Assembly: GCA_002688135.1 (NCBI GenBank)
Contig: NZCD01000031.1
Location: forward strand, 4,544-68,543
Direction of reading: 5' to 3'
Source of the DNA: Parcubacteria group bacterium
GTDB taxonomy: Bacteria > Patescibacteriota > Patescibacteriia > Magasanikbacterales > GCA-002688135
DNA: 64,000 nt
The notes below the pieces were generated by a model. The model was not told where the DNA came from and ran no database searches. It saw nothing but the letters and a program-made list of their open reading frames with translations. Numbering within the stretch: position 1 is the stretch's first letter; the number at the start of each line of letters is the position of its first letter. Both the position numbers and the translations under genes were made by a program. This document shows positions 1 to 64,000 of this stretch, one piece after another.

Positions 1-2820
1 GTAGCACAAGTACAATCAGTGTCTAAGGGTGTTGCAACATTCACCAAATCAGGTGGATTGTTCACAGTTCCTGCAGGCGGTACAACAAACTTGGATTTGA
101 GAGTTGATGTAAACAAAGACGCATCAGCAGGAATCACAATTGGATGGAGCTTGGCAGCAGCCGACATTACATCAAGTGCTGATTCTGTATCAGGTTCAGC
201 AAGTGGTGAAAACCACACAGTAGCAGTCGTATCAGACTTGGCTTTCTTGGATGTTGCTAACGTATTACCGGCAGCAGCAGACACGATCGACCCACAAGAT
301 GACTACGACCTATGGACATTCCGACTCGACGCAAACTCACAAGACATGTTGGTGGAATCACTTACATTGACAAACGTGGGTTCAACAGATGACGATGACC
401 TACAAAACCTCGAATTGTGGTACCAAGGCTCAACACAGTTGGGTAGCACATTAGGAACACTCACAAACGGTACAGCAACATTTGACTTGACTGGTTCCGA
501 AGATGGTGGATTCAAGATCACTTCAGGACAACAACGTCAGTTGACTGTTCGTGCCGACATCAAGGGTGGAACTAATCGTACCGTACGATTCGGTATCCAG
601 GAGCAAACAGACATTGTCGTTAAAGACTTGAACTACAACGTCTACACAGTTCCTGCACAAGATGACAATTCTGCATTTGCAGTTACACAAGCTGGTGGCG
701 CAACAACCATTAACACTGGTTCATTGACACAAACCATCTCAACTGATTCACCAACAGGAAACATCCCTGACGGAGCAACAAACGTATTGCTCGCGAAGTT
801 CAACTTCAAAGCTTCAGGTGAGCCTGTGAAGGTGAAGAACTTGGACATTTCATGTACAGGTAATGCAGCAACAAACATCTTGAAGAACGTTAAAGTTTCA
901 TTTGATGGTTCACAAATCGGCTCAACATTGAGCTCATTGACATGTGACGCATCAAGTCCATCAGGAACAGACTTCAGCTTCGGAAACTCCTTCACAATTC
1001 AAGAAGGTGCAACTGGAACTGTAGAAGTTCACGGTGACTTGACTGATTCAACCATCGCTGCATCTGACACAACATCTGTGACATTGGCAGCAGGCTCATC
1101 AAATGCTAATGGTACTGTCTCATTGACAGCACTTTCAACCACAGCAATTTCTGGTCGAACATTGACCGTGAAATCAGGTGCGGTAAGCGTTCGAAAGAAC
1201 CCATCATTGGCAAACTACACATCATCACGTCCATTGGGTGTGCTTGGTTCAGCAAATGTCCGTGCTGGTTCATTCATCATCACTGGTGGAGCAGAAGCAT
1301 CAACCATCTCACAAATTGTGTTGAAGGATGATGTTGATACAACATCAGATGGTGTGACCTTGAAAGACTACTTCGATAATCTTTCAATCAAGCACGGTGA
1401 TACAATGTTGCACTCATCACCGCTGTCATTGACAGACACAGACTCAACAACATACACATTTAACCTATCTCCAAACGTAACGCTTGGTGTTGGTGAAACG
1501 TATGTCGTTGACGTGTACGTTGACATCTTGTCAACAGCTGGTGTTGCTACATCTAACTTGAACGACGACGATACTGATGGTGCTATCCAGGTTGATTCAG
1601 TTGTCGCTACAGGTGTAGAAACAAGTACAACAACATCTGACACATCAACAGATCCACGATTGCAACGTTTGAACATTGCAACTAACGGATCACTTCGTGT
1701 AACAATTGACGGTGACACACCACAAGACGATCAACTTGTCTTGGGTTCAACCGACCAAACGTTTGCGAAGTTCAAGTTGGCTGAAGAATCAAATGCAGAA
1801 GACGTCTTGATCAAAAAGTTCGTAGTTGCGGACGTGATCTCGGTTAATACTGCAGTGCCTTTCAGTTCAACTGGTACAATGCGAAACCTTAAGCTTTACA
1901 ATGGCTCAACACTGTTGGGATCAGTAGACGCTTTGGATGACTCCAAAACATCAACTGTACCTGTAGCTTCATTTGACTTGACTGGCCTTGCTGCTGGTGG
2001 ATTCAAATTGGCAAAGGGATCAACAACTGTATTGACATTGAAAGCTGACTTGACACCGTGGCTAGAGAATGAATCAGCATCCTCAACTCACCGGGCAACA
2101 ATCTTCACTTCAGATGCAGATTTAACAACTGCAGCTCAAGATGATTACATTGACGCTATCGGTTTGGGATCTGGTTTTGCTATCTCAACCACAAATGCTA
2201 CAGCTACATCAGGTCTCGTGATTGGTGTTGCAACAGGTGCAACACAAACTGCCTTGACTGGTAACGTAATGGATGCGTTGAGAACAAAGATCAGCATCGC
2301 CTACTCAGACGACGCTGGTAAGGTCTCACCATCTGGAACTGTAACTAAGTCTTCAGAGCAAACAATCTCGATCTTGAAGATATCTAATACTGCGAATGTA
2401 GGCGGGTACGAAGCAACCATTAAGGGATTGAATCTTGATGTTAACTCATCAGGTATTTCACTTGCTGGAACTCGTGTATTGAAGGTCTACAAAGATAGTA
2501 TTGATTCTGCTAACCAGCTCGCTACAACAACGTACGCGTTGGGAGCAGCTAACGCTGGTTTCTCAGATACAGCGATCGATGCAGCAAACTTCACCGACAT
2601 TACTGTTTCTGCTGGTAGCTCACGTTATGTTTACGTAACGTTGGACACCAATGACTCGTCAATTGGAGCAAACGATACATTGAGTATCGGAATCCAAACG
2701 ACAGCGGTAATAGGTATTGCTGGAGAAGTTATGAGTCCAGTATTGTGGTCAGATGGCTCTGCCCTCACTCTTACAGAGGTTAGAGGAATGCCATTGACTG
2801 GTAGATCAGTTTCCTACTAG
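1..2820 (+). CDS. Large Thr/Ser/Asp-rich repetitive surface protein (S-layer/adhesin-like), 5' partial
   Basis: Frame is open from nt 1 (GTG at 19 is only the first start-like codon). Low-complexity T/S/G/D-rich beta-type sequence. An internal repeat FDLTG..GGFK(I/L)..G...LT(V/L)(R/K)AD(I/L) occurs near aa 160 and aa 655. No catalytic motifs. A strong terminator follows. Confidence 0.55.
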   Translation, partial: VAQVQSVSKGVATFTKSGGLFTVPAGGTTNLDLRVDVNKDASAGITIGWSLAAADITSSADSVSGSASGENHTVAVVSDLAFLDVANVLPAAADTIDPQDDYDLWTFRLDANSQDMLVESLTLTNVGSTDDDDLQNLELWYQGSTQLGSTLGTLTNGTATFDLTGSEDGGFKITSGQQRQLTVRADIKGGTNRTVRFGIQEQTDIVVKDLNYNVYTVPAQDDNSAFAVTQAGGATTINTGSLTQTISTDSPTGNIPDGATNVLLAKFNFKASGEPVKVKNLDISCTGNAATNILKNVKVSFDGSQIGSTLSSLTCDASSPSGTDFSFGNSFTIQEGATGTVEVHGDLTDSTIAASDTTSVTLAAGSSNANGTVSLTALSTTAISGRTLTVKSGAVSVRKNPSLANYTSSRPLGVLGSANVRAGSFIITGGAEASTISQIVLKDDVDTTSDGVTLKDYFDNLSIKHGDTMLHSSPLSLTDTDSTTYTFNLSPNVTLGVGETYVVDVYVDILSTAGVATSNLNDDDTDGAIQVDSVVATGVETSTTTSDTSTDPRLQRLNIATNGSLRVTIDGDTPQDDQLVLGSTDQTFAKFKLAEESNAEDVLIKKFVVADVISVNTAVPFSSTGTMRNLKLYNGSTLLGSVDALDDSKTSTVPVASFDLTGLAAGGFKLAKGSTTVLTLKADLTPWLENESASSTHRATIFTSDADLTTAAQDDYIDAIGLGSGFAISTTNATATSGLVIGVATGATQTALTGNVMDALRTKISIAYSDDAGKVSPSGTVTKSSEQTISILKISNTANVGGYEATIKGLNLDVNSSGISLAGTRVLKVYKDSIDSANQLATTTYALGAANAGFSDTAIDAANFTDITVSAGSSRYVYVTLDTNDSSIGANDTLSIGIQTTAVIGIAGEVMSPVLWSDGSALTLTEVRGMPLTGRSVSY

Positions 2821-2850
2821 TTCGACCGTTGGGTTAGTTACCCAAAACAA

Positions 2851-2878
2851 ATCCCCTCGCAAGAGGGGATTTTGTTTT
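2851..2878 (+). terminator. Rho-independent terminator (ATCCCCTC-gcaa-GAGGGGAT followed by TTTGTTTT)
   Basis: Perfect 8-bp GC-rich stem with a 4-nt loop, then a T-run, 30 nt after the stop at 2820. Confidence 0.8.
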
Positions 2879-2906
2879 GATTTCTTGATCTTGTATATGC
2901 TATAAT
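2877..2906 (+). promoter_or_regulatory. sigma70-like promoter: TTGATT - 18 nt - TATAAT with extended -10 (TGcTATAAT)
   Basis: -35 at 2877-2882, -10 at 2901-2906, preceded by TGC. Shares the motif TATATGCTATA(A/C)T with the sites at 13588 and 39298. Confidence 0.5.
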
Positions 2907-2932
2907 ACCTTTGTATATAATTGAAATATCCT

Positions 2933-4525
2933 ATGTTTATTGCTGCTGCACGAGGTATAAAATCGCTGTTTTTTGTAATTGCCATATCAATGATGTTTAC
3001 ATGGGTTCAAACGGCAAGTGCTCAAGAGCGCTCTATGAAATTATTTTTTATGGCGACCGACGAATTCGGCAATTCGCTCGAGAGGGCACCACAAATACAC
3101 ATATCTGAATGCATGATTCATCAATCAGGAATGGTAAAACCAGATACAACAATTCCAAATCGTTACGAGGTAGAATTGCTATATGACCATGCAATCACAG
3201 GAACCAGGTGTATGGTAACAGTTTCTGCGCCCGGATTTGTATCATCAGAAAAAATCGAATTAGGAAATATTCAGGCCTCATCTGATTTCAATATAATTTC
3301 AAAACCAGTAAAATTGGAATACACACTAGCGGTGCGTCCCTACGACGACGAAGGAGCATCGCTAACAAACGCCGATGTATTTTTTGAAGGAACATCAGCT
3401 CGAGTAAAAAAAGGAGGTACATACTATTTTGCAGCAACTCATTCGGGGGCGCTTGAAATCTCACATCCAACATATGTGAGTCAATCTCAATCCACAGATG
3501 GTCTGCTGGGACTTGTACAGATTTCAAATAATGCAACAACAGCAGTATCATTTAAAGGCACTGGATCCTGCATGAAAAGCGGAACAGTACTCTCATGTGG
3601 TGCTTTGCAAGCATCAGCGAATATTTCGGTTAGAAATAATGCCGACATTTTGATAAGCGGAACAACAGTAACGCTCTACACAGACAAAGCACGCACAAAA
3701 ATTGCAAAAGAACTAGGGGCAGTAGAGCGAGATGCAACACAAATCATAGGTTCAGCGAATGTTAATTTTGCGATAATGTCTGGCACCTATTACGCGACGA
3801 TCCAGAAACAAAGATACAATACAATACATGACACGATACACATCGAAGATGAAGGAAATAATGAAATCGTATACCATCTCGATTTAGAATCACCATCAAA
3901 AATCTCCCCAACACGCTCGGCGGCTACGGTCAGTCGCGTATCCGCAATCGCAGACTTGAACGACACAGTAATTGTAAATGTTGTAGTGAGGTCTTCTGAC
4001 AGCACATTGCTTAAAAATCATGTTATTGAAATCGATACAGGAGATGATACAGACGTTGTGACATTTGATAGCGGATCGCTAACCAACAATCAGGGGTTAG
4101 TTATCGCGTATGTCACTGCCTCAAATGCGGGGGAGCGAACCCTACAGGTAAAAGCAAATGGATTGCTCATATCAAATTTCCCAAAAATTTGGTTTGAATC
4201 AGTGGAGGATGAAGATAGTATCAGCCCAAAAAAAAGCTTCACGGAACAAACACCATCTCCAATCATGGTCGGAGGAACAGAGGAAGTTACGGTGACAGTT
4301 CATGCAAAAAATCACAAGGGAGTATATCTATCAGGGAAAGATGTGGCGCTGACCAGCGATAGAGCCAGCAGTGATGTTATCAGTTGTGATAATGGAAAAA
4401 CTCAGCAAGGAAAAGTAACATGCATATTCTCATCAAATGAGGCGGGAACAAGCATATTGACGGCAACTGTAGATGATGTCATTATAGACAAAATAGCTGT
4501 TTCTGTTTCGCCAATTCCTTCATAA
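2933..4525 (+). CDS. Secreted protein with N-terminal signal peptide and C-terminal bacterial Ig-like (Big-type) beta domains
   Basis: The track ORF begins with TTG at 2921. The first ATG at 2933 gives MFIAAARGIKSLFFVIAISMMFTWVQTASA|QE, a classic signal peptide with an AxA cleavage site. The C-terminus (VTVTVHAKN...GKVTCIF...TSILTATVDD) is Ig-like. Confidence 0.5.
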   Translation: MFIAAARGIKSLFFVIAISMMFTWVQTASAQERSMKLFFMATDEFGNSLERAPQIHISECMIHQSGMVKPDTTIPNRYEVELLYDHAITGTRCMVTVSAPGFVSSEKIELGNIQASSDFNIISKPVKLEYTLAVRPYDDEGASLTNADVFFEGTSARVKKGGTYYFAATHSGALEISHPTYVSQSQSTDGLLGLVQISNNATTAVSFKGTGSCMKSGTVLSCGALQASANISVRNNADILISGTTVTLYTDKARTKIAKELGAVERDATQIIGSANVNFAIMSGTYYATIQKQRYNTIHDTIHIEDEGNNEIVYHLDLESPSKISPTRSAATVSRVSAIADLNDTVIVNVVVRSSDSTLLKNHVIEIDTGDDTDVVTFDSGSLTNNQGLVIAYVTASNAGERTLQVKANGLLISNFPKIWFESVEDEDSISPKKSFTEQTPSPIMVGGTEEVTVTVHAKNHKGVYLSGKDVALTSDRASSDVISCDNGKTQQGKVTCIFSSNEAGTSILTATVDDVIIDKIAVSVSPIPS

Positions 4526-6811
4526 ATGAGTCAAGAAACCACGAAAAACACAAAGAACTGGATTATCCGCGGTTGTGTGGCCGCGGTTTTTTTGCTTCCT
4601 GTTATCACAACACCACCATTAGTTTACGAAGGTCATGTTGGGAAATGGCTCTTAATTCTTGGGGTAACAGTATTCCTTATCATGTACACGTGGATGAAAA
4701 AAAATACATCAGAAGATCCTCTTAATCGATCAATACATTTTGGTTTAACAGCTTTGACAATATATGGGCTAATACTTATTGCATGGTCATTTTTGGGGGA
4801 TGCAACAAAAGGATTGTGGGGAGATGCATTAAGGCTTAATGGAGCAATGGTTTGGCTAGTGATGATTGGATTGGCTTGGTGGTTGAGTTGGTGGGCCAAC
4901 TCACTTCAAAAGAGATTATTTGTTTTGAGAATCCAATCATTTGCAGCAGTAATTGTGACAGCGCTCGCAATTCTTGTACAGTTCTCTCCTGATTTTTTCA
5001 ATGCAATGGTAGGAACTGAAGGTGTGTTGTGGGACAAAAATATTGGGTTTGTCGGAGTTAAGCTCATGGGGTTGTGGGGAAGTTCAACCTATCTTGCGGC
5101 GTATTTGCTCATGAGCTTATTTCTGATGGCGCTGCATATATCCACTGAAAATTCAAAAACAATAAAAAATATATTGAAGTTAGGCATTCTGCTTGTAATA
5201 TTCGGGGTGTGGGGAACCGGTTCGAGGGGGGCGATAATCGGATTAGTGGTTGGATTAGGCTTAATGGGTTGTGCGTATATTCAGGGTAGAAGTAAAAAGA
5301 TGTACACACTCGTGAAGCGTATTGCGATTGCAGCCATCATCGGAACAATTATTGGTATATACGCAACTGCGTTCACTCCGAGCGATCAACAACAACAGCG
5401 CCCGTACCATCCAATGTATTGGTACGAACAGATGGAATCACAAGGTGGTATATCTACTCGTCTACTTCTATGGTCATCAGCCCTTGATGGTATTGCAGAA
5501 AAACCATGGTTGGGCTGGGGTAACGAAATGTATGAAACAGTATTTGATGTGCATTACAAAAAAGAAATGGCACGATTTGGTTTGCAGGAAACATGGGCAG
5601 AGCGCACACATAGTCAGTTACTTGAAGTAACAGTCACAACGGGAGTTATCGGATTGCTCGTATATCTTCTTTTGGTACTCTCACCACTTCTGGCTAAACA
5701 GGCTGAAAATGAAGAACAAAAAACACTACGCATATATGCAGCCGGCACTCTTGGTGCATACGCTGGATTTGGTTTATTTGCATTCAATACACCATCACAA
5801 TTATTACATATTGCACTCATTGTGGGTCTTGGCGCAGCAGTGAGTAAAAAAGTTGTATTACCAGGATGGACTAGGGGTGTCTCAAGTCGAATTATCATTA
5901 TTTGTGCTGCTGTGGCAATACTGTTTACATTAGTTATCAAGCCTTGGACAGAAGCAAAGCAGGTGCAGCAGGTTCGTGACGCACTCGAAAAAGGAGACAT
6001 TACACAATATGAAAAAAAACTCACCTCCGTTCTTGAGTTACAATCTCTCACGCAAACTGATACACTCAAAATACTCACGGATGATTTAGTAAACAACAAC
6101 AATGGGGTGCTGCCCTTAGAATTTTTCCAAATAGGAATACCACTATTACTCAAAGGCCTTGATGCCTACCATGAAACATACAATCCAAGATATGCAATGA
6201 AACTGCGCGAGGTACAACTTAAGAGTCTTGCAGCAGAACATATTGATGCGGCTTCCTACAGGGCGGCAATTGAGCAGGAATATAATGATGTGCGTAAACT
6301 TTCCACAGGACGTCAAACGGTCGATGTTAATCAGATGAATTACTATATTCAGCTGGGAGAGCTTGAAAAGGCGCGTGAATTAATAGAAAAACTTGTTATC
6401 GATGTTCCTTCAAGTAGCGATTTTCAGTGGACACGTGTCATTATTATGTCAGCACAAGAGCAAACGCACGAAGCTGGATTGGTGGCTGCACAACTCATAA
6501 GAAATGACATATTCATACCTCGCATGTCACAGTCAACTCTGGATCTAATTCTTGTCTTACTTGAAGAGGTGGGCGATTATAAGGCAGTATTTCATCAGCT
6601 TAACATACTCCTTAACCTGTCACAGGAAAATCCACACCTTGAAACAGGACACAACTTTTTAAGAAAAGCATACGCAGCCTATAATCTCGATGCATATATC
6701 ATTGCACGTACAGATGCGTTGGCTGCACTTGAGTTGGATTCTGCACTAAAGCCACAGGTAACTGATTTAATAGCTCGAATTGAAGTAGCAACTCAACCAA
6801 CCAATGAATAA
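4526..6811 (+). CDS. Wzy_C-domain (O-antigen ligase / O-oligosaccharyltransferase-like) polytopic membrane protein with C-terminal TPR-like domain, paralog 1
   Basis: About 10 TM helices; WGTGSRGAIIGLVVG (the (T/S)xSRGA motif of Wzy_C) and the periplasmic-loop motif ...RTHSQLLEVTVTTGVIGL (the HNxxLE-type motif). C-terminal ~300 aa soluble helical-repeat domain. Confidence 0.7.
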   Translation: MSQETTKNTKNWIIRGCVAAVFLLPVITTPPLVYEGHVGKWLLILGVTVFLIMYTWMKKNTSEDPLNRSIHFGLTALTIYGLILIAWSFLGDATKGLWGDALRLNGAMVWLVMIGLAWWLSWWANSLQKRLFVLRIQSFAAVIVTALAILVQFSPDFFNAMVGTEGVLWDKNIGFVGVKLMGLWGSSTYLAAYLLMSLFLMALHISTENSKTIKNILKLGILLVIFGVWGTGSRGAIIGLVVGLGLMGCAYIQGRSKKMYTLVKRIAIAAIIGTIIGIYATAFTPSDQQQQRPYHPMYWYEQMESQGGISTRLLLWSSALDGIAEKPWLGWGNEMYETVFDVHYKKEMARFGLQETWAERTHSQLLEVTVTTGVIGLLVYLLLVLSPLLAKQAENEEQKTLRIYAAGTLGAYAGFGLFAFNTPSQLLHIALIVGLGAAVSKKVVLPGWTRGVSSRIIIICAAVAILFTLVIKPWTEAKQVQQVRDALEKGDITQYEKKLTSVLELQSLTQTDTLKILTDDLVNNNNGVLPLEFFQIGIPLLLKGLDAYHETYNPRYAMKLREVQLKSLAAEHIDAASYRAAIEQEYNDVRKLSTGRQTVDVNQMNYYIQLGELEKARELIEKLVIDVPSSSDFQWTRVIIMSAQEQTHEAGLVAAQLIRNDIFIPRMSQSTLDLILVLLEEVGDYKAVFHQLNILLNLSQENPHLETGHNFLRKAYAAYNLDAYIIARTDALAALELDSALKPQVTDLIARIEVATQPTNE

Positions 6812-9068
6812 ACGCGCACTCATAAAATACAGCAGGTGGATATCATGGCTAACAGTCGCACTCATGCCGCTCATAGTATTGCCGTCAGTGATATACCCAT
6901 TCATGTTCGGAAAGACGCTTTTTTTGCATACAACCAGTATTGCTCTGATTATAATATGGGCAGTCTTACTCACGTTTCAAGATCTTCAAAAAAGACTCCT
7001 CACAATCTTAAAAAAACCTATAACAATTTTATTCTCCTTGTATCTTATAAGTGCATGGATCTCATCAATATTTGGAGTCGATCCATCGCGCAGTTTCTGG
7101 GGAACACAATCACGCGGAACAGGACTGCTCACACTCACACAAATATGGCTGTGGTTTGTATTAACACGTGCTACTCACACTACCACAAAAGATTATAAAA
7201 GACTCACACAAATAATTTCAATATCAGGTTTGGTAGTTTCTGGAATTGCACTGGCTCGATTAAAAGGAATTGTATTATTCGGCGTAGATACAGGACTACG
7301 TATTTCCGGAACAATAGCAAATCCAATTTTTTTCGCTGGCATGTTGATTCTCTATATTGGAATAGCTGGATACGGATATTTCACGCATGAAAACAAACTT
7401 TACAAAGCGCTATTTGTATTGCTGGCATTGTTCCAAACACTTATCATGTTTTTCACGCAGACTCGAAGCGCAGCACTTGGATTTGTTGTGGGTGCGATCA
7501 TAGCAGGTATACTTGTTACATTAAGTTCAAAAAGAAAAATAATCCGATACACGACAATTGGATTATTAATCACTGGAATACTCGCAATAACACTAGCAAT
7601 AGCATTTCACAAATCATTTGATGAAAAAGTTCCGCTAATTGGTAGATTGGTAGCTGTCACAACATTACAAGATAGCTCACTCGTTTCGCGCATTAGCGCA
7701 TGGAAAAGTGGATGGCAATCATTTAAACAAAGACCAATACTAGGCTGGGGACAAGAATCATTTATTGCAGCGTTTGATACGAATTACAACCCAGACTCAT
7801 TGTTTCTCGGTTTTGCTGAAACACGATTTGATCGAGCGCATAATTTAATCGTCGAGCTGTTGGTAACAGGAGGATTGATCGGGTTGCTTGCTTACGCAGC
7901 ATTATTACTAAGATTCCTCTATCAACTTTGGCAATCAAGCAAATGGAAACGACCAATAAACATTCTAGCAATCGCCACGCTTGCAGCCTACCTAGTACAC
8001 TTAATGTTTTCATTCGATACGGCAATTTCACTCATTCTATTGTTTTCGCTAATGATATTGCATGAACCAACCACCACACCACAAGAAATAGATAATAAAA
8101 AAATCGAAGGTAAAAAAATTGTGATACTCACCATCGCATCATTAATCGGTTTGATGGGAATCTACCGTTTTGTATATCTGCCTTTAAAGCAATCATCTGC
8201 CCTCATCGATACACTTGTCTTTGCCGCAGAACATTCGCGTCTACAAGCCACGCCTCGTCTACAAGGAGTGCTTAACATACCAACACCTTATAAAACAGAA
8301 GCTCGCAACGAATACGTAAAAAATGTTGTACGGGGTGTACAGGCTGGTGTATATAGTAATGAAGAAGTTGGTGAATTTATACTCCGAGCAGAACAAGTTG
8401 GATTGCAAAATATTGTGGATCATAAATATGATTCATATCACACATACTTAAACGCTGTGTTGTATTATCAAGCGACCAAGTTAGACCCGTCATACGCACA
8501 AAAAAGCATCGATTATTTTAAGGACGCAATTGAAAAATCTGAAAGGCAGCAATACATGTTTGCGCTTGCAGAGCTATATATGAGCATAGGTGATGATCAA
8601 AAGGCGCATGATGTATACAAGCGAGCTCATGATCTTTCAGCGAAAGTGGGGATTGGGCATTGGTACTATGGTTTATCTTTATTAAGAATGGAGCAGAAGG
8701 AGGAGGGCGTGCAAGAGATCATTGAGGCAATAGATTTAGGGTACGTTCCTGTGGAGGGTGATCAGAAAAAATTAACCGCAGGTATTTTATTGGAACATAA
8801 AGAGTATGATCAAGCATTAAAAGTTTATTGGCAGATCATGCATATTGAAGGAAATATTCGAAATCCACAAACATGGGCTGAATATGCAATATATTTGAAA
8901 GAAGGAGGCTATTCACACAGCGCAAAATTAGCTGCCGAAACAGCCGTAAAATTGGATACAGGCTTTAAGCAGGAGGCGGATATGTTTATTGCAGAGCTTC
9001 CGGTCATGAATCATGATGGAAAGACAGAGATAATTCTCAATCTCCGTGAGGATTTTGATATTGAATAA
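6804..9068 (+). CDS. Wzy_C-domain + TPR membrane protein, paralog 2
   Basis: FTQTRSAALGFVVGAII and RAHNLIVELLVTGGLIGLLAY motifs. TPR-like C-terminus (ELYMSIGDDQKAHDVYKRA...). Overlaps the upstream stop, suggesting translational coupling. Confidence 0.7.
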   Translation: MNKRALIKYSRWISWLTVALMPLIVLPSVIYPFMFGKTLFLHTTSIALIIIWAVLLTFQDLQKRLLTILKKPITILFSLYLISAWISSIFGVDPSRSFWGTQSRGTGLLTLTQIWLWFVLTRATHTTTKDYKRLTQIISISGLVVSGIALARLKGIVLFGVDTGLRISGTIANPIFFAGMLILYIGIAGYGYFTHENKLYKALFVLLALFQTLIMFFTQTRSAALGFVVGAIIAGILVTLSSKRKIIRYTTIGLLITGILAITLAIAFHKSFDEKVPLIGRLVAVTTLQDSSLVSRISAWKSGWQSFKQRPILGWGQESFIAAFDTNYNPDSLFLGFAETRFDRAHNLIVELLVTGGLIGLLAYAALLLRFLYQLWQSSKWKRPINILAIATLAAYLVHLMFSFDTAISLILLFSLMILHEPTTTPQEIDNKKIEGKKIVILTIASLIGLMGIYRFVYLPLKQSSALIDTLVFAAEHSRLQATPRLQGVLNIPTPYKTEARNEYVKNVVRGVQAGVYSNEEVGEFILRAEQVGLQNIVDHKYDSYHTYLNAVLYYQATKLDPSYAQKSIDYFKDAIEKSERQQYMFALAELYMSIGDDQKAHDVYKRAHDLSAKVGIGHWYYGLSLLRMEQKEEGVQEIIEAIDLGYVPVEGDQKKLTAGILLEHKEYDQALKVYWQIMHIEGNIRNPQTWAEYAIYLKEGGYSHSAKLAAETAVKLDTGFKQEADMFIAELPVMNHDGKTEIILNLREDFDIE

Positions 9069-9071
9069 TGT

Positions 9072-11243
9072 ATGAAAATTCGCCACTACATCTCAAGTTA
9101 CAATCATTGGCTAATTGCGCTCGTTCTGTGTGCAGTTATTGTGGCACCAACAAGCGTACTCTTTCCTCATACATTTGGAAAAACCTTATTCTTCGTAATT
9201 GCACTAGCAATAATCGCACCGCTAATATTGTTTGGCCAAAAGCAAATTCAGATTCCAAGAAATCACATTACCATCGCACTTTCGCTGTTTATTGTTTCAA
9301 TGATAGTTTCAACAATATTCAGTGTAGATAGTTCACAAAGCTTATGGGGGACGGATACTCGCGGATTCGGACTGTGGGTTTGGGTTTGGATGTGGATTCT
9401 ATATATCCTTCTGTCTAATATACTGAAGCATCAAAATAAGAAGCGATTTCTTACATGGCTAATTATCATGTTGGGAAACACAGCTCTTTTAAAAGTGATA
9501 TCAGAGGTCGTAACGTTCGGATATCAACACCGCGCAGAGTCATTTTTTGGAAACCCGCTCTTATATGCAAATGTCGCACTCTTCCCATTATTTTTTGCAC
9601 TAGAAAGATTTTTTGCAGAGTCTGACACACGTTGGAAAACTGTTGCACTAATTTCGGCAATGGCAAGTGGAGCTGGAATCTATCTTACTCAAACCCGTGG
9701 TGTTATTGTAGGATTGGGAGTCGCTGTGATTGCAATTATTGCATACGGCTTTCGGCCCAAAACACGAAAACAAAAAAAACGACTAGCATTAGCAAGTATC
9801 GCAACAGTAATAATCATTGCAGGATTGTGGACCATCAGAGACACGCGCACTATAAGACAATTTAAAGCACTCAACCGAATCCTCAATATCTCGTTGTCAG
9901 AATCAAGTGCAAACCAGAGGCTAATATTATGGAAATCAGGATTCAAGGCTGCACAAGAAAAACCACTTCTCGGCTGGGGGCCAGAAACATACGACTACGC
10001 ATTTAACAAACATTTTGATCCGATATTCACGCGATTCGGATTCAATCAAACATACTCGGATCGTGCTCACAACATGTACGTGGATGCGCTCATCATGCAA
10101 GGAATCCTTGGACTTCTGATATTTTTGTTTCTGCTATTTGCAATGTTTAGATCGATTGTAAAAAAATCGGATAATACGGACAAAATAAATGTAGTGCTGT
10201 TGGCGTTATTGGTAGCATATGCAGTACAAGCAATATTTTCATTTGATTCACCAGCTACCGCAATACTCTTCATGTTTTTCGCCGCATATCTCACAGCACG
10301 ATCAAATAACAGATCAATATCAGCAAGAGGTGCTGGACTAGCGATAATCTGCGTGATGATTTCAATACCAACATTGTATGTTGCATCACAAGCAATCGCC
10401 AGCTCACAAGCAATAATGACAATTGAGCACCGTAGTGATATAGGACAACCAGAGATACAGCTTGCCAAAACAACACTTGAAAAATGGTCTCCACATCAAA
10501 ATTCTCTAACCCAGCGCTATGTAAATCTAACATTCGAACGCTCAAATAGAGATGATGCACACAAAGCAAATATATTATTGCAATCAGGTATCGATGAGAT
10601 CAATAAGGGTATAGAGCGTAGTCCAGAAAAATTTGAATATCATTTCACACTCGGAAATCTATTGACAAAGGCAGGCTATATCATAGATCCATCATTCACA
10701 GATAGCGCAGAAACCGCTCTCACACGCGCACTATCACTTTCACCTAATCGAGTCGCAGTTCTATTTCAGAATGCAAATTTATATGTCTTGACTAAGGAAT
10801 ATGACAAGGCGGTGGAAGTATTAAACAGAGCAGTAGCATTGGGCCCAGACCTATCTCAATCACATTATCTTAAGGGATTAATATTAACTTATACAGAAAA
10901 AAAGGATGAAGGTTTGGATTCGCTTGCTACGGCTATTCACATGGAAAATCCTTATCTTTCAACGAACGTGCCGGAACTACAGCAGATTGCTCGGGTTGCA
11001 GTGGAGAGAGAGCGTGTTGATATCCTTACATATGTATTCGTTCGTTTAATCCGCATGGATCCACTCACGGAAGAAAATTGGTACAATATGGAACAGTTAA
11101 TGAACCTTGACGGAGTTGAAAAGCCCCCTGTAAGAGATGTTATGCAATACTTGCAAGAGCAAGGATATAATCGAAATCATGACTATGCTGCAGTGAGAGC
11201 CAAGGCAACAGAATTTCTGGAGCAATATAAACTAGAGAATTAA
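9072..11243 (+). CDS. Wzy_C-domain + TPR membrane protein, paralog 3
   Basis: LTQTRGVIVGLGVAVIAI and RAHNMYVDALIMQGILGLLIF motifs. TPR-like C-terminus (LSLSPNRVAVLFQNANLYVLTKEYDKAVEVLNRAVALGP). Confidence 0.7.
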   Translation: MKIRHYISSYNHWLIALVLCAVIVAPTSVLFPHTFGKTLFFVIALAIIAPLILFGQKQIQIPRNHITIALSLFIVSMIVSTIFSVDSSQSLWGTDTRGFGLWVWVWMWILYILLSNILKHQNKKRFLTWLIIMLGNTALLKVISEVVTFGYQHRAESFFGNPLLYANVALFPLFFALERFFAESDTRWKTVALISAMASGAGIYLTQTRGVIVGLGVAVIAIIAYGFRPKTRKQKKRLALASIATVIIIAGLWTIRDTRTIRQFKALNRILNISLSESSANQRLILWKSGFKAAQEKPLLGWGPETYDYAFNKHFDPIFTRFGFNQTYSDRAHNMYVDALIMQGILGLLIFLFLLFAMFRSIVKKSDNTDKINVVLLALLVAYAVQAIFSFDSPATAILFMFFAAYLTARSNNRSISARGAGLAIICVMISIPTLYVASQAIASSQAIMTIEHRSDIGQPEIQLAKTTLEKWSPHQNSLTQRYVNLTFERSNRDDAHKANILLQSGIDEINKGIERSPEKFEYHFTLGNLLTKAGYIIDPSFTDSAETALTRALSLSPNRVAVLFQNANLYVLTKEYDKAVEVLNRAVALGPDLSQSHYLKGLILTYTEKKDEGLDSLATAIHMENPYLSTNVPELQQIARVAVERERVDILTYVFVRLIRMDPLTEENWYNMEQLMNLDGVEKPPVRDVMQYLQEQGYNRNHDYAAVRAKATEFLEQYKLEN

Positions 11244-11245
11244 AA

Positions 11246-11265
11246 AGCCCTCCAGTCGGAGGGCT
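11246..11265. terminator. Bidirectional terminator hairpin AGCCCTCC-agtc-GGAGGGCT between convergent genes
   Basis: Perfect 8-bp stem lying between the + gene end (11243) and the - gene end (11271). Confidence 0.7.
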
Positions 11266-11270
11266 CGCGG

Positions 11271-13490
11271 TTACTTATTAACCTTCACATTATCAATTCG
11301 ATACATCAATCCGGGATTGTAAGTGCCGGGTTGGATCGTGTAGGTAAACGTGACAACGCTCGAGTCTTTGGTAGGGTCTAGTGAAATGAATGTTCCCACG
11401 TCGTTTTCACTGCCACATGATCCATCAACAAGTACATCATCAACATACCAATGAAGATTGCCAACTCCACATGCAATTGTTCCCCAGCGCACAAACGAAA
11501 GCTTCGGATTTTCGCTATTGGGAATCGCAAGTTCAGGCGTCGTGACACTCAAAACTAAAGTTTCTGTAATTGTTGTTTCGGAAACGACCCATACACCCAA
11601 ATAGAAATTTGAGGCATCGCCATTCCACTCATCATCTGTGACATCAAAGATGATAGAGCCTTCAGTATTCTGATCAAAGTTCCAGTTATCTGGAGCTCCT
11701 TGCGTGAAGAACTCCTTGAACAAAACAACTCCAGCACATGATCCGTTTGTGCATTGATCGGTGACAGTATTCTCATCACCATCATCACAAGGCTTTATTG
11801 GACCGGTCTGATAGACACAACCCAAATCCGAGTCACAACTATCATTCGTGCATTGATTTTCATCGTTGCACGTTTTTGTGATACCAGTACAACTGCCGTT
11901 GAGTGAGCACGCATCGTTTGTTGTGCACGAATCTCCATCATCACACAAGGTGTTGGTTGGGGCTTGCGACTCAACACATGCGCCAGTACTTGGTACACAG
12001 CTGGTAACAAGACACTGTCCAATAGGATCGGTGCACTCAACAATAGTAGAAGGATCAATCTCGCATGTCCAAATCGCAGTAGATTTATCACACATGTATG
12101 AACCGTTACACAGATTCAGGTCGTTCTTAGCTGCGCAATCTGCGTTGCTCTCGCACTCACAGACTTGCTCGCCAGCACATGTACTGCCTGAACAAGCATC
12201 TTCGATGGTACAAGGGTCGCCATCATCACACGCATTTGTATTAGGTGTAAAAAGGCAGTCGCCATTTTGACACGAATCATTTGTGCACGAGTTAGCGTCA
12301 TAGCACTCGACATTACTGCCGACGCATTCGAGATCTTCATTGCATGTGTCATTTTCAGTACATGGCTCGCCATCATCACACGGCGCAAAAGATGGAATCG
12401 CTGTGCATCCCGAACTCATATTGCACGTATTCACTGTACAGTCGTCCCCATCATTACAAGAGGGATGATCTGCAGTAAATGTACAACCAACATCCTCTAC
12501 ACAAACATCATTCGTACATCCAATATCATCATTGCAGATTACAGGGGATGATGCGCACGCTCCTGTATCAGGAACGCATTTAACGTTTGTGCAGGTCAGG
12601 CTGTCATCACAGACAATCACACTCGTAGGATCAAGGGAGCAGTCTCCATCAACACAAGAAAGTGTTCCATTGCACAGGCTGTCATCCTCAAGCTCCAAGC
12701 AATCAGCGTCATCAAGACAGGGGCAGGTGATAGAATCACCAGTACACAATCCTGACACACACACATCATTTTCAGTGCAAGGATCACTATCATCGCACGA
12801 AGTTCCATCGTCCATTTTCTGTGGCTGGCAGGTCCCATCAGAAGGGCTACATACCGCAGTGAAACAAGGGAGAGTTGAGGTTGCTGAACAGTCGACGAAT
12901 GTATCATTAAAGACACAACTCGAATCGACGCAATTCCAAGTACCGTTACAAAGATTGTCGTCATCCAGTTTTTCGCAATCATCATCGATCACGCACTCTG
13001 GCTCAACAACATCCTCTGTATCAGTTTGCGTATCAGCTGTATCAGTACTCGAATCAATTTCGATATCTGACGAAACATCCACTGTATCATTCACAGCATC
13101 TCCGGTATCGTCCGCATCACTTGTGTCGCCGACATCATCCGTATCAACAGAGACATCTTCAGTGTCTGGCTCATCAATTTCATCTGTGGCATCGCCAGTA
13201 TCAACGGGAATATCAGCGTCATCAGACACCTCTTCCTGATCAATCTTACCCTCATCACCGTCAGCATCAGAGAAGATATCATTTGTATCCTCACCTTCAT
13301 CGCTAACACGAGGCGATTCATCGAGTGTGACTACGCTATCAACTGAGCGCGGCCCAAGTGTATCATTGCTCACAACCATCTGCGGACAGTCAGGATGATC
13401 CTGGTTTGAAGCACAAAAATCTGCCTGATTAAAATCCGTCTGACATGCGCACACCAAAAGCAGTGTGCTCACAAGACTTAGTCGCTGCAT
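11271..13490 (-). CDS. Secreted/lipoprotein-like acidic cysteine-rich repeat protein with a C-terminal beta-sandwich-like domain
   Basis: N-terminus MQRLSLVSTLLLVCACQ is lipobox-like. A ~100-aa D/E/T-rich low-complexity tract follows. At least 12 copies of the C-x-D-(D/G)-(D/E)-x-C-T-x-(N/D)-x-C and CNG...C modules are present. The C-terminal ~170 aa carry no Cys repeats. An AGGAGG RBS sits upstream. Confidence 0.55.
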   Translation of the reverse strand: MQRLSLVSTLLLVCACQTDFNQADFCASNQDHPDCPQMVVSNDTLGPRSVDSVVTLDESPRVSDEGEDTNDIFSDADGDEGKIDQEEVSDDADIPVDTGDATDEIDEPDTEDVSVDTDDVGDTSDADDTGDAVNDTVDVSSDIEIDSSTDTADTQTDTEDVVEPECVIDDDCEKLDDDNLCNGTWNCVDSSCVFNDTFVDCSATSTLPCFTAVCSPSDGTCQPQKMDDGTSCDDSDPCTENDVCVSGLCTGDSITCPCLDDADCLELEDDSLCNGTLSCVDGDCSLDPTSVIVCDDSLTCTNVKCVPDTGACASSPVICNDDIGCTNDVCVEDVGCTFTADHPSCNDGDDCTVNTCNMSSGCTAIPSFAPCDDGEPCTENDTCNEDLECVGSNVECYDANSCTNDSCQNGDCLFTPNTNACDDGDPCTIEDACSGSTCAGEQVCECESNADCAAKNDLNLCNGSYMCDKSTAIWTCEIDPSTIVECTDPIGQCLVTSCVPSTGACVESQAPTNTLCDDGDSCTTNDACSLNGSCTGITKTCNDENQCTNDSCDSDLGCVYQTGPIKPCDDGDENTVTDQCTNGSCAGVVLFKEFFTQGAPDNWNFDQNTEGSIIFDVTDDEWNGDASNFYLGVWVVSETTITETLVLSVTTPELAIPNSENPKLSFVRWGTIACGVGNLHWYVDDVLVDGSCGSENDVGTFISLDPTKDSSVVTFTYTIQPGTYNPGLMYRIDNVKVNK

Positions 13491-13587
13491 GAAGCACCTC
13501 CTTTTTAGGTAATTTAAAGACCGTTAGATGTCTGTAAAGTAGCACAGAAATGAGTGTTTGTCAAGATCAATCCACATACATATCAAC

Positions 13588-13602
13588 AATATATGCTATA
13601 CT
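13588..13602 (+). promoter_or_regulatory. Extended -10 element TGcTATACT within the conserved TATATGCTATACT motif
   Basis: Same 13-mer as at 2893-2906. It lies only 7 nt upstream of the ATG at 13610, implying leaderless or near-leaderless expression, or some other function for the motif. Confidence 0.3.
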
Positions 13603-13609
13603 ATCGTTC

Positions 13610-16192
13610 ATGCAGGACAACCCAAAAGAACAAGAAGATAAGCAAGAAGAGAGACCCAAAAACAAGGGTCTTCGTTTGTTGTATTTGGTTGGGGCAGCTT
13701 ATGTATTCGCTGCACTTCTCACCCCGCTGATAGTAATTCCTTCGAAATTTATTTTCCCTTTTATATTTCCTAAAGTTATATTCTTGCGTGTTGTGGTGAC
13801 TATTGCAGCAGCATGTATAGGGATTATTCTTATTTGGAACAAGCAACTGCGCTATAAACCAACGCTCATTCACGCGGCTGTTCTATTCTACATTCTCGCC
13901 CTAGGATTGTCTTCATATTTTGGAGTAGATCCTCATCGCTCATTTTGGGGTGGTCATGAGAGAATGCTGGGATTAATCTCTATAATGCATTACGCACTTT
14001 TCTTCTTCCTGTTGGGGTCAGCTGTGCGCGGGTGGAAAGGTGAAAGATTATCTGATTTTAAAATGTTTGGATGGTGCTCTTTATGGTGGGCATTCATTAT
14101 AATAAGTATTGCAATTTCAATTGTGGGACTAGCACAGAGATTTGGAGATGGAGTGCTATTTAATCAGGGCGGGGGGAGAGTCTTTTCAACACTTGGAAAT
14201 TTCATATACTTGGGAAACTTCATGGCGATCAGCATGATTATTGCCATAATGCTTTTTTTAATAGAAAGAAAAAGATTCAAAAAATTACTTCTTATAGTCG
14301 TGGCGGCTTTGAGCGGACTGCTTCTCATATACTCTGGAAGCAGGGGAGCATTACTCGGGTTAATAGCGGGGCTATTTATAACAGGTGTGATTGCAATACT
14401 AAAAGAAAAATCACAAATCAGAAAAATAGCAATAAAAATAATCGCAACCATCGCAATTTTATCAGGTATATTATGGCTCACTCCTGCAAATAAAATACTT
14501 CTCAAAATTCCAGGAGCAAGTCGATTGGCAGATATCACGAGCGATTCTGGGCCTCGTATTGCCGCGTGGAAAGCTTCTGTCGCAGCATGGAAGGAAAAAC
14601 CGTTATTTGGATGGGGTCATGAAAATTTCTATGCCGCATTCAACAAGCATCTCATTCCTGAATCTCTCACAAATTCCTACTACGAATCTTGGTTCGACAA
14701 TGCACATAACGTAATCTTTAATACACTTGCTACTGGAGGAGTCATCGGTATATTGGGATACTTTGGATTATATGTCGCAGCTCTAATTATGTTATGGAGG
14801 AGGAAGAGTGATGACCCAAAACAAAAAATAAAAATATACGCAGCATACGCACTGCTGTTAACAGACTTTTTTTCAAAAATGTTTGTATTTGATACTCCAA
14901 TATCATTTATTACATTATTTCTGACTCTCGCATTCATCCATGAAATAACACGAACAAAAAAAGTATACAGCGAAACAGCGCCAGCTGTTGATGGAAAAAA
15001 ATTAGGGATTAGCATTGCTTTGATCAGTGTAATTGCGCTATCATTTATTTTTGAAATAAATATCAAACCATCTCAAACTAATGCAGCCACACTCAAGATC
15101 CTGGCAGCACTACATCAACAAGGGCCGCGTAATGCAAAGCAACTCATCAGGGCATCGTATGAGTTTGAGACACCACATATCGCAGACATTAGGCTTGATA
15201 TCGGTAGAAAAGTACATGAGCGTTTACCATTCTGGAAACAAAAGTTTCCCAAAGGCGAATTAAAAGAGGTTGTCGAGCTCACGCTTAAAGGTTTGAATGA
15301 GGCTTATTCCAAGCAGCCAAACGAACTGCACATTGCATTAATAGAGCTTGACCTCGCGTCTTTCCTATTACCCGACCCGAAGTGGGAAACATTCATAGAT
15401 GAAAGGTTTACACAAATTATTAATCGATCCCCAAACAGGCAGCAGCTATACATTATTGCTGCAAATATATATGCCAAAAACGGAAAGACTGAAAAAGCAC
15501 TCTCACTAATTAATGAAGCAGTCCGAATAAATGAAGATGTGGGAAGGGTGTGGTGGGAACGAGGGAAGTTGCATTTCAATAGTGGGGACAAAGAGCAAGG
15601 GTGGGATGATATGTATGAGGGGATAATTGTGAGGCAATTTGTTCCAACAAATATACTAGATTTGGAATTAGCTTCACGGGTCATAAAAGAAAATAATTTT
15701 CATGAAACAGGGTTTGTTCAAAGATTGGTAAGCTCGATCAAGAATTCAGGTCAAAGAGTGCCTCCATACGTATATGTTACCGAGGCCCAGTTGTGGAAGA
15801 ATATTGGATATCATGAAAAGGCTCACGAACTCGCGGTTCAGATGAAGGCGCAGTATCCTGATGAGATCGAAACATTTAAAGAGCTTTTAGAAAAACCAGA
15901 GCATGTGATTACACACAAAGAAACACAAGAAACCTTCAATAGGTATATTGTGGAAAAAGGGGGCAGTTGGCATTATAGATATTTGGAAAAAATCGTATTT
16001 GCCGCAGGATACGCACAAGATGATGAGGCCTTTGAACGCATGAAACCGTATTTTGAAACCAACATTGAGGGAATAAATCCAGACGGATTTCTAAAATGTG
16101 TATTTGAAACTGGAAAATCAAAAAAACTGGCTACAGTGCCAGCACGATGGGACGACCATTGCCCACTTCCTAGAAACCAAAAAGCAGGATAA
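13610..16192 (+). CDS. Wzy_C-domain + TPR membrane protein, paralog 4
   Basis: YSGSRGALLGLIAGLFITGV and NAHNVIFNTLATGGVIGILGY motifs. C-terminal helical-repeat domain. The start is uncertain: the track gives 13550, and the ATG at 13610 was chosen because of the adjacent promoter motif. Confidence 0.6.
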   Translation: MQDNPKEQEDKQEERPKNKGLRLLYLVGAAYVFAALLTPLIVIPSKFIFPFIFPKVIFLRVVVTIAAACIGIILIWNKQLRYKPTLIHAAVLFYILALGLSSYFGVDPHRSFWGGHERMLGLISIMHYALFFFLLGSAVRGWKGERLSDFKMFGWCSLWWAFIIISIAISIVGLAQRFGDGVLFNQGGGRVFSTLGNFIYLGNFMAISMIIAIMLFLIERKRFKKLLLIVVAALSGLLLIYSGSRGALLGLIAGLFITGVIAILKEKSQIRKIAIKIIATIAILSGILWLTPANKILLKIPGASRLADITSDSGPRIAAWKASVAAWKEKPLFGWGHENFYAAFNKHLIPESLTNSYYESWFDNAHNVIFNTLATGGVIGILGYFGLYVAALIMLWRRKSDDPKQKIKIYAAYALLLTDFFSKMFVFDTPISFITLFLTLAFIHEITRTKKVYSETAPAVDGKKLGISIALISVIALSFIFEINIKPSQTNAATLKILAALHQQGPRNAKQLIRASYEFETPHIADIRLDIGRKVHERLPFWKQKFPKGELKEVVELTLKGLNEAYSKQPNELHIALIELDLASFLLPDPKWETFIDERFTQIINRSPNRQQLYIIAANIYAKNGKTEKALSLINEAVRINEDVGRVWWERGKLHFNSGDKEQGWDDMYEGIIVRQFVPTNILDLELASRVIKENNFHETGFVQRLVSSIKNSGQRVPPYVYVTEAQLWKNIGYHEKAHELAVQMKAQYPDEIETFKELLEKPEHVITHKETQETFNRYIVEKGGSWHYRYLEKIVFAAGYAQDDEAFERMKPYFETNIEGINPDGFLKCVFETGKSKKLATVPARWDDHCPLPRNQKAG

Positions 16193-16202
16193 TTATAACA
16201 GT

Positions 16203-17486
16203 TTAAAGTAAATCCTGATAAACTTTATCAACCGCTTCAATCATTTTTGAGGCGGTAAGTTTTTTTGTAACATGCTCATGGGCAGCTTTTGCTAATTCAG
16301 AGGATAATGTTTCATGATGCATTAACTCGAGAATATGTTCCGCTAGTTGTATCGCATTGCCAGGCTCGACCAAAATCGCTGTCTTTCTGTTTTCCAAAAT
16401 TTCAGGAATCGCACCAACAGAAGAAGCTACGATAGGAACACCAGCAGACATGGCTTCGAGCAATACAAATGGAATTCCTTCCTTAAGAGATGGTAAAACA
16501 AACAAATCAAATGCTCGCAGATATTTATATGCATCAGGAACTGCTCCAGCCAAAAAAACGAAATCATTAAGCGCTCGCATTGCAATATCTTCAGTCAGCT
16601 CGCCTCGCAACATGCCATCCCCAATAATCACAGACTGAACATACGCATCATACTTCGTGTCATCAATTTGATCATTGACCATCCCAATAGCTTCAACCAA
16701 ATGAGTTAGTCCCTTGTTCGGGTATAAATTAGCCACCGTTCCAACCCAGAAATTTTTTTTATTTAAAAGCTTCGGCGGCTGCATTCGATGCAATTTTCGA
16801 TATATAAAATGCCGAGCTTCTTCGCGAGATAAAAAATCAGACACAGGAATATCAACTCCATTATTGATAATATAAATCTTTTTCTTAGGCATGATGCCGT
16901 GCTCATACGCTAAATCCTTATCAACTCTCGAAAGCACAATAATCGCATCCTTCATTTTGCTCGTGAATCTTTCTGCCCAAATATAAAACCACCGCTTCAG
17001 CCACGAAATTTTCTCAGTAAACACCCACCCATGTGCAGTGTATACGACTTTTGGGCGATAACCACCCTTTTTTTTGTAACGTCTGCCAATTTTTGCAGCA
17101 GCCATTGAACCTAACACGCTCATTTTTGAAGCATGTAGATGAATGATGTCTGGGCGAAGACGCTCAATCAATTTCACAATCTCGTGATAACCAACAGGAT
17201 CATAAAGTGGTGAAATTGAGCGAACAACATGCTTAAGTTCAACTGTCTCAATCCCAGCATTTGCAGCACGAACCAACAACTCTTTTGAAATAGAAATCTG
17301 ACCACTCGCAATAATAGTACGATAGCGATCAGATAATCCAGTCGCGACATCAAAAACATATTTCTGTGCACCACCAAATTCCGCTTGCGTGATGATGTGC
17401 AATACAATTGGCTTATTCTCCTTAGAAGACATATGTGTATAGTTTGTGGTGAGTAGTGCGTAGTGAGTAGTAAATGTATCCAACAA
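16203..17486 (-). CDS. Glycosyltransferase family 4 (GT-B, retaining)
   Basis: C-terminal EX7E-type motif EGIPFVLLEAMSAGVPIVASSVGAIPEIL. The N-terminal GT4 acceptor domain spans the first ~180 aa. Confidence 0.8.
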   Translation of the reverse strand: MLDTFTTHYALLTTNYTHMSSKENKPIVLHIITQAEFGGAQKYVFDVATGLSDRYRTIIASGQISISKELLVRAANAGIETVELKHVVRSISPLYDPVGYHEIVKLIERLRPDIIHLHASKMSVLGSMAAAKIGRRYKKKGGYRPKVVYTAHGWVFTEKISWLKRWFYIWAERFTSKMKDAIIVLSRVDKDLAYEHGIMPKKKIYIINNGVDIPVSDFLSREEARHFIYRKLHRMQPPKLLNKKNFWVGTVANLYPNKGLTHLVEAIGMVNDQIDDTKYDAYVQSVIIGDGMLRGELTEDIAMRALNDFVFLAGAVPDAYKYLRAFDLFVLPSLKEGIPFVLLEAMSAGVPIVASSVGAIPEILENRKTAILVEPGNAIQLAEHILELMHHETLSSELAKAAHEHVTKKLTASKMIEAVDKVYQDLL

Positions 17487-17550
17487 AGTTCGATGTATTA
17501 ATAGGTCGCCTTCGGCGACACATTACTACTCACTACAAACTACAAACTAC
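17438..17550. repeat. Family-A hairpin element (GTAGTGAGTAGTAA / TTACTACTCACTAC arms) with nested UUCG-loop hairpin GTCGCC-ttcg-GGCGAC
   Basis: Imperfect ~30-bp inverted arms flank a ~45-nt loop, in the gap between two minus-strand genes. Confidence 0.6.
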
Positions 17551-17557
17551 CCACTAA

Positions 17558-18544
17558 CTAAGCTAACTCTTTATCCTTGACCTCTTCTGTAACACCAGCA
17601 AACTCTCGTTGCCATGCAATAGCCTTTTTGATTCCTTCTGGAAGTGTGGTAGTAGGTTCAAACCCAAGTAACTCTCGTGCTTCAGAAATATCAGCAATAT
17701 AATATGTAATTTCTCCAGGGCGAGTGGGTTCAATAATAGGATTGATTGTTTTTCCTAAATTCTCCGCAATGAAATTCGCCATTTGAACCAAAGTATAACC
17801 AGATCCACATGCCAGGTTCATGGTTTTATTAACAACACGTTTTGAAGTGAGTGCATCAATACCCTTCACAAGCCCCTGAACTGTGTCATCAACAAACGTG
17901 AAATCAAGTGTTTTTTCAGCACCGAAAATAGTAATCTGTTCGTCCTTCCCGATCTTATTGATGAATAACGGAATCACTCGCTCCATGCGTTCAATATCAT
18001 TATCATATCTTCCATAAACATTTGAAAAGCGAAATACTATGTAAGGAATGTCATAACATTGAGCATATGAATAAATCAGAGATTCACCAGAAACTTTACT
18101 TGCCGAATACGTACTTTCTGTAAAAACGAAATCTGCAGCAGGTTCTTTAATTTCCGTACGAGATGTATCGAACCGATTGATATCTCCGTAAACCTCACGA
18201 GAGCTTCCAAAAATAATTGGTACATTATTCGCACGGCAATACTCCAACACATTGAAAGTAAGAATAATATTATCCAAAGCTCGTTGAGGATCTTCAACCA
18301 ACTCATGTACTTTCGCATTAGCAGCCAAATGAACCACAACATCAGGCTTAGGATAACTTGCTGCTCCAATCCCACCAACAAAGTTATGAAAGCGCTGTGA
18401 CAAATCCTGAAGTAACGTAGGAATACGATCTGTCCATGTGTTCATGCGTTTATCAACACCAAAAACACGATCTCCACGATCGAGTAATTTTAGACCTAAA
18501 TTTGTACCAATTTCACCGCTAGAACCTGTAATAAGGACATTCAT
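17558..18544 (-). CDS. NAD-dependent sugar-nucleotide epimerase/dehydratase (extended SDR; UDP-glucose 4-epimerase-like)
   Basis: MNVLITGSSGEIGTNLG (Rossmann GxxGxxG) and YSASK (YxxxK). The track ORF extends 30 codons further upstream (to 18634) through repeat element A2, so the ATG at 18544 was chosen. Confidence 0.8.
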   Translation of the reverse strand: MNVLITGSSGEIGTNLGLKLLDRGDRVFGVDKRMNTWTDRIPTLLQDLSQRFHNFVGGIGAASYPKPDVVVHLAANAKVHELVEDPQRALDNIILTFNVLEYCRANNVPIIFGSSREVYGDINRFDTSRTEIKEPAADFVFTESTYSASKVSGESLIYSYAQCYDIPYIVFRFSNVYGRYDNDIERMERVIPLFINKIGKDEQITIFGAEKTLDFTFVDDTVQGLVKGIDALTSKRVVNKTMNLACGSGYTLVQMANFIAENLGKTINPIIEPTRPGEITYYIADISEARELLGFEPTTTLPEGIKKAIAWQREFAGVTEEVKDKELA

Positions 18545-18548
18545 ATAA

Positions 18549-18667
18549 TATGAGTAAAGCGTAATGAGTAACGCGTAATGAGGGGATTGTATCGGCGCAG
18601 CCGATGTACTAATATGTCGCTTCTGGCGACTCATTGCCCGAGTTACGCATTACGAGTTACGTATTAC
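18549..18667. repeat. Family-A hairpin element (CGTAATGAGTAACGCGTAATGAG / CTCATT..CGCATTACGAGTTACG arms) with two nested small hairpins
   Basis: Inverted GTAATGAG-type arms. Inner hairpins ATCGGC-gca-GCCGAT and GTCGC-ttctg-GCGAC. Lies in the divergent region between the 17558 (-) and 18708 (+) genes. Confidence 0.6.
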
Positions 18668-18707
18668 GAACAATAGTTGACTTTTAACTAACTTTACACC
18701 ATAATAC

Positions 18708-21026
18708 GTGCAAACTGCGAATAACGCAAGTAATTCTATGGCCAAAAAACCTGTACATGTAGCCATTTTATCAACATTCTACGATCCCTTCATGTCAGGG
18801 GCGGAAATGTGTGTTGAGCAAATCGTCAATCGTTTGGGTCGTAAAGATTCCCATGCATTTACTATTATCACAGCTCGATTGTCAAGAGATCTGCCTCGAG
18901 TCGATAATCGTGGGCGATATGTCATTATTCGTGTCGGGTTAGGATTCAAATTTGATAAATGGCTTTTCCCATTACTTGCGCCTTTCAAAACACTCAAACT
19001 AAAACCAGATATCATTCATGCAGTCATGGAAAGTTATGCAGGAATCGCACTGTGGTTTATCGGAATGTTCTCACGACGATCACGAAGAATACTCACATTG
19101 CAAAGTGGAGATCTCGACGACAAAGCTGCAAAAGGAATGATCCCTGCATGGCTTTGGAAAAAAATTCATACATCCCCAAATCGAATCACCGCGATTTCTC
19201 ATTTTCTTGCTGCTCGAGCTTCACAGCTTGGCGCACGTCATATAGACATTATCCCAAATGGAGTAGAGATGGGGAAGTTGGAGTTCATCAAGAAATCAAA
19301 AAATCTAGAAAGCGAAAAATCAAAGAATATGATTGCGGCAGTTGCACGACTATCTCCAGAGAAGGGGATTATGGATTTGGTGACATCATTTAAAAAAATC
19401 TCGCAAGAAATTCCAGATGCAACATTACATCTCGTAGGAGATGGTGCTCAAAGACGTGAAACAGAAGTACTCATAGAATCTTTGGGATTAAAAAACAAAG
19501 TAACATTGTATGGTCGACTACCTCATGAGGAAGCCATGGCCGTGCTGGCAGGAGCAACAGTTGCAGTAGTTCCATCTCATGGCGAAGGACTTGGAATCGC
19601 AGCACTCGAAGCATTTGCTCTGGGAGTTCCTGTTGTTGCGAGTAATGTCGGTGGAATCCCAGATGTTGTTATTCATGAGCACACTGGTTTGCTGTGCACA
19701 CCAAAAAATACAGATGAATTCGCAGATGCAATTACAAGAATGCTTCATGAAGAAGAGTTAAGAAAAAAGTACGCAAAAAACGCAAAGGAGTTAATCAAGA
19801 ATTTTGAATGGTCAACTATCGCAAAACAATTTCGAAATACATACGATGAAATGATGCAGCCAAAAGTTCTAATCGCCACAGGAATTTTTCCTCCAGATCC
19901 AGGAGGTCCTGCAACATATGTCGCAGCAATTGCATCAGAGTTATCAGAGCGCAGCGTACAAACACGCATCGTATCATTTGGTGAATCAGACACAAAAAAA
20001 TTCGATGGAAATACTACGATAAGATTGATAGATCGAAATCGTCCCATGCTTGTGCGATATTTCAAATATACACGAGCGCTCAAAAAAGCTGCACGAACCG
20101 CAGATCTCATCTACGTACAAGATTCCATGTCCACCGGATTACCTGCTCGAATCGTACAACTATTCGTACGCAGACCACTCATTTTGAAAGTAGTTGGAGA
20201 TCCTGCATGGGAGCGAGCTCGCAACTATGGAGAATGTGATGACATACTCGATGAATTTGAAAACAAACGATATGGATTCAAAGTAGAACTAGTGCGCATG
20301 CTTTCGCGCTGGGTTGCACGCGGAGCACATACAATCATCACTCCAAGTCACTATCTCAAAGGTATCATTACAAAATGGGGAGTAGATAGTGAAAAGATAA
20401 AAGTAGTTTACAACGCCGCACATCTTCCAGAAAAAGCAGAAGTAATTGAAGATTGGCCAGAAGGACCGGTAGTATTGTATGTCGGAAGATTGGTGCCGTG
20501 GAAAGGTATAGACAAAATAATGAATGTATTGGAGCCACTCTCACGAGAAATAAACAACGTCCAATGCGTGATAGTTGGTGATGGTCCGATGCGAGAAGAT
20601 CTCAAGCAAATTACAGTCGCAAAAAAAATCGATCAACGCGTACACTTCATGGGCGCACGACCACACGCACAAGTTGCGTGGGCGATGAAACAATCTCACG
20701 TATTTGTTTTGTATAGCGACTATGAAGGATTGCCTCATGTGCTCATCGAAGCACAATTTTCAAAGTTGCCGATCGTCGCATCGCGCGCCGGCGGAAACGT
20801 AGAGGTAGTCGAACACAAAAAAAGTGGATTACTCGTAGATCTCAATGACAATCTATCGTTATTAAAATCAATTCGAATGATGATTAAAGAACGAGAATTG
20901 GCAAACATTCTTGCACAAACCGCTCACAGTCAAACAGAACGGTTTTCTCGCGAAACTATGATGAATGATACGATTGCATTACTAAAACAAACATATGGAT
21001 CGACAACTAAAAAATCGTCGCGTTAG
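18708..21026 (+). CDS. Tandem GT4-GT4 two-module glycosyltransferase
   Basis: Two complete GT4 units. Unit 1 ends with GEGLGIAALEAFALGVPVVASNVGGIPDVV (aa ~290-320). Unit 2 carries EGLPHVLIEAQFSKLPIVASRAGGNVEVV (aa ~680-710). The start could instead be the MAKKPVHVA at 18738. Confidence 0.8.
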   Translation: MQTANNASNSMAKKPVHVAILSTFYDPFMSGAEMCVEQIVNRLGRKDSHAFTIITARLSRDLPRVDNRGRYVIIRVGLGFKFDKWLFPLLAPFKTLKLKPDIIHAVMESYAGIALWFIGMFSRRSRRILTLQSGDLDDKAAKGMIPAWLWKKIHTSPNRITAISHFLAARASQLGARHIDIIPNGVEMGKLEFIKKSKNLESEKSKNMIAAVARLSPEKGIMDLVTSFKKISQEIPDATLHLVGDGAQRRETEVLIESLGLKNKVTLYGRLPHEEAMAVLAGATVAVVPSHGEGLGIAALEAFALGVPVVASNVGGIPDVVIHEHTGLLCTPKNTDEFADAITRMLHEEELRKKYAKNAKELIKNFEWSTIAKQFRNTYDEMMQPKVLIATGIFPPDPGGPATYVAAIASELSERSVQTRIVSFGESDTKKFDGNTTIRLIDRNRPMLVRYFKYTRALKKAARTADLIYVQDSMSTGLPARIVQLFVRRPLILKVVGDPAWERARNYGECDDILDEFENKRYGFKVELVRMLSRWVARGAHTIITPSHYLKGIITKWGVDSEKIKVVYNAAHLPEKAEVIEDWPEGPVVLYVGRLVPWKGIDKIMNVLEPLSREINNVQCVIVGDGPMREDLKQITVAKKIDQRVHFMGARPHAQVAWAMKQSHVFVLYSDYEGLPHVLIEAQFSKLPIVASRAGGNVEVVEHKKSGLLVDLNDNLSLLKSIRMMIKERELANILAQTAHSQTERFSRETMMNDTIALLKQTYGSTTKKSSR

Positions 21027-21073
21027 CTACACATTAATTTTGCATTTTTCGCTTTTAATTTTAATCTTGAAAC

Positions 21074-22165
21074 ATGAACGTACTCCTTCTTAGTTTTGAT
21101 AAAAAAATCCTCAACAAGGAAACAGAGTCGTACGAACGTATGACTCGTTATGCCGAACACACATCAATGCTCGGTGTTATTGTTCTTTCACGATGCGAAG
21201 AAGAGGGGGTAGAGCACGGATCATTCATCGCAACTGGATTCACAGGAAACCCAATCACAAGATTATGGAAAGCATACAAAACTCTTAAGCGGTGGAATAA
21301 AAAGTACAACGCAAACATCATCAGCTCGCAAGAACCATTTGAAAGTGGTTTCATTGCATGGCTTGTTACTCGAAAAAGCAAGGCTGCACTAGAAGTACAA
21401 CTTCATGGTGATTTCTATGGAAATTCATTTTGGAAAAATCAATCATGGATAAATAAAATTCGAGCAAAGATTGGACTGTTCGTATTAAGACGAGCAGAAA
21501 GCGTACGAGTTGTCTCACAAAGAATTAAAAAAAGTTTGACAGAAAAAGGAATTTCAGAAAACAAAATAACCGTTACGCCAGTTGCCGCCCAAAGTACATC
21601 AGAAATGACGGAGCATGAGTCGCATGATGATTTCACTGTTCTTGTGGTGTCACGCCTAACAAAAGAAAAAAATGTAACATTACTCACAAGAGCAATGCCT
21701 TACATCTGCGGAAGTATTCCAGGGGCGCAATGCTTGGTGATTGGTGACGGACCACAAAAAAATGAAATTCTCGCCAGTGCAAAAAGTATTGGTATTGCGG
21801 AGTCGATTCATCTACACGGATACAAACGAGACCTTTCTCATTACTATGCTCATGCGGATGTTGTTGTCATACCATCGCACACTGAAGGATGGGGGCGTGT
21901 TGCAATAGAGGCAATGTCACACAAAAAACCAATCGTTATGACAGATGTAGGAGTAGCAGGAGAAATAATCAAACACAATCACAACGGACTTGTCATTCCA
22001 GAAAATGATGCAGGGGCGCTAGCAGAAGCAGTGATAAGATTACGAGAAAATAAAGAACTAGCAAAACAACTTGCAACACAAGCACGACGAGATTTCGAAT
22101 CACTCGCACAGGAAAAGGACACACAGGAAATTATGATTGAAACATGGAAAAAAATGCTCGTATGA
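21074..22165 (+). CDS. Glycosyltransferase family 4
   Basis: EGWGRVAIEAMSHKKPIVMTDVGVAGEII motif; size and architecture typical of GT4. Confidence 0.8.
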   Translation: MNVLLLSFDKKILNKETESYERMTRYAEHTSMLGVIVLSRCEEEGVEHGSFIATGFTGNPITRLWKAYKTLKRWNKKYNANIISSQEPFESGFIAWLVTRKSKAALEVQLHGDFYGNSFWKNQSWINKIRAKIGLFVLRRAESVRVVSQRIKKSLTEKGISENKITVTPVAAQSTSEMTEHESHDDFTVLVVSRLTKEKNVTLLTRAMPYICGSIPGAQCLVIGDGPQKNEILASAKSIGIAESIHLHGYKRDLSHYYAHADVVVIPSHTEGWGRVAIEAMSHKKPIVMTDVGVAGEIIKHNHNGLVIPENDAGALAEAVIRLRENKELAKQLATQARRDFESLAQEKDTQEIMIETWKKMLV

Positions 22166-23292
22166 ATATACTCATCATAAACGGAACAAGATCTCATGTC
22201 GTTAAAACAGCGGCTCTACTTCGGTACAACACAGAATTAAAACATGTATATGCAGGAACTGACGATGGAATCGAGAGATTATGCGCAGAGCTTGAAATTG
22301 CGAAACCTCTCTCACTAGTACATATCGATCAAACACAGCCTGACAATGCATTTCCAGAAACCCTCAAAGTATGTGAAGAAGTAATACAAAAAATACAGCC
22401 GGACATGGTATGTGTGATGGGTGAGAGTCTCACAACATACGCCGCAAGCATAGCAGCACACATAATAAAAAAACCACTTATAAAATTAAGTGCGGGAAAT
22501 CGATATCATAAATCATGGATTCGAGAAGAAGCATATGCAATTCTTTCTGACCATATGGCATCAGTATTATGCGCAGATGATGAGTATGCAATGGATAATT
22601 TAGAAAAAGAATCGATAGATCCAAAGAAATGCTATTTGACAGGAGGTTTGCACATTGACTCATTGTTGCGATACGAAAAAATCGCTCCGCACAGCAAGAT
22701 ACTAAAGAAAATAGACCTACCATCTCGGGGCTATGCACTGCTTTCTTTTCATCGACCAGCAAATACTCTGCATTTCAAGAAAGCGCAAGAGCTGTTCGGT
22801 GCAGCATGTGAAATTCATGATATACTGCCAGTAGTCAGCGCGTTGCATCCACACACCCAAAATATTTCAAAAGCTTTCGATTTAAAATGGAAATCGAAAT
22901 ACGCACCACAAGCACTAAAACGCATTCCGTATATAGATCACTTGCATCTCTTACAAAATGCATCTGTAGTCTTAACTGATTCATCATCAGTACAAGATGA
23001 AGCGTCGGCATTGGGAGTACCCTGCCTCACGCTTGCAGATGAAACAAATAGAATGCAATCTATACACGAAGGAACGAATGTATGCGTCGGAACATTCCGC
23101 GAAGATATTGTTCAGCAAACCAGAAAAGCCCTTCGTGGGAATTGGAAGCGCAGATCAATAAATCTGCCACTTCATGATGGGCTATCTGCACAGCGAACAC
23201 TAAGAGCAATCAAACTTGAAGAAGGTGTGCCGAAGTCACGCATCGACATTTTTGTCCCTGAAATGAGAAATCATATGAAAGGGGAGGTATAG
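22144..23292 (+). CDS. Divergent UDP-N-acetylglucosamine 2-epimerase (WecB/Epimerase_2 family)-like protein
   Basis: ILIINGTRSHVVKTAAL resembles the N-terminal xxFGTRPExIKxAPL motif. PDMVCVMGESLTTYAASIAA parallels PDxVLVHGDTTTT. VVLTDSSSVQDEASALGVPCLTL parallels LTDSGGIQEE. The HEAGLR motif is degenerate (KLSAGNR). Confidence 0.55.
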   Translation: MEKNARMNILIINGTRSHVVKTAALLRYNTELKHVYAGTDDGIERLCAELEIAKPLSLVHIDQTQPDNAFPETLKVCEEVIQKIQPDMVCVMGESLTTYAASIAAHIIKKPLIKLSAGNRYHKSWIREEAYAILSDHMASVLCADDEYAMDNLEKESIDPKKCYLTGGLHIDSLLRYEKIAPHSKILKKIDLPSRGYALLSFHRPANTLHFKKAQELFGAACEIHDILPVVSALHPHTQNISKAFDLKWKSKYAPQALKRIPYIDHLHLLQNASVVLTDSSSVQDEASALGVPCLTLADETNRMQSIHEGTNVCVGTFREDIVQQTRKALRGNWKRRSINLPLHDGLSAQRTLRAIKLEEGVPKSRIDIFVPEMRNHMKGEV

Positions 23293-23293
23293 T

Positions 23294-25141
23294 ATGTGCG
23301 CAATCAATGGATTCACATGGCGCGATCTTGATACGATCACAGCCATGAACAACATCACGAAACACAGGGGGCCGGATGATTCCGGTGTCTTTTGTGATGA
23401 CGGAATTTCGTTGGGGCATAACAGACTCTCAATTATCGATCTCTCTCAAAAAGCACATCAACCCATGAAAACAGAAGATGGCAGATTTACAATTTCGTAT
23501 AATGGAGAACTTTATAACTTCAAAGAACTTAAAAAACAGTTGAGCGAAAAAGGTGTTCAGTTTAATTCAGACTCAGACACAGAAGTTATTCTCAAATTAT
23601 ACAAAGAAAAAGGCATTGAGATGCTACAAGACTTAATCGGAATATTCGCAATTTCAATTTGGGATAATCACAAAAAAGAATTATTTCTCGCTCGCGACCA
23701 CTTCGGCATCAAACCACTCTACTATCACTACGATGGCGCGCGACTCATCTTCTCATCAGAAGCAAAAGCACTCTTTGAACACACCATTTCAAAAGATGTA
23801 GATCCAATTTCACTGAACAATTATTTGAGATTCCTATATTGCGTTGGTCCGCGCACAATGTGGCAACACATCAAAAAAATGCCAGCCGGATCATACGGAA
23901 TCTACAAAGATGGAAATTTTCAAATTAAAAAATACTTCTCGCTCAAAACAAAAGACATTCCAGAAAAGAAACATGAAATCGAAGAACTCATTCGAGGGCA
24001 CGTCAGAGAGGCTGTAAAATCACAACTCATATCAGATCGACCTGTTGGAATATTTCTCTCCGGAGGATTAGATTCCTCTATCGTCGCAGCAATAATGGCA
24101 CAAGAAGCATCTGGAACAATAAACTCATTTTCAGTCGGTTTCGACACAAAAGTAAATCCAGAAAAATTCAATGCAGATTTTAAAATAGCTGCCCAAACAG
24201 CAAAACATTTTGGCTTTAATCATCACGAAGTGACTATCACAAATCAAGACATGGTAGATCATCTGGAAGATTGCATCTATTCAATGGATGAGCCTGTTTC
24301 AAATCCTATTCAAGTTGCAACATACATACTCGCAAAAAAAGCAAAACAGGATGTTGCAGTAGTTTTGGGTGGAGATGGCGGAGATGAATTATTTGGTGGA
24401 TATGATAGATATTATTACTACAGAATGCTTGATCGAATACAGAAAATCGCGCCATTTGTAAAAAATAAAAAGAATGCAAATTTGATTGCAAAGCTATTCA
24501 AAAAACCAGCTCTCGCACGAAAACTCCAATCCGAGCCAGGGCTGGGTCGTTTCTTCACAATGATGGCACAAAAAGAAGATCTATTAAGAAAATTCGTAAA
24601 ACCAGGATACAACAACGGTATACTATCAATAGGATCATACAAGCAATTTTTTGACAATAATCTTGAAGATCCAATTAACAAAATGATGTGGGCAGACGCT
24701 CAAACATGGCTCACAGATGAATCCCTCATCAGATCAGACAAGCTCACGATGGCGCATGGTTTAGAGCAGCGTGTACCACTTCTTGATCCGCGTCTGGTAG
24801 AATTGGCATATTCAATTCCATCACATCACAAACTCCACTCAAAATCAGAAGGCAAAAAAATATACAAAGACGCATTCGCACCAATGCTTCCAGAATTTGT
24901 ATTAGAACAAAAGAAACGAGGATTCTTCTCGCCAACTGCAAAATGGCTTCGCGAAGAACCTCTAAAATCATACATCTACAAAATCCTCTCGCCAACATAC
25001 TGCCCACAAACCGCAGACTGGTTCGATTGGGACGCAATCAAAAAAATCACAGACGACCACATAAATTTCAAAGGATACGCACTCAACACAATTTGGTCGA
25101 TTGTCACCCTACAAATCTGGGCTAAGAAATTTCTGAATTAA
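23294..25141 (+). CDS. Asparagine synthase (glutamine-hydrolysing) family amidotransferase (AsnB/WbpS-like)
   Basis: N-terminal MCAINGF puts the Cys2 nucleophile of class-II glutamine amidotransferases in place. SGGLDSS is the PP-loop ATP pyrophosphatase motif. Typical ~615 aa size. A GGAGG RBS is present. Confidence 0.85.
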
Positions 25142-25142
25142 T

Positions 25143-26609
25143 ATGGATACACAATGCTACGACATAATGAATCAACAGGAGGAGAAGCATTGGTGGTTTC
25201 GCGCCAAGGCAGATATTGTAATTCGATTATTAGAAAAAAATATCGGTCCACTTATAGGTAAAAAGATTTTGGATGTTGGATGCGGCACGGGGTACATGTT
25301 ACAAAGACTCACTGATAAAGGCGCAGTAGTCTATGGAATAGACCCCAGCTGCAGCGCAGTTGGATATGCAAAGAAAAAATCTAACTCAACAGTGGTATTG
25401 GGAGAAGGAGAATCAATTCCATTTCCATCAAACTCATTTGATGTGGTGTGCGCATTAGATGTATTGGAACACCGCGAAAATGACAAAAAAGCTATAGAAG
25501 AAATCAAGCGAGTTTTGAAACCAAATGGATATGCACTCATAACAGTTCCTGCGTTACAATCACTTTGGACAAAGCAAGACGAGCGACTACATCACCATCG
25601 TAGATACGCAAAAGATGAGTTGCGAGATATTATTCAACCGCTCGGAGAAATTCACAAAATAAGTTATTACAATTCATTTTTATTTCCTCCAATCGCCACA
25701 GTAAAAATTGCAAAAAGATTCATCCCATCACTCGATACAAAAGATGAAGTGGACATGACACCAAAAGGATGGATCAATAATGCGTTATATAAAATATTCT
25801 CATCAGAAAAGCACCTCATCACTCGCATGTCGCTCCCAATCGGAGTTTCATTGCTTTCGCTAAGTCAATATTGCCCAAATCAAGAAAATCAGCTACCATG
25901 GCAACTTATGAAAGTTTCAATAATCATTCCGTGTTACAACGAAAAAAAGACAATTCGCGAGATTGTCTCTCGTGTAAAAGCATCTCCAATTTCAGAAGAA
26001 AAGGAGATTATTATTGTTGACGATTTCTCAACAGATGGAACGCGAGACATTTTGGCAGAAATAGAAAATGAGGGAGTCACTGTCGCATACCAAAAAGAAA
26101 ACCAAGGAAAAGGTGCGGCACTTCGCGCGGGATTTGCAAAAGCAACGGGAGATGTATGTATCATTCAAGATGCAGATTTAGAATATAATCCTGATGAATA
26201 CAATCGACTGCTTGATCCTATTCGTGATGGCAACGCAGATGTAGTTTATGGATCAAGATTTGTTGGTTCTGATGCTCATCGTGTTTTATACTATTGGCAT
26301 TCAATAGGAAATAAATTTCTAACATGGATGTCCAACATGTTCACAAATGTGAACCTAACTGATATGGAAACATGCTACAAAGTATTCAAAACACCAATCA
26401 TAAAAGAAATCCTACCACACTTAAAATCCGACAGATTTGGATTTGAACCAGAAGTCACTGCGCGTCTTGCTCGTCGACGAGTCCGCATGTACGAAGTTGG
26501 AATTTCATATCAAGGGCGAACATACGAAGAAGGAAAAAAGATCGGATGGTGGGATGGAGTAAAAGCGATTTTTTCAATTTTCTACTTCAACGTCATAGAT
26601 AGAAAGTGA
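25143..26609 (+). CDS. Bifunctional class-I SAM methyltransferase (N) - GT2 glycosyltransferase (C) fusion
   Basis: N-terminal [11 protein letters not shown] (motif I) and [12 protein letters not shown] (post-II). The C-terminal half carries [25 protein letters not shown] and QDADLEY (DxD), the motifs of DPM1/GtrB-like GT2 enzymes. Confidence 0.75.
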
Positions 26610-26642
26610 CACGCAGTGTCATCCCGGCGCAGGCCGGGATCC
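26606..26642. repeat. Family-C element, half copy (GTGTCATCCCGGC-gcag-GCCGGGATCC)
   Basis: Hairpin TCCCGGC/GCCGGGA with a tetraloop plus a GGATCC site, starting at the stop codon of the upstream gene. Confidence 0.65.
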
Positions 26643-26648
26643 AGTATT

Positions 26649-28841
26649 ATGAATAATAAGATTCCGTGTTCAGTCACGATTCTCACACTAAACAATGAAG
26701 ATACGATTAGACAGTGCCTCGACTCTGTCTCTTTTTGTGATGACATTATCGTACTGGATGGAAACTCTACAGATAAAACAGTTGAGATCGCAAAGGAGTT
26801 TGGAGCACGTATATACCCCCAAGTTGAAGGGCCACATGCAAATATAGCGATTCAGAACTTCACACAGATGCGCGTGAAATCATTTAACCTCGCAAAAAAC
26901 GACTGGGTATTTTATGTTGATTCAGATGAGTATATTGATGAAGACTTGAAAGAAGAAATTCAAAAACTCGTACAAGACAATGACAAAAATATAGTAGGAC
27001 GATTCCGTCGCATTGCAATCGTGGAAGGAAAGAAAATCGACAAAGCATATTTCTATCCAGAATTTGCAGATCGTCTCATAAACAGAAAAGCCGGAATTCA
27101 TTGGAAGCCAGGATCGCGCGTACATGAATCTTTAGTCTTTCCAGAAGGAGCTGAAAAGAAAGAATTAAAAGGAGAACTGTTTTCATATTGGCCAGATTTA
27201 GAAAAATGCAAAAAGAAGGACAAACATTATTTGAAATTGGCACGGGAAAAATTTATTGATGCCGCACACAAAACAAAATGGACAGATTTTTTGAGAGGAT
27301 TATGGAAGAATACACTCCGAGCAAAAAAAGTGTTCGCTCTTGCGCTGTGGCTTCCGCTACGATATCGAGACGAAAATGTCCTCCCATTTCGTTATCATAT
27401 GAGATTTTTTTGGTACAACCTGATCCATGCCTGGCATCCTGTAAAATTTAAAGCACTCATTGTAGCATCATGGAAACGACTTCCCAAAATGCTCAAAACA
27501 ATCATGATGGCTGCACTAGTAATTAGAGTAGTATTATTTGCAGTCCTTCTCATCACACAAGGACAATCAAGTTTTGTATATGGACCAAACGGTGATGCAG
27601 TAGAATTCGTCACAATCGCAGAAAACATAAAAAATCACGGAGAATTTTCATTATCAGAAAGTGAGCCATTTTTAGCCAATGACTTCAGAACACCCGGAAT
27701 GCCAGCATTCCTATTGCTCACCGGCGGCGCGCATGGAGCATACTGGCCAGGAGTAGTCGTTCAGATCCTCGCATCATTGGCGCTAATTTTAATGATCTAC
27801 TTTTTCACAAAAAGATACTTCAATGAAAACATCGCATTCATCGCAGCCGGCCTCGCAGCACTCGAACCAAACATGTGGTACTGGCCAACACAGTTAATCG
27901 GAGAATCACTTTTTACAGTTTTCCTATTTGGTGCAATATATTGCTTCGTAGATTATTTAGAATCCAAAAGAATGGGTGTATTGATCGGATACGCAATCCT
28001 ATTAGCAATCGCAACATACTTAAGACAAATATCATATCCACTAATTTTCCTTCTGCCGCTCGTCGGATTATTGAGCATTAACAAACAACGATTCACAAAA
28101 ATGGCAATCGCCGTCATGATGCCGCTCGTTCTTCTCGCACCATGGTTCTACAGAAACCATGTCGTGCTCGGAGATTTCACATACGGTTCATCATTCGCAG
28201 TTCGTGGAAGCGTAGGAAAATACGTGGAAAGCTACACACAAAAGAAATTCCAAAAGCCACCAATAGAAGTATATGAAGAATTGCAAAATGTTTCAGGAGA
28301 AGATGCAGCAGGCGCTATGATGGGAGTAGCACTCAAATCACTAGCAAAAGATCCGCTTGCATATATTGGAATCGGAGCAACAACTCTCGTACCATTTTTC
28401 GCATCAGATGGTTGGTTCACTATCGCAAAATCTGTAGAGCCAACATTTGAAATCGGAGCATTCGACAAAACATGGCTGGGAGAACCGGGAGCCTTCGAAA
28501 CATTCGTTTCAAATTATGTTCAATCTGGCGGAATCGTATTTCTCATCGCAAAAGCACTATATGCATTATTGACGCTCGCAATCTTATTCGGTTTACTCAT
28601 AGCATTGAAAGATAAGCAAAGCAGAAAGTTAGTGCTGTTACTTTTTCTTGTAATATTATATTTCGCTGCAGCATCGGGACTCGGCAGCTATGCAAGATTC
28701 CGCTATCCTATTCAGCCAATACTATTCATTTTCGCTGCAATTTTTCTAGCTCGATACAGCAGGCTGTCATCCCAAGCCAATAGGCTGTCATCCCGAGCCA
28801 ATAGTCTGTCATCCCGAGCGAAGTCGAGGGATCCCTCTTAA
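26649..28841 (+). CDS. GT2 glycosyltransferase domain fused to a C-terminal polytopic membrane domain (GT-C/ArnT-like?)
   Basis: N-terminal MNNKIPCSVTILTLNNEDTI...YVDSDE is GT2 with a DxD motif. About 12 TM helices follow. The track start (26616) lies inside element C1, so the ATG at 26649 was chosen. The last ~25 aa (LSSQANRLSSRANSLSSRAKSRDPS) are encoded by tandem family-C repeat units. Confidence 0.6.
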   Translation: MNNKIPCSVTILTLNNEDTIRQCLDSVSFCDDIIVLDGNSTDKTVEIAKEFGARIYPQVEGPHANIAIQNFTQMRVKSFNLAKNDWVFYVDSDEYIDEDLKEEIQKLVQDNDKNIVGRFRRIAIVEGKKIDKAYFYPEFADRLINRKAGIHWKPGSRVHESLVFPEGAEKKELKGELFSYWPDLEKCKKKDKHYLKLAREKFIDAAHKTKWTDFLRGLWKNTLRAKKVFALALWLPLRYRDENVLPFRYHMRFFWYNLIHAWHPVKFKALIVASWKRLPKMLKTIMMAALVIRVVLFAVLLITQGQSSFVYGPNGDAVEFVTIAENIKNHGEFSLSESEPFLANDFRTPGMPAFLLLTGGAHGAYWPGVVVQILASLALILMIYFFTKRYFNENIAFIAAGLAALEPNMWYWPTQLIGESLFTVFLFGAIYCFVDYLESKRMGVLIGYAILLAIATYLRQISYPLIFLLPLVGLLSINKQRFTKMAIAVMMPLVLLAPWFYRNHVVLGDFTYGSSFAVRGSVGKYVESYTQKKFQKPPIEVYEELQNVSGEDAAGAMMGVALKSLAKDPLAYIGIGATTLVPFFASDGWFTIAKSVEPTFEIGAFDKTWLGEPGAFETFVSNYVQSGGIVFLIAKALYALLTLAILFGLLIALKDKQSRKLVLLLFLVILYFAAASGLGSYARFRYPIQPILFIFAAIFLARYSRLSSQANRLSSRANSLSSRAKSRDPS
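28762..28837. repeat. Family-C element, tandem variant (3x GGCTGTCATCCCRAGCCAATA units ending ..CGAAGTCGAGGGATCCCTC)
   Basis: Three direct repeats of a ~21-nt unit carrying the TGTCATCCC core; they form the 3' end of the upstream CDS. Confidence 0.6.
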
Positions 28842-28845
28842 CAAT

Positions 28846-29535
28846 ATGAAAAACATAAGTTTCATCATCCCCGCATACAACGAAGAAAAATCAATTCGAA
28901 CTGCGATTGAGGAGGTTTTGAAATACGCTGATGAAAATTTAGACACATGCGAAGTAATCGTAGTTGATGATGGGAGCGCAGATGGAACCGCGACATACGC
29001 GTCAGCTTATCCAGATCAGCGAGTAAAACTAATCAAACACAAAACAAATAAAGGAAAAGGCGCGGCAGTAAAAACAGGAGTTGATGCAGCGACGGGGGAA
29101 TGGATTATTTTTCTTGATGCTGATCTTTCAACTCATCCGAGAGATGTCGAAACTCTCAAACCATTCGCACACACACACGACATCATGATCGGCTCACGTG
29201 CACTCCCAGAATCAAACCTCACCAAACGACAACCAAAACGAAGAGAATTACAAGGGCGATTATTCAACAAAGTAATTAAAAAATTCCTAGGACTTCCTTT
29301 TGAGGACACGCAATGCGGATTCAAAGCATTTCACAAAAAAACAAAACACATCTTTTCTGCTCTCCAAACAGACGGCTGGATCTTCGATGTAGAACTCTTA
29401 AAATTCGCACAAAAAAATGGATACTCCATAAAAGAAGTGCCCATCACCTGGCAGGATGATCCGGATTCTCGGGTGAGATCATCTCATGCCATCCAAATCC
29501 TCCGCGACCTCTACAACGCAAAACGCAGAATATAA
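28846..29535 (+). CDS. GT2 polyprenyl-phosphate glycosyltransferase (DPM1/GtrB/ArnC-like)
   Basis: ISFIIPAYNEEKSI, VVDDGSADGT and LDADLS (DxD) motifs; 229 aa. Confidence 0.8.
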   Translation: MKNISFIIPAYNEEKSIRTAIEEVLKYADENLDTCEVIVVDDGSADGTATYASAYPDQRVKLIKHKTNKGKGAAVKTGVDAATGEWIIFLDADLSTHPRDVETLKPFAHTHDIMIGSRALPESNLTKRQPKRRELQGRLFNKVIKKFLGLPFEDTQCGFKAFHKKTKHIFSALQTDGWIFDVELLKFAQKNGYSIKEVPITWQDDPDSRVRSSHAIQILRDLYNAKRRI

Positions 29536-29557
29536 AAAAACCGCGTACGCGGTTTTT
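29535..29557. terminator. Bidirectional terminator AAAAAACCGCGTACGCGGTTTTT between convergent genes
   Basis: 6-bp GC stem with an A-run and a T-run on either side, immediately after the stop at 29535. Confidence 0.75.
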
Positions 29558-29562
29558 GTGAA

Positions 29563-30123
29563 TTACTCGTTTCTTTCCCCAGCATGCTCTAAAATTTCTT
29601 CTGGATCGCTGGGCGACACCTCAAGATTTTCAATCCTGAAACTCCAGTTATTATAAATACTCTCCATCATGCGATGATTAAACTCAGACTTTTGACCGAT
29701 TGAAGTAATTCGTTCTTTCGATTCGTATGCTTGGGCTACAACATACTCACGAAAAGATTTGTATTCCCTTTTGTGACCCCTATAGTCAAGTCGTAGATCA
29801 CCTACGATCTCTGTGAGTGCATTGAAACTAGTTATAAGCCTGTCCTGCAGTTCTGACAGTCCATTGATATTGTTCGCTGAAACTGAATTGCTCTCTGACA
29901 TCGCTAGCTGCCCAATCGAGATTACTGAAATTCGATTCTGATGTGAATACAGAATATACGCCTGAACTGCGCAAATTATAAACAGCATCAGAGTTGCGAA
30001 TTTTAGAAATCGAATATCAGACAGAATTATTTCATGCGACTTACTCTCTTGTTCATCCTGCCATTCTGGCGGCATTTCGTCTGTCATCTGGAGCCTCCTA
30101 TTGCCGTACAATGACCTAGACAC
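29563..30123 (-). CDS. Hypothetical single-pass membrane protein (downstream of MBOAT in the same operon)
   Basis: One TM helix (FATLMLFIICAVQAYILY). No recognisable motifs. Confidence 0.35.
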   Translation of the reverse strand: MSRSLYGNRRLQMTDEMPPEWQDEQESKSHEIILSDIRFLKFATLMLFIICAVQAYILYSHQNRISVISIGQLAMSESNSVSANNINGLSELQDRLITSFNALTEIVGDLRLDYRGHKREYKSFREYVVAQAYESKERITSIGQKSEFNHRMMESIYNNWSFRIENLEVSPSDPEEILEHAGERNE

Positions 30124-30154
30124 AGGCTAGCAGAATTTGGGATGTATGTCAAGA

Positions 30155-31552
30155 TTAAAACTGATAATAGAGGAAGACTTGTTGTGTGTAGTTCATTAAA
30201 ATTAAACTAACGACAAACAAGAAAGCGAGCAGTATTGCGACGCTTTTTTTGGTTGAGTATTTTATTTCGAATGAGTTTGGCGCGAAGAGTGCAATGAGGG
30301 CACCAACAAAAAGCATGCCAAATAATATAATTTGAGATTCGAGATTCCATGCAGCAGGCATGGTCCAATTATCAAATGAGAACATCGCACGAAGCATGTT
30401 CGTAGAATCACCAAACGTGATGTTGCGGAAAAATACCCAGGAAATCATTACCAAGAAAAGTGTGAGAAATCGGCGGAACCAATAATTAAGTTTGTCATGC
30501 CATGGCTTAATAATCTTCGTCACGCCCAAAAGCGTTCCATGAATTCCACCCCACACAACAAAATTCCACGAAGCGCCATGCCACAAACCACCCAACAACA
30601 TCGTCAGCATCATATTTATAAATGTCCGAACTGTTCCTTTTCGAGAGCCTCCCAAAGGAATATATAAATAATCTTTCAACCACGCAGAAAGCGACATATG
30701 CCAACGCCGCCAAAAATCCTGAATATCAACAGCCTTATATGGCGAATGGAAGTTCTGTGGGAATTTCAAACCGAACAATAAACCAAGTCCAAGTGCCATA
30801 TCCGAATATCCAGAGAAATCAAAATACAATTGAAGTGTGTAACCGATAATCGCTACCCAAGCAGTGAGTGCATATAAATCACCAGTATTAGCAAACAATG
30901 GATTGATGAAATGCGCGATCGTATCAGCGATAATAACCTTCTTCGCCAAACCAACAAGAAACATCGAACCTCCACGATGAAACGATTGTGTGCGACCATG
31001 CTGATCAATATTCTCCAAATCACTATCAATATCAGAAAATCGGACAATCGGCCCGGCGACAAGTTGTGGAAATAGCGAAACATAACATGCAAACTCCATG
31101 AAATTTTTCGTAGGCTTCAATTTCCCACGATACACATCAATCGTGTAACTCATGGTTTGGAAGGTAAAGAACGAAATTCCAACCGGCAAAATGATATCGA
31201 GATTCGGCAAAGTAGGGGAGAGTTGGAATAGCGTAAAGAGTGATTGTAGCGAATCGATCGAGAAATTGAAGTATTTAAAGAATCCCAACATCCCCAAATT
31301 CGCAGCGAGAGAAATCAACAGCACCATCTTCTTTTTCTTCCCCTCATGTTTTGGAATCTGTCGAGCAACGTAAAAATCGATAATCGTAGAAACGAGTAAA
31401 AGTGCAGTAAATCGCCAATCCCAATATCCATAAAAAATATAAGACGCCAAGGTCAACCAAATGTATCGAGGTTGCTTTCCACGCAACATCCAAAAACCAA
31501 GCCATGCGATTGGGAAAAATACAAACAGGAAAATGTAGGAATTGAAAATCAT
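30155..31552 (-). CDS. MBOAT-family membrane-bound O-acyltransferase (AlgI/DltB/PatA-like)
   Basis: WRRWHMSLSAWLKDYLYIPLGG and GLWHGASWNFVVWGGIHG carry the conserved MBOAT His and the surrounding motif. The track ORF runs to 31657 through element C3 (MLISMDPGLRRDD), so the start was placed at the ATG at 31552 (MIFNSYIFLFVFFP...). Confidence 0.8.
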   Translation of the reverse strand: MIFNSYIFLFVFFPIAWLGFWMLRGKQPRYIWLTLASYIFYGYWDWRFTALLLVSTIIDFYVARQIPKHEGKKKKMVLLISLAANLGMLGFFKYFNFSIDSLQSLFTLFQLSPTLPNLDIILPVGISFFTFQTMSYTIDVYRGKLKPTKNFMEFACYVSLFPQLVAGPIVRFSDIDSDLENIDQHGRTQSFHRGGSMFLVGLAKKVIIADTIAHFINPLFANTGDLYALTAWVAIIGYTLQLYFDFSGYSDMALGLGLLFGLKFPQNFHSPYKAVDIQDFWRRWHMSLSAWLKDYLYIPLGGSRKGTVRTFINMMLTMLLGGLWHGASWNFVVWGGIHGTLLGVTKIIKPWHDKLNYWFRRFLTLFLVMISWVFFRNITFGDSTNMLRAMFSFDNWTMPAAWNLESQIILFGMLFVGALIALFAPNSFEIKYSTKKSVAILLAFLFVVSLILMNYTQQVFLYYQF

Positions 31553-31617
31553 AATCGAGAAGCAGGAATTAAGAATTAAGAATACGCTTCGCTTGGCTGT
31601 TACACAGCTTGTAGAAT

Positions 31618-31686
31618 TGTCATCCCGGCGAAGGCCGGGATCCATGCTGATTAGCAAGATGGATCCCGGCCTTCGCCGGGATGACA
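31618..31686. repeat. Family-C element, full palindrome (TGTCATCCCGGCGAAGGCCGGGATCC - 17 nt - GGATCCCGGCCTTCGCCGGGATGACA)
   Basis: Perfect 26-bp inverted arms, each itself a hairpin with a GAAG loop. Creates spurious ORFs on both strands. Confidence 0.8.
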
Positions 31687-31704
31687 GTCTAGGGGCTGCG
31701 ATGG

Positions 31705-32721
31705 TCAGTAAAAAATGGCTTCGGTTATTAATCGGGTGTTTGCGATGTTGGGATGGGTTGGGTCATTGAATCCTTCTTCGGATCCTCCGAAGCTTTGAAC
31801 TTCAGAGAAATTATAGAAGCTTATGTTGTCTGGCATCTCATCTGTAAAGAAAGTAATCAACCGTTCCTCAATCGCAATCAAATCCGTATCTTCAATCAAT
31901 CGTGCGCGTGTGATGGATGGCATAGGCAATAATACCACTTTCACCTGAAAATTGTTATCAATCGAATATCTAGCAAGCGAACGAAACGCTTCAAGTCGTT
32001 CCCACTGCGGCTCCGAAACATTCTCAAACAATGCGAGTGCGCGATAATAATTATCATCAATCTTAGCCTCATCATAAGGTGAATCTTGTGTATCTTGCAT
32101 GCCATTTGGCAAAAAGCTCACACGATCAGTTGGGAATCCAGATGCATGGAAAAATACTGCACGAAACATGTCAGCAATGTATTGTGCATTCAATTTATCT
32201 TTCAATGTGCGAGGAGCACGCTTCCTTAAAGGAGTTGGCGGTTCAGCTAAATATTGTTTGAGGTATTTGTTATTCAAAAGTTGTGTCTCAATTGGGTCAT
32301 TATTGAAAGCACCTGCAGAAAAACCAATAATCAAAGTTTCAGGATGAGCAATTTGCTGTTCAGCCAAATAATGGATGATCGCGTCATGATCTTCGCTACG
32401 ACCATAAGAAACAGAAGCATTAAAAGCTCGTTTTCCTGTAAGCTCAAAAATCTGTGCAGGATCCATTGTAAATGTTCGAGATGATCCAAAAATCAAAATC
32501 TCTGGTTTCTCATCCAGTGATGTGATCATTTCCAATTTTTCAGATCTGTTGGTAAGTACAAGTGGTTCAACCAATCCTGTTCCAAAGTCTTCATGCGGAT
32601 CAATGAGAAATGCACCAGCTAGAACAAACAACGAGAAAACAAGAAATCCAGAAATCAGAAAAACAAAAAATTTGCCCTCTGCTGTTTTCAGTGCGGTTTT
32701 CCATCGCGAAAGGAATGACAT
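31705..32721 (-). CDS. Membrane-anchored protein upstream of MBOAT; possible DltD/AlgJ/PatB-like acyl-transfer partner
   Basis: N-terminal TM anchor (FFVFLISGFLVFSLFVLAGAFLI) and a large extracytoplasmic domain. Assigned only by position next to the MBOAT gene; the IFGSSRT block is weakly SGNH-like. Confidence 0.35.
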   Translation of the reverse strand: MSFLSRWKTALKTAEGKFFVFLISGFLVFSLFVLAGAFLIDPHEDFGTGLVEPLVLTNRSEKLEMITSLDEKPEILIFGSSRTFTMDPAQIFELTGKRAFNASVSYGRSEDHDAIIHYLAEQQIAHPETLIIGFSAGAFNNDPIETQLLNNKYLKQYLAEPPTPLRKRAPRTLKDKLNAQYIADMFRAVFFHASGFPTDRVSFLPNGMQDTQDSPYDEAKIDDNYYRALALFENVSEPQWERLEAFRSLARYSIDNNFQVKVVLLPMPSITRARLIEDTDLIAIEERLITFFTDEMPDNISFYNFSEVQSFGGSEEGFNDPTHPNIANTRLITEAIFY

Positions 32722-32817
32722 AGTGGGCTATTTTAGGCATATTCACCCTGCATGTCAAAAGGTTGCTTTTCGCACAATGTCATGATACGATACGAATCAA
32801 TAATTTCATATAAATCT

Positions 32818-33369
32818 ATGGAAAAACCAGCATACAAAACGCTATCAAAAGAGGTGTTTTTCAAAACGCCGTGGACGACATTCATGCACAATAAATTCGC
32901 CATGCCAAACGGCAAAGAGGGCAATTATTGGTATGTACACACAAAAGGATCATCATTTGTGATTCCAGTACTACAAGACGGACGAATCCTCTTGGGACAT
33001 CAATACAGATATCTCACAGACCGAATGTCATACGAATTTGCTGGCGGAAGTGTAAATGAAGATAAGACATATGAAGAAGCAGCACGACAAGAATTAGAAG
33101 AAGAGTTGGGATACACCGCACAAAACATAAAAGAGGTTGGCGAGTTTTGTCCGATGAATGGTGTAACAGATGAAATCTGCAAAGTGTACGTTGCGACAGG
33201 AATTGAAAAGACAGCACAAAATTTGGAAGAGACAGAACAGATCGAAGAACTCACATTTTCACCAGAAGAGTTTGATAGAATGATTGCAGAGGGAAAGATG
33301 GATGATGGCATGACACTGGCCGCTTGGGCACTCGCACGACCACATTTAGGAGTAACTTGTAAGGAATAA
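32818..33369 (+). CDS. Nudix hydrolase (sugar-nucleotide / ADP-ribose pyrophosphatase-like)
   Basis: Nudix box GGSVNEDKTYEEAARQELEEELG matches Gx5Ex7REUxEExGU. The track start (32752) was trimmed to the MEKPAYKTL ATG. Confidence 0.8.
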   Translation: MEKPAYKTLSKEVFFKTPWTTFMHNKFAMPNGKEGNYWYVHTKGSSFVIPVLQDGRILLGHQYRYLTDRMSYEFAGGSVNEDKTYEEAARQELEEELGYTAQNIKEVGEFCPMNGVTDEICKVYVATGIEKTAQNLEETEQIEELTFSPEEFDRMIAEGKMDDGMTLAAWALARPHLGVTCKE

Positions 33370-33380
33370 ATTATTAACCA

Positions 33381-33449
33381 TGTCATTCCGGCGAAGGCCG
33401 GAATCCATCTCGATAGTCAGCATGGATCCCGGCCTTCGCCGGGATGACA
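33381..33449. repeat. Family-C element, full palindrome variant (TGTCATTCCGGCGAAGGCCGGAATCC ... GGATCCCGGCCTTCGCCGGGATGACA)
   Basis: Inverted arms with 2 mismatches and a 17-nt spacer, between the Nudix and LbH genes. Confidence 0.8.
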
Positions 33450-33458
33450 AGAAAAAAT

Positions 33459-34172
33459 ATGCAAAACGAATTTGCAGCAGAACAATACTTCGACCTATCC
33501 GGCTACATGCACAAAGAGCTATTCGAAGGAACAGAATTTGTCTGGGAAGCATTTAACAACTCGGAAAAATATTTAGAAAAACTATTTTCAGAAACTCCTA
33601 AAGACCAATGGCACCAAGGAAACATTTCTGACCAAGCAATTATCAAAGGAGATGTGATTATTGCTAAAGATGCAAAGATTGAACCAACTGCATATATCGA
33701 AGGACCATGTTATATCGGGCCTCGTGCAATTGTTGGAACAGGAGCGTATATTCGTGGATTAACAATTCTAGGCGAACGATCAATCATCGGACATTGTACA
33801 GAAGCAAAAAATACAATCATGCTTGATTACGCATGCGCACCACACTTCAACTTCATCGGCGACTGCATCATGGGAGCACGATCAAACATCGGAGCAGGTG
33901 TGATTTTGGCAAACTTCAGATTAGACGCAAAAGAAGTGCCAGCTGGAAACACCACGACAGGAATGACAAAGTTTGGTGCAATTTTGGGTGACGACGTAAA
34001 AGTTGGATGTAACGCAGTTCTCGAACCAGGCATGTTTATTCAGAAGGATGCATGGGTTGGCCCAACACAATATCTACGACGAGGGGTATACAAAAAAGGA
34101 GAACGTCATGCAGATTTAATTCGATTTGAAAAGGAGATGTTGATGATAGCAAGGGAAAAAGAACTAGCGTAA
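33459..34172 (+). CDS. Left-handed beta-helix (hexapeptide-repeat) protein, acyl/nucleotidyl-transferase C-terminal-domain-like
   Basis: Hexapeptide repeats IGDCIMGARSNIGAGVILANFRLD and VKVGCNAVLEPGMFI. The track start (33444) is inside element C4, so the ATG at 33459 was chosen. Confidence 0.6.
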   Translation: MQNEFAAEQYFDLSGYMHKELFEGTEFVWEAFNNSEKYLEKLFSETPKDQWHQGNISDQAIIKGDVIIAKDAKIEPTAYIEGPCYIGPRAIVGTGAYIRGLTILGERSIIGHCTEAKNTIMLDYACAPHFNFIGDCIMGARSNIGAGVILANFRLDAKEVPAGNTTTGMTKFGAILGDDVKVGCNAVLEPGMFIQKDAWVGPTQYLRRGVYKKGERHADLIRFEKEMLMIAREKELA

Positions 34173-34269
34173 AAAAGCTAGGTGTAAGGTTTTAGGTGTA
34201 AGGTGTAAGCAAAAAAATCGCGAAGCGATCCTTAAACCTCAAACCTAAAACCTTACACCTAAATCCAAT

Positions 34270-34914
34270 ATGCACACAAAAGAACAACTCGAAGAAATCT
34301 ACGAACAAGTCCCGGCAACATACTGGGACGATTCGTATGCTAACAATCGAATGCAGAAACTGTATTATGATATGCGATTCAAACATGTGAATCGTATGCT
34401 CGCAGACGTTCCAGAAGCGGGAAGAGTTTTGGATGTTGGATGCTCATCAGGATTTTCGTTGAGCCACTACTCCAAGGCGCGCCCTGATATTCATTATGCT
34501 GGAGCAGATGTTGCGGAACATCATATTGCATATGCAAAACAAGAGCGTCCGCAGTTTACATTTGCGCATGCTCCAGCAGAAGCTCTACCATTTGAGGAAA
34601 ACACATTCGACGCAGTCACGATGCTGGATGTAATAGAGCATGTTGTTGATTTGGATAAAACTCTTTCAGAAGTAAAACGTGTATTAAAACCAGGAGGAAG
34701 TTTCATTGTATTTGTTGTTGAAGAACATCATGTGGTATTCCAAGTGATTTGGTGGTTCTGGTTAAAAACAAAAGGAAAAGTTTGGGAGGAAGCACATTTG
34801 CGAGATTATGATAAGAAGAGTTTGATTGCTGATTTGGAAAAAGCTGGATTTACAATTGATGAATTTAAAAGATCGCATGGGACGACATGTCTCATTGTGA
34901 AGGCAATATGTTGA
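34270..34914 (+). CDS. Class-I SAM-dependent methyltransferase
   Basis: VLDVGCSSGFS (motif I) and LKPGGSFIVFV. Confidence 0.75.
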   Translation: MHTKEQLEEIYEQVPATYWDDSYANNRMQKLYYDMRFKHVNRMLADVPEAGRVLDVGCSSGFSLSHYSKARPDIHYAGADVAEHHIAYAKQERPQFTFAHAPAEALPFEENTFDAVTMLDVIEHVVDLDKTLSEVKRVLKPGGSFIVFVVEEHHVVFQVIWWFWLKTKGKVWEEAHLRDYDKKSLIADLEKAGFTIDEFKRSHGTTCLIVKAIC

Positions 34915-37517
34915 CGATCGTCATTCCTTGTTACAACGAAGAAGATAATATTCCAGGATTAAAGACCATTCTAGAACCAGAGCTCAAAGCTCTGGATCTT
35001 GATTATGAGATTGTGGCGATCGATGACGGAAGCATAGATAGTACGCAGGCACGCTTATATGAAAGTGATGTAGAAAATTTACGAGTCGTTCAGCATTTCA
35101 AAAATGGGGGAGTCGGCGCTGCAATCAGAACAGGAATTGCACACGCGCAAGGAGATCAAATTGTATTGCTGGATTCTGACATGACATTTCATCCAAAGTA
35201 TATTAAAGATTTAAAAGAGAGATACGACCAAGGTGATGTAGAAGCTGTGATAGGATCGCATGGGTTGGCTGGATATGCAGATGACATTCCAAAATGGCGT
35301 GTAGGGGTAAGCAAGGCAGCGAATCTTGCATACTCGCTTGCGGCTGGAACACGAGTCCATGGAATAAGTTCCATTTTCAGAATAATGGATGCAGAAGCAG
35401 CAAGACGAGTAAAACTCGAAACAACAAGTTTTGATACTCCAACAGAATTATTTTTCAAAATGCATTTCGATGGATCACGATATGTGGAAATCCCAACACC
35501 AATCGGCAATCGTGAATTCGGATCATCAAAATTAGATTACAAAAAAGAAATCCCTCGCCACATGAAATTACTTTCGAGAGTATTTGGGTGGCGACTCAAG
35601 TCTAAAAAAAAAGCGATAAGTGCCAAAGGCACTTGTCGTCCCGGCGAAGGCCGGGATCCAGTGAGGAAACCACATAAGCTTGCATGGCTGGTAGCGCTCG
35701 CAATTGTTGCGCTCTATGCACTCCCACACGTTCTCATCCCTCAATGGCAAGCAGCTGCTGGAATTGAAGGATATCACCCATACTCGCTAAATGTTCCTAT
35801 ATTAGATGACGTAGCAGCATACGGAACAAGAATGCGCGAGGTGTTTGATGGACACATCGCGGACGGAGATGCATATCTCGCAGAATATAAAAATCATGAC
35901 ACAGCTTGGGGAAATATCGCACTAGCTTTTATATTAGGATTACCTGGACTGATCTTAGGATTAACTGATCCCACAAACTTATTCCTATTTTATTCAGTCA
36001 TATTTCCAGCCCTAGCTTTTTTCGTACTATACAAACTCTCATACAAAATACTCGGAAAGCGAGAAATTCCAGCGGTACTGCTCGCACTTGTCACAACGAT
36101 ATTCCCCAACATCCTCATTGCAATCCGCGCAGGATTATCTAACCCTTCGCTCTTCCACCCATTTCAATTTGTCGCCACCGCATTTGATCCAGCACTCACC
36201 CGAAGCTTCATACCATCACCAGGAATAATAATTTGGTTTGGATTCATGTATATGCTGTATCGTGTGGTGGTCGAAAAAAGAAAACAAGATATCATGAAGG
36301 CAGGCCTGCTCTTAGGCGCGCTATTTTATGTCTACTTCTACTATGCTGCATTTGCAGCATTCACAACAATCATAATCACCGCACTACTGTATTTCAGAAA
36401 ACGAGCGCATGAAACAATGTTGGTGGGCATAACCGGTCTTATTGTCGCATTACCATATTTCATCAAAACATTTAGTTTACAGGCACAACCATACTATCAC
36501 GCAATGTCAGAGCGAGTTGGGTTAGTATTCGGAAGAACATTTGATCAGTCATCTTACAAAACCATTCTCATCACATTATTTGTGATTGCTATCGCCGGTA
36601 TTGTCATCAAAAACAAAAATAAAGTAACGTTTCTTGCAGGAGCTTTATTGCCAATTGGAATCGTATTAAATCTTCAATTGTTACTCGGATTCAACCCACA
36701 ACCAGATCATTGGGGATCTCGCGTAAACGTTTACATGCTTGTCTGGACAATTGGTGTCGTTACATACGCTATCTACCACAAAATAAAACCAGATAAGAAT
36801 TGGAAAAAAGCGGAGCGACTTTCCATGCTTGCGGTGATCTTACTATTGTTGGGAAGTGCATTTCACATACATCTCAACGAAAGAAAAGTAACTGCAGCTC
36901 GCTATACAATCGCGCCAGATATTCAGGAATCATTTGCATGGATCAATGAGAATGTAGATAAAGATAGCGTGATAATCTCACCATCAACCAGAACAAGTAC
37001 CTACACACCATTCTTCACACATGCAAATGTATATGTACCCCTCGCATGCTACACCGTCGCAGATCACGATGAAGTTATAGAAAGATACAACTACACTCGT
37101 CATCTATTTCGCGTGACACAGGAAATGACAAACAACACTCTCAAAGGTTCATACAACGAGTTCGAAAATCCGGTGCGTGCAATTGATTTGGATAATATTT
37201 ATACGGTATTTTGTGATACATTAAGAACACGCTACGGAAAGGACTACACAAATTCAGGAAGTGAAAGAGTATTGCCAGAAAAAGAAGAGAAGCAAATTCA
37301 GGATAGCTACGACAGTATACAGCTTTCAGGAATAGTAAAGCTCCCACATCAAGCAAACTACATCTATAATGGCCCGCATGAAAAATTCCTGGGAAATTTC
37401 AATCCAGATGAATGGGATAACATCGAACAAGTATATAGCGAAGGCCAAGTAGACATCTATAAAATCCTGGATCCCGCCGAAGTTTATGCTGGCGACAGCG
37501 AGGCAGTGCGGGAATGA
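34887..37517 (+). CDS. GT2 glycosyltransferase (DPM1-like) fused to a large polytopic membrane domain with a C-terminal extracytoplasmic domain
   Basis: N-terminal LTIVIPCYNEEDNI, VAIDDGSIDST and LDSDMT. After aa ~250 the linker AISAKGTCRPGEGRDPV is encoded by a family-C half element. About 13 TM helices and a ~250-aa soluble tail follow. The membrane part is paralogous to the 42373 protein. The start may instead be 34908 (MLTIVIP). Confidence 0.65.
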   Translation: MSHCEGNMLTIVIPCYNEEDNIPGLKTILEPELKALDLDYEIVAIDDGSIDSTQARLYESDVENLRVVQHFKNGGVGAAIRTGIAHAQGDQIVLLDSDMTFHPKYIKDLKERYDQGDVEAVIGSHGLAGYADDIPKWRVGVSKAANLAYSLAAGTRVHGISSIFRIMDAEAARRVKLETTSFDTPTELFFKMHFDGSRYVEIPTPIGNREFGSSKLDYKKEIPRHMKLLSRVFGWRLKSKKKAISAKGTCRPGEGRDPVRKPHKLAWLVALAIVALYALPHVLIPQWQAAAGIEGYHPYSLNVPILDDVAAYGTRMREVFDGHIADGDAYLAEYKNHDTAWGNIALAFILGLPGLILGLTDPTNLFLFYSVIFPALAFFVLYKLSYKILGKREIPAVLLALVTTIFPNILIAIRAGLSNPSLFHPFQFVATAFDPALTRSFIPSPGIIIWFGFMYMLYRVVVEKRKQDIMKAGLLLGALFYVYFYYAAFAAFTTIIITALLYFRKRAHETMLVGITGLIVALPYFIKTFSLQAQPYYHAMSERVGLVFGRTFDQSSYKTILITLFVIAIAGIVIKNKNKVTFLAGALLPIGIVLNLQLLLGFNPQPDHWGSRVNVYMLVWTIGVVTYAIYHKIKPDKNWKKAERLSMLAVILLLLGSAFHIHLNERKVTAARYTIAPDIQESFAWINENVDKDSVIISPSTRTSTYTPFFTHANVYVPLACYTVADHDEVIERYNYTRHLFRVTQEMTNNTLKGSYNEFENPVRAIDLDNIYTVFCDTLRTRYGKDYTNSGSERVLPEKEEKQIQDSYDSIQLSGIVKLPHQANYIYNGPHEKFLGNFNPDEWDNIEQVYSEGQVDIYKILDPAEVYAGDSEAVRE
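35634..35659. repeat. Family-C half element (TTGTCGTCCCGGCGAAGGCCGGGATCC) lying in-frame inside a CDS
   Basis: Exact GGCGAAGGCCGGGATCC core at the GT2/membrane domain junction of the 34887..37517 ORF. Confidence 0.65.
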
Positions 37518-37520
37518 CAT

Positions 37521-38480
37521 ATGAAAAAAGTCGCACTCAACGTAAATTTTGATTCCCTATATTTTCCACTTTCAATAGATCGGAAAAGAAATTTAGATCC
37601 AACATTTTTTAAAGTTGCAGATAGATTTTTTGAGATGGCAAAAAAATATGACTTCAAGTTTTCCATTTATGTGATTGGAAGGGATTTGGAAAATGAGCGT
37701 GTTGCAGATCAAGTAAAAAAATGGCACGAGGCTGGACATGAAATCGGAAATCATTCTTGGACACATCACGGAAATCTCGGCGCAACAGAACCACAAAAAC
37801 AAAAAGATGAAATTATGCGAACGCATGAAAGAATTACAGAAGTGATTGGAGAAGAACCGAAAGGATACATTTCACCAACATGGAGCATGAGCCCCACATC
37901 AATTCAGACATTATTAGATTTGGGATACATATACGATACTTCTGCATTTCCATCACCAGTTATGTTGGCAGCAATTGCCAAGTTAAAATTCAATTCAAGA
38001 ACAGACCAAAAATTCGATGCAAACTTCATGTCACGAAATGACAAACGAGTATTATTATATGGAACAAGAAAACCATACTTGATAAGACCAGAAAAACTAC
38101 ACAAACCAAACACAGAAGGATTGCTCATGCTGCCAGTCCCAACTGTCACACCGATGCGGCTCCCAGTCTGGCATACCATGGCATTCATGTGGCCTTTAAA
38201 AATTCATCTCTGGGCGCTCAAACAAGCAATGAAAAAAGATGGATTCTACTACATCATGCATCCTGCTGATATTGCGAATTATGAAGAAGATTTTGATCCT
38301 GCTATTGTAAAAGAGTATAAAGACGAGCTCGCAGTATTTGAAAGAATGTCAGACACCATCGAAAAGAAAATGTATCTATTCGAATCTGCAATCAAAACAA
38401 TGTCGACAAACGCAAAACTGGTAACTGTTCGTGAGGTAGCTGAAGACATCCTAAAAGAAAAAAAATATGCACAAGGATAA
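37521..38480 (+). CDS. Polysaccharide deacetylase (CE4 / NodB-homology)-like protein
   Basis: HEIGNHSWTHH matches the CE4 motif-2 (H-S/T-x-x-H) zinc ligands. The other motifs are divergent. Confidence 0.45.
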   Translation: MKKVALNVNFDSLYFPLSIDRKRNLDPTFFKVADRFFEMAKKYDFKFSIYVIGRDLENERVADQVKKWHEAGHEIGNHSWTHHGNLGATEPQKQKDEIMRTHERITEVIGEEPKGYISPTWSMSPTSIQTLLDLGYIYDTSAFPSPVMLAAIAKLKFNSRTDQKFDANFMSRNDKRVLLYGTRKPYLIRPEKLHKPNTEGLLMLPVPTVTPMRLPVWHTMAFMWPLKIHLWALKQAMKKDGFYYIMHPADIANYEEDFDPAIVKEYKDELAVFERMSDTIEKKMYLFESAIKTMSTNAKLVTVREVAEDILKEKKYAQG

Positions 38481-39243
38481 ACTTCGCATAGCAATCTTCA
38501 CAGAACAAGACTACGCATTTCTATTTCCCGCATGGAAAAAGTTTTTAGATTCAGAAGAAAGCTATCAGGTGGTCGGAATTTTCGTATTTCCTAATTTGCT
38601 CGGCAAACACAAAGGGCTACAGGTCCCACTTTACTATCTCAAAACATTTGGAATTATCACGGTATTGAAATTAATTTGGATTACAACGGTCGCAACATTC
38701 AAGCGATATTTCACCGATGGCCCACATTCATACAAAGATCTCGCACATAGACATTCAGCTGCATTTGAAAAACATTCAAATCCAAATAAACAAAATGTCA
38801 TAGATCGAATGAAAGAGCTCGACGTTGATATTATACTTTCAACTTGCGGCTATATTTTCAAAAAGAAAATTCTCGAAGCCCCAAAAATCGGAGTGATAAA
38901 TAAGCACGCGGGACCACTCCCATCTTACAGAGGATTGATGCCGGTTTTCTGGACACTACTTGAAGCAAAACAAAAGGTAGGTGTAACAATTCATTTTATG
39001 GATGAAAAGATTGATAAAGGAACTATGATTCTTCAGCACAACTACAAACAGGATTTTAAAACGGTTGAAGAAGCCTACACGCAAGTATACAAAGATTTCC
39101 CGAAGATGATGTGGGACGCGCTGGACATCGTGCAAGCCGGTGGACCATATCCAAAATACCCAGAACGCGATCAATCCTACTTCTCACTCCCAACCCGAAA
39201 CGACAACAAATGGCTTAAAAAGCAGGGTAAACGCTTTATTTAG
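38467..39243 (+). CDS. Formyltransferase (Fmt/ArnA-N/PurN fold); likely sugar N-formyltransferase
   Basis: INKHAGPLPSYRGLMPVFWTLLE...GVTIHFMDEKIDKGTMILQ matches the N10-formyl-THF transferase catalytic core (N..H..SLLP.G....W.....G.T.H..D...D.G.I..Q). Overlaps the upstream gene. Confidence 0.8.
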   Translation: MHKDKLRIAIFTEQDYAFLFPAWKKFLDSEESYQVVGIFVFPNLLGKHKGLQVPLYYLKTFGIITVLKLIWITTVATFKRYFTDGPHSYKDLAHRHSAAFEKHSNPNKQNVIDRMKELDVDIILSTCGYIFKKKILEAPKIGVINKHAGPLPSYRGLMPVFWTLLEAKQKVGVTIHFMDEKIDKGTMILQHNYKQDFKTVEEAYTQVYKDFPKMMWDALDIVQAGGPYPKYPERDQSYFSLPTRNDNKWLKKQGKRFI

Positions 39244-39250
39244 CAAGAAA

Positions 39251-39280
39251 AATCCACTACGATATATGTGGGTTTTTTGA
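39251..39280 (+). terminator. Weak terminator-like hairpin followed by a T6 run
   Basis: CCAC...GTGG short stem and then TTTTTT, straight after the stop at 39243. Confidence 0.35.
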
Positions 39281-39309
39281 TTGACATTTTAGCCACAGAT
39301 GCTTATACT
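39281..39309 (+). promoter_or_regulatory. Consensus sigma70 promoter TTGACA - 17 nt - TATACT (TGcT-extended)
   Basis: Perfect -35 at 39281-39286, 17-nt spacer, and -10 TATACT at 39304-39309 preceded by GATGCT. Confidence 0.6.
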
Positions 39310-39480
39310 CTGAAGAATCTAGTAAGGAAATAACGTTCGGTAGATTAGGTTGATATTGGTCTTCAGTGCTGTGCATAAGCGAGAAGGCGATGTATGCGCA
39401 TCGCCGACGAGCTTTAAGCAGTACTGAAGAGGAAGAGCATCCTAAGATACCAACTTTATTTCCTTAATAGATTCTAGATT
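39310..39480 (+). promoter_or_regulatory. ~170-nt structured 5' leader (candidate cis-regulatory RNA) ahead of the methyltransferase gene
   Basis: CTTCAGTGCTG (39361-39371) pairs with CAGTACTGAAG (39419-39429) and encloses the GGCGATG-tatgcg-CATCGCC hairpin. No CDS; no tRNA-like features. Confidence 0.3.
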
Positions 39481-40101
39481 ATGCAAGACGCGATTCAAGT
39501 GCCAAAAAGCCATTATGACATGAAATATGACCACAAAGCGCGGTGGTTGTCGTATTGGTATCAGATTCAATTGGTGATGAGTTTCAAGCCTGAAACTGTG
39601 CTTGAGGTTGGCTTAGGAAATGCACTTGTGAGAAACTATTTAGTGAGGCAGGGGGTGCGTGTGACTACAATTGACATTGATGAAGAATTGCATCCAGATA
39701 TTCTTGGATCAGCCACAGACATTCCAGCAGGAGATAATACATATGATGTTGTGCTTGCAGGACAGATCATCGAGCATCTCCCATACGAAGACGCAAAAAA
39801 AGCAATGCGAGAAATTCATCGAGTTTGCGCAAAGGGTGCGATGATTTCAGTTCCGGATTCACGAAAGACATTATTCAAAGCAGGATTCCACATTCCAAAA
39901 ATTGGATGGAAAGATTTGTTTGTGAAAATCCCATCAGGAAAAGTTCATGAGTTTGATGGACAACATTATTGGGAAATAGGAAAGCGTGGGCATTCACTCA
40001 AAAAAGTTCGAAAGGATTTAGGAGATGCTGGCTTCACTATCGAATCAGACATGGTTCCAGCAGACGTTCCAACCAAACATTTTTTCAGATTGGAGAAGTA
40101 A
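39481..40101 (+). CDS. Class-I SAM-dependent methyltransferase
   Basis: LEVGLGNALV (glycine-rich motif I), DVVLAGQIIEHL and MREIHRVCAKGAMISVP blocks. Confidence 0.6.
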   Translation: MQDAIQVPKSHYDMKYDHKARWLSYWYQIQLVMSFKPETVLEVGLGNALVRNYLVRQGVRVTTIDIDEELHPDILGSATDIPAGDNTYDVVLAGQIIEHLPYEDAKKAMREIHRVCAKGAMISVPDSRKTLFKAGFHIPKIGWKDLFVKIPSGKVHEFDGQHYWEIGKRGHSLKKVRKDLGDAGFTIESDMVPADVPTKHFFRLEK

Positions 40102-40102
40102 T

Positions 40103-41236
40103 ATGAAATTATCCTACATCGCAAACATGAGGCTTCCATCAGACCGCGCACATGCATGGCAAATTATGCGCATGTGTCAGGCTTTTGCGAACAATAATCA
40201 TGATGTCACGCTCTACGTTCCAAAACGTAAAACAGATAGTGATAAAAATCCGTTCGAGTATTACAACTTACAACCAAATTTCAAAATCAAAAGAATTCCA
40301 GTCATTGATCTATTTCCTATCAAATGGATGCCACGCAAAATCGCGTACTGGGTAAACACATTCACGTTTTCAATCGGACTCATGTTCAAATTGGGAAAGA
40401 TGAAAAAAGGTATCGTATATTCCCGTGATCCATTCTCAACCTTCGCAATCGGAAGATTCGTGAAAGATTGGTGTTACGAAGTTCACGACTCCCCTAAAAA
40501 AACATTTCTCAATAAGATTCTCTTTGGCGGAATCAAGCATGTTGTTGCGACAAATACATGGAAAAGAAATCAGCTCGCTGATACTTTCAATCTAAACAAA
40601 GATGAAATGAACATCGCGCATCATGGGGTTGATGTAGATGTATTTGCAGAACTCCCTCAAAAGCATGAGGCATTTCGCGTAACAGGATTATCACCGCAAT
40701 ATAATCACGTGGTATACACAGGCCATTTATTTGAATGGAAGGGTGTATATGCACTAGCACGAGCTTCACGATTTCTCGATCAAAATACACGCGTTGTGCT
40801 GGTGGGAGGGACTCCAGAAGATGTAGAAAAGATGCAGGATTTCATCGATAGAGAGCAATTAGACCGCGTACAATTAACAGGTTTCAAACAGCGAGCCGAC
40901 ATGCTACACTATGTGGCTTGTGCTGATTTATTCGTCATTCCAACTTCAGCGAAATTCCAAATTGGAATGTATGAATCATCACCACTCAAGTTATTTGAAT
41001 ACATGGCAACTGGAAAACCTATTGTTGCGACAGACCTTCCAGCTATACGTGATATTGTAGATGAGACCATGGTAGAGTTTTGCGAACCGGACAAGGCTTC
41101 GCAGTTAGCACAAATCATCACGCAAACATTAGAACAACCATCACAACAAAAAATACAAACAGCTGCTGACTATGTGAAAAAGAATACATGGGAAGCACGC
41201 GCAAAAAAATTAGTAACATTCATACATGGAAAATAG
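40103..41236 (+). CDS. Glycosyltransferase family 4
   Basis: ESSPLKLFEYMATGKPIVATDLPAIRDIV (EX7E). The track start (40025) overlaps the upstream gene; the ATG at 40103 follows a GGAGAAG RBS and the upstream stop. Confidence 0.8.
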   Translation: MKLSYIANMRLPSDRAHAWQIMRMCQAFANNNHDVTLYVPKRKTDSDKNPFEYYNLQPNFKIKRIPVIDLFPIKWMPRKIAYWVNTFTFSIGLMFKLGKMKKGIVYSRDPFSTFAIGRFVKDWCYEVHDSPKKTFLNKILFGGIKHVVATNTWKRNQLADTFNLNKDEMNIAHHGVDVDVFAELPQKHEAFRVTGLSPQYNHVVYTGHLFEWKGVYALARASRFLDQNTRVVLVGGTPEDVEKMQDFIDREQLDRVQLTGFKQRADMLHYVACADLFVIPTSAKFQIGMYESSPLKLFEYMATGKPIVATDLPAIRDIVDETMVEFCEPDKASQLAQIITQTLEQPSQQKIQTAADYVKKNTWEARAKKLVTFIHGK

Positions 41237-42179
41237 CGAGCAATGCCCAGTATGCGCATCGACTGAAAGAACAGTTGTTGCAACCATCGGTGATTTAAAT
41301 AAACCGCTCACCAACGTGATTTGCGAATCATGTGGTTTGATTTTTATTACCCCGCGAAAACAAATCGCAGAAGTAGAAGAATTCCATGTAGAAGATTTTT
41401 TGAAAAATAAAGGATACGAAGAAGCTGATCACTTTGAACACAAATTGAGTGCATCAGAAATTCCAACGAAAAAACGCATCGCAGAAGTTATCATTCCTCA
41501 TATGCCAGGCGGGGGAACGGTGTTAGATGTTGGGTGTGGAATTGGAACGCTCGTAAGTATTTTGCTGGACCGAGGGTACAAGGCTGAAGGGATTGAATTA
41601 GCACGAATCGAGATTGAAGCAGCAAAGAAGTTCTATGATGTAGACCTATATTTGGGAAGCTTAAGAAAATACGCTACAGAACATCCGGAAAAGAAGTTCG
41701 ATATGATCGTTCTGCATCACACACTCGAACACATGACAGACCCACAAGGCGAACTACACTTCATGAAATCAATGCTATCTGAAAATGGAAAAATCTATAT
41801 CGGCGTACCAAATGTAACAAACATGAAAAAAAGACCAGAAGTCTATTTTGAATCAGGTCATGTTGTAACATACTCGCCGCGCTCGCTAGCTCACGCACTG
41901 GAAGCACAAGGACTATATCCATCATACTTCTCAACCAAGGCGGTGTATCCAGGAGGAATGGGTGTGATTGCTGGAACTAAGCCCGCAGACAACACAGCAT
42001 TATTACAAAAAGAAATGAAAGGTATGGGTCATCCAAAAGATGTGAAATATTACATCAAGAAAAAGGGTGCTCAATTTGCTACAGCTCGTGTCTGTCGAGA
42101 TATTGGATTATTCTTCATTCCGAAAAAAGCTCGAGTCAAAATAGGTCGGGCAATTTCAAATTGGATGAAAAATAGATAG
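41226..42179 (+). CDS. Class-I SAM methyltransferase with N-terminal Cys4 zinc-ribbon
   Basis: CPVCAS...CESCG zinc ribbon; VLDVGCGIGTL motif I; MLSENGKIYIGVP. Paralog of the 49228 gene. Confidence 0.75.
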   Translation: MENSEQCPVCASTERTVVATIGDLNKPLTNVICESCGLIFITPRKQIAEVEEFHVEDFLKNKGYEEADHFEHKLSASEIPTKKRIAEVIIPHMPGGGTVLDVGCGIGTLVSILLDRGYKAEGIELARIEIEAAKKFYDVDLYLGSLRKYATEHPEKKFDMIVLHHTLEHMTDPQGELHFMKSMLSENGKIYIGVPNVTNMKKRPEVYFESGHVVTYSPRSLAHALEAQGLYPSYFSTKAVYPGGMGVIAGTKPADNTALLQKEMKGMGHPKDVKYYIKKKGAQFATARVCRDIGLFFIPKKARVKIGRAISNWMKNR

Positions 42180-42180
42180 A

Positions 42181-42367
42181 CCACGAATGGTACAAATCAA
42201 ATACAAATCTACAAATCTCCGCTAAGTCACTAGGAGTGTCATCCCGGGCTTGATCCGGGATCCAAAGTTCGCAGCTGGATCCCGGATCAAGCCCGGGATG
42301 ACAGTCGGTCTGGTTGTTGCTAGACGAGCATTTGTAGATTTGTAGAAAATTTGTATTATTCGAGGGA
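42181..42367. mobile_element. Family-B MITE-like element (~187 bp) with ~37-bp terminal inverted repeats CCACGAATGGTACAAATCAAATACAAATCTACAAATC; carries a nested family-C palindrome
   Basis: Left TIR at 42181-42217 and right TIR at 42329-42367 (GCATTTGTAGATTTGTAGAAAATTTGTATTATTCGAGGG). The inner palindrome spans 42237-42303. Confidence 0.7.
42237..42303. repeat. Family-C-related perfect palindrome (TGTCATCCCGGGCTTGATCCGGGATCC ... GGATCCCGGATCAAGCCCGGGATGACA) nested in MITE B1
   Basis: 27-bp arms around a 13-nt spacer. Shares the TGTCATCCCGG / GGATCC cores with family C. Confidence 0.75.
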
Positions 42368-42372
42368 AAAAC

Positions 42373-44220
42373 ATGAAAAACCCACTAACAAACAAAACCC
42401 TACAAATAATCATAGCTGCGACACTCGCGGGGTTCTTTTTTATAGGAAGACATTTGACGATGTGGTGGTATCAGCTGCAGCAGGGCGCACCATTCAACTT
42501 TTTTACTTTTGAGCAAATCGATCCGCTTTCAAATCTCGCGCCTATTTTCAGACAGGTTTTGGATGGGGGGTTATATGTTACGGATGGACGAGTTTTGGAA
42601 TGGGTTGCAGGACCAAGTCTGTGGTCGATATTATCTCCAATAGTCGGATATCCAATTTTAGCTATCACACAAAACATATCTCTAACATTTTTGATTGGAA
42701 CATTACTATCAGCAGTCTTAACATTTATCGCAGCATACGCAATCGCAAAACATCTAACGAAAAATCACTGGTGGGCGATCTTATCATCATTTATATTTGT
42801 AAACGCAACACTCATTGTATTATTTATTCTGCCGATTGATATTGAAGGATTAAAAGTTCTAGCAAGATCATTTTGGCTAGGTTCACCTCCAGGAGATATT
42901 TTGATGAGTAGATATGTCAGTTTTTCAGTTTTCCCAACCTGGCCAGTATTTGTATTTTCATTACTTGGATTATTAAAACTTGCAGCAAACCCAACATCAA
43001 AAAAATGGTTCTGGTTCACCGCAATCTCGTGCGCAATGCTCACACACATGTATGTCACAGATGCGATGTACATTTTCGGCGGGATGGCATTAATGGTGGT
43101 TTGGTTCTTTTTACAAACAGATACACAACGAGCAAAAACATATCTTAAAACAATATTTCTTTCTACTGCATTATCAGCGCCATACATTTTCAATTATCTC
43201 TCAATCCAAGCTCTCCCGCATGCACAAGAGTTAGTTGAACGACTCGGCGCAGAATTCACACATAGTTTTCGTGTAAGCGCATGGCCACAATATTTGGTAA
43301 TGATAATTCTAGCCTACGGAGTTTGGAAATGGGGGAAAGCAGAAAACAGAACTCCAGAAGCAACAGTAATTGGATCTTTAGTTCTCGGTGGAATCGGAAT
43401 TTTGAACATGCAATTGATTTTGGGATTCAATCCACATCCTCCGGTTTGGCCTGTACATCAATTTTATTTAGGATATGCCGCAGCATTCCTTGTAATCGCG
43501 CATCTATTTATTACACATGGATTAAGATCAGCATGGCTTAAAAAAGCCGGAACAACAGTTTTAGTAATTGCATCAGTCGCAGTTATTGGACGAGCAATCC
43601 AAGCAGAATTTATTTCAGGGACACACTTTCAAGAATCATCAGTCATGCCAGAAAATATCCGAAACTCACTAGAATGGATTAACGATAATACACCAACAAA
43701 CAGTGTCGTCGCATCACCATCAGCAACAACAAATAGCTTAATTCCTGTATTTACCGGGGCACACTCAATCCAACCTCTTGCTGTTACCTCCGCCGCGCCA
43801 CTATCAGAAGTAGTTGGACGCTGGTTGACCATCTCAAAGCTCTATGGTATTCCTGAAACAACTCTGGTAACATCTCTGAAAAAAGAGCACACAGATATCG
43901 ACAATTTTGCTCTCGATTCAGAAAACGCAACTGCCATATTCCTCTTCGATACATTCTTCTGGAAAAAGGGATTGGGCGCATTCGATGAAGGCCGACAATT
44001 ATTCATTCCAGATGAAGCGATCGAAAAGATTATTGCCGAATATCAAGCGCTTCCAGAGGGTGAAGAATTGCTTAAAACATATCGAATGGATTATCTATAT
44101 GTTGGACCATACGAACGGGCACTTGTCATGAAAGACCTGGACTACGAATTTCTTAAAAAAGTCTATGACGAAGATGACGTTCAAATTTATAAAATCAATC
44201 AATCATTTCTAGAATTATAG
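42373..44220 (+). CDS. Polytopic membrane protein with C-terminal extracytoplasmic domain; paralog of the membrane moiety of the 34887 GT2 fusion (candidate GT-C-like transferase/polymerase)
   Basis: Shared blocks: LGGIGILNMQLILGFNPHPPVW vs LPIGIVLNLQLLLGFNPQPDHW; PENIRNSLEWINDNTPTNSVVASPSATTNS vs PDIQESFAWINENVDKDSVIISPSTRTST; and C-terminal QIYKI vs DIYKIL. Confidence 0.55.
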   Translation: MKNPLTNKTLQIIIAATLAGFFFIGRHLTMWWYQLQQGAPFNFFTFEQIDPLSNLAPIFRQVLDGGLYVTDGRVLEWVAGPSLWSILSPIVGYPILAITQNISLTFLIGTLLSAVLTFIAAYAIAKHLTKNHWWAILSSFIFVNATLIVLFILPIDIEGLKVLARSFWLGSPPGDILMSRYVSFSVFPTWPVFVFSLLGLLKLAANPTSKKWFWFTAISCAMLTHMYVTDAMYIFGGMALMVVWFFLQTDTQRAKTYLKTIFLSTALSAPYIFNYLSIQALPHAQELVERLGAEFTHSFRVSAWPQYLVMIILAYGVWKWGKAENRTPEATVIGSLVLGGIGILNMQLILGFNPHPPVWPVHQFYLGYAAAFLVIAHLFITHGLRSAWLKKAGTTVLVIASVAVIGRAIQAEFISGTHFQESSVMPENIRNSLEWINDNTPTNSVVASPSATTNSLIPVFTGAHSIQPLAVTSAAPLSEVVGRWLTISKLYGIPETTLVTSLKKEHTDIDNFALDSENATAIFLFDTFFWKKGLGAFDEGRQLFIPDEAIEKIIAEYQALPEGEELLKTYRMDYLYVGPYERALVMKDLDYEFLKKVYDEDDVQIYKINQSFLEL

Positions 44221-44221
44221 T

Positions 44222-45160
44222 ATGGAACGAAAACGAGTTTTAGTAACAGGAGGAGCAGGATATGTGGGATCAGTATTGGTCCCGGAACTTTTGAGTAAGG
44301 GATTCGAAGTGACTGTTCTTGATAACCTATCATACAATAATGGTCGCTGCATTTTACAAAATTTCTACAGCAATCATTTTCAGTTTGTGAAAGGGGATAT
44401 ACGAGATCGCGTTTTGGTAGATAAACTCGTTGGTCAGGCAGACCACATCATCCACCTAGCAGCGATTGTGGGATATCCGGCATGTCGCAAAGATGAACGT
44501 TTAGCCCAAGAAGTAAATGTGATCGGAACAGAAAATATTGCACGTGCAGTGCAGCCTCATCAAACAATTCAATTCGCTTCAACAGGTTCTGTATACGGAG
44601 CGATTGGAGAAACATGTACGGAAGAGACTGTGGCGAATCCACTCACGATCTACGGAAAAAATAAACTCGATGCTGAAAACATTTTGAAAGAACACTGCAC
44701 ACCAATCATCTATCGCTTCGCAACTGCGTTTGGATTGGCCGGTCGCTTACGAATGGATTTGATGATTAATGATTTTGTATATCAAGCAATTCATACGAAA
44801 CACCTAATCGTGTATGAAAAGCATTTCCGACGTACATTCATTCATGTGAGAGATATTGCGCGTGTGTTTGTGCATGGTCTGGAAAAGTATGAAGAAATGA
44901 AGGGACAAACATACAATGTGGGACACGAAACAATGAACTACACAAAAGAAGACATTGTGAACAAAATTCGAGCACGCGTGCCATTTTATCTTCACTTTGC
45001 GGAGTTTGCGAAAGATCAAGATCAACGAGACTACGAAGTAAACTATCAGAAAATTCGTGCAACAGGATTTGAAACAAAAATTTCAATGGACACAGGATTA
45101 CGTGAGTTGATGGACGCGCTAGAAATCGTCACTATCCCTAATCCATACTCAAATATATAG
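44222..45160 (+). CDS. NAD-dependent sugar-nucleotide epimerase/dehydratase (extended SDR)
   Basis: VLVTGGAGYVGSVLV (GxxGxxG); STGSVYG; YGKNK (YxxxK). Confidence 0.8.
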   Translation: MERKRVLVTGGAGYVGSVLVPELLSKGFEVTVLDNLSYNNGRCILQNFYSNHFQFVKGDIRDRVLVDKLVGQADHIIHLAAIVGYPACRKDERLAQEVNVIGTENIARAVQPHQTIQFASTGSVYGAIGETCTEETVANPLTIYGKNKLDAENILKEHCTPIIYRFATAFGLAGRLRMDLMINDFVYQAIHTKHLIVYEKHFRRTFIHVRDIARVFVHGLEKYEEMKGQTYNVGHETMNYTKEDIVNKIRARVPFYLHFAEFAKDQDQRDYEVNYQKIRATGFETKISMDTGLRELMDALEIVTIPNPYSNI

Positions 45161-45381
45161 CCCACGAATGGTACAAATCATTTACAAATCTACAAATCCT
45201 CGATTAGCAACAGCCCGACCAACTGTCATTGCGAGCGTTTTAGCTAAGCAATCTGATTCCACAAACTGGATTCTATCGACGGAGCCTGCACTGGAGTAAA
45301 GTGATAGGGACTCCAGAATGACGCACTAAGTAGTTAGGCGGAAATTTGTAGATTTGTAGTAGATTTGTAATATTCGTGGGA
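45161..45381. mobile_element. Family-B MITE-like element (~220 bp) with the same TIRs; inner part carries the TGTCATTGCGAGCG motif
   Basis: TIRs CCCACGAATGGTACAAATCATTTACAAATCTACAAATC / GGAAATTTGTAGATTTGTAGTAGATTTGTAATATTCGTGGG. Confidence 0.7.
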
Positions 45382-45389
45382 ATAAAAAT

Positions 45390-46358
45390 ATGAATTTAAA
45401 AAACTATTACTTAGGAAAGCGAGTCATGATCACCGGCGGTGCCGGATTTTTGGGCAGTGAGATTATCAAACAACTCGCAGGGTTTGATTGTGAAATTATT
45501 GTACCTCGAAAAAAGAATTACGATTTAACAAGTCAGGAAGATGCGTTGGCATGTGTACGACAATCTAAACCCCATGTGATTATTCATGCAGCAGCATGGT
45601 ACGGAGGCCCTCCAATTCACGAAGCATACCCTGCAAAAATGTTTTACGAAAACACGATGATGGGAATGAATGTTATGCATGCATCACATCTGTGCGATGT
45701 AGAAAAAGTTGTGATCATCGGATCAGATTGCGCATATCCCGGATATCTCGGAAAAGAAGTATTATCAGAAGATGATTTATTTTCTGGAAAACCACATGCA
45801 TCAGCAATTGATTACGGAATGGTAAAACGATTCCTTTCGGTGCAAGCATGGGCATACAACAAACAATACGGATTAAATGCAAACTTCCTCATTCTCACAA
45901 ACATGTACGGAGAAGGGGACAACTTCAATCCAGAATCATCACATGTTGTTGGCGCACTTATTCGAAGGTTCACTGAAGCAGTAATAGAAAATAAAGATGA
46001 AGTAGAAGTTTGGGGATCAGGAAAACCAACACGAAACTTTTTGTATGTGAAAGATGCAGCGCAAGGTGTGATTCGTGCGACAGCGTTATATGATTCTCAC
46101 GAACCAATCAACATTACAACAGGACAAGGAAACTCAATTAAGGAGCTTGCTGAAACAATTGCAGAAGTCACAGGATTCCGCGGACGACTAAAATGGCTCA
46201 CAGAAAAACCAGACGGACAAATGAAAAAAGTTCTGGATGTTTCAAGAATGAAAGAACATTTGAATTGGCAGCCGGAATTTACACTGAAACAAGGATTAGG
46301 AAACACTGCGAATTGGTATAAGGCGAATAAGGAGGTCGCAGACGCTAAAAAGAAATAG
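45390..46358 (+). CDS. fcl: GDP-L-fucose synthase (GDP-4-keto-6-deoxy-D-mannose 3,5-epimerase/4-reductase)
   Basis: VIIHAAAWYGGPPIHEAYPAKMFYENTMMGMNVMHASHLCDVEKVVIIGSDCAYP and NMYGEGDNFNPESSHVVGALIRRF align block-for-block with Fcl/WcaG (VYLAAAKVGG..NTYPADFIYENL..NVIHAAH..V.KLLFLGSSCIYP; NLYGPHDNF.P.NSHVIPALLRRF). 322 aa. Confidence 0.85.
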   Translation: MNLKNYYLGKRVMITGGAGFLGSEIIKQLAGFDCEIIVPRKKNYDLTSQEDALACVRQSKPHVIIHAAAWYGGPPIHEAYPAKMFYENTMMGMNVMHASHLCDVEKVVIIGSDCAYPGYLGKEVLSEDDLFSGKPHASAIDYGMVKRFLSVQAWAYNKQYGLNANFLILTNMYGEGDNFNPESSHVVGALIRRFTEAVIENKDEVEVWGSGKPTRNFLYVKDAAQGVIRATALYDSHEPINITTGQGNSIKELAETIAEVTGFRGRLKWLTEKPDGQMKKVLDVSRMKEHLNWQPEFTLKQGLGNTANWYKANKEVADAKKK

Positions 46359-46560
46359 CCCGCGAATATTACAAATCAACTACAAATCTACAAATCCTTG
46401 ACTAGTAGCTCTGTAAATAGGCTGTCATTGCGAGCGCTTTAGCGTGGCAATCTGAAGCCAGATTGAGATTGCCACGCTAAAGCGCTCGCAATGACGTGTT
46501 GGTCGAGTGGTTGCTAAACGAGCATTTGTAGATTTGTAAAAGATTTGTACTATTCGTGGG
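46359..46560. mobile_element. Family-B MITE-like element (~200 bp); inner part is a TGTCATTGCGAGCGCTTTAGCGTGGCAATC ... palindrome
   Basis: TIRs CCCGCGAATATTACAAATCAACTACAAATCTACAAATC / GCATTTGTAGATTTGTAAAAGATTTGTACTATTCGTGGG. Inner 28-bp perfect inverted arms at 46424-46496. Confidence 0.7.
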
Positions 46561-46571
46561 TCAAAAAGGTT

Positions 46572-47285
46572 ATGCAGCCAAAAGTTTCAATCATGATTCC
46601 AATATGGTCCGAGGTAGATTCTCTCAAAGTGGTAGTCGACGGACTCTACGAACGAATCGGAGATTACATACATGAAATATTTTTCATCGTCGCGCCGCAG
46701 TCATCTGCTGCGTGTTTTAATATGTGCCAAAGATTGGCGTCGGAACATCCAGAAATACAAGTGATGATTCAAAAAGTATGCCCGGGGTTGGGACATGCAT
46801 ATAAACAAGTATTTCCACATGTCACAGGAACACACATGCTAGTCATTGATGCAGATGACGAAATGGATTTAGACACAGTCCCTAAAATGGTAGCTGCCGC
46901 AGAACAAGGATATGATTTAGTTTTACCTACGAGATGGATGCCAGGAGGAGGAGTAAAAGGATACGACACCATGACGTATATTTTAAATAGAGGATTCCAA
47001 ACAATTTTCAGATTAGTATTTCTAACACCCGCACGCGATCTCACATACGGTTTCAAACTATTCAATACAAGACTCATCAATGAAGTTGATTGGTGGGGAG
47101 AATGGCATGAGATCGCCATGGAAACAACACTCAAGCCACTCAAGCTCGGATACAAATACATTGAAATACCAACCTGGTGGAAAGCGCGCACACAAGGAGT
47201 TTCAAAAATAAACACTCTCAAAAGAATGCGATACGTAAAATTCGCACTACGTATTAGATTCGCAAATATCAAAAAGCGTATTTAA
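46572..47285 (+). CDS. GT2 glycosyltransferase (DPM1-like)
   Basis: VSIMIPIWSEVDSL and LVIDADDEMD (DxD). The track start (46545) was trimmed to MQPKVSIMIP. Confidence 0.65.
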   Translation: MQPKVSIMIPIWSEVDSLKVVVDGLYERIGDYIHEIFFIVAPQSSAACFNMCQRLASEHPEIQVMIQKVCPGLGHAYKQVFPHVTGTHMLVIDADDEMDLDTVPKMVAAAEQGYDLVLPTRWMPGGGVKGYDTMTYILNRGFQTIFRLVFLTPARDLTYGFKLFNTRLINEVDWWGEWHEIAMETTLKPLKLGYKYIEIPTWWKARTQGVSKINTLKRMRYVKFALRIRFANIKKRI

Positions 47286-47881
47286 TTTCTCTCCCACACA
47301 CTCAACCATTGTGGTGTGTTCATGAATTTTAAGGTAGAATAGGTCTGCGTTATCGGCAGATCTTTTGTTATGGTATCAAGTTTTTTAGGGTTAAGTTTGT
47401 TGACATGCATGTCACGCGAGCGCATCGGATTTCCATATAATGTAATCGCTGCGCGCGTTGCAGCCATCCCACGGAATAATTCCCATGGATAGACAGCAAC
47501 ATATTTCCCACCAGGTTTTAAAACACGAGCAATCTCCTCAAAGTGTTTGAGAAGTTCTGGGATATGTTCAATCGTATGAGATGAGTATGCCCGATCAAAT
47601 GACGAATCAGGAAATGTCATTGCTGTGCCGTCCATCACTATTGCCTCGTTGCCAGTATTCTGTGAAATCGCAAACTCATTAATATCAATTCCTACACATC
47701 TCTCAACCGCAAGCTCAAACTTCCGCTGCGTATACCCAACATCACATCCAACCTCAAGCAAATGATGATCACTACGCAATTCCAATAAATCAAAAAGCGC
47801 GGCGTCTACCGCGTCATAATTCATGATAATGTCATTTTCGCGATCACGAAGCACCTCTTGTGAATACCGTCTATCGTACAT
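47282..47881 (-). CDS. Class-I SAM-dependent methyltransferase (antisense to the surrounding operon)
   Basis: LLEVGCDVGYT (motif I) and LKPGGKYVAV. Its stop overlaps the stop of the 46572 gene (TTAA). Its ATG abuts the ATG of the 47882 gene (CATATG). Confidence 0.7.
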   Translation of the reverse strand: MYDRRYSQEVLRDRENDIIMNYDAVDAALFDLLELRSDHHLLEVGCDVGYTQRKFELAVERCVGIDINEFAISQNTGNEAIVMDGTAMTFPDSSFDRAYSSHTIEHIPELLKHFEEIARVLKPGGKYVAVYPWELFRGMAATRAAITLYGNPMRSRDMHVNKLNPKKLDTITKDLPITQTYSTLKFMNTPQWLSVWERN

Positions 47882-49222
47882 ATGAACTTGTTACGAAACT
47901 TATTTCGATCAAAACGTGAGACAAGTATATTCTTTTTTGCGCTAGCCGTCCAGTCTATTATTCTCTATCTCACAATGAAAACCGCTTCTGGTGGTTTTTT
48001 GTGGACATCAGATGCAGAACTCTATTTTGATTTAGGACGAAACCTCCTCGAGACAGGAGGATTTTACATGCATCCAGATCTCGACCCGCAAACCATCCGA
48101 ACGCCACTGTATCCATTATTTGTCGCAGGATTATACGGACTCACACACTCACTATTTTTTGTCATCGCAATTCAAAATATAATCGCTGCGTATGTACTAG
48201 TGATTATCTATCGCATTGGTGCAACACTTGTTTCAGAAAGAGTAGCATTAATCGGCACAGTATTATTTATGCTCGAAGCTCGCCGATTGACCAACGCATC
48301 ACAACTCATGTCAGAAACACTTTTCATGCTATTTTTCGCTCTAAGTATCTACTGGCTGATAATATATCTCAAAACAAAACAAGACAGAAAACTAATCATC
48401 GGAAGCGCGATTGCTGCAGGACTCGCTATTATGACACGACCATTTCTGATCCCAGTCATTCCACTTTTTGTATTACTCATCCTATTTGTTTTTTGGAAAA
48501 AGAAGTTTGCTATCAAACATGCTGCGCTCTATGTGATTCTCGTAATCGCTGTCATCATGCCATGGTCCGCCCGAAATTATTATCACTTCAAAACAATCAA
48601 TCCAATCTCAACTGCTGGTGCAAATGCATATTTAACAGCAGCACCACGCTTCCTGGAATATTATGAACCAGGAGAAGAAAGGTATGCAGGGCTCGTGACA
48701 CAGGCAGTGGGAGATCTCAATTACACGGGACTACCACATCTCACACCAGAAGAATCATTTGTGAGATTCGGAATTTTCGAATTTCAATATCAAGATTATC
48801 TAACCACGCACGCACGCGAAATCATCTCTCAAGATTATCTTTTATTCGGACGTGTTATCGCACAAAAGATGGGAGTATTTTTCATAGAAAGTTCTGCATC
48901 AAGATCCTATAGCATACTATTCCACCAACTAAATCCACCACAACAAATCTTCTATCCATTCCTATATTTCGGCGGGCGAATCTGGTGGGCAATTATGTTC
49001 TTGCTGATGGCATTTGGATTCTGGAAATATCTTGCCACTCACAAAGACAAAGCTTCGCGAGGTATCATAGCAACAATAATCATCATGATGTTATTCTTCG
49101 CTTTTATATCATCAATGAATAAAGATACTCCGCGATTACGAATTCCAATCACACCATTTATAACCTTGTTTGCGGCCTACGGTGCAACTATTGCCATGAA
49201 GTATAAATTGTGTAAGGATTAG
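47882..49222 (+). CDS. Polytopic membrane glycosyltransferase, GT-C-like (ArnT/PMT_2/GT39-83-like)
   Basis: About 11-12 TM helices. First extracytoplasmic loop TSDAELYFDLGRNLLETGGFYMHPD resembles the ArnT/PMT acidic first-loop motif. No soluble domain. Confidence 0.45.
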   Translation: MNLLRNLFRSKRETSIFFFALAVQSIILYLTMKTASGGFLWTSDAELYFDLGRNLLETGGFYMHPDLDPQTIRTPLYPLFVAGLYGLTHSLFFVIAIQNIIAAYVLVIIYRIGATLVSERVALIGTVLFMLEARRLTNASQLMSETLFMLFFALSIYWLIIYLKTKQDRKLIIGSAIAAGLAIMTRPFLIPVIPLFVLLILFVFWKKKFAIKHAALYVILVIAVIMPWSARNYYHFKTINPISTAGANAYLTAAPRFLEYYEPGEERYAGLVTQAVGDLNYTGLPHLTPEESFVRFGIFEFQYQDYLTTHAREIISQDYLLFGRVIAQKMGVFFIESSASRSYSILFHQLNPPQQIFYPFLYFGGRIWWAIMFLLMAFGFWKYLATHKDKASRGIIATIIIMMLFFAFISSMNKDTPRLRIPITPFITLFAAYGATIAMKYKLCKD

Positions 49223-49227
49223 CTTTT

Positions 49228-50154
49228 ATGAAAACCATTCCAGAAACAATAGAAATGGAGTCAGTAAAACAGTGTCCAATCTGCGCGCATACAACATTCA
49301 GCAAAATCGCAGACAAAGGTATTGTCGAAAAAGCTGGCGAACCATACGCAATGACAAATGTGATTTGCACACGATGTTCATGTGTATTTTTAAATCCACG
49401 ACCAACAGAAAATGGATATGCGGAATTCTATAAAACGCTCTACGTTTCAGATCGAGGAGAATCAACAAGAGAGGGTGAGGGTATTGTGATGAACAAAGAT
49501 ACAAGCAAAAAAACAGGATCAATCGCGCTCGCGTTGGAACCGCACATTAAGAAAGGGGATCGCATTTTGGTGATCGGCGGAGGATTGGGAATGGCATCGG
49601 CACATCTGCGAGATTATTTTGAAGCACATGTAGAAATGATTGAACCCTCACAAGAACAAGCAGGGCATGCATCAAACAAATACAATCTTGAAGTTCACAA
49701 CATGGATTGGGAAACATTTACAAAAACGCATTCTGAAAAAAAATACGATGCAATTGTCATGCATCATGTACTCGAACACTTTCCGCATCCCGTAACAATG
49801 CTCACAGAAGCGCGAAGCTATCTCAAAACAAATGGAGTATTATATATCGAAGTACCAGACGCAAATGACTACAAAAAACCAAAAGCACATTTTTTCGATT
49901 TACTTCATCCAATTAGTTTCTCACCATCTTCTATGTTTTGGACATTGCACTACGCAGGCCTCAAAGCAATTTGGAAAAATGAAAACAAAAAAACAAGATT
50001 ACAAATTATTGTACAAAAAGCAGAAGATGCTCAAGACAAGCAAAACATCCTATCTGCAAAAAAATTGGGTACACCCATAACAGTGTGCTATGGGCTCTAC
50101 AGAACAATGTGGGAGATCGCATACAACATAAAGAACTTTAAGAAAGCTGCATGA
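49228..50154 (+). CDS. Class-I SAM methyltransferase with N-terminal zinc-ribbon (paralog of 41226)
   Basis: CPICAH...CTRCSC; ILVIGGGLGMA; LKTNGVLYIEVP. Confidence 0.75.
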   Translation: MKTIPETIEMESVKQCPICAHTTFSKIADKGIVEKAGEPYAMTNVICTRCSCVFLNPRPTENGYAEFYKTLYVSDRGESTREGEGIVMNKDTSKKTGSIALALEPHIKKGDRILVIGGGLGMASAHLRDYFEAHVEMIEPSQEQAGHASNKYNLEVHNMDWETFTKTHSEKKYDAIVMHHVLEHFPHPVTMLTEARSYLKTNGVLYIEVPDANDYKKPKAHFFDLLHPISFSPSSMFWTLHYAGLKAIWKNENKKTRLQIIVQKAEDAQDKQNILSAKKLGTPITVCYGLYRTMWEIAYNIKNFKKAA

Positions 50155-51512
50155 ATCCGACCTTACTACAAATAATCCGAGGAATCGGAGCAATAGCAGT
50201 TTCAAATGTGGTGGGACGATTAAGCTCATTTACAACAGTCGTTCTACTGACGACTGCGTTGTCATTATACGAATATGGTTTGGTGATGTTGGCTCTTGCA
50301 ATAACCGGGCCAGTTTTGGCAATCATGTCTCTCGGGTTGGATGATATGATTCTAGCCGACACATCACGCTATCTCGCAGACGGAAAAAGATCACACGCAA
50401 AAAGAATGCTCGTGGGGTATCTATCAGTAAAAGCAGTTCTGCTTGTCGCGCTAATTATAAGTGGTTATTTCTTCCGTGATTTTCTCGCGACAAAATACGG
50501 AACACTCATTACAGACGCTTCACTCATCCTATTACTCTATGTAGTTCTTCAGTATTTTAGAACCTCATACAACACAATTCTACACATCCACAAAAGATTC
50601 AAAACCCTTGCATTCTGGAATTCAATCGAGCCAATCGCCCGACTTATATTCGTGGCTGTAGCATTTGCAGTAGGAGGAATTAATGTGATGGTTGCGCTAG
50701 CGTCATATGTCGCATCTTCTGCGGTGACTATTGTAGGAGCAACACCACAACTTCTTGCAATAGCAAAGACATATCTCAAAGTTCCAAAACTACAACAACC
50801 ACTTTTTAGAATCGCCATGAAAGCTCATGGAAAATGGCAATCCGCACTTTCAATGCTAGGAAGTTTCACAGGTGCAGCCGGAGTATATATCATCAAATAT
50901 TTACTCTCTACAGAAGCAGTTGCTATTTTCTCGGTCGCACAAAGCATGTTCTCTGCGATCGCATCACTCACTCCAATTAAAACTGTCATGGTGCCATTCA
51001 TATCACAATGGTCTACAAATAAAGAACGTCTCAATCAGGTGCTGAAAAAAATTACCAAATATTCCATGTTGATGTACGGGGTAATTATGATAGCTGCAAT
51101 TACTATAGGTCCAGAATTGATACATGTATTCTTTCCAAAATACACAGCCTCTATTCTTGTCTTTCAGATACTTTCTATTCGGTTGTTACTCAACACATTT
51201 TCAATTACGCAATCACCGACGCTCACTGCACTACGTGATCAAAAGTTCATGTCCGGTTTGAGCATATTCAAATTGATTATGCTAGTACTCCTAGCACCTC
51301 CACTGATTATGAAATTCGGAGTGATTGGGGCAGTTCTCGAAATTATCATCACAACTGCAATAATAGAACTTATTCGAGAATGGAGACTACGAACCCGCTA
51401 TGGAATCAAAACAACAACAATTCAGTCATTTTTCACTTTCGATCATATCGATAGGATGATTCTAAACCGAATGAAACAGTTCGGTCATATCATCAAGCAG
51501 AAACTTAAATGA
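50151..51512 (+). CDS. Polysaccharide/oligosaccharide flippase-like membrane protein (MOP superfamily, Wzx-like)
   Basis: 453 aa with ~12-14 TM helices. N-terminus LLQIIRGIGAIAVSNVVGRLSSFTTVVLLT is typical of the Wzx/PST family. Overlaps the upstream stop. Confidence 0.5.
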   Translation: MNPTLLQIIRGIGAIAVSNVVGRLSSFTTVVLLTTALSLYEYGLVMLALAITGPVLAIMSLGLDDMILADTSRYLADGKRSHAKRMLVGYLSVKAVLLVALIISGYFFRDFLATKYGTLITDASLILLLYVVLQYFRTSYNTILHIHKRFKTLAFWNSIEPIARLIFVAVAFAVGGINVMVALASYVASSAVTIVGATPQLLAIAKTYLKVPKLQQPLFRIAMKAHGKWQSALSMLGSFTGAAGVYIIKYLLSTEAVAIFSVAQSMFSAIASLTPIKTVMVPFISQWSTNKERLNQVLKKITKYSMLMYGVIMIAAITIGPELIHVFFPKYTASILVFQILSIRLLLNTFSITQSPTLTALRDQKFMSGLSIFKLIMLVLLAPPLIMKFGVIGAVLEIIITTAIIELIREWRLRTRYGIKTTTIQSFFTFDHIDRMILNRMKQFGHIIKQKLK

Positions 51513-51720
51513 GACCGGTACGATACTCCTGTGCGGGTGTAATGTAGATATTTTTTTCTCAGTTGTGTGAAAAACGACGAGGAAATATGGATCTATTGCC
51601 GAGGAGTTTTGAGCACATCTGAGGAAAAAAGAGCACATCACGCGTGTGCACGGAGTATTGTGCCGGTCTATCAAAAAACCCTTGCGAAAATAGGAGATAT
51701 GCGGTAAGATTCCGTCCACT

Positions 51721-53163
51721 ATGAAGACTATATTCATGACCATTTCTAGGGGTGGAACCGCACGAAATCTCTTGCAAAGTGAGGTATTTAGTGCGCTCAA
51801 AGAGTCTGGAAACAAACTGGTTATTATTGCACCTGCATCAGAGGATGGGACTTTTCAGAAACTCTGTGATGCTCCAAATATACATCTTGAAAAAATGGTT
51901 GAGCTGCCGTGGCGATGGGCAGATCGAGTTTTGGTAGGGATTCACAAGGGACTAATTTACAATAAGAGCACGATGTTCCGTGATAAGTTCGGAATTTACG
52001 ATCCTAAAGAGGGGAGCATGTTCAAGTACTGGATGCGAAAAATTTTTATTGCGCCATTTTCAAAATCAAAATCTCTCAAAAGATTTGCTAGAAAATTAGA
52101 TAAAGTAATAGCACCCGCACGACACTACGAAGAAATTTTTTCAAAACACAAACCAGACGTTCTTTTTTCGACAAGCATGATTGAAGATCAAGAAGTTGAA
52201 ATCATGAAACAAGCGGAAGCTCATGGTGTGCCAATAATCGCAATGCCAAAAACATGGGACAATCCATCAAAAATAAATCTTCGAGTAAAACCGAATAAGA
52301 TAATTGTGTGGGGAGAATATTCAAGAGATGAGGTGGTAAAATATTCGGCAATAGACGAAAAAGATATTGAGGTGTGCGGAATTCCACAATTCGACACATA
52401 TCGAAATATCGATCTGATTGATACACGCGAAGAATTTTGCACAAAATGGGGATTTGATCCAAACAAAAAAATTATTGTATTTGGATCTGAAGGCCGCATC
52501 ACACCACAAGATAAAGACATCGCCAGTCAGATTGCCGCTTGGGTAAAAAATGGTGGGATTGAAAATTCGCAATTGTTCATACGGCCTCACTTCATGTATC
52601 CGGAAGATCCCAAAAAATTCAAAAACATCGAAGCACAAGAAAATGTAAAAGTTGATAATTCTTGGAATCGAATTGATGGGTTTCGTGACAATTGGGATTA
52701 TTCAATGAAACAAATTTCACATTTCGCAAATCTGATGGTTCATGCGGATCTAATGATAACAACAGGCTCAACACTTTCAATAGACGCAGCTGCAACTGAC
52801 ACGCCAGTCATCAATATATATTTTGACACGCCAGATCCAAAACCATTTAACGAATCTGTGAGACGCTGGTACACATCAGAACATTACTCTCATGTGCTTG
52901 AAACTGGAGCTGTAAGTTTGGCACATTCAATGGAAGAGCTGAAAGAATACACAAAACGATATCTCAAAACACCATCTATCAGACAACAGCAAAGAAAAAA
53001 CTTGATTGAAAAATTTGGATACAAAAACGACGGAAAATCCGCAGAAAGAATCGCAGCTTCTGTTCTTGCGTTTATTGGCGAAGAACCTAAATCTCACACA
53101 CACCATGATTCTGTATTAATAACTAAGAGTGAAAAACAAGAACAGAAAGTAATGAGTAATTAG
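51721..53163 (+). CDS. GT-B-like transferase with RPH motif; TagB/TagF (CDP-glycerol glycerophosphotransferase)-like. Alternative reading: CMP-sugar (sialyl/Kdo)-transferase-like
   Basis: Motif order FGSEGRI ... IRPHFMYPED ... LMITTGSTLSIDAAATDTPVINIYFD mirrors the TagF-family order YAPTWR ... K/RPHP ... ISDYSS..D..LL.KPII. Paralog of the 56029 gene. The last codons lie in element A3. Confidence 0.4.
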   Translation: MKTIFMTISRGGTARNLLQSEVFSALKESGNKLVIIAPASEDGTFQKLCDAPNIHLEKMVELPWRWADRVLVGIHKGLIYNKSTMFRDKFGIYDPKEGSMFKYWMRKIFIAPFSKSKSLKRFARKLDKVIAPARHYEEIFSKHKPDVLFSTSMIEDQEVEIMKQAEAHGVPIIAMPKTWDNPSKINLRVKPNKIIVWGEYSRDEVVKYSAIDEKDIEVCGIPQFDTYRNIDLIDTREEFCTKWGFDPNKKIIVFGSEGRITPQDKDIASQIAAWVKNGGIENSQLFIRPHFMYPEDPKKFKNIEAQENVKVDNSWNRIDGFRDNWDYSMKQISHFANLMVHADLMITTGSTLSIDAAATDTPVINIYFDTPDPKPFNESVRRWYTSEHYSHVLETGAVSLAHSMEELKEYTKRYLKTPSIRQQQRKNLIEKFGYKNDGKSAERIAASVLAFIGEEPKSHTHHDSVLITKSEKQEQKVMSN

Positions 53164-53238
53164 TAATGAGTAAAGCGGTCGGCGAAGCCGACAAAAAGCC
53201 ACAGGCTTTACCTCATTACTAATTACTCATTACGCGCT
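53148..53238. repeat. Family-A hairpin element (AGTAATGAGTAATTAGTAATGAGTAAAGC / GCTTTACCTCATTACTAATTACTCATTAC) with nested GTCGGC-gaa-GCCGAC hairpin
   Basis: ~28-bp near-perfect arms. The inner 57 nt are near-identical (3 mismatches) to the copy at 62575. Overlaps the stop codon of the 51721 gene. Confidence 0.75.
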
Positions 53239-53250
53239 ACTAAATTTTCT

Positions 53251-54639
53251 ATGAAAATTTCACAACTCCGAAAAATCTGCCAAACAAGCTCAAGCTCACC
53301 ATCGGCAGCATCACAAACCATCTGGGGCCAAACCAACAGATTCTTTTCGATATACCTAACTCGACTTTTCATCAACACTAAAGTCACTCCTAACCAAATC
53401 ACTATTTTGGGGTCTGCGGTTTTCATCGCGGGTTGTACACTTTTTGTGTTCGGTACAATGAAGTTCAATCTTATCGGATTTGCAATGGTTGTACTGGCTT
53501 ACATTCTGGATGCATCAGATGGAGAACTTGCTCGCTACAGACGTCATCAAGGTCAAACTTCAAAGTACGATCTCGGAGGAGTATATGTAGAGCCAACATC
53601 ACACGACACACAATACGGATTCATGCTGGTTCCCATGGGATATGGAGCGATGATTGCTACAGGCTCTGCCTTACCATTAGTAGCCGCAGCATTTGCAACA
53701 ATTGGAAAACTCATGTTTCGATTACTGGAATTTCGATACATGGCTGCAGCGCGTCATATCGATGAAATTCAAGGCGCAACATATGGCTGGAAGCAAAACG
53801 TACAAACGCCAACCACACTCACGTATCGACTCTATAGAAATTTCTCAACGGTGTGTGGAATGATGCCACTATTGCTAATTGCTATTCTCGTTGACAGAAT
53901 CGATATATTTTTATATGCTTATGCAGTTCTCTTTATAGTATTATGGGCGGTGAAATTTGATCGAAATGTAGAAAAGATACAAAAAAAGATGCAAAAAAAT
54001 GAGACGACAAATCTGCCCAAAATCATCCTATTTGATTTTGACGGAACACTTGTAGATACTATGCATGGATACGCAGATCTAGCTGCGCAAATAATGCATG
54101 AGGCTCATGGAGCCCCGACAGATGAGGCACGTGATGCATATATGCATACATCAGGATTACCATTTTGTCAGCAACTGGAAGTAATCTATCCTCAAGATGA
54201 AAAGAATACTGGAGCAGCTGAAAGATTTGAAAATGAAAAACTCGAGATTATGTGGGCAGCTAATCCTGATGAGGATTGTGATGAGGTATTGACGAAGCTC
54301 AAAGAAAAAGGAATCACTGCAATCATCTCAAGCAACAACACTCAAGAAAATATTACAGCATATTCGCAAAAACATGCACTGAAAGTAGATGATGCGCTCG
54401 GTTACAAAGAAGGATTTGCAAAAGGCCGAGATCACGTCGAACACATAAAAGAAAAGTATAATGTATCTGAATCAGACTTATGGTTTATCGGAGATTCTTT
54501 CGCAGACGGAAAAAAAGCCCACGCACTAAACATCAACTTCATCGCTCGAACAGGAACAAATTCAGCAGACGCATTCTTAGAAAAATTTCCAAATATACAA
54601 ACTATCGATTCTCTAAGCGAGCTACTCAAACTTTTATGA
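53251..54639 (+). CDS. Fusion protein: N-terminal CDP-alcohol phosphatidyltransferase-family membrane domain + C-terminal HAD-superfamily phosphatase
   Basis: N-terminal half: ~6 TM helices with DASDGELARYRR, which fits the D-G-x2-A-R CDP-OH phosphotransferase motif. C-terminal half: ILFDFDGTLVDT (HAD motif I, DxDGT), ISSNNTQ (motif II) and GDSFADGKK (motifs III/IV). Confidence 0.65.
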   Translation: MKISQLRKICQTSSSSPSAASQTIWGQTNRFFSIYLTRLFINTKVTPNQITILGSAVFIAGCTLFVFGTMKFNLIGFAMVVLAYILDASDGELARYRRHQGQTSKYDLGGVYVEPTSHDTQYGFMLVPMGYGAMIATGSALPLVAAAFATIGKLMFRLLEFRYMAAARHIDEIQGATYGWKQNVQTPTTLTYRLYRNFSTVCGMMPLLLIAILVDRIDIFLYAYAVLFIVLWAVKFDRNVEKIQKKMQKNETTNLPKIILFDFDGTLVDTMHGYADLAAQIMHEAHGAPTDEARDAYMHTSGLPFCQQLEVIYPQDEKNTGAAERFENEKLEIMWAANPDEDCDEVLTKLKEKGITAIISSNNTQENITAYSQKHALKVDDALGYKEGFAKGRDHVEHIKEKYNVSESDLWFIGDSFADGKKAHALNINFIARTGTNSADAFLEKFPNIQTIDSLSELLKLL

Positions 54640-55874
54640 ATCACGAGAATAAAAAACGAAAAATCTGTGTCACCCTAATCAACCGCGCAAATTACGGTCG
54701 ATTAAAATCAGTGATGACAGCCATAAAAAATCATCCAGACTTGGAACTCCAGGTTATTTGTGGTTCAGCAATGTTGATTTACAATTATGGAAATGCGATA
54801 GATGTGGTTGAGCGTGACGGCTTTAAAGTTGACGAGAAAATCTTCATGCACGTTGCCGGTGAGACACCCATGACGATGGCAAAGTCAGTTGGAATGGGAA
54901 TGATAGAATTCCCTGCAGCATATGACAGATTAAAACCAGATATTGTAATGGTGAATGCAGATCGATATGAAACATTGGCTATTGCAGCATCAGCATCATA
55001 TATGAACATTCCAGTAGCACATCAGTTGGGTGGAGAATGCACAGGAACTATCGATGACTATGTCAGGCATGCAGTAACAAAACTTTCAGATATTCATTTT
55101 GCAGCTCACACAAAAGCAGCAGAACGCGTCGTTATGATGGGAGAGGATCCATCACGAGTATACGTCACAGGAAATCCGTCACTAGATGTTATTCATGAAT
55201 CACAATCAAATGTCACGAATCAACAATTCTGGGAGAAGTATGGAGGAAAAGGTGGTGGTGTAAATATTGATGAACCATTCTTACTCTCAATTTTCCATCC
55301 CGTTACAACTGATTACGGAAAAAACCGCACAAATGCAGAAGCACTCTTAAGCGCAGTTGATGAGTTAGAAATTCCAACAATCATGCTCTGGCCAAACAAT
55401 GACGCAGGGTCAGATGAAATTGCAAAAGCAATGCGTGTGAGATTCGATCAGGGAAACATGGAAAACCTTCACTTCATCAGAAACCTAGCTATTGAAGATT
55501 ACCTAACTCTCATGGCACGCTCATCTGCTGTGATCGGAAACTCATCATCAGGAATTATGGAAGCAGGATTTTTAGGAGTTCCATGTGTAAACATCGGAAA
55601 CAGACAAGAGGGGCGCGAGCAAACTCACAATGTAATCAATGTAGAACCAAATAAAGAAAAGATAATCGAGGCAATCAAACAATCAATTGAAAAGAAATCA
55701 TATCCAAAAGACCCGCTATTTGGTGATGGAAAATCAGGAAAACGAATCGCAGACATTCTCGCAACAATCCCACTAATGCGACCAAAGATTTATTTTGAAG
55801 CTTCAGATGAGACGAAGAAGAGTTACGTAGATCTTGTTGAACGTGAAGTGAAGCAACGAATGACAACGGAGTAA
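54636..55874 (+). CDS. UDP-N-acetylglucosamine 2-epimerase, hydrolysing type (NeuC/LegG-like)
   Basis: KICVTLINRANYGRLKSVMTAI; QLGGECTGTIDDYVRHAVTKLSDIHF matches the NeuC G-G-E-x-T-x-G...D...RHAITKLS.LHF block. The start ATG overlaps the upstream TGA (ATGA), so the track start 54480 was trimmed. Confidence 0.7.
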   Translation: MNHENKKRKICVTLINRANYGRLKSVMTAIKNHPDLELQVICGSAMLIYNYGNAIDVVERDGFKVDEKIFMHVAGETPMTMAKSVGMGMIEFPAAYDRLKPDIVMVNADRYETLAIAASASYMNIPVAHQLGGECTGTIDDYVRHAVTKLSDIHFAAHTKAAERVVMMGEDPSRVYVTGNPSLDVIHESQSNVTNQQFWEKYGGKGGGVNIDEPFLLSIFHPVTTDYGKNRTNAEALLSAVDELEIPTIMLWPNNDAGSDEIAKAMRVRFDQGNMENLHFIRNLAIEDYLTLMARSSAVIGNSSSGIMEAGFLGVPCVNIGNRQEGREQTHNVINVEPNKEKIIEAIKQSIEKKSYPKDPLFGDGKSGKRIADILATIPLMRPKIYFEASDETKKSYVDLVEREVKQRMTTE

Positions 55875-55989
55875 ATAGAAGAGCTGCTTTTGAGAACGCA
55901 GTGCTCAAAAGCGTTACTATAAAACGAAAAAGGTTTGGTGGGAATAATATAGAATGGCTGCGATGGTATAGGAGGATCAATACTAATAC

Positions 55990-56017
55990 GGGATCCCTCC
56001 TATTGTCGGGATGACGT
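55990..56017. repeat. Family-C half element (GGGATCCCTCCTATTGTCGGGATGACG)
   Basis: GGATCC plus the GGGATGAC core, preceded by an ATAGGAGG...CCTCCTAT short inverted repeat. The track ORF start at 56011 lies inside it. Confidence 0.5.
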
Positions 56018-56028
56018 GGAACGAAGTT

Positions 56029-57402
56029 ATGAAAAAAATCTTCATGATGTTATCGCGCGGATTCGTCGCGCGCAACATGCTTCAAACTGAAGTAAAAAAA
56101 ACAATACTCGAGCAAGAGGATGTACAACTCATCCTCTTTGTTCCATCTAACATTCCTGATCACTTTCACAAAGAGGCAAATCATCCGCGCATCACAACAA
56201 TAGAATGTGAGGATGTGCAGTATGGTCCATTGCGTCGTAGATTCGCGCGATCAATGCAAAAGATGGTGTATTCAAAAACTGCGCAATATCTATTGCATTA
56301 TGGTGGCCGTCCATCAAAGAAGAATATGTCGTGGCCGTTTTTTATTGTTGCACATGGATTCTTCAAATTACTCTCATCAATGAAATTCTTTATTCCAGTC
56401 TGGAGATGGCTGGAGATCGCGACATGGCCAGACAAAATATATGATGAGCATTTCAAAGAACATAAACCAGATTTGGTAATTGCGACAAGTCTTAAAACAA
56501 AACGAGATGCAGCTATTTTGAAATCTGCAAAACGATTCAATGTGAAACCGATTGGTATCACACGAAGCTGGGATAATTTGGATCGAATGTTATTGCAAGT
56601 TGTGCCAGACAAGTTGGTAGTACAAAATGAGGCAATGAAAGAAATTGCAATAAAAGATCATGCGATAGATGAGAAAACTATTTTTGTTGCAGGATTCCCG
56701 CAGTTTGATTTGTATGATAATTCAGAAACATTCGACGACTACGAAACATTTCTAGAAAAAAGAAATTTCACGCCAGATCGAAAAGTCATATTCTTTGGTT
56801 CTGAAGGAGCATGGGCGCCGTATGGATACATGATTGCACAGGAGCTGATCGATATGGCAAACAAGGATGAATTTGTGCATCCAGTTCAGGTGATTGTGAG
56901 ACCGCACTTTTCAGATATTAACTTTGACAAAAAAAATGTATATGACGTAGTTGAGGGTAGACCGCTCACATATTACGACAATTACTTCCGTGTCTCAAAA
57001 ATGTTTACCGACAAATGGGACCCTTCATGGGAGGAAATGACAAACCTCGCAAACCAACTCAAGCATTCAGATATGCTCATCACATACGCCTCGACATTGT
57101 CACTAGAAGCAGCTATACTCGATACACCAATAATCAATATCGATTATCAGGCAAGACAAGAACCAAAAGGTGGACCATTCATGGGAACATTCTACCAATC
57201 CAGTCACTATTCTAGAATGGCAAACTCTGGAGCAATCAAATTTGCGCATTCACGAAATGAATTGAAAGCGCTCGTAAATCGATATCTTGAAAATCCAGAA
57301 TACGAAAAAACAGAACGAAAAAAATTCGCAAACTGGCTTGCGCCTTACACAGGAGAGGCTGGAAAGAGACTTGGCGACTTTATTATTCAACAGCTGTCGT
57401 AA
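56029..57402 (+). CDS. GT-B-like transferase with RPH motif, paralog of the 51721 protein (TagF-like)
   Basis: FFGSEGAW ... VIVRPHFSD ... MLITYASTLSLEAAILDTPIINIDYQ. The N-terminus MKKIFMMLSRGFVARNMLQTEV parallels MKTIFMTISRGGTARNLLQSEV of the paralog. Confidence 0.4.
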   Translation: MKKIFMMLSRGFVARNMLQTEVKKTILEQEDVQLILFVPSNIPDHFHKEANHPRITTIECEDVQYGPLRRRFARSMQKMVYSKTAQYLLHYGGRPSKKNMSWPFFIVAHGFFKLLSSMKFFIPVWRWLEIATWPDKIYDEHFKEHKPDLVIATSLKTKRDAAILKSAKRFNVKPIGITRSWDNLDRMLLQVVPDKLVVQNEAMKEIAIKDHAIDEKTIFVAGFPQFDLYDNSETFDDYETFLEKRNFTPDRKVIFFGSEGAWAPYGYMIAQELIDMANKDEFVHPVQVIVRPHFSDINFDKKNVYDVVEGRPLTYYDNYFRVSKMFTDKWDPSWEEMTNLANQLKHSDMLITYASTLSLEAAILDTPIINIDYQARQEPKGGPFMGTFYQSSHYSRMANSGAIKFAHSRNELKALVNRYLENPEYEKTERKKFANWLAPYTGEAGKRLGDFIIQQLS

Positions 57403-57470
57403 TGAGTAATGAGTAATGCGGGCTATCGCCTTGCGCGATCGCTTTACGCTTTACTCATTACGCATTACGA
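57397..57470. repeat. Family-A hairpin element (CGTAATGAGTAATGAGTAATGCG / CGCTTTACTCATTACGCATTACG)
   Basis: Inverted GTAATGAG arms overlapping the stop codon of the 56029 gene. Inner GC-rich palindrome GCGATCGC. Confidence 0.65.
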
Positions 57471-57476
57471 ATCTAT

Positions 57477-58601
57477 ATGAAACTAGCAATTGTCTTGGGA
57501 ACAAGACCAGAAATAATCAAAATGGCACCAATTGTAAACGCATGCAAAAAAATGAATGTGGATTTTTTCATTTTGCATACTGGGCAGCATTACTCTGAAA
57601 ACATGGATTCAGTATTTTTCAAGGATTTGGAGCTGCCACAGCCGGATTACAATTTAGGAGTGGGGAATCAACCACATCGCAAACAAGTTGGGTTGATGAC
57701 ACGTCACATGCTCGAGGTATTCAAACAAGAAAAGCCAGATGTGGTGATTGTTCAAGGTGATACAATTTCAGTATTGTCTGGAACGCTCGCTGCAAAACGT
57801 CTGGGAATAAAAGTTGCACATCATGAAGCGGGACTACGAAGTCACGATCCATCGATGATTGAAGAAACTAATCGAGTAACCACAGATCATTTATCAGACT
57901 TTCTATTTGCACCAACAAAAGAAGCAACAAAAAATTTAGTAGAAGAAGGATACACAAGTGATCGAATTTTTGAAACAGGAAACACGATTGTTGATGCAGT
58001 TTTATACGCTAAAGATTTAGCAGAAAAAAAATCGAAGATTCTAGAGAAATTAGACCTTGTTAAAGGTAAATACGTTCTGATCACAGCTCATAGAAGTGAA
58101 AACGTAGATAAACGAACAAACCTCAAGGACATGATTCGCGGGATCGAATCAACAGCTGCATCATATCCAGAATTAACCTTCGTATATTCAATGCATCCTC
58201 GCACAAAGAAAATGATCGACCGTTTTGGACTTAATATGCCGCAGCACATGAAAATCATCGAACCAGTTTCATTTCTAGATTTTCTACAACTTGAAACACA
58301 CGCACGACTCATCATGACAGACTCAGGAGGCTTACAAGAAGAAGCCTGTATTTTAAAAGTTCCGTGTGTAACGATGCGCCTAAACACAGAACGTCCAGAA
58401 ACAGTTCGATTAGGAATAAATACATTAGCTGGAACACACCCCGATATGATCCGAGCAAAAGTAAAAGAAATGATGTCAAAAGATAATATCGAATGGAAAA
58501 ATCCATTTGGAGACGGAAAAGCAGCAGAACATATTTTGGAGATATTAGAAAAAGAAATGCAAACTCAACCTGAAAAGGTTGCAGAGTTGACAAATCAATA
58601 A
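57477..58601 (+). CDS. wecB: UDP-N-acetylglucosamine 2-epimerase (non-hydrolysing)
   Basis: MKLAIVLGTRPEIIKMAPIV; HHEAGLRS; MTDSGGLQEEA; 374 aa. These are canonical WecB/MnaA motifs. Confidence 0.9.
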   Translation: MKLAIVLGTRPEIIKMAPIVNACKKMNVDFFILHTGQHYSENMDSVFFKDLELPQPDYNLGVGNQPHRKQVGLMTRHMLEVFKQEKPDVVIVQGDTISVLSGTLAAKRLGIKVAHHEAGLRSHDPSMIEETNRVTTDHLSDFLFAPTKEATKNLVEEGYTSDRIFETGNTIVDAVLYAKDLAEKKSKILEKLDLVKGKYVLITAHRSENVDKRTNLKDMIRGIESTAASYPELTFVYSMHPRTKKMIDRFGLNMPQHMKIIEPVSFLDFLQLETHARLIMTDSGGLQEEACILKVPCVTMRLNTERPETVRLGINTLAGTHPDMIRAKVKEMMSKDNIEWKNPFGDGKAAEHILEILEKEMQTQPEKVAELTNQ

Positions 58602-58637
58602 TATTAACTACACTGTGCGAAGCACACAGGAGAAAAT

Positions 58638-59615
58638 ATGCAAAACGATTACTACAAAGGAAAAAGGGTTTTAGTCACTGGCGCAGACGGCTTCATGGGG
58701 TCACATCTCGTGGACGCATTATTAGCGCAGGGAGCTGAAGTTTCTGTGTTTGTGCGCGGAAATTCTGTAACAGGCACCAACATTAATCAGTTAAAAAATC
58801 TGTCACACGCAGAAGGTAAGCTCAATAAGGTGATAGGTGGTGATGTAGGAAATCCCGATACGATTTCGCTCATTAAAAACAGCGCACCAGAAATCGTTTT
58901 TCATTTAGCAGCTGACGCATACGTTCCAAAGTCTTTCGAGCAGCCTCTTGAGGTTTGGCAGACAAATGCTACGGGGACGTTGCATGTGCTTGAAGGAGCT
59001 CGTGCATGTGGTGCACAACGCATAGTCTGCACATCAAGTTCAGAGGTATATGGGCATTGTGCTGGGTCAATTGATGAGCTTACGGAAATGCGGCCAACAT
59101 CAATCTATGGAGCCTCAAAATGTGCCGCAGATAGAGTAGCGTTCGCACATCACACACAGTTCGGTACACCAGTTGCAATTGTGAGACCGTTCAATACGTA
59201 TGGCCCCCGACATACATATGATGTAATCCCGTACTTCATTAAACTAGCGTTTGATGGAAAAGATCTGACAGTTCATGGAGATGGAACACAAACTCGCGAC
59301 TTTACCTATGTTGATGACACGGTCCGGGGATTCCTTATCATGGGAGAACATCCAGATGCAGTTGGAAGAGCTGTGAATTTTGGAACTGGTACTGACACAA
59401 CAGTAAATGAAATCGCAGTGGCAATTCAAAAACATACCGGAACAGGAATCGGAATTATCCACGGAGAAGCTCGTATGGCAGAAGTTCAAAAAATGCGCAG
59501 CAACCCAGGACTTGCAAAAGAACTGTTTGGATGGGAGGCACAAGTAAGTATTGATGAAGGAATTCGTCGAAACGTAGAACACGTGAGAGCAGCACAGAGG
59601 GTTGTTGCCGTATAA
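58638..59615 (+). CDS. NAD(P)-dependent sugar-nucleotide 4,6-dehydratase/epimerase (extended SDR; Gmd/RfbB-like)
   Basis: VLVTGADGFMGSHLV; TSSSEVYG; YGASK (YxxxK). The N-terminal layout is loosely GDP-mannose-4,6-dehydratase-like. Because fcl is present in the locus a Gmd would be expected, but the specificity is unproven. Confidence 0.7.
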   Translation: MQNDYYKGKRVLVTGADGFMGSHLVDALLAQGAEVSVFVRGNSVTGTNINQLKNLSHAEGKLNKVIGGDVGNPDTISLIKNSAPEIVFHLAADAYVPKSFEQPLEVWQTNATGTLHVLEGARACGAQRIVCTSSSEVYGHCAGSIDELTEMRPTSIYGASKCAADRVAFAHHTQFGTPVAIVRPFNTYGPRHTYDVIPYFIKLAFDGKDLTVHGDGTQTRDFTYVDDTVRGFLIMGEHPDAVGRAVNFGTGTDTTVNEIAVAIQKHTGTGIGIIHGEARMAEVQKMRSNPGLAKELFGWEAQVSIDEGIRRNVEHVRAAQRVVAV

Positions 59616-59780
59616 TCTTTGTGATAAAACTTTCAAGTTTCGGGGTATAATCGATGAACACTTGATGAGATATAAGCCGTAGCTTAGTCGAAGAAAGTTG
59701 AGTCGATTATAACCGAAAATTGAATTTTTTAGCCGAAGACTTATATGGAAAGAGCCCTCATAAAAGGAAAAGGTAGTCGT

Positions 59781-60389
59781 ATGATTAAGGAGAGAGTAAA
59801 GCTTCATCCTACTGCTGAAATCGGCGAAGGTGTCGAGATTGGTGATGGTACTAAAATTTGGGCGCAAGCACAGCTCGGCGCAGGCGCTCGACTGGGTGCT
59901 AATTGCGTAGTTGGAAAAGGAGCATACATTGATCGCGGAGTAAGAGTTGGAAATAATGTTATGATTCACAATTATGCATTATTGTACCGGCCGCTTACGG
60001 TGGAAGACAATGTGTTCATCGGACCACAAGTTGCAAATGCAAACGACCCAACCCCTATCGCAAACGTAATTCGCGACACTGCTAAGGATCCGGGTACGAC
60101 TTTCAAAAAAGGATGTCGTATCGGCATGGGCGCAACACTTGCACCAAATCTGACCATTGGCGAATACGCACAAGTAGACATGCGAGCACTCGTAACTCGA
60201 GATGTTCCGCCTCATGCTATTGTGAGAGGTGTGCCTGCAAAGATTGTCGGCTTCGCATGCTTTTGTGGAAAGAAGTTGGGGAAACATCCTGAAATTCAAA
60301 TGGGCGCAAGCATCCATCATAGATGTGCTGACAGCAGCTGTGCTAAAACAGTAACAATCCCACTTGAAAACTACAAAAGAATGAAATAA
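59781..60389 (+). CDS. Hexapeptide-repeat (LbH) acetyl/acyltransferase (PglD/NeuD/WbbJ-like)
   Basis: Hexapeptide repeats IGDGTKIWAQAQLGAGARLGANCVVGKGAYIDRGVRVGNNVMI. The track start (59745) was trimmed to MIKERVKL. Confidence 0.65.
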   Translation: MIKERVKLHPTAEIGEGVEIGDGTKIWAQAQLGAGARLGANCVVGKGAYIDRGVRVGNNVMIHNYALLYRPLTVEDNVFIGPQVANANDPTPIANVIRDTAKDPGTTFKKGCRIGMGATLAPNLTIGEYAQVDMRALVTRDVPPHAIVRGVPAKIVGFACFCGKKLGKHPEIQMGASIHHRCADSSCAKTVTIPLENYKRMK

Positions 60390-60444
60390 AATACGAGCAA
60401 CTCAATAGAGTTGCTTTTTACTACTCACTACAAACTAAACAGAT

Positions 60445-61602
60445 ATGACCTTAGAAGGAGTCACTACGAAAGTAGCAGATAGAACAAAGAGTGTTTCTTT
60501 GGTGAAAGATTGGATTCTACATTCCGGAATCCAAAACCAAAGCGAAAATAAAAAATTACACGGTGCATTTAATGCGTGGCATGACATCACAAACAACACC
60601 TATCCATACATGTATTCAGAAATCACAGGATATGGATTATCAACTCTCGCGCACATCGCAGCAGAATTTGGTGATAATGAATTGATCAGACAAAAAATTA
60701 CAGATGCGCATGTGTGGCTGCGGGATGTTGCATTGCATGAAAGTGGAGGAGTGAGAACACGAGATTACTATCCCGGAAGCTCTGCATACAACGAACACTT
60801 CGATTTCAAAAATGAAACACTCTATACATTCGATACCGGAATGGTATTGAATGGATTGATGTCAGCATACAATCTAACAAAAGACGAAACACTTTTAGAG
60901 ACGGCAAAAAAGAATGCAGACTTTCTGCTAAAAGCACAAAAAGAAGATGGATCAATCTACGCATATTGGGAAGCTCATAAAGATGAATGGGTAGACAGAC
61001 CAGAAAAATGGTCGTCACAAAGCGGGGCTTATCATGCAAAATGTGCTATCGGATTATATGCATTGGGGAAAGTTGCAGAAAACAAAAGCTGCATAGAAGC
61101 AGCGCTGAAGCTGTGTGAATACGCACTTACACTCCAACATGAAGACGGACGATTCGTTTCATTCCGCGAAACAACAAACACAGAGCTTCATCCACACACA
61201 TACACAATTGAGGGATTGATGTATGTTGCGCAGCAAGAAAATAATCAAAAATACAAAGAGGCTTGTAATCGAGCAATAGAATGGAGTTTCACCTTGCAGC
61301 GATCCAAAGGTGGAGTATCAAGGAGTGTGCACAATAACACTCCAAACGATAATGAAAGGGTAGACGTACTCGCACAAACACTGCGGATGGGAGCTGTCTT
61401 AAATCAATCAGAAGAAAAGCTTCAAAAACTAGAAAAGCAATTATCCTCATACCAAACAGAGGGCTTCATATACGGTTTTGATAATGATGGAAACAAGTTA
61501 TCTCACACAAATGCATGGGTTTCAATGTTCGCCATTCAGGCATTTTCATGCAGAAAAACGCAGGAAAAAGGCGAAAAAATCGATCTGATCAATCTCATCT
61601 AA
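60445..61602 (+). CDS. Hypothetical protein, probably (alpha/alpha)6-toroid fold (N-acylglucosamine 2-epimerase / six-hairpin glycosidase superfamily-like)
   Basis: 385 aa of helix-rich repeats of ~50 aa with aromatic/Gly turns (SEITGYGLSTL, DTGMVLNGLMSAY, TIEGLMYVAQ). No NeuB or TIM-barrel motifs. Low confidence. Confidence 0.3.
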   Translation: MTLEGVTTKVADRTKSVSLVKDWILHSGIQNQSENKKLHGAFNAWHDITNNTYPYMYSEITGYGLSTLAHIAAEFGDNELIRQKITDAHVWLRDVALHESGGVRTRDYYPGSSAYNEHFDFKNETLYTFDTGMVLNGLMSAYNLTKDETLLETAKKNADFLLKAQKEDGSIYAYWEAHKDEWVDRPEKWSSQSGAYHAKCAIGLYALGKVAENKSCIEAALKLCEYALTLQHEDGRFVSFRETTNTELHPHTYTIEGLMYVAQQENNQKYKEACNRAIEWSFTLQRSKGGVSRSVHNNTPNDNERVDVLAQTLRMGAVLNQSEEKLQKLEKQLSSYQTEGFIYGFDNDGNKLSHTNAWVSMFAIQAFSCRKTQEKGEKIDLINLI

Positions 61603-61627
61603 CGAGAGGTATCGCAACCTTCTTAAG

Positions 61628-61726
61628 TGTCATCCCAAGCGCTTATTCTAAAAAATATTTTTCTCTGGAGCCTGCCCTCGCGGATGCGGGGGAGGGATCC
61701 CTCGACTAAAACGCTCGGGATGACAG
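61628..61726. repeat. Family-C element variant (GTGTCATCCCAAGCG ... GAGGGATCCCTCGACTAAAACGCTCGGGATGACAG)
   Basis: Termini TGTCATCCC / GGGATGACA with an internal GGATCC. The right half is the reverse complement of the C2 terminal unit. Confidence 0.6.
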
Positions 61727-61835
61727 TTTCCGAATGCATTCAGGTATCCTCACAGCAACCTTGACAAAAGGCCGCAAAAAAAGTAGCATAACCGAAATAC
61801 TTGATACTTTATTCTTAATACTTGATACGTATTTC

Positions 61836-62579
61836 ATGTACAAAAATAAGCGATTTTTCGCGGTGATTCCAGCCAGAGGAGGATCAAAAGGAATACCTCG
61901 AAAAAACATCAAAGAGTGTGCTGGAAAGCCACTCATACAATGGACGATCGAAGCAGCAAAAAAATCTGCACTGCTCGATCGTTTTGTTGTTTCTACAGAT
62001 GATGAGGAGATTGGGAGAATTGCAACTGCGTGTGGCGCGGATATGCCGTTTGTACGACCAGAAGAATTATCTACAGATTCAGCCCGCGGAATCGATGTAG
62101 CAGCTCATGCGCTGCAATGGGCAAATGAAGAAAGTGGACCATATGATTATTGTCTCATCCTACAACCCACTTCGCCGCTTCGAAGCGTTGAAGACATTGA
62201 TGAATGCATACGCAAAGCAGTAGATACGAATGCGGATTCAGTGATGAGCATGTATGAAATTTCTGACATGTCGCCACGAAAGTTCAAGAGAATTGTGAAC
62301 GATAAAATTCTACCCATGGCAGCGGATGAAGGCGCAACAACTGCAGATCGACACGACAGCGAACCAATTTACAAACGAAATTGCGCGGTGTATCTCACGA
62401 AAGCAGAAGTAATGCTGCGCGGTGAATTGTTTGGCGATGACTCTCGTCCATACATCATGCCAGCAGACCGCTCAATCGACATTAACGAAACGTTGGATTT
62501 CAAGTTTGCCGAATTTCTGTTAAGCGAGCGGAGATCTAAGAAAGGTGCTGATCAACAGCAAGTAAAGAGTAAAGCGTAA
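61836..62579 (+). CDS. Acylneuraminate cytidylyltransferase family (CTP_transf_3; NeuA/PseF/KdsB-like) nucleotidyltransferase
   Basis: FFAVIPARGGSKGIPRKNIKECAGKPLIQW is the hallmark N-terminal motif of CMP-NeuAc/CMP-Kdo synthetase-type enzymes. The track start (61734) was trimmed to MYKNKRFFAVIP. Confidence 0.8.
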   Translation: MYKNKRFFAVIPARGGSKGIPRKNIKECAGKPLIQWTIEAAKKSALLDRFVVSTDDEEIGRIATACGADMPFVRPEELSTDSARGIDVAAHALQWANEESGPYDYCLILQPTSPLRSVEDIDECIRKAVDTNADSVMSMYEISDMSPRKFKRIVNDKILPMAADEGATTADRHDSEPIYKRNCAVYLTKAEVMLRGELFGDDSRPYIMPADRSIDINETLDFKFAEFLLSERRSKKGADQQQVKSKA

Positions 62580-62650
62580 TGAGTAAAGCGGTCGGCGAAG
62601 CCGACAAAAAGCCGTAGGCTTTCCCTCATTACGCTTTACTCATTACGCGT
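62561..62650. repeat. Family-A hairpin element, near-identical core to the 53148 copy
   Basis: GTAATGAGTAAAGCGGTCGGCGAAGCCGACAAAAAGCCGTAGGCTTTCCCTCATTAC. Overlaps the stop codon of the 61836 gene. Confidence 0.75.
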
Positions 62651-62660
62651 CACTAATTTT

Positions 62661-64000
62661 ATGAAAATAGTAATTACCGAGTCAAAAGACTACTCAAAGG
62701 AAGCAATCGATCTGTATGGTTCGATGGGCAATGTTGTGGTATGTAATAATCTCACACGTGCGGAATTTCTAAATATAACACAGGATGCAAAGCTTGTTGT
62801 GGTTCGTCTGGATCACACGCTAGATAGAGAATTTTTTGAAAATGCAAAAGAATTGAAAGCAATTGGAACGCCAACAACAGGTCTCGATCATATTGATAAA
62901 GATGCAGCAAAAAAACATGGAGTAAATATATATTCACTTCGTGGCGAACAAGCATACCTCGAATCAATTGCAGCAACGCCAGAGCACACTCTTGCACTCT
63001 TACTCTCTTTACTGCGAAGAGTACCAGCAGCACATAAACATGTGATGGAAGGTGGGTGGAACAGAAATTTATTTAAGGGGCATGAGATCAAAGGGTCAAC
63101 AATTGGTATTTACGGATTCGGAAGAGTCGCGCGATTATTCGCAAGTTATGTGCATAATATGGGAGCGAAAGTAACTGCTTTTGATCCCTATGTAGATAAA
63201 CGTGTGATGGAAGATCATGATGTTATGTGGGTTGAGCGAGATGAGCTTTTCAAGCAGAGCAATATTTTGATGATTCACGCACTACTTACACCACAAACCA
63301 AAAACTCAATTGGTGAAAAAGAATTAGCCTTACTTCCACAAGGAGCATTTATCGTAAATACAGCGAGAGGACAAATCATTGAGGAAAAAGCACTTGTTGA
63401 AAGATTGCATCTCAAGAGCATAGCGGGGATCGCAGTTGATGTGTTAGCAGACGAACGCGATGATGGAGATTGGTTCAAAACAAGCTTGTTACACGAATAT
63501 GCCAAGCATCACGAAAATGCTATCATTACGCCTCACATTGCAGGAGCAACATACGACTCAATGGAATCAACAGAAAATTTTATTGCCAAAAAATGCATCA
63601 GATTTATGACAGGTAAAAACACAGAACAGGACAATAAACACTTTGACGATAAATGGATGGAAGCAATCACAAAACGAAAGGGACAGGAATTTTCCCTGTA
63701 TGTACCTGAAGATGAGAAACCAAAAACACAAAGACAATTCAACTTGCATAACTATATGGAATTCATCGGAAAGCAAGTGAAGGGCAGGGGTTTTACATCA
63801 TCGCTTGAGCTCGGCGCAGGGCGCGGGACAATTTCGCTATATTTGAAAAAAAGATTTGGATTCGATGTCACACTTAACGATGTTTCAGATAATGCGATGG
63901 AACTCGCGCGTGCAAACTTTCAATACTTCAATGAATCAGCAGAATTTCAAGTTGGTGACGCTGCAACACTTCCATTTCCAGATAACTCTTTTGATGTTGT
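62661..64000 (+). CDS. Fusion: D-isomer-specific 2-hydroxyacid dehydrogenase (N) + class-I SAM methyltransferase (C), 3' partial (runs off the window)
   Basis: Translated manually; the ORF is absent from the track because there is no stop in the window. GIYGFGRVARLF (GxGxxG NAD site), NTARG and PHIAG are D-2-hydroxyacid-dehydrogenase motifs. After aa ~330, LELGAGRGTISLYL and LPFPDNSFDV are methyltransferase motifs I and post-I. Confidence 0.7.
   Translation, partial: MKIVITESKDYSKEAIDLYGSMGNVVVCNNLTRAEFLNITQDAKLVVVRLDHTLDREFFENAKELKAIGTPTTGLDHIDKDAAKKHGVNIYSLRGEQAYLESIAATPEHTLALLLSLLRRVPAAHKHVMEGGWNRNLFKGHEIKGSTIGIYGFGRVARLFASYVHNMGAKVTAFDPYVDKRVMEDHDVMWVERDELFKQSNILMIHALLTPQTKNSIGEKELALLPQGAFIVNTARGQIIEEKALVERLHLKSIAGIAVDVLADERDDGDWFKTSLLHEYAKHHENAIITPHIAGATYDSMESTENFIAKKCIRFMTGKNTEQDNKHFDDKWMEAITKRKGQEFSLYVPEDEKPKTQRQFNLHNYMEFIGKQVKGRGFTSSLELGAGRGTISLYLKKRFGFDVTLNDVSDNAMELARANFQYFNESAEFQVGDAATLPFPDNSFDV

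Follow-up and report, generated by a model that had tools for sequence, protein, structure and literature searches.

Palindromic elements with tandem-heptamer arms at gene junctions in a glycan-biosynthesis island of a marine Patescibacteria MAG

The five hairpin elements grouped here as Family A, from a MAG of marine Patescibacteria (CPR), are probably palindromic DNA elements of the MITE/REPIN kind, short (75-125 bp) and non-autonomous, whose 'terminal inverted repeats' consist of tandem heptamers. Such palindromes are a known kind, and what differs in Family A is the heptamer-repeat arms. The elements lie in a 64-kb glycan-biosynthesis island, the whole stretch of DNA analyzed and referred to below as the window, which is 95.7% coding and in which 12 of the 21 spacers of at least 40 nt contain a hairpin element. 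Copy number was assessed over the 64 kb of the window and ~90 kb of relatives; the window itself holds 5-6 dispersed copies that share with MITEs their inverted arms and small size.

Anatomy and placement of the elements

All five copies listed in the earlier note were located at their positions, in the non-coding ~4% of the window; one occupies a divergent spacer, and the other four separate genes that run in the same direction. On the minus strand, copy 1 (17438-17556) separates the stop codon of an epimerase gene (TAG, 17558-17560) from the start of the next glycosyltransferase gene (ATG, 17432-17430), and copy 2 (18549-18672) occupies the divergent spacer, ending 4-7 nt upstream of the epimerase ATG (18544-18542). 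Copies 3 (53148-53236), 4 (57397-57470) and 5 (62561-62654) are all on the plus strand, inside one co-directional run of biosynthesis genes, with downstream ATG codons at 53251, 57477 and 62661, respectively. The downstream ATG generally lies 4-17 nt past the 3' arm (27 nt in one relative).

The inverted arms, described previously as 20-30 bp long, measured 22-34 nt with a complementarity of 79-100%, and in all five copies both arms were recognized by TRF as tandem repeats whose period is 7 (or 14), made of GTAATGA, GTAAAGC, GTAACGC, GTAGTGA and similar units plus their complements. The sequence GTAATGAG occurs 14 times as compared with 2.0 expected occurrences, a count reached in none of 100 shuffles. 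The 5' arm comprises 3-5 units of the form GTAA-NNN (or GTAG-NNN), each contributing a TAA and sometimes a TGA or TAG. Seven not being divisible by 3, a run of units with a stop triplet shows that triplet in all three frames within ~21 nt. The complementary heptamers of the 3' arm are stop-free: GTAATGA repeats contain TAA and TGA whereas CTCATTA repeats contain no stop, so that all-frame stops arise in one orientation only. It is the stop-rich array that abuts the stop codon of the upstream gene, and its stop-free complement that lies beside the start codon.

Between the arms, the cores carry one or two GC mini-hairpins (stems of 5-6 bp, loops of 3-5 nt, total span 13-15 nt), several of them with a GAA loop in the gene sense. 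Mini-hairpins of the kind proposed earlier for the loops are indeed present, namely GTCGGC-gaa-GCCGAC, GTCGCC-ttc-GGCGAC, AAAGCC-aca/gta-GGCTTT, ATCGGC-gca-GCCGAT and ATCGC-cttgc-GCGAT, and all of these fold also with DNA parameters. In copy 1, read in the gene sense on the minus strand, an arm of GTAGTTT/GTAGTGA-type heptamers (17523-17556; complement at 17440-17473) is followed by the mini-hairpin GTCGCC-GAA-GGCGAC (17505-17519); the core of copy 2 is a homologue of the copy 1 core and forms mini-hairpins at 18616-18630 and 18591-18605. Copy 3 is composed of a 5' arm (53148-53173), mini-hairpins A (53178-53192) and B (53196-53208) and a 3' arm (53212-53233), the corresponding mini-hairpins of copy 5 being at 62591-62605 (A) and 62609-62621 (B). 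The 57 nt that these two copies had been noted to have in common (53163-53219 and 62576-62632) differ at 3 positions, and the arms and the right flank are also similar, as far as the ATG. In copy 4 the core is one hairpin, ATCGC-cttgc-GCGAT (57425-57439).

'Family A' is an architecture with subfamilies, copies 1 and 2 (subfamily A1) sharing one core, copies 3 and 5 (A2) another, and copy 4 having its own single-hairpin core. Architecture and mini-hairpin type are common to the three groups and full-length homology is not, so that whether they make up one family depends in part on how a family is defined. A sixth element, beyond the original five, was found on the plus strand at 34179-34266, in the gap between a gene that ends at 34172 and another that starts at 34270; it has the Family A architecture, with AGGTGTA-type heptamer arms and the core ATCGC-GAA-GCGAT (34217-34229).

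In three copies, as had been claimed, the stop codon of the upstream gene is embedded in the 5' arm: a TAG in copy 3 (53161-53163) ends a 480-aa Glyphos_transf gene (C-terminus ..VMSN), the first GTAATGA unit in copy 4 provides the TAA (57400-57402) that ends a 463-aa gene (..QQLS), and a TAA in copy 5 (62577-62579) ends the cytidylyltransferase gene (..VKSKA), all on the plus strand. The suggestion that the elements act as stop-codon donors is supported for these three copies, since the window genes end in a heptamer arm and their counterparts in element-free relatives end in an ATGA overlap or a near-adjacent TAA.

Filled and empty sites in relatives

The spread of the elements by copying, proposed in the earlier note from the window alone, is supported by empty sites in syntenic relatives at copies 1, 3 and 4, and in 2 of 3 relatives at copy 2. 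Junction 1 is filled in the window only, among the relatives compared, and junction 2 is filled in the window and in relative L253 and empty in L251 and L254. At junction 3, where the window has an 87-nt spacer containing copy 3, L244 reads TAA-AT-ATG and L250 has an ATGA overlap; at junction 4, occupied by copy 4 in the window, both L244 and L250 have ATGA overlaps. Junction 5 is filled by orthologous elements in the window, L244 and L247, and is an ATGA overlap in L250. These orthologues differ in their number of heptamers (L244 has 5 units on the left and 2 on the right, the window 4 on either side), and the cytidylyltransferase proteins of the relatives that keep the element are 74-79% identical.

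The idea of a copy mechanism gains from the occurrence of the same core and arms at other junctions in relatives. In L244 the A2 core is present at three junctions within 20.7 kb, the sole comparable one of which is empty in the window, and it occurs also in L037 (82-94% protein identity), where the matching window junction reads TAA-T-ATG. Filled and empty sites, together with the same core at other junctions, indicate that the elements were copied as whole units. We identified no target-site duplication at any filled/empty pair (five junctions, with diverged flanks) and no transposase, RAYT or IS200/IS605 gene among the 28 window ORFs scanned.

Whole units, comprising arms, core and right flank, have thus been copied into junctions that in relatives are ATGA overlaps or very short spacers of a few nucleotides; upon insertion, the 5' arm provides the stop at which the upstream gene terminates, the downstream ATG is retained, and the number of heptamers then drifts. 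All-frame stops and a perfect hairpin may be what makes insertion tolerable at such tightly packed junctions. Candidates for the mobilizing activity could be a REP/RAYT-like or other single-strand hairpin-recognizing enzyme, or recombination between heptamer arrays.

An origin in place, without transposition, would require growth of the heptamer arrays by replication slippage from TAATG/ATGA-type stop/start junctions, formation of inverted partners by strand-switch (fold-back) copying, and exchange of cores between loci by gene conversion, for which the heptamer arms in common would provide the homology. The corresponding junctions of relatives are clean ATGA overlaps without an array, so that no pre-existing array is seen as a conversion target, and core, both arms and right flank occur as a block at non-orthologous junctions, in copies 3 and 5 as well as in the three copies of L244. 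Fold-back alone, moreover, predicts both arm orders, and only the order with the stop-rich arm first was found. We consider an origin in place unlikely on these grounds, even though it would accommodate the variable heptamer number of orthologous copies, an empty site that is already heptamer-like (AAGTAATATG), and the lack of target-site duplications at the filled/empty pairs and of a transposase among the 28 ORFs. It would also agree with slippage having been proposed for heptamer abundance, in literature cited in PMC4692102 and PMC4679880, and with metagenomic (GTAATGA)n arrays, 89 of 104 of which are lone, without a partner, many of them beginning at, or directly past, the end of an ORF.

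RNA-level and DNA-level readings of the hairpins

The stable folding predicted for the elements was borne out in silico, with plus-strand ΔG values of -39.6 to -49.1 kcal/mol and z-scores of -5.0 to -10.1, the figures for the five loci overall being about -39 to -49 kcal/mol and -4 to -10; none of 200 shuffles folded as stably as the real elements (RNA fold), and the minus strand gave similar results. Under the copying model, transcription of the flanking genes would also take in the elements, as very stable hairpins that may protect or process 3' ends.

The proposal that they are terminators is not supported. No T-run begins within 2 nt of the stem in any of the five copies, the sequences past the stems of copies 3-5 being GCGCTACTAAATTTTCT, ATCTAT and GCGTCACTAATTTT, and none of the five was called by a terminator scan (which for copies 3-5 covered 50000-64000). 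Very stable stems and the position of most copies at gene 3' ends are what canonical intrinsic (Rho-independent) terminators would display, but these stems are long, AU-rich and devoid of a U-tract, copy 2 adjoins a start codon, and four copies separate co-directional genes, including three within a single biosynthesis run. Since the flanking genes overlap (ATGA) or are 2 nt apart in element-free relatives, efficient termination would silence downstream pathway genes, and we regard this reading as very improbable.

The hairpins might instead be primarily selected RNA modules, serving as 3'-exonuclease barriers, RNase III sites, translation regulators or factor-dependent bidirectional terminators, with mobility secondary. 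The gene context of GTAATGA-armed hairpins across phyla (convergent in 22, tandem in 37 and divergent in 2 of 61 cases) points in this direction, as do the asymmetric two-hairpin cores, which face the same way with respect to the neighboring gene at 7 independent sites, and the persistence of the junction-5 element across relatives at the cytidylyltransferase divergence given above. REPs located within ~15 nt of a stop codon can reportedly stall terminating ribosomes, a finding ascribed to Liang, Rudd and Deutscher in 2015. REP, Correia and ERIC elements have been reported to affect mRNA stability (PMC3733652, PMC2229807). However, there is no bias of G.U pairs toward the sense strand (18 of 403 pairs in the sense and 27 of 412 in the antisense strand), the antisense strand folds no less well, and copy 2, directly upstream of a start codon, is not at a 3' end; the missing U-tract counts here too. 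A search of Rfam likewise gave no match at gathering scores, and at E≤1 nothing overlapping Family A. No junction needs the element, because presence differs between close relatives at five junctions. Primary selection as RNA modules is thus a doubtful account, less so than termination.

By analogy with the binding of gyrase and IHF to BIME/REP sequences, the palindromes could also be DNA-level sites for protein binding or topology (cruciform or nucleoid-protein sites). Both strands fold equally well, as expected of a DNA palindrome, and the GC mini-hairpins with 3-nt loops fold with DNA parameters as well, d(GCGAAGC) being an unusually stable DNA mini-hairpin. Such sites would explain neither the arm polarity, in which the stop-rich arm is always 5', nor the orientation of the cores relative to the genes, and any binding protein is hypothetical; this reading carries hardly any weight.

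Relation to known repeats and to GTAATGA hairpins across phyla

In integron attC sites, one of the known systems, an imperfect palindrome at the 3' end of a cassette is bounded by RYYYAAC and GTTRRRY core sites. The ends of the present elements, GTAATGAG and CTCATTAC, are not attC core sites, and the conserved gene order in relatives lacking elements indicates that hairpins, not gene cassettes, were inserted.

Classic STRR units are CCCCAGT, TTGGTCA and CAACAGT, the cyanobacterial STRR reportedly going back to Mazel in 1990. The Family A units GTAATGA, GTAAAGC, GTAACGC and GTAGTGA match none of these. In a related arrangement, very short hairpin-forming mobile sequences of 21-27 nt, the SDRs of Nostoc punctiforme, are said to occur often inside tandem heptamer arrays, as described by Elhai et al. 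in 2008 (Genome Res 18:1484). SDRs as so described and Family A have in common a GC mini-hairpin core flanked by heptamers, a likeness of architecture; Family A differs in its CPR host and in arms that move together with the core. SDRs are reported as confined to Nostocaceae (PMC5861425). STRRs and heptamer simple-sequence repeats resemble Family A in being tandem, 7-nt, intergenic and variable in copy number, and their function is regarded as unknown (PMC4692102, PMC4679880; Mori 2019, PMC6344855; Mrazek 2007 on heptamer repeats, as cited in PMC4692102 and PMC4679880). Unlike Family A, these reports concern arrays and not composite hairpins with a conserved core copied between junctions, although GGGAATC repeats in Xanthomonas are sometimes inverted pairs (PMC4692102).

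Direct repeats of the heptamer TAACTGA have been described in marine Beggiatoaceae, Cyanobacteria and Bacteroidetes (MacGregor 2015, PMC4679880). Both systems have 7-nt units with TAA and TGA, giving all-frame stops in the forward orientation, both are intergenic with some copies overlapping the end of the upstream ORF, and TAACTGA and GTAATGA-type repeats alike are scattered over phyla with no known transfer mechanism (PMC4679880). TAACTGA repeats, however, are direct repeats just upstream of start codons, with one inverted set reported (PMC4679880), whereas Family A has GTAATGA/GTAAAGC/GTAGTGA units in inverted pairs around a GC mini-hairpin core, copied as one unit. The unit sequence, and a stop-rich array that abuts the upstream stop, set Family A apart from the TAACTGA system.

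REP/REPIN sequences are short GC-rich palindromes with 2-4-nt loops, often forming inverted dimers and hence larger hairpins, and are thought to be miniature mobile DNA mobilized by RAYT transposases (PMC3733652, PMC3116915, PMC2817692); most REPs follow ORFs and lie where the neighboring genes are unidirectional or convergent (PMC3733652). In Family A, by contrast, the mini-hairpins span 13-15 nt rather than 20-40 bp, and tandem heptamers, instead of a pair of REPs, build the long stem. The unpaired REP tag (GTAG or CGTC, PMC3733652) is absent beside the mini-hairpins, where the adjoining bases are GCG, AAA, TGT and similar; GTAG occurs only within the copy 1 heptamers. With bacterial MITEs (Correia/NEMIS, RUP, ERIC, YPAL; ~100-200 bp) Family A shares small size and a long stem-loop, which MITEs form in transcripts (Delihas 2008, PMC2229807). 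Some MITEs carry stops in all frames and are hence confined to intergenic DNA; comparison of filled and empty sites served to infer the mobility of MITEs, which are transcribed together with neighboring genes (PMC2229807). The terminal inverted repeats of MITEs are of unique sequence, a TA target-site duplication is usual, and an IS can be identified as the parent (PMC2229807), whereas the arms of Family A are tandem repeats, no duplication was seen at the diverged flanks and no parent IS is known.

GTAATGA-type hairpins were found in assemblies labelled as at least 9 phyla, including Cyanobacteria, Chloroflexota, Bacteroidota and Patescibacteria. It is possible, if somewhat speculative, that GTAA-type stop-rich heptamer hairpins form a cross-phylum class of 'translation-insulated' palindromic modules at gene 3' ends. 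Such a design would reflect either convergent selection for inserts that stop translation, whatever the frame, ahead of a stable hairpin, or a single mobilizing mechanism common to the phyla; if true, the class would offer a functional reason for some of the excess of heptamer repeats, so far unexplained, in the intergenic DNA of prokaryotes. The complementary array was located downstream of the GTAATGA array 15-21 times and upstream 0 times, the stop-rich arm thus always coming first, on both strands. The GTAATGA unit itself is an overlap of TAA, ATG and TGA, three units of which yield a TAATGA double stop in every frame, and ORFs terminate at positions 1, 8 and 15 of such arrays.

Structure of the Family A elements

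The five hairpin loci described in an earlier note (Family A; copies 1 to 5, at 17438, 18549, 53148, 57397 and 62561) are real and far from what chance would produce. The inverted arms found by an inverted-repeat search measured 22-34 nt, with 79-100% complementarity and 26-49 nt between them; copy 2 was unlisted there, and its arms were taken from TRF and folding. According to TRF, tandem repeats of period 7 (or 14) make up every arm, and the window contains 14 occurrences of GTAATGAG as compared with 2.0 expected, a count reached in 0/100 shuffles. Predicted RNA folds of the + strand range from -39.6 to -49.1 kcal/mol (z -5.0 to -10.1), and those of the - strand are about equal. The loops contain one or two GC mini-hairpins, with stems of 5-6 bp and loops of 3-5 nt, which fold with DNA parameters too.

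Copies 3 and 5 (subfamily A2) have 57 nt in common, with 3 mismatches, and their core differs from the homologous core of copies 1 and 2 (subfamily A1; AATGwGTCGCC..GCGAC.TATTArTACATCG..GATACA); the core of copy 4 is a single mini-hairpin. A sixth, arm-variant member with the same build occurs at 34179-34266, combining AGGTGTA arms with an ATCGC-GAA-GCGAT core. The asymmetric two-hairpin cores point in the same direction relative to the adjacent gene at 7 independent sites, on both window strands, for which a sign test would give a value of about 0.016. The copy 4 core (57435-57442) also includes GCGATCGC, the cyanobacterial HIP1 octamer, probably by coincidence, because just 2 such sites occur in the window (0.74 expected).

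Filled and empty junctions in related genomes

As composite palindromic units, Family A elements have been copied to various gene junctions among closely related CPR genomes. Copy-based spread, as proposed in the earlier note, is supported by junctions that are filled (bearing an element) in one genome and empty in another, and by the presence of the same core at other junctions in relatives; the syntenic contigs compared were reached via homologues of two flanking genes. At junction 3 (between the Glyphos_transf and HAD genes), copy 3 lies in an 87-nt spacer of the window, where one relative (L244) reads TAA-AT-ATG and another (L250) has an ATGA overlap. Junction 4, filled by copy 4 in the window, is an ATGA overlap in both of these relatives, and junction 5 (between the cytidylyltransferase and the next gene), the site of copy 5, is filled in L244 and in a third relative (L247) and is an ATGA overlap in L250. 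The heptamer arms vary in unit number: at junction 5, L244 shares the core of the window element (GGTCGGCGAAGCCGAC-AAAA-GCCGAAGGCTTT), with five heptamers on its left and two on its right, as compared with 4/4 in the window. The loop of the L247 element differs from that of the window. Junction 2, which immediately precedes the epimerase ATG, holds copy 2 in the window; it is also filled in L253, whose epimerase is 89% identical, and empty in L251 and L254. The window carries copy 1 at junction 1, where the spacer is 6 nt long in L251 and 56 nt long, with no hairpin, in L253; L254 has an unrelated TAG-rich repeat hairpin there. The L254 epimerase is 73% identical to that of the window, and this last hairpin (L254, 6935-7060) consists of TTTAGCT/AGCTTTTT repeats and the complementary units; different stop-rich repeat hairpins therefore occur at one junction across lineages.

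The A2 core is found three times within 20.7 kb of L244 (4596, 10766 and 16670), and at the sole comparable site of the three, the window junction is not filled. On a further contig (L037; CAZHVT010000005.1, GC 41.6%), whose ORFs are syntenic with and 82-94% identical to those of window 35340-42176, an A2-type element occupies a junction that reads GAAGTAAT-ATG in the window, and a second Family A element occurs at a site where the window has a different hairpin family. Given this synteny and identity, we set aside the label of L037, 'uncultured Gammaproteobacteria bacterium', which disagrees with the placement of the window's lineage in Patescibacteria. Copies 3 and 5 are similar along both arms and on through the right flank as far as the ATG, indicating that the copied unit is the whole hairpin. 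No target-site duplication could be identified at the filled/empty pairs.

In three of the window copies, the 5' arm now supplies the stop codon of the upstream gene, which ends inside it at TAG 53161 (copy 3), TAA 57400 (copy 4) and TAA 62577 (copy 5), in support of the earlier suggestion that the arms could act as stop-codon donors. The junction 4 sequence is ..CAG CTG TCG TAA TGA GTA.. in the window and ..CAA TTA TGA.. in L244. The cytidylyltransferase of the element-bearing clade carries a tail of 12-15 residues with a heptamer-encoded end (..VKSKA*, ..VKRNA*, ..VISNE*), which is absent from more distant homologues. For annotation, the elements account for short C-terminal tails that are lineage-specific (..VMSN, ..VKSKA, ..VISNE), and they can also break assemblies or mislead gene callers.

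Arm order of GTAATGA hairpins across genomes

When 185,579 species genomes were scanned for exact matches to GTAATGAGTAA-N25-55-TTACTCATTAC, at least 120 loci were found, as compared with about 1 expected by chance for 22 fixed bases, by our own estimate. The matches listed carry the labels Cyanobacteria, Chloroflexota, Bacteroidota, Patescibacteria, Nitrospirota, Acidobacteriota, Elusimicrobiota, Pseudomonadota, Campylobacterota and Bacillota, MAG labels being fallible (as for L037), and include isolates of Nostoc, Calothrix, Tolypothrix and Chryseobacterium. In nearly all matches listed, GTAA-NNN heptamers extend leftward and their complement rightward, around unrelated loops. An exact-string literature search found no mention of GTAATGA arrays.

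Among the genome loci listed, the complementary array was downstream in 77 and upstream in 0, with the seed pattern itself biased to that order. A swapped-arm control on viral contigs gave 1 match versus 0, too few to use, and was replaced by an unbiased metagenome sample seeded with the lone 22-mer (GTAATGA)3G. Most (GTAATGA)n arrays among the metagenome matches listed are unpaired. By a strict criterion, 18/114 fully flanked arrays among these matches had a complementary array downstream and 0/114 upstream, and three further arrays near contig ends had it downstream as well; a relaxed periodic criterion gave 15 downstream and 0 upstream in the same set of matches (n = 104), corresponding by a sign test to a value that would be near 6e-5. 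Where both neighbours of a hairpin were called (61 among the matches listed), 22 gene pairs were convergent, 37 tandem and 2 divergent. Array positions 1, 8 or 15 often coincide with ORF stops, and open frames of 100 codons or more end at the 5' edge of 29/86 lone arrays among the matches listed, versus 3/86 on the antisense side.

A general rule by which heptamers exist to give all-frame stops was rejected: of the 263 non-GTAA heptamer arrays in the same loci, 112 have units whose stops are confined to one strand, as compared with 125 expected from letter-shuffled units, and 96 have units with no stop on either strand. Period 7 accounts for 605/804 tandem arrays of at least 3 copies, in loci that had been chosen for bearing such an array. 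Periodicity of 7 nt is dominant among prokaryotic intergenic repeats (PMC6344855), and the strict arm polarity across phyla provides a simple, testable rule that bears on the cause of this dominance.

Seven metagenome contigs (L125, L137, L139, L160, L207, L215 and L237) carry pure or mixed arrays of GTAATGA and GTAATCA or GTGATGA, from ~70 to several hundred nt long, without an inverted partner within ~110 nt downstream; in some, alternation of the two units forms a regular higher-order pattern. At Nostoc loci (L017, L043, L056, L076, L092, L100, L113 and others), the GTAATGA hairpin lies inside a longer conserved repeat (..ggtgattctggaGTAATGAG..AAATACCCATTTTTCATCCACTCATTAC..tttaaagcattgcgtgaagcacgggg), probably a cyanobacterial MITE bearing heptamer arms.

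A GTAATGA run would place a TAATGA double stop in each frame, with the complementary arm stop-free, so that translation entering the element on either strand would halt within ~21 nt. All-frame stops, combined with a perfect hairpin that would rejoin the old stop and start positions, may make insertion at ATGA overlaps tolerable, and such tolerance would explain the strict arm order. Stops of this kind, present in the leading arm whichever strand is read, suggest a route for colonising overlapping gene junctions. Candidate means of movement are a REP/RAYT-like or other hairpin-recognising enzyme and conversion between heptamer arrays.

Alternative readings, known elements and other repeats

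The elements had been taken for likely structured RNA terminators or stabilisers. The terminator reading is not supported, as no T-run occurs 3' of any element and a terminator scan called none of them. Copies 3, 4 and 5 break up one co-directional run of pathway genes, and efficient termination at these copies is unlikely, because in element-less relatives the flanking genes share an ATGA overlap or lie 2 nt apart. No RNA-specific constraint was found in the G.U pairs, which show no sense-strand excess (18/403 pairs sense versus 27/412 antisense); together with the summed dG (-467.8 sense versus -494.6 kcal/mol antisense), this gives no positive sign of selection on the sense-RNA fold. Rfam returned no match on Family A at gathering scores or at E<=1. 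An IS608-type TTAC target is unsupported: whichever strand is read, the TTAC repeats follow the core on its 3' side, and the model requires them 5'. The end motifs do not match an integron attC site. A cyanobacterial origin, prompted by STRR-like repeats, was rejected on the lack of HIP1 enrichment in the window (GC 41%), the window-identical proteins on a 72.5-kb Tara Oceans scaffold labelled 'MAG: ... [Parcubacteria group bacterium]' by NCBI, and PyrG on a syntenic relative contig, whose only named matches are Patescibacteria (Parcubacteria group 96%, Magasanikbacteria 72-73%, then Uhrbacteria and Falkowbacteria).

Earlier descriptions cover small palindromic mobile elements and heptamer repeats, each as a separate subject. 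Nostoc SDRs reportedly lie within heptamer repeats (Elhai 2008), an arrangement that Family A resembles. Family A appears most like bacterial MITEs or REPINs, with which it shares small size, a long stem-loop, all-frame stops (present in some of them), filled and empty sites and a preference for gene 3' ends (PMC2229807, PMC3733652, PMC3116915). Heptamers with three-frame stops are likewise seen in the TAACTGA repeats, which are spread over Beggiatoaceae, Cyanobacteria and Bacteroidetes (PMC4679880). Unlike any of these systems, Family A joins heptamer-repeat arms, a GC mini-hairpin core of fixed orientation, movement as one unit and a CPR host. We found no description of palindromic mobile elements or heptamer repeats in CPR/Patescibacteria, and no transposase-like domain in the 28 window ORFs scanned.

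CPR/Patescibacteria genomes are small and tightly packed, and are usually thought poor in selfish DNA. The window is 95.7% coding by a simple gene model, its spacers house all five copies, and 12/21 spacers of at least 40 nt contain some hairpin element. About half of the longer spacers in this 64-kb glycan island hold hairpin elements, stop/start overlaps having been turned into 75-125-nt hairpin spacers and gene ends rewritten. The window is one long glycan-biosynthesis island, encoding glycosyltransferases, O-antigen-ligase-like/TPR proteins, sugar epimerases, AsnB, an MBOAT protein, CDP-glycerol transferase-like proteins and a CMP-sugar cytidylyltransferase. Nearly all 64 kb (1-64000) is given to cell-surface glycan synthesis, with paralogous CDP-glycerol-transferase-like genes and four large O-antigen-ligase/polymerase-like proteins, of which two carry TPR repeats at the C-terminus (4526-11243 and 13550-16192); this seems a large outlay for a small CPR-type genome.

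A second hairpin family occurs at 31618-31686, 33381-33449 and 42234-42306, with related sequences at 28761-28819, a 21-nt tandem repeat with GTCATCCCG inside, and at 61625-61728. Its unit is an inverted 28-31-nt TGTCATCCCGGCGAAGGCCGGGATCCAT with its complement, and since every unit forms a GC hairpin of its own, with a GAAG loop, these pairs look like REPIN-type dimers. The only Rfam matches at E<=1 were miRNA precursors at 31592-31709, which coincide with one hairpin of this family, with scores far under gathering thresholds. TACAAATC occurs twice in each of 42202-42218, 45183-45198 and 46380-46396, and ATTTGTAG twice in each of 42330-42346 and 45344-45369. The 8-nt direct repeats CTACAAAT and their complement flank the hairpin at 42234-42306 and the spacer 45160-45390, a second design of short tandem repeat arms around a core, with period 8, not 7. 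They recur at 46380-46396, just upstream of a 33-nt perfect-stem hairpin with a 6-nt loop (GTCATTGCGAGCGCTTTAGCGTGGCAATCTGAA and its complement; 46424-46495, in the spacer 46358-46545) that is unrelated to Family A in sequence. A lone heptamer array, ATACTTG x4.6, is found at 61797-61828, within the 233-nt spacer that precedes the true cytidylyltransferase start (61836); the 281-aa ORF is ~34 residues over-long at its N-terminus as compared with homologues, because the first-start call (61734) reads through this array.

Follow-up and report, generated by a model that had tools for sequence, protein, structure and literature searches.

Hairpin repeats in a glycan gene cluster of a marine Parcubacteria genome belong to a widespread bacterial repeat family and are probable sites of an Ssn-type nuclease

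Hairpin repeats pepper the surface-sugar and glycan genes in a metagenome-assembled genome (MAG) of an uncultured Parcubacteria (CPR) bacterium from the marine Tara Oceans data (~41% G+C), which raises the question of what these repeats are and whether they act at the level of DNA or of RNA. We analyzed a 64-kb stretch of this genome (hereafter, the window) together with both flanks of the respective 72.5-kb contig. Eight repeat loci had been listed in a previous sequence-only reading, and the sequences described there are present at all eight; altogether, we identified 11 loci (Table 1). A covariance-model scan detected ~15 units on the contig, all located at 26.6-61.7 kb of the window; the initial 26.6 kb of the window and the two contig flanks are devoid of them. 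The element type is already known: these hairpins are part of a bacterial repeat family that is very widespread. Under the interpretation that we favor and consider probable, they are members of the CGTC-tagged REP/SRM (Ssn-related motif) repeats which behave as DNA-level insertions and are most likely putative sites of an Ssn nuclease.

The unit is an oriented sequence of 28-29 nt that consists of an unpaired (C/T)GTC tag, an 8-bp stem opening with A-T and then T-A pairs, a 4-5-nt loop and an unpaired CCA(G) tail, as in TGTC + ATCCCGGC-GAAG-GCCGGGAT + CCAG. The tag is TGTC in every strong unit and CGTC in the unit at 55989 and in the orthologue of the 26617 unit in a related genome (contig L249, see below), and the tail of the strong units is CCAG, CCAT or CCAA. 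The stem and loop types are ATCCCGGC/GCCGGGAT with GAAG or GCAG and ATCCCGGG/TCCGGGAT with CTTGA; GAAG, previously described as a GNRA-like tetraloop, does not conform to GNRA, and the loop varies within the family. Most units are paired as head-to-head dimers, with the tags pointing outward (n=4, at 31618, 33381, 42237 and 46424). The first three of these correspond to what had been reported as two perfect palindromes of ~68 bp; the arms are indeed perfectly complementary in two of them (31618 and 42237), but the 13-17-nt centers are not palindromic. The decayed copies at 28807, 55989 and 61693 lack the 8-9-bp stem with a 4-5-nt loop and are predicted to fold no better than shuffled sequences.

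Table 1. Hairpin repeat elements of the window, with covariance-model scores and predicted DNA folds
Element	Position	Strand	Description	Covariance model (bits)	DNA fold (kcal/mol)
Single unit TGTCATCCCGGCGCAGGCCGGGATCCAG	26617..26644	+	TGTC tag, 8-bp stem, GCAG loop, CCAG tail	45.3	-9.7, z -3.8
Three heads in 21-bp tandem (GGCTGTCATCCCRAGCCAATA)	28762..28838	+	last head runs on into degenerate unit CTGTCATCCCGAGCGAAGTCGAGGGATCCCTC (28807-28836)	16.4, E 0.046	no better than shuffles
Head-to-head dimer	31618..31686	.	units 31618-31645 (+) and 31659-31686 (-), 13-nt spacer; between two minus-strand genes	46.4	-42.4, z -13.5
Head-to-head dimer	33381..33449	.	units 33381-33408 (+) and 33422-33449 (-); between NUDIX and acetyltransferase genes	46.3 + 46.4	-31, z -8.9
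In-frame 60-nt insertion	35614..35673	+	linker of 876-aa GT2-membrane protein (34887 CDS); holds unit TGTCGTCCCGGCGAAGGCCGGGATCCAG (35634-35661)	43.7 (unit)	
Degenerate unit TGTCATTCCCGC-[30 nt]-GCGGGATCCAGG	37466..37519	-	absent from the earlier list; Neisseria-type stem, expanded loop	16.3, E 0.048	not significant
Composite palindromic element	42181..42365	.	~190 bp, inverted repeats; outer arms (~36 nt) CCACGAATGGTACAAATCAAATACAAATCTACAAAT and complement; core 5-nt-loop head-to-head dimer, 42237-42265 (+) / 42275-42303 (-), TGTCATCCCGGGCTTGATCCGGGATCCA	23.9 + 28.2 (dimer units)	-39.5, z -12.6 (dimer)
Second composite element	45161..45380	.	outer arms same as in 42181..42365; core CTGTCATTGCGAGCGTTTTAGCTAAGCAATCTGA (45222-45256, +) and decayed partner ending in CCAGAATGACG		
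Third composite element	46359..46560	.	GTCATTGCGAGCG-subtype head-to-head dimer core, 46424-46456 (+) and 46463-46495 (-); 33-nt arms, 97% complementary		-41.2, z -12.8 (dimer); -69.9, z -16.5 (whole element)
Degenerate single unit CGTCATCCCGACAATAGGAGGGATCCCG	55989..56016	-	spacer before 56011/56032 gene; overlaps small palindrome GGAGGATC...GGGATCCCTCC	18.8, E 0.009	not significant
Composite element, 99 bp	61628..61726	.	left end, head only (TGTCATCCCAAGCG); right end, degenerate unit 61693-61725 (-), CTGTCATCCCGAGCGTTTTAGTCGAGGGATCCC	16.1	-23.9, z -4.5

Several of these elements differ from the previous description. The copies of the GTCATTGCGAGCG type at 45222-45256 and 46424-46495 had been missed; this subtype is found also in unrelated loci, with a CGTC tag and a CCAG tail. 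The three composite copies of the window align with one another. The tandem copy was borne out as a 21-bp repeat (2.8 copies at 28761-28819, 94% matches, TRF). The 99-bp composite element additionally contains a G+C-rich hairpin, CCCTCGC-GGAT-GCGGGGG, that is unrelated to the repeat family.

The window is strongly enriched in these sequences. The hairpin core TCCCGGCGAAGGCCGGGA (at most 2 mismatches) occurs 6 times vs 0.00 in shuffles and the terminus TGTCATCCCGG (at most 1 mismatch) occurs 11 times vs 0.52 expected. Furthermore, six window units match the published SRM search pattern, HGTCWYN(0-2)YYVSBRHN(0-5)WNVSBRGN(0-2)RNCYNB (Chenal 2025), compared to 0.06 on average over 100 dinucleotide shuffles; among the matches are the unit at 26617, both units of the 31618 dimer and the minus unit of the 42237 dimer. 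The unit at 35634 and the plus unit at 42237 each miss the pattern by one position, whereas units of the GTCATTGCGAGCG subtype fall outside it. The DNA folds of units and dimers have z-scores from -2.8 to -13.5. In an alignment (A1) that includes the window units, the GTC directly 5' of the palindrome and the C directly 3' of it are invariant. Across genomes, 94.7% of the stem cells are paired in units that were not chosen by stem, vs only 17-51% in slid controls, and there are 39 double-sided stem changes vs 10.6 in shuffles, with none of 500 shuffles reaching this number; in the window itself, the 33381-33408 unit is a compensatory variant, ATTCCGGC...GCCGGAAT, in which a C:G pair is replaced by T:A. 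This covariation points to a hairpin preserved by selection.

The motif is present in Proteobacteria, CPR lineages, Omnitrophota and other groups, and the exact 28-mer was found in more than 120 metagenome contigs. In the ~41% G+C host, units of 64-71% G+C are identical to units of soil Proteobacteria, which argues either that the sequence is strongly constrained or that it has recently spread by horizontal transfer. All sequence features of the CGTC-tagged REPs, for which TGTC and CCTC variant tags, stems of 8-9 bp and tens to thousands of units per genome have been described, are found in the window units (PMC3733652). These REPs comprise the CGTC-1 (4-nt loop) and CGTC-2 (5-nt loop) families and share with the window units the TGTC variant tag, the AT-starting 8-bp stem and the CCA tail, as well as the head-to-head dimers, the location in spacers of unidirectional ORFs, the occasional intragenic units, the dimers nested in larger palindromes and the lack of a flanking transposase; the survey that defined them covered cultured genomes of five phyla, mostly Alphaproteobacteria, without CPR (PMC3733652). 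The same kind of repeat has been described also as Neisseria dRS3/NTS and as SRM (PMC11893778). The NTS of N. meningitidis (CGTCATTCCCGCGMAVGCGGGAATCYRG) is identical to the window unit in 23 of 28 positions; one of the five differences is in tag position 1, the other four form two compensatory stem pairs, and all five are allowed by the SRM pattern. The 28-nt oriented layout, with GTC before the stem and C after it, is the same, and in both cases the repeats are located around surface-structure genes. In contrast to the NTS stem ATTCCCGC, the window stem is ATCCCGGC, several window copies are degenerate or belong to the GTCATTGCGAGCG subtype outside the SRM pattern, and the host is a CPR genome of ~41% G+C without an ssn gene on the 72.5-kb contig.

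Most copies contain GGATCC. The sequence-only reading considered these sites as speculative targets of a GGATCC-specific restriction-modification system and named chimeric assembly joins at GGATCC as a possible artifact. GGGATCC indeed occurs 14 times vs 3.2 expected, and the single site outside the listed copies (37469) falls within the additional degenerate unit. However, GGATCC arises only where the stem end GGGAT joins the tail CC; it is not conserved, with sister units having GGAATCC, GGCATCC or GGGGTCC instead. Outside the elements, there are 6 sites in 64 kb vs ~10 by our base-composition estimate, so that GGATCC is neither avoided nor enriched, and a BamHI-type system would not alter the conclusion, the site being a by-product of the stem end and the tail. 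An assembly artifact is refuted by the 61628 copy being identical in four independent assemblies and the 55990 copy in two; furthermore, two copies are retained at orthologous positions in a diverged relative, and reading frames continue through copies. Both the restriction-site and the chimeric-join interpretations thus appear extremely improbable.

The related genome is represented by a syntenic contig (L249, ~80-86% identical) in which eight loci were compared. Two of the eight loci are common to both genomes and six are absent from L249. The orthologue of the 26617 unit is CGTCATCCCGGCGCAAGACGGGATCCAG at 2500-2527, and the 31618 dimer is found at 6830-6898 with the center inverted and with GCAG/CTGC loops in both arms. 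By contrast, the place of the 28762 element is taken by an (ACGCTAA)n tandem, that of the 33381 dimer by unrelated spacer sequence and that of the 45161 element by a different heptamer-tandem palindrome; the 42181 composite element is absent as well. The other two absences leave clean empty sites, both within the same glycosyltransferase gene. The 60-nt insertion at 35614, in which the unit is preceded by a second small hairpin (AAGTGCC-AAA-GGCACTT), encodes the peptide AISAKGTCRPGEGRDPVRKPH; the empty site in L249 is AAAAAAAAAG|ATAAATTAGC, and the respective residues are missing from the closest homologue (P0001, 83-85% identical) and from more distant homologues. The unit at 37466 is a 52-nt insertion whose boundaries are the GTC tag and the CCAGG tail; the 34887 CDS takes its final 15 codons and its TGA stop from this unit, and the homologous proteins stop 15 residues sooner. 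The two insertions lengthen one glycosyltransferase by 20 net and 15 residues, respectively. Such in-frame, translated palindromic repeats resemble the Rickettsia palindromic elements, which end in CGTC (Di Nocera et al., PMC3733652); these are ~100-150 bp long and Rickettsia-specific. From this comparison, we infer that the repeats are non-autonomous DNA-level insertions that have been gained and lost between related genomes, landing in short spacers of co-directional genes and, at times, within a gene where an in-frame addition is tolerated.

The previous description of the repeats as REP/MITE-like elements without a transposase pointed to the right neighborhood, given that CGTC-tagged REPs have been described as lacking a dedicated transposase (PMC3733652). 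A classical REP/REPIN or MITE would be moved by a RAYT (a Y1 transposase of the IS200/IS605 type) or by a different transposase that acts on inverted termini. The insertion polymorphism, the REPIN-like dimers, a possible 5-bp direct repeat (ATAAG) on both sides of the 60-nt insertion and the ~190-220-bp composites with long outer arms, which recall Coxiella QMITE2, are compatible with this scenario. Both the REPIN-RAYT system and QMITE2 (PMC5896051) share with the window elements the short hairpins arranged as inverted doublets, sometimes within a larger element that has inverted repeats at its termini, and a similar logic, namely the proposed ssDNA-based mobilization by a small nuclease with repeats on both sides of its gene. 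However, those systems combine a GTAG tag with an HUH Y1 transposase, whereas here a CGTC/TGTC tag goes with a GIY-YIG gene family. No target duplication was detected at the 52-nt insertion, no transposase was found on the 72.5-kb contig, and in 120 loci none of the transposase families appears repeatedly around the motif; neither did Di Nocera et al. (PMC3733652) find a CGTC-flanked RAYT or any other transposase. Although the dimers and composites do have inverted ends, no parental IS with matching ends was found. We therefore consider mobilization by a transposase of these kinds quite improbable.

Another possibility is that the repeats are attachment sites for phage or IS110-family integrases, by analogy with the Neisseria filamentous prophages at dRS3 and with IS1111 in Coxiella REPs. 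In the literature, dRS3 is a target of a phage recombinase (PMC11893778) and REP-like sequences are targets of IS1111; in addition, at one unrelated low-GC metagenome locus (L201), an IS-like fragment is located within a dimer. However, there is no integrase, IS110-family gene or prophage at the 11 loci or on the contig, and such secondary exploitation would leave the origin and conservation of the repeats unexplained, making this a very unlikely account.

The positions of the repeats relative to genes bear on a role in RNA. Six of the 11 loci lie in spacers between co-directional genes (++ or --), apparently within one long operon, and in one case the unit occupies 28 of the 39-40 bp that separate two glycosyltransferase genes (26617). 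Three loci contribute coding sequence, including the 28762 element, which codes for the last ~26 codons of a GT2-PMT_2 gene; the 42237 copy, previously placed within a gene 3' end, is intergenic, the upstream ORF stopping at 42179. The sequence-only reading had proposed action at the RNA level, and the repeats could in principle be terminators, attenuators, mRNA stabilizers or RNase sites, as are some E. coli REPs. The co-directional spacers fit such a role, the dimer hairpins are very stable (z -9 to -13.5), and many REPs are located downstream of ORFs and are plausibly transcribed (Di Nocera et al., PMC3733652). Nevertheless, intrinsic (Rho-independent) terminators were rejected: a terminator scan of 26-46 kb reported none of the units, and no hairpin is followed by a T-run (46-62 kb inspected by eye). 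Relative to transcription, single units point either way (sense at 26617, 28807, 35634 and 45222; antisense at 37466 and 55989), two copies are translated within a gene, and orthologous spacers in L249 lack the elements, yet the genes are not rearranged. Moreover, a simple RNA hairpin leaves the conserved unpaired tag and tail unexplained, and these match the determinants of an ssDNA nuclease that does not bind RNA. Taken together, these observations render an RNA-level function unlikely.

The nuclease in question is SsnA, which binds and cuts the NTS as ssDNA only, in one orientation and upstream of the tag, and neither binds nor cuts RNA or dsDNA (PMC11893778). The specificity of Ssn is set by the stem sequence together with the shape; the unpaired GTC before the stem is the cleavage determinant and the C after the stem is the binding determinant, and SRMs are found near 71% of the ssn homologues (PMC11893778). 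In 120 loci selected by the motif, the sole recurrent neighbor is a ~95-aa GIY-YIG gene, which is bracketed by the repeats in 5 loci; conversely, all three homologues of this gene that were picked independently are flanked by the repeats on both sides, within ~60 bp. An Ssn-like GIY-YIG gene was not found on the 72.5-kb contig (window and both flanks; best E 0.09), and no GIY-YIG gene adjoins the exact 28-mer across 612 kb from 120 metagenome loci, so most copies lie far from such a gene.

By analogy with the Ssn family, which most likely reflects the mode of action in this host, the unit would fold into the hairpin whenever it is exposed as ssDNA, for example in DNA entering by transformation, at replication forks or in the course of repair. 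This hairpin would be bound in one orientation by an Ssn-family (cd10448) nuclease, a small protein with a single GIY-YIG domain that is presumably encoded elsewhere in the genome. Binding would be specified by the stem together with the adjacent 3' C and cleavage by the GTC tag, the strand being cut a few nucleotides 5' of the tag. Single-stranded DNA carrying glycan-gene cassettes might thereby be cut at the cassette borders, altering the recombinational replacement or exchange of cassettes. The same pair of enzyme and site would be the most plausible engine for the spread of the repeats, and RNA hairpins formed by transcribed copies would be a side effect. An extended scenario, in which Ssn-type motifs border the CPR glycan cassettes and themselves turn over fast, with six of the eight compared loci differing from a relative of ~82% identity, and in which the GIY-YIG pair both mobilizes the repeats and gates cassette replacement, is rather unlikely. 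If true, it would make the GIY-YIG Ssn/SRM pair an active, transposase-independent mobilization system, the ends of the inserted unit coinciding exactly with the GTC tag and the CCAGG tail, and a programmable recombination filter on incoming ssDNA that contributes to surface variation in an episymbiotic lineage.

These results extend to a marine CPR genome a repeat family whose partner enzyme was found recently; this enzyme cuts ssDNA at specific sites and is of interest for biotechnology. The comparison of the two genomes yields empty sites, a rare kind of evidence for the gain or loss of single units as discrete pieces, which bears on how CGTC repeats spread without a dedicated transposase. 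For annotation, the repeats account for several predicted N-termini, for one C-terminal extension and for one internal segment of 21 residues in glycosyltransferases of this MAG; these parts should not be taken as native protein sequence. Among the ORF starts previously attributed to the repeats, GTG 26616 (MSSRRRPGS) and ATG 33444 (MTRKN) were recovered as described; the peptide at 31645 was not, being MLISKMDPGLRRDD rather than MLISMDPGLRRDD.

The hairpin repeats of the window are genuine and occur far above chance: the core TCCCGGCGAAGGCCGGGA was found six times at up to two mismatches against none in shuffles, the terminus TGTCATCCCGG 11 times at up to one mismatch against 0.52 expected, and GGGATCC 14 times against 3.2 expected. 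Read locus by locus, the copies resolve into a common module that consists of a TGTC tag, stem ATCCCGGC, a GAAG or GCAG loop, stem GCCGGGAT and a CCAG or CCAT tail. A covariance-model search of the whole contig recovered all copies listed in the sequence-only reading and added a degenerate unit at 37466-37519 (see the table). It detected none before window position 26.6 kb and none in the contig flanks on either side. Scanning the window against Rfam and for tRNAs gave no match. Four independent assemblies have the copy at 61628 in identical form, and two have that at 55990; therefore, the repeats are not assembly artefacts, a possibility raised in the sequence-only reading. Its suggestion that the elements are targets of a restriction-modification system is also abandoned because GGATCC is a by-product of GGGAT followed by CC; outside the elements, GGATCC occurs six times against about 10 expected (a base-composition estimate). 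At 26607-26621, a small palindrome, TGACAC-GCA-GTGTCA, overlaps both the tag of the copy at 26617 and the stop codon of the upstream gene; its orthologue in the syntenic locus of a related genome (L249) is the similar ATGATG-CGAAG-CGTCAT, and the palindrome may be what is left of a partner unit since lost.

Repeat units and composite palindromes of the window and their state in the syntenic locus L249
Position (strand)	Structure	State in L249
26617	single unit	conserved, CGTC tag there
28762	21-bp tandem of heads, 2.8 copies, running into degenerate unit	absent; other sequence in spacer
31618	inverted doublet, tags outside	conserved; centre inverted, both loops changed in concert (GCAG/CTGC)
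33381	inverted doublet, tags outside	absent; other sequence in spacer
35614-35673	60-nt insertion	absent; clean empty site
35634	single unit	
37466-37517	52-nt insertion	absent; clean empty site
37466-37519 (-)	new degenerate unit, found by covariance model	
42181-42365	composite palindrome, ~190 bp; core is the 42237 doublet, arms built on TACAAATC repeats	
42237	inverted doublet, tags outside	absent; other sequence in spacer
45161-45380	second copy of 42237-type composite; core of different subtype GTCATTGCGAGCG...GCAATC	absent; other sequence in spacer
46359-46560	third copy of 42237-type composite; core of different subtype GTCATTGCGAGCG...GCAATC	absent; other sequence in spacer
55990	degenerate or composite	
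61628	degenerate or composite	

As ssDNA, the doublets have folding energies of -31 to -42 kcal/mol (z -8.9 to -13.5), compared to about -10 kcal/mol for intact single units (z -2.8 to -3.8); the folds of degenerate copies are not better than those of shuffles. A function of these hairpins at the RNA level is unlikely: they lack T-runs, the units lie in mixed orientation, and the conserved unpaired tag and tail would be left unexplained. The terminator role proposed earlier is rejected.

The window repeats are not a new kind of element: they are a further example, from a marine Parcubacteria MAG, of the known family of CGTC-tagged REPs, which includes the hairpin repeat NTS of Neisseria meningitidis and the Ssn-related motif (SRM). 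As defined by Di Nocera et al. (2013; PMC3733652), CGTC-tagged REPs carry the tag CGTC, often TGTC, stems of 8-9 bp starting with AT, loops of 4-5 nt and the tail CCA; most are HH dimers, with the tags outside, part of the units lie within genes, dimers can be nested in larger palindromes, there is no associated transposase, and repeats of Neisseria, Rickettsia, Wolbachia and Coxiella are all taken in. The window unit differs from NTS (CGTCATTCCCGCGMAVGCGGGAATCYRG) at tag position 1 and in two compensatory stem pairs, and the published SRM pattern is matched by six window units against 0.06 expected. Family membership is established by sequence and structure, and the stem covaries: among 34 distinct 28-mers from fetched loci, not selected by stem, together with four window units, 94.7% of the cells are paired, compared to 17-51% in slid registers, with 39 double-sided changes where shuffles have 10.6 (0/500).

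When one genome per species was scanned with GTCATCCCGG-N(4-9)-CCGGGATCC, the matches listed fell in Alpha-, Beta- and Gammaproteobacteria, CPR lineages, Omnitrophota and other groups; most of the matches listed are accompanied, at a distance of 15-50 nt, by an inverted partner, the stem of which differs by compensatory changes (variants ATTCCGG/CCGGAAT, ATGCCGG/CCGGCAT, ACCCCGG/CCGGGGT and ATTGCGG/CCGCAAT). The exact window 28-mer is present in over 120 metagenome contigs, most of which have 55-69% G+C. The new instance is useful for annotation and adds some empty-site evidence of mobility.

In N. meningitidis, NTS is bound and cut by SsnA, a 94-aa GIY-YIG nuclease that acts on it only as ssDNA and in one orientation, and the cut falls a few nt 5' of the tag; neither RNA nor dsDNA serves as a substrate. 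Binding depends critically on the C that follows the palindrome, and cleavage on the three nt that precede it. SsnA reduces transformation by DNA that carries NTS, and SRM motifs lie near 71% of ssn homologues (Chenal et al., 2025; PMC11893778). The repeat family is linked to Ssn-type genes in other genomes. When the ORFs of 120 motif-selected loci were clustered all-against-all, the top neighbor cluster consisted of generic ABC ATPases, no recurrent transposase was found, and the only positionally linked family was that of a GIY-YIG protein of ~95 aa (Pfam PF01541), which has repeats on both sides in five loci. Furthermore, all three GIY-YIG homologues picked from a profile search without reference to the motif are flanked on both sides by covariance-model matches within ~60 bp; the units flanking the homologue of L251 score 46-48.5 bits. 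Mobilisation of the units by a RAYT or as MITEs is quite improbable, since the tag does not fit and no linked transposase was found.

Two of these three Ssn-like genes, with their flanking repeats, are located inside restriction-modification loci (L250 of Methylomarinum vadi, 1501-1791, and L253, 1501-1800), one between HsdM-like and HsdS-like genes and the other between Eco57I-like and Type_ISP_C genes.

On the 72.5-kb contig, no GIY-YIG gene was detected (no profile match better than E 0.09 among the full set of ORFs of 50 aa or more), nor was one found in 120 metagenome loci with the exact 28-mer using a six-sequence HMM, which distant Ssn proteins could escape. The profile search for Ssn homologues yielded at least 8000 candidates; among the matches listed, the 120 with names all come from Proteobacteria, which is uninformative for the Parcubacteria lineage. 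Taken as a whole, the elements are probably CGTC-tagged REP/SRM units recognised by Ssn as ssDNA hairpins; that an Ssn acts on them in the Parcubacteria host is closer to an even chance. Such a trans-encoded nuclease would recognise the units on ssDNA and cut 5' of the tag, which might affect recombination of the glycan cassettes that the units bracket and possibly drive the spread of the units. That the units instead serve as docking sites for recombinases, as known for dRS3, is highly improbable, no such docking being seen at the window repeats.

The 876-aa GT2-membrane protein has its closest homologue, 83-85% identical, in P0001, on the contig that provides the syntenic locus L249; this locus covers window 24.1-47.1 kb at ~80-86% nucleotide identity. 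The in-frame copy was judged by homologue search and by this syntenic locus, paralogue comparison being uninformative for dating; its 21 residues AISAKGTCRPGEGRDPVRKPH are exactly missing from P0001 and also from more distant homologues. Gaps were placed by an affine-gap global aligner. The 52-nt insertion extends from the GTC tag to the CCAGG tail, with no target duplication, and the 60-nt insertion includes additional sequence at its flanks as well as a possible repeat, ATAAG. Both face clean empty sites in L249; therefore, units are gained or lost as discrete pieces, at the DNA level. Units that enter genes remain in frame. The doublet at 31618-31686 has its centre inverted relative to its counterpart at L249 6830-6898, with 95.5% identity to the reverse complement, and both loops have changed together (GAAG/CTTC in the window vs GCAG/CTGC in L249), which points to flipping or to concerted evolution between inverted arms.

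On a metagenome contig of 38% G+C (L201, 3588-4181), a doublet of the exact 28-mer is split by ~540 bp that include a short ORF, by reading of the translation a putative DDE transposase fragment; the palindrome there extends 8-9 nt beyond the tags.

In the three composites (~190-220 bp), outer arms of CCCACGAATGGTACAAATCAnnTACAAATCTACAAAT and its complement surround a tagged hairpin doublet; the whole composite at 46359 has a folding energy of -69.9 kcal/mol (z -16.5). Unrelated genomes, too, contain the GTCATTGCGAGCG...GCAATC subtype, again with a CGTC tag and a CCAG tail. The architecture resembles the nested CGTC-1 dimers of H. neapolitanus and also Coxiella QMITE2, but identity with the latter was rejected since QMITE2 has a GTAG REP and belongs to a different family. 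At the five spacers where L249 has other sequence, it carries a different short-repeat tandem or palindrome in four. Intergenic palindromes of tandem heptamers lie directly after stop codons, of (GTAATGA)n in the window (53149-53233 and 57397-57470) and of (ACGCTAA)n in L249 (17929-17991, 20870-20970, 21910-21980 and 4640-4670), and the two genomes differ in repeat unit at orthologous spacers; L249 17929-17991 and window 57406-57470 are 84.6% identical. These may be lineage-specific terminator-like hairpins.

The window belongs to a 72.5-kb Tara Oceans scaffold, the proteins of which are on record under a MAG named "Parcubacteria group bacterium" (locus-tag prefix CMI52; proteins MAG11575-MAG11617). 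The 25-62 kb region is a polysaccharide-biosynthesis cluster encoding GT2, GT1/GT4 and PMT_2-type transferases, methyltransferases and MBOAT, as well as a deacetylase, a formyltransferase, UDP-GlcNAc 2-epimerases and cytidylyltransferases. The contig flanks contain four Wzy_C proteins, an ECF sigma factor and further sugar genes, with no transposase or integrase. Four large paralogous Wzy_C-domain proteins (723-880 aa) are encoded in a row in window 4526-16192 and the 5' flank of the contig (L127), adjoining genes for an Invasin/Big_1 protein, an ECF sigma factor and HTH_17; such gene content is unusual for a Parcubacteria contig, and this part has no tagged hairpins. An exact-protein look-up found no identical protein on record for the ORFs at 2921-4525 and 32752-33369. 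In most homologues of the 34887-37517 protein, the GT2 domain is fused to the large membrane domain, and in some the membrane part is a separate protein (P0004, 618 aa; P0010, 596 aa); it is the variable linker joining the two that holds the hairpin insertion. The 60-nt in-frame insertion has, immediately 5' of its tag, a second perfect small hairpin, AAGTGCC-AAA-GGCACTT (35617-35633), which on the minus strand, together with a neighboring A9 run, has a terminator-like score.

Follow-up and report, generated by a model that had tools for sequence, protein, structure and literature searches.

What are seven methyltransferase (MT) domains doing among the glycosyltransferase (GT) genes of a surface-glycan locus, and at which stage of glycan assembly would they act? 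The question is raised by a contig from a Tara Oceans Parcubacteria MAG (marine, CPR/Patescibacteria), of which a stretch of 64,000 nucleotides, here called the window, was analysed (Table 1; genes are named by their first coordinate). The genes considered form the core of a surface-glycan island that spans 64 kb or more, and according to Pfam the window encodes Wzx, several GT-C enzymes and four proteins with Wzy_C. An AsnB-like amidotransferase, ManNAc-type 2-epimerases and a PseF-like cytidylyltransferase are also encoded in the window.

Methyltransferase content and gene order

A class-I SAM MT domain had been predicted from the sequence in each of seven genes, and all seven exceed the Pfam gathering cut-off. 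The glycine-rich motif I is present in the MT sequences, MT3 being the most divergent (VGLGNA). The sequence-only reading had further placed seven MTs within about 25 kb; all seven domains are real and lie where they had been placed, but only six are inside the 25 kb between 25143 and 50154, and the seventh starts 12.5 kb further on, giving seven in 38.9 kb. Interleaved with them are five genes with a GT2 domain (25143, 26616, 28846, 34887 and 46545). MT-bearing genes account for 7 of 46 ORFs, with a binomial P of between 4e-7 and 4e-4 for an assumed background of 1 - 3% of genes. The conserved MT richness of syntenic loci is stronger evidence of enrichment than this P value. The syntenic core recurs in Uhrbacteria and other Patescibacteria MAGs with 4 - 7 MT genes per 20 kb (six each in L002 and L005, four or five in L006, L008, L009, L014 and L015), and the order MT3 - GT4 - ZnMT4 - unk615 - SDR - SDR - GT2 - ZnMT6 - Wzx is kept in these groups at protein identities of 32 - 56%. 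The order of GT2, GT4, GT-C, Wzx and TagF-like genes relative to the MTs is conserved across Patescibacteria.

The individual MTs differ in how widely their positions are shared. MT3 is always directly upstream of GT4, with orthologues 48 - 65% identical in L002, L005, L008-L011 and L016, and in L002 and L010 it is fused to an MT1-like domain in ORFs of 458 aa. In L009 the GT2_876 orthologue is preceded by MT2, and this is so in L005 as well, where one deacetylase/carbamoyltransferase gene comes between the two. The position of MT6 just upstream of Wzx is conserved in L002, L005, L006 and L008 and the SDR pair is syntenic in all core loci, while MT5 is restricted to close relatives (L006, L007). 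MT7 is cut by the window end and its dehydrogenase part scores 209 bits against NCBIfam PGDH, below the cut-off; given this fusion to a 2-hydroxyacid dehydrogenase, its target may be a glycerate- or lactate-type hydroxy-acid substituent instead of a sugar ring.

Table 1. Features of the window discussed in the text, with the matches on which each description is based
Feature	Coordinates	Strand	Matches and remarks
MT1-GT2 fusion	25143..26609	+	Methyltransf_11 91.1 bits, residues 43-133; Glycos_transf_2 129.6 bits, residues 259-421
GT2 + GT-C (PMT_2) membrane glycosyltransferase fusion	26616..28841	+	Pfam GT2 54.7 bits, PMT_2 43.5 bits; at least 7 TM segments
Soluble Dpm1-like GT2, putative polyprenyl-P-sugar synthase	28846..29535	+	Pfam 121.9 bits; best NCBIfam AglJ, PgfS, ArnC, PpgS, all below cut-off
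MT2, class-I MT, 214 aa	34270..34914	+	Pfam 79.6 bits; 28-nt overlap with start of next gene
GT2 + ~600-aa polytopic domain (paralogous to 42373 protein)	34887..37517	+	Pfam GT2 82.7 bits; best NCBIfam ArnC; 9-10 TM segments
Polysaccharide deacetylase + formyltransferase, ArnD/ArnA-FT-like pair	37521..39243	+	Pfam, NCBIfam
MT3, divergent class-I MT, 206 aa	39481..40101	+	Pfam 50.2 bits, weakest of the MTs
GT4 glycosyltransferase	40025..41236	+	Pfam; 3' end overlaps zinc-ribbon MT start by 11 nt
MT4, zinc-ribbon (Cys4) MT, TcaB9-like three-domain fold	41226..42179	+	Methyltransf_23 73.8 bits
unk615, conserved 615-aa polytopic membrane protein	42373..44220	+	No Pfam family; ~8-9 TM segments
Two SDR genes	44222..46358	+	Pfam; one GalE-like, other GDP-fucose-synthase-like (NCBIfam Fcl 271 bits, cut-off 500)
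Soluble Dpm1-like GT2	46545..47285	+	Pfam; best NCBIfam AglJ, Dol-P-hexose transferase
MT5, class-I MT, 199 aa	47282..47881	-	Pfam 66.4 bits
GT-C (PMT_2) membrane glycosyltransferase	47882..49222	+	Pfam PMT_2 37 bits
MT6, zinc-ribbon MT, paralog of MT4	49228..50154	+	Methyltransf_23 65.6 bits
Wzx-type flippase	50151..51512	+	Pfam Polysacc_synt
MT7 fusion: D-2-hydroxyacid dehydrogenase (PGDH-like) + class-I MT	62661..64000	+	2-Hacid_dh_C 159.9 bits; Methyltransf_25 49.7 bits, residues 382-446

Family assignment of the methyltransferases

None of the seven MT domains reaches the cut-off of a named NCBIfam family, so that naming by HMM leaves their function unsettled and it is gene architecture that becomes informative. 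The envisaged classing as WbdD-, NodS- or TylF-like fits none of the seven, and in Pfam neither TylF (PF05711) nor NodS (PF05401) is listed for any of them at E <= 0.01. It could be argued that such generic class-I domains, as all seven are, serve quinone, RNA, lipid or small-molecule methylation and cluster beside glycan genes by chance, and the low gathering score of Pfam Ubie_methyltran is indeed passed by MT1 (31.0 bits), MT2 (50.2) and MT5 (22.9). However, generic MT families outscore UbiE over the same residues, and the NCBIfam equivalog cut-offs for UbiE, MenG, UbiG and rRNA MTs are reached by no MT (MT2 scores 61.7 against 216 for UbiE and MT1 55.6 against 102.95 for UbiG). Furthermore, MT genes overlap GT genes (34270/34887 and 40025/41226), MT fusions to GT2, GT4 and GT-C exist, the synteny is conserved and, with probes from the window alone, GT2, GT4 or GT-C is seen in no fewer than 28 of the 56 loci that have a zinc-ribbon MT relative, a co-occurrence that had been proposed as a check in other genomes. 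This explanation is disfavoured and we consider it extremely improbable; the NCBIfam result and the conserved order of GT, Wzx and TagF-like genes uphold the view that these MTs are part of a glycan locus and have no place in quinone or rRNA metabolism.

A role within glycan synthesis might still be one of capping, in which completed chains are O-methylated by the MTs on their non-reducing terminal sugars, so that the caps stop elongation and set the length of the chains. Termination by methyl caps is established chemistry (it is noted in PMC6120980), WbdD and WsaE being examples, and an MT fused to a GT resembles WsaE. Against this, the Pfam matches of the window contain no ABC transporter (ABC_tran) or kinase domain in any of the 46 ORFs and no coiled-coil terminator, the export and assembly genes are of the Wzx, Wzy_C and GT-C types, capping would need far fewer than seven MT domains, and the fused GT2 resembles Dpm1-like synthases of lipid-P-sugars and not chain-extending transferases. 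Since Pfam shows neither an ABC transporter nor a WbdD-like terminator in the window, the capping or termination role first suggested for these MTs finds no support, and we think it quite unlikely.

Gene fusions and proposed methylation on the lipid carrier

The fusions themselves indicate which enzymes the MTs accompany. The solved structures nearest to the GT2 half of 25143 are DPMS (5mlz), ArnC (9hwj) and GtrB (5ekp); its best NCBIfam match is AglJ at 119 bits, below cut-off, with PpgS also near, and no TM segment is predicted in the fusion protein. The best NCBIfam and structure matches of the GT2 genes are all polyprenyl-P-sugar synthases, with all scores below the equivalog cut-off, and three of the window's GT2 proteins are without a TM segment. 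Architecture was read for the best 120 of at least 8,000 relatives of 25143, which come from several phyla: all 120 are MT/GT2 fusions and in 118 of them the order is reversed (GT2-MT), these being about 60% identical to 25143 in the GT2 half and about 33% in the MT half. Neither of the two widespread GT2-MT relatives whose contexts were examined (P0159 and P0164) is part of a glycan cluster or has a GT-C gene beside it, which counts against the module reading set out below. Both the character of the GT2 half and the prevalence of the opposite-order fusion strengthen the original suggestion that the fusion couples methylation to polyprenyl-P-sugar synthesis.

GT2 domains are in turn fused to GT-C domains in 26616 and 34887, and PMT_2 is above the Pfam cut-off in 26616 and 47882. 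The polytopic domain of 34887 is 25 - 28% identical to relatives of unk615, and the unk615 family alignment (A5) gives weak matches to DUF6798, PMT_2 and GT-C_AftD. The AF2 model of unk615 is poor (pLDDT 59.5) and all 21 of its top Foldseek PDB matches are GT-C enzymes; judged by these Pfam matches and this model unk615 is probably a divergent GT-C, the assignment being a weak one both for it and for the C-terminal part of 34887. In relatives, zinc-ribbon MTs are fused to GT-C, either domain coming first (P0185, P0274 and P0221; Pfam MT_23 and PMT_2, homologues of 47882), to unk615 (P0184, P0186 and an ORF of L008) and to GT4 (P0187). All three pairwise fusion types, MT/GT2, GT2/GT-C and MT/GT-C, therefore exist, the last, like GT4-MT, in relatives. 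In crude TM maps the MT or GT2 part of a fusion precedes TM1, which is followed by a K/R-poor loop of 57 - 85 aa with invariant Asp residues, the usual GT-C topology.

SAM is confined to the cytoplasm, so methylation must precede export, and since MTs are fused both to enzymes that load the carrier and to those that attach the sugar outside, methylation of the sugars probably takes place on the carrier. We give about an even chance to the proposal, drawn from sequence comparison, that the MTs serve as auxiliary enzymes in modules for extracytoplasmic glycosylation by way of a lipid carrier. On the cytoplasmic side of the membrane a soluble Dpm1/GtrB/ArnC-like GT2 would load polyprenyl phosphate with a sugar, the SAM-dependent MT would methylate the sugar head group when carrier-bound or immediately before loading, the methylated lipid-linked sugar would be flipped across the membrane and a GT-C transferase would transfer it to a surface polymer or protein, several such modules being stacked in one island. 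No GtrA-type flippase was matched by Pfam among window ORFs of at least 100 aa, and intergenic gaps within 25-51 kb do not exceed 240 nt. Domain identities, synteny, gene fusions and fold similarity are observed; a lipid-linked monosaccharide as the substrate is deduced from them, as is anything said here about O- or C-methylation, about which sugars take part and about what finally accepts them. Fusion to a GT-C could, however, merely co-localise an MT that works on a growing lipid-linked oligosaccharide. To our knowledge methylation of a polyprenyl-P-monosaccharide has never been demonstrated. Precedent for cytoplasmic enzymes acting on a lipid-linked monosaccharide donor is found in the epimerase that converts undP-Ribf to undP-Xylf, and in DprE1/E2 (PMC11127046).

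The zinc-ribbon MTs raise the alternative that methylation takes place at the nucleotide-sugar level. MT4 and MT6, earlier described as zinc-ribbon paralogs, show 31% identity across 239 aa (E 1e-33) and share CPxC...CxxC, which bears that description out; no other two of the seven MT domains are clearly paralogous. In a 20-sequence alignment of their family, which comprises about 9,000 clusters at 50% identity (E <= 1e-30), C7, C10, C33 and C36 are invariant or nearly so; CxxC...CxxC occurs in 135 of the 145 top family matches, and the N-terminal Cys4 domain is predicted to bind zinc, as in TcaB9. The three-domain fold is also of the TcaB9/MtmC type, and the zinc-ribbon MTs might accordingly be enzymes that C- (or O-)methylate NDP-4-keto-6-deoxyhexoses, yielding branched-chain or methylated 6-deoxy sugars then used by the GT2 and GT4 enzymes. 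Profile matches to MtmC (E 7.5e-8) and TcaB9 (E 6e-5) reach beyond the Rossmann core, the C-terminal region alone as a profile having no PDB match, and two genes downstream there is a GDP-fucose-synthase-like 3,5-epimerase/4-reductase (45390), which keeps its place in the core loci. The active site of TcaB9 comprises His181, Tyr222, Glu224 and His225 (Holden laboratory mutants 4e2w-4e33). In the HMMER alignment the family-invariant H169 and H212 correspond to His181 and His225, but position 222 is an invariant Phe and 224 is Gly/Ala/Leu in place of Glu. Compared with NDP-hexose C-methyltransferases of the TcaB9/MtmC/TylC3 type the zinc-ribbon MTs are about 90 residues shorter, with just 14% identity to TcaB9, and Pfam Methyltransf_13 and Methyltransf_14 have no match in them at E <= 0.01. 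Their locus is without an adjacent 4,6-dehydratase, the neighbouring GalE-like SDR (44222) reading 'TGSVYG' without the dehydratase Asp/Glu residues. TcaB9, the closest structural relative, acts on a soluble NDP-4-keto sugar and not on a lipid, whereas relatives of the zinc-ribbon MTs carry GT4 or integral-membrane GT-C fusions, the latter being unexpected for a soluble nucleotide-sugar substrate. We regard methylation of nucleotide sugars as unlikely, though well worth keeping in mind.

Methylation on the lipid carrier is thus a concrete, testable biochemical hypothesis that follows from the fusion pattern. SAM methylation of polyprenyl-P-linked monosaccharide donors may be a real, widespread and undescribed step carried out by two unnamed families, the GT2-MT/MT-GT2 fusions and the zinc-ribbon TcaB9-fold MTs, a suggestion that we make tentatively and hold to be somewhat short of probable. 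If true, three-component extracytoplasmic glycosylation would gain a fourth component, a methylating one, and with stacked copies of it CPR bacteria would give themselves a heavily methylated surface. The fusion pattern also offers a first way into the function of these two very large families, whose enzymes could be of use where methylated sugars are to be made by glycoengineering. Genome size in CPR/Patescibacteria is about 1 Mb and the cells rely on contact with host cells, yet very little is known of their surface chemistry. The conservation across classes of an MT-rich island of 64 kb or more suggests that methylated, hydrophobic glycans, possibly protease- or lectin-resistant, are central to the CPR envelope.

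Comparison with known glycosylation systems

WsaE of the Geobacillus S-layer glycan and WbdD of E. coli O9a likewise couple an MT physically to assembly enzymes and place methyl groups on surface glycans, but they are chain terminators of ABC-transporter-dependent pathways, WbdD having a kinase domain and a coiled-coil ruler, and by Pfam the ABC transporter and kinase are absent from the window. That a sugar can be methylated with SAM while on a polyisoprenoid carrier has a precedent in Haloferax volcanii AglP, an MT whose target is a glycan linked to dolichol phosphate. It is archaeal and unfused, its substrate is a lipid-linked oligosaccharide and it is not known to be homologous to the window MTs; AglJ is the best NCBIfam match of the window's GT2 domains.

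The GtrA/GtrB/Gtr*, ArnC/ArnD/ArnT and CsbB/GtcA/YfhO systems and the pentofuranose system of Citrobacter youngae (PMC11127046) pair a GT2 polyprenyl-P-sugar synthase with a GT-C transferase, and the window has GT2 proteins that resemble such synthases beside GT-C enzymes. In such three-component systems auxiliary cytoplasmic enzymes can remodel the carrier-bound sugar, examples being deformylation by ArnD, the ORF13 epimerase and DprE1/E2 (PMC11127046), and, as in the Arn system, an ArnD-like deacetylase and an ArnA-like formyltransferase are encoded in the window. The window differs in that its proposed auxiliary enzymes are SAM MTs, often fused to the putative synthase or GT-C, there is no GtrA-type flippase gene among ORFs of at least 100 aa, the putative synthases are without TM anchors, several modules are stacked per island and the host is a CPR bacterium without LPS.

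The general protein O-glycosylation cluster of Tannerella forsythia (27 kb) is an experimentally proven MT-rich locus with three MTs, MtfJ, MtfO and MtfY, which add 4-O-methyl groups to a glycan with amidated ManNAcA and glyceroyl-modified pseudaminic acid, and its authors were unable to place the stage of methylation (PMC6120980). Its three MTs compare with seven in the window, no MT-GT or MT-GT-C fusions are described for it and its host is a Bacteroidota diderm. Both are nevertheless MT-rich glycan loci, and the window has AsnB-like, ManNAc-type 2-epimerase, PseF-like and 2-hydroxyacid dehydrogenase-MT genes.

Methyltransferases and glycan genes of the window

The window is almost entirely one polysaccharide or glycoconjugate locus, mostly on the plus strand and with a GC content of about 0.41. 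Pfam scans of 46 of its ORFs revealed four Wzy_C(+TPR) membrane proteins, four GT4 genes (including one double GT4), five genes with GT2 domains, two PMT_2 (GT-C) genes, a Wzx flippase, two TagF-like glycerophosphotransferases, three Epimerase_2 paralogs, five SDR epimerase/dehydratases, a PseF-like cytidylyltransferase, one each of AsnB-like amidotransferase, MBOAT, deacetylase and formyltransferase, and seven class-I SAM methyltransferase (MT) domains. Every gene in which the sequence-only reading had recognised an MT domain contains one above the Pfam gathering cut-off, but of the seven that it placed between 25143 and 50154 only six lie there, the seventh starting at 62661. Against an assumed background of 1 - 3%, seven MTs in 46 genes correspond to a binomial P of 4e-7 to 4e-4, and the cluster is real and non-random.

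None of the seven domains reached an NCBIfam curated cut-off, and their best matches (DVU_1556, UbiE, UbiG, BioC, MetW and others) were scattered and far under threshold. Pfam Ubie_methyltran exceeded its low gathering score in MT1, MT2 and MT5, but was outscored on the same residues by generic MT families. Since no domain passed an NCBIfam cut-off and generic families were ahead of UbiE, the HMM check proposed earlier did not assign the MTs to non-sugar families; it also gave no positive identification as sugar MTs, there being no WbdD-, NodS- or TylF-type match for any of the seven.

Four Wzy_C paralogs are an unusually high multiplicity for a single locus, and the large proteins adjoining these ligase-like genes could be surface proteins and substrates for glycosylation. 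The MBOAT protein and its 338-aa neighbour could form a glycan O-acylation pair. The arrangement at 37521-39243 fits the logic of the ArnD/ArnA-FT/ArnC/ArnT pathway, but the window contains no aminotransferase. The suggestion that methylation caps the glycan terminally, controlling chain length, finds no support: the Pfam scans turned up neither an ABC transporter nor a kinase, no coiled-coil terminator was apparent, and the assembly genes are of the Wzx/Wzy_C/GT-C type.

Features of the locus (window positions unless a related locus is named; minus strand marked)
Position	Feature	Details
19-2820, 2921-4525, 11271-13490 (-)	Large proteins	Two without Pfam family (933 and 739 aa); one Big_1/invasin-like Ig-domain protein
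4526-11243, 13550-16192	Four paralogous Wzy_C (O-antigen ligase/polymerase-like) membrane proteins	723-880 aa; TPR by Pfam in 3/4 (6804, 9072, 13550); three in tandem
22144	Epimerase_2 paralog
25143	MT1	MT-GT2 fusion
30155-32721 (-)	MBOAT acyltransferase beside 338-aa protein	338-aa protein of unassigned family, single TM segment; pair kept in L011, 338-aa protein also in L008
34270	MT2
34887	GT2_876	GT2 plus ~600-aa polytopic domain
37521-39243	Polysaccharide deacetylase, formyltransferase	Directly after GT2-GT-C fusion
39481	MT3
40025	GT4
41226	ZnMT4	Zinc-ribbon MT
42373	unk615	615-aa polytopic membrane protein
47282-47881 (-)	MT5
47882	GT-C
49228	ZnMT6	Zinc-ribbon MT
51721-64000	Teichoic-acid-like or nonulosonate-like gene set	Two TagF-like genes; CDP-alcohol-phosphatidyltransferase + HAD fusion; two Epimerase_2 paralogs; NeuD-like hexapeptide transferase; GH127/heparinase-like protein; PseF-like cytidylyltransferase (158 bits, cut-off 205.7); no NeuB/PseI-type synthase seen up to window end
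62661 onward	MT7	Fused to D-2-hydroxyacid dehydrogenase (PGDH-like); MT domain incomplete, runs off window end
L002 7483-8859, L010 2948-4324	458-aa double MT (Patescibacteria)	MT1-like domain + MT3 orthologue; slot occupied in window by deacetylase + formyltransferase

Conservation of the locus and the zinc-ribbon family

Of four window proteins looked up at NCBI, three are present there with their exact sequence (MAG11585.1, MAG11601.1 and MAG11613.1). The fourth, a zinc-ribbon MT (Zn-MT) that NCBI annotates only as 'hypothetical protein', shares a cluster with MAG11600.1 at 90% identity or more. All four records are annotated as 'Parcubacteria group bacterium' and belong to a 72.5-kb contig. 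The same protein clusters also contain Tara Oceans mesopelagic fragments. The family profile of the Zn-MT, run against a genome collection, picked out 56 loci; when all window proteins were compared with these by tblastn and genes were called on metagenomic contigs, a shared core emerged: [MT2] - GT2_876 - (deacetylase/formyltransferase or MT1-like MT) - MT3 - GT4 - ZnMT4 - unk615 - SDR - SDR - GT2 - ZnMT6 - Wzx - (further Zn-MT) - TagF. Candidatus Uhrbacteria (L008), further Patescibacteria (L010) and the MAGs L002, L005, L009, L011 and L016 share this core at protein identities of 32 - 56%. Core loci carry 4 - 7 MT domains per 20 kb; the abundance of MTs is therefore inherited with the locus rather than a chance feature of one genome. 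The possibility that the MTs have nothing to do with the glycan is contradicted by this conserved synteny, by overlapping genes and gene fusions, and by the presence of GT2, GT4 or GT-C in at least 28 of the 56 Zn-MT loci, counted with window probes alone.

Several related loci (L006, L007, L009, L011, L012, L016, L017 and L021) come from ENA TPA MAGs titled 'uncultured Gammaproteobacteria bacterium'; their Zn-MT relatives are 29 - 92% identical to those of the window and most of these MAGs have further cluster genes. A gammaproteobacterial origin was rejected, the exact window proteins (three of four) being Parcubacteria at NCBI and the other relatives Uhrbacteria or Patescibacteria, and the titles likely reflect a conflict of taxonomic labels.

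The zinc-ribbon genes at 41226 and 49228 are indeed the paralog pair that had been proposed (31% identity, E 1e-33); no other two of the seven MTs are clearly paralogous. They belong to a large family without a name, for which an exhaustive profile search gave 9,135 50%-identity clusters at E <= 1e-30; the CxxC...CxxC pattern is present in 135 of the 145 best matches, and an alignment of 20 members shows four conserved Cys, NPRP, motif I LDVGCGxG, an invariant HHxxEH, VPN and F208/H212. PDB searches with single Zn-MT sequences found only uncharacterised structural-genomics MTs, and the matches of the family profile to MtmC and TcaB9 reach beyond the core. In the HMMER alignment the invariant H169 and H212 fall on TcaB9 His181 and His225 respectively, whilst TcaB9 Tyr222 lies opposite an invariant Phe and Glu224 opposite Gly/Ala/Leu; this mapping was obtained solely with a profile spanning residues 163-285, and a C-terminal 68-residue profile alone found no methyltransferase. 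The pair thus has the architecture and, judging by this alignment, apparently two active-site histidines in common with the sugar C-methyltransferases TcaB9 and MtmC, but lies outside their family at the sequence level (Methyltransf_13/14 gave no match) and resembles them in fold only. A rival reading, that the pair methylates NDP-sugars at carbon or oxygen, is supported by this fold, the aligned histidines and an Fcl-like reductase nearby, but is weakened by the fusions of Zn-MTs to GT-C, by the missing TcaB9 Glu and Tyr and because no 4,6-dehydratase gene lies next to the pair. A role for the product of 44222 as a 4,6-dehydratase supplying a C-methyltransferase was rejected: it reads TGSVYG and lacks the catalytic Asp/Glu motif.

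Gene fusions and the proposed methylation of lipid-linked donors

Among the best 150 Zn-MT relatives, Pfam-confirmed fusions join a Zn-MT to a PMT_2 GT-C homologous to 47882 (P0185 and P0274, and P0221 with the Zn-MT at the C-terminus), to unk615 (P0184, P0186 and a 931-aa ORF in Uhrbacteria L008) or to a GT4 homologous to 40025 (P0187). The partners are exactly the window neighbours of the Zn-MT genes, namely GT4 / ZnMT4 / unk615 and GT-C / ZnMT6. P0196 takes such fusion to an extreme, combining four MT domains, three GT2 stretches, one GT4 and TPR repeats in a single polypeptide of 2,793 aa.

The unk615 protein, which has no Pfam family, has a paralog in the last 600 residues of the GT2 fusion at 34887 and contains about 8-9 TM segments, with a K/R-poor first loop bearing invariant R60, D64, G65 and D71. 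A homology search with it returned only 3 proteins; its family gave weak DUF6798, PMT_2 and GT-C_AftD matches, and the family profile had no match in PDB. The 21 best Foldseek PDB matches of its AF2 model are all GT-C enzymes (STT3, DPY19, PglB, AftA, AglB, ArnT and PimE), which is supportive only, as the model is poor (pLDDT 59.5). It is probably a divergent GT-C.

The GT2 half of 25143, which has no TM helices, is nearest to dolichol-P-mannose synthase, ArnC and GtrB among solved structures and to AglJ, PpgS, PgfS and ArnC among models. Of the best 120 relatives among 8,000 scored candidates, 118 have the reverse order, GT2 then MT, in about 465 aa (P0159 was checked by Pfam), and only two, both close relatives, share the order of 25143. 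These reverse-order proteins, from Thermoanaerobaculia, Acidimicrobiia, Actinomarinicola and Sumerlaea, are ~60% identical to 25143 in the GT2 half and ~33% in the MT half; they have no NCBIfam name, and no GT-C was adjacent in the two contexts inspected. Fusion of domains in both orders is a classical sign of action on one pathway intermediate, and points here to an intermediate common to MT and GT2.

All three kinds of pairwise fusion are found (MT-synthase, synthase-GT-C and MT-GT-C), for which the simplest model is a modified three-component system. A Dpm1-like GT2 would make a polyprenyl-P-sugar, an MT would methylate it at the cytoplasmic face, the methylated donor would be flipped and a GT-C would transfer the methylated sugar onto a surface polymer. 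SAM occurs in the cytoplasm and the active sites of GT-C enzymes point outwards, so methylation must precede export. The domains, synteny, fusions and fold in this model are established, whilst its substrate, regiochemistry, sugars and acceptor are inferred. We know of no precedent for methylation of lipid-linked monosaccharide donors. ArnD does remodel such a donor in the cytoplasm. Epimerases offer a further precedent for cytoplasmic remodelling of these donors (PMC11127046). MT7, which lies beside PseF-like cytidylyltransferase, NeuD-like and NeuC/WecB-like genes, may by inference serve a route to an O-methyl-glyceroyl-type substituent instead.

Comparison with known systems

On computational evidence throughout, the sequence-only reading was right in outline about a methylated surface glycan and the coupling of an MT to lipid-P-sugar synthesis, and probably wrong about capping; the O-methylation that it proposed is putative. 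The locus, in an uncultured CPR bacterium, yields a testable hypothesis on two large uncharacterised enzyme families. Literature searches on CPR glycan methylation, MT-GT2 fusions and TcaB9 found nothing directly relevant. Among glycan loci that are rich in MTs and have been studied by experiment, the best example found is the 27 kb O-glycosylation cluster of Tannerella forsythia, which has three MTs and whose glycan carries two 4-O-methyl groups, amidated ManNAcA and glyceroyl-pseudaminic acid; its authors left the stage of methylation open (PMC6120980). In its proposed working the locus is most like the three-component periplasmic glycosylation systems and the Arn pathway. It differs from them in its host, in its fusions, in having MTs as auxiliary enzymes and in showing no GtrA gene among its scanned ORFs of 100 aa or more.
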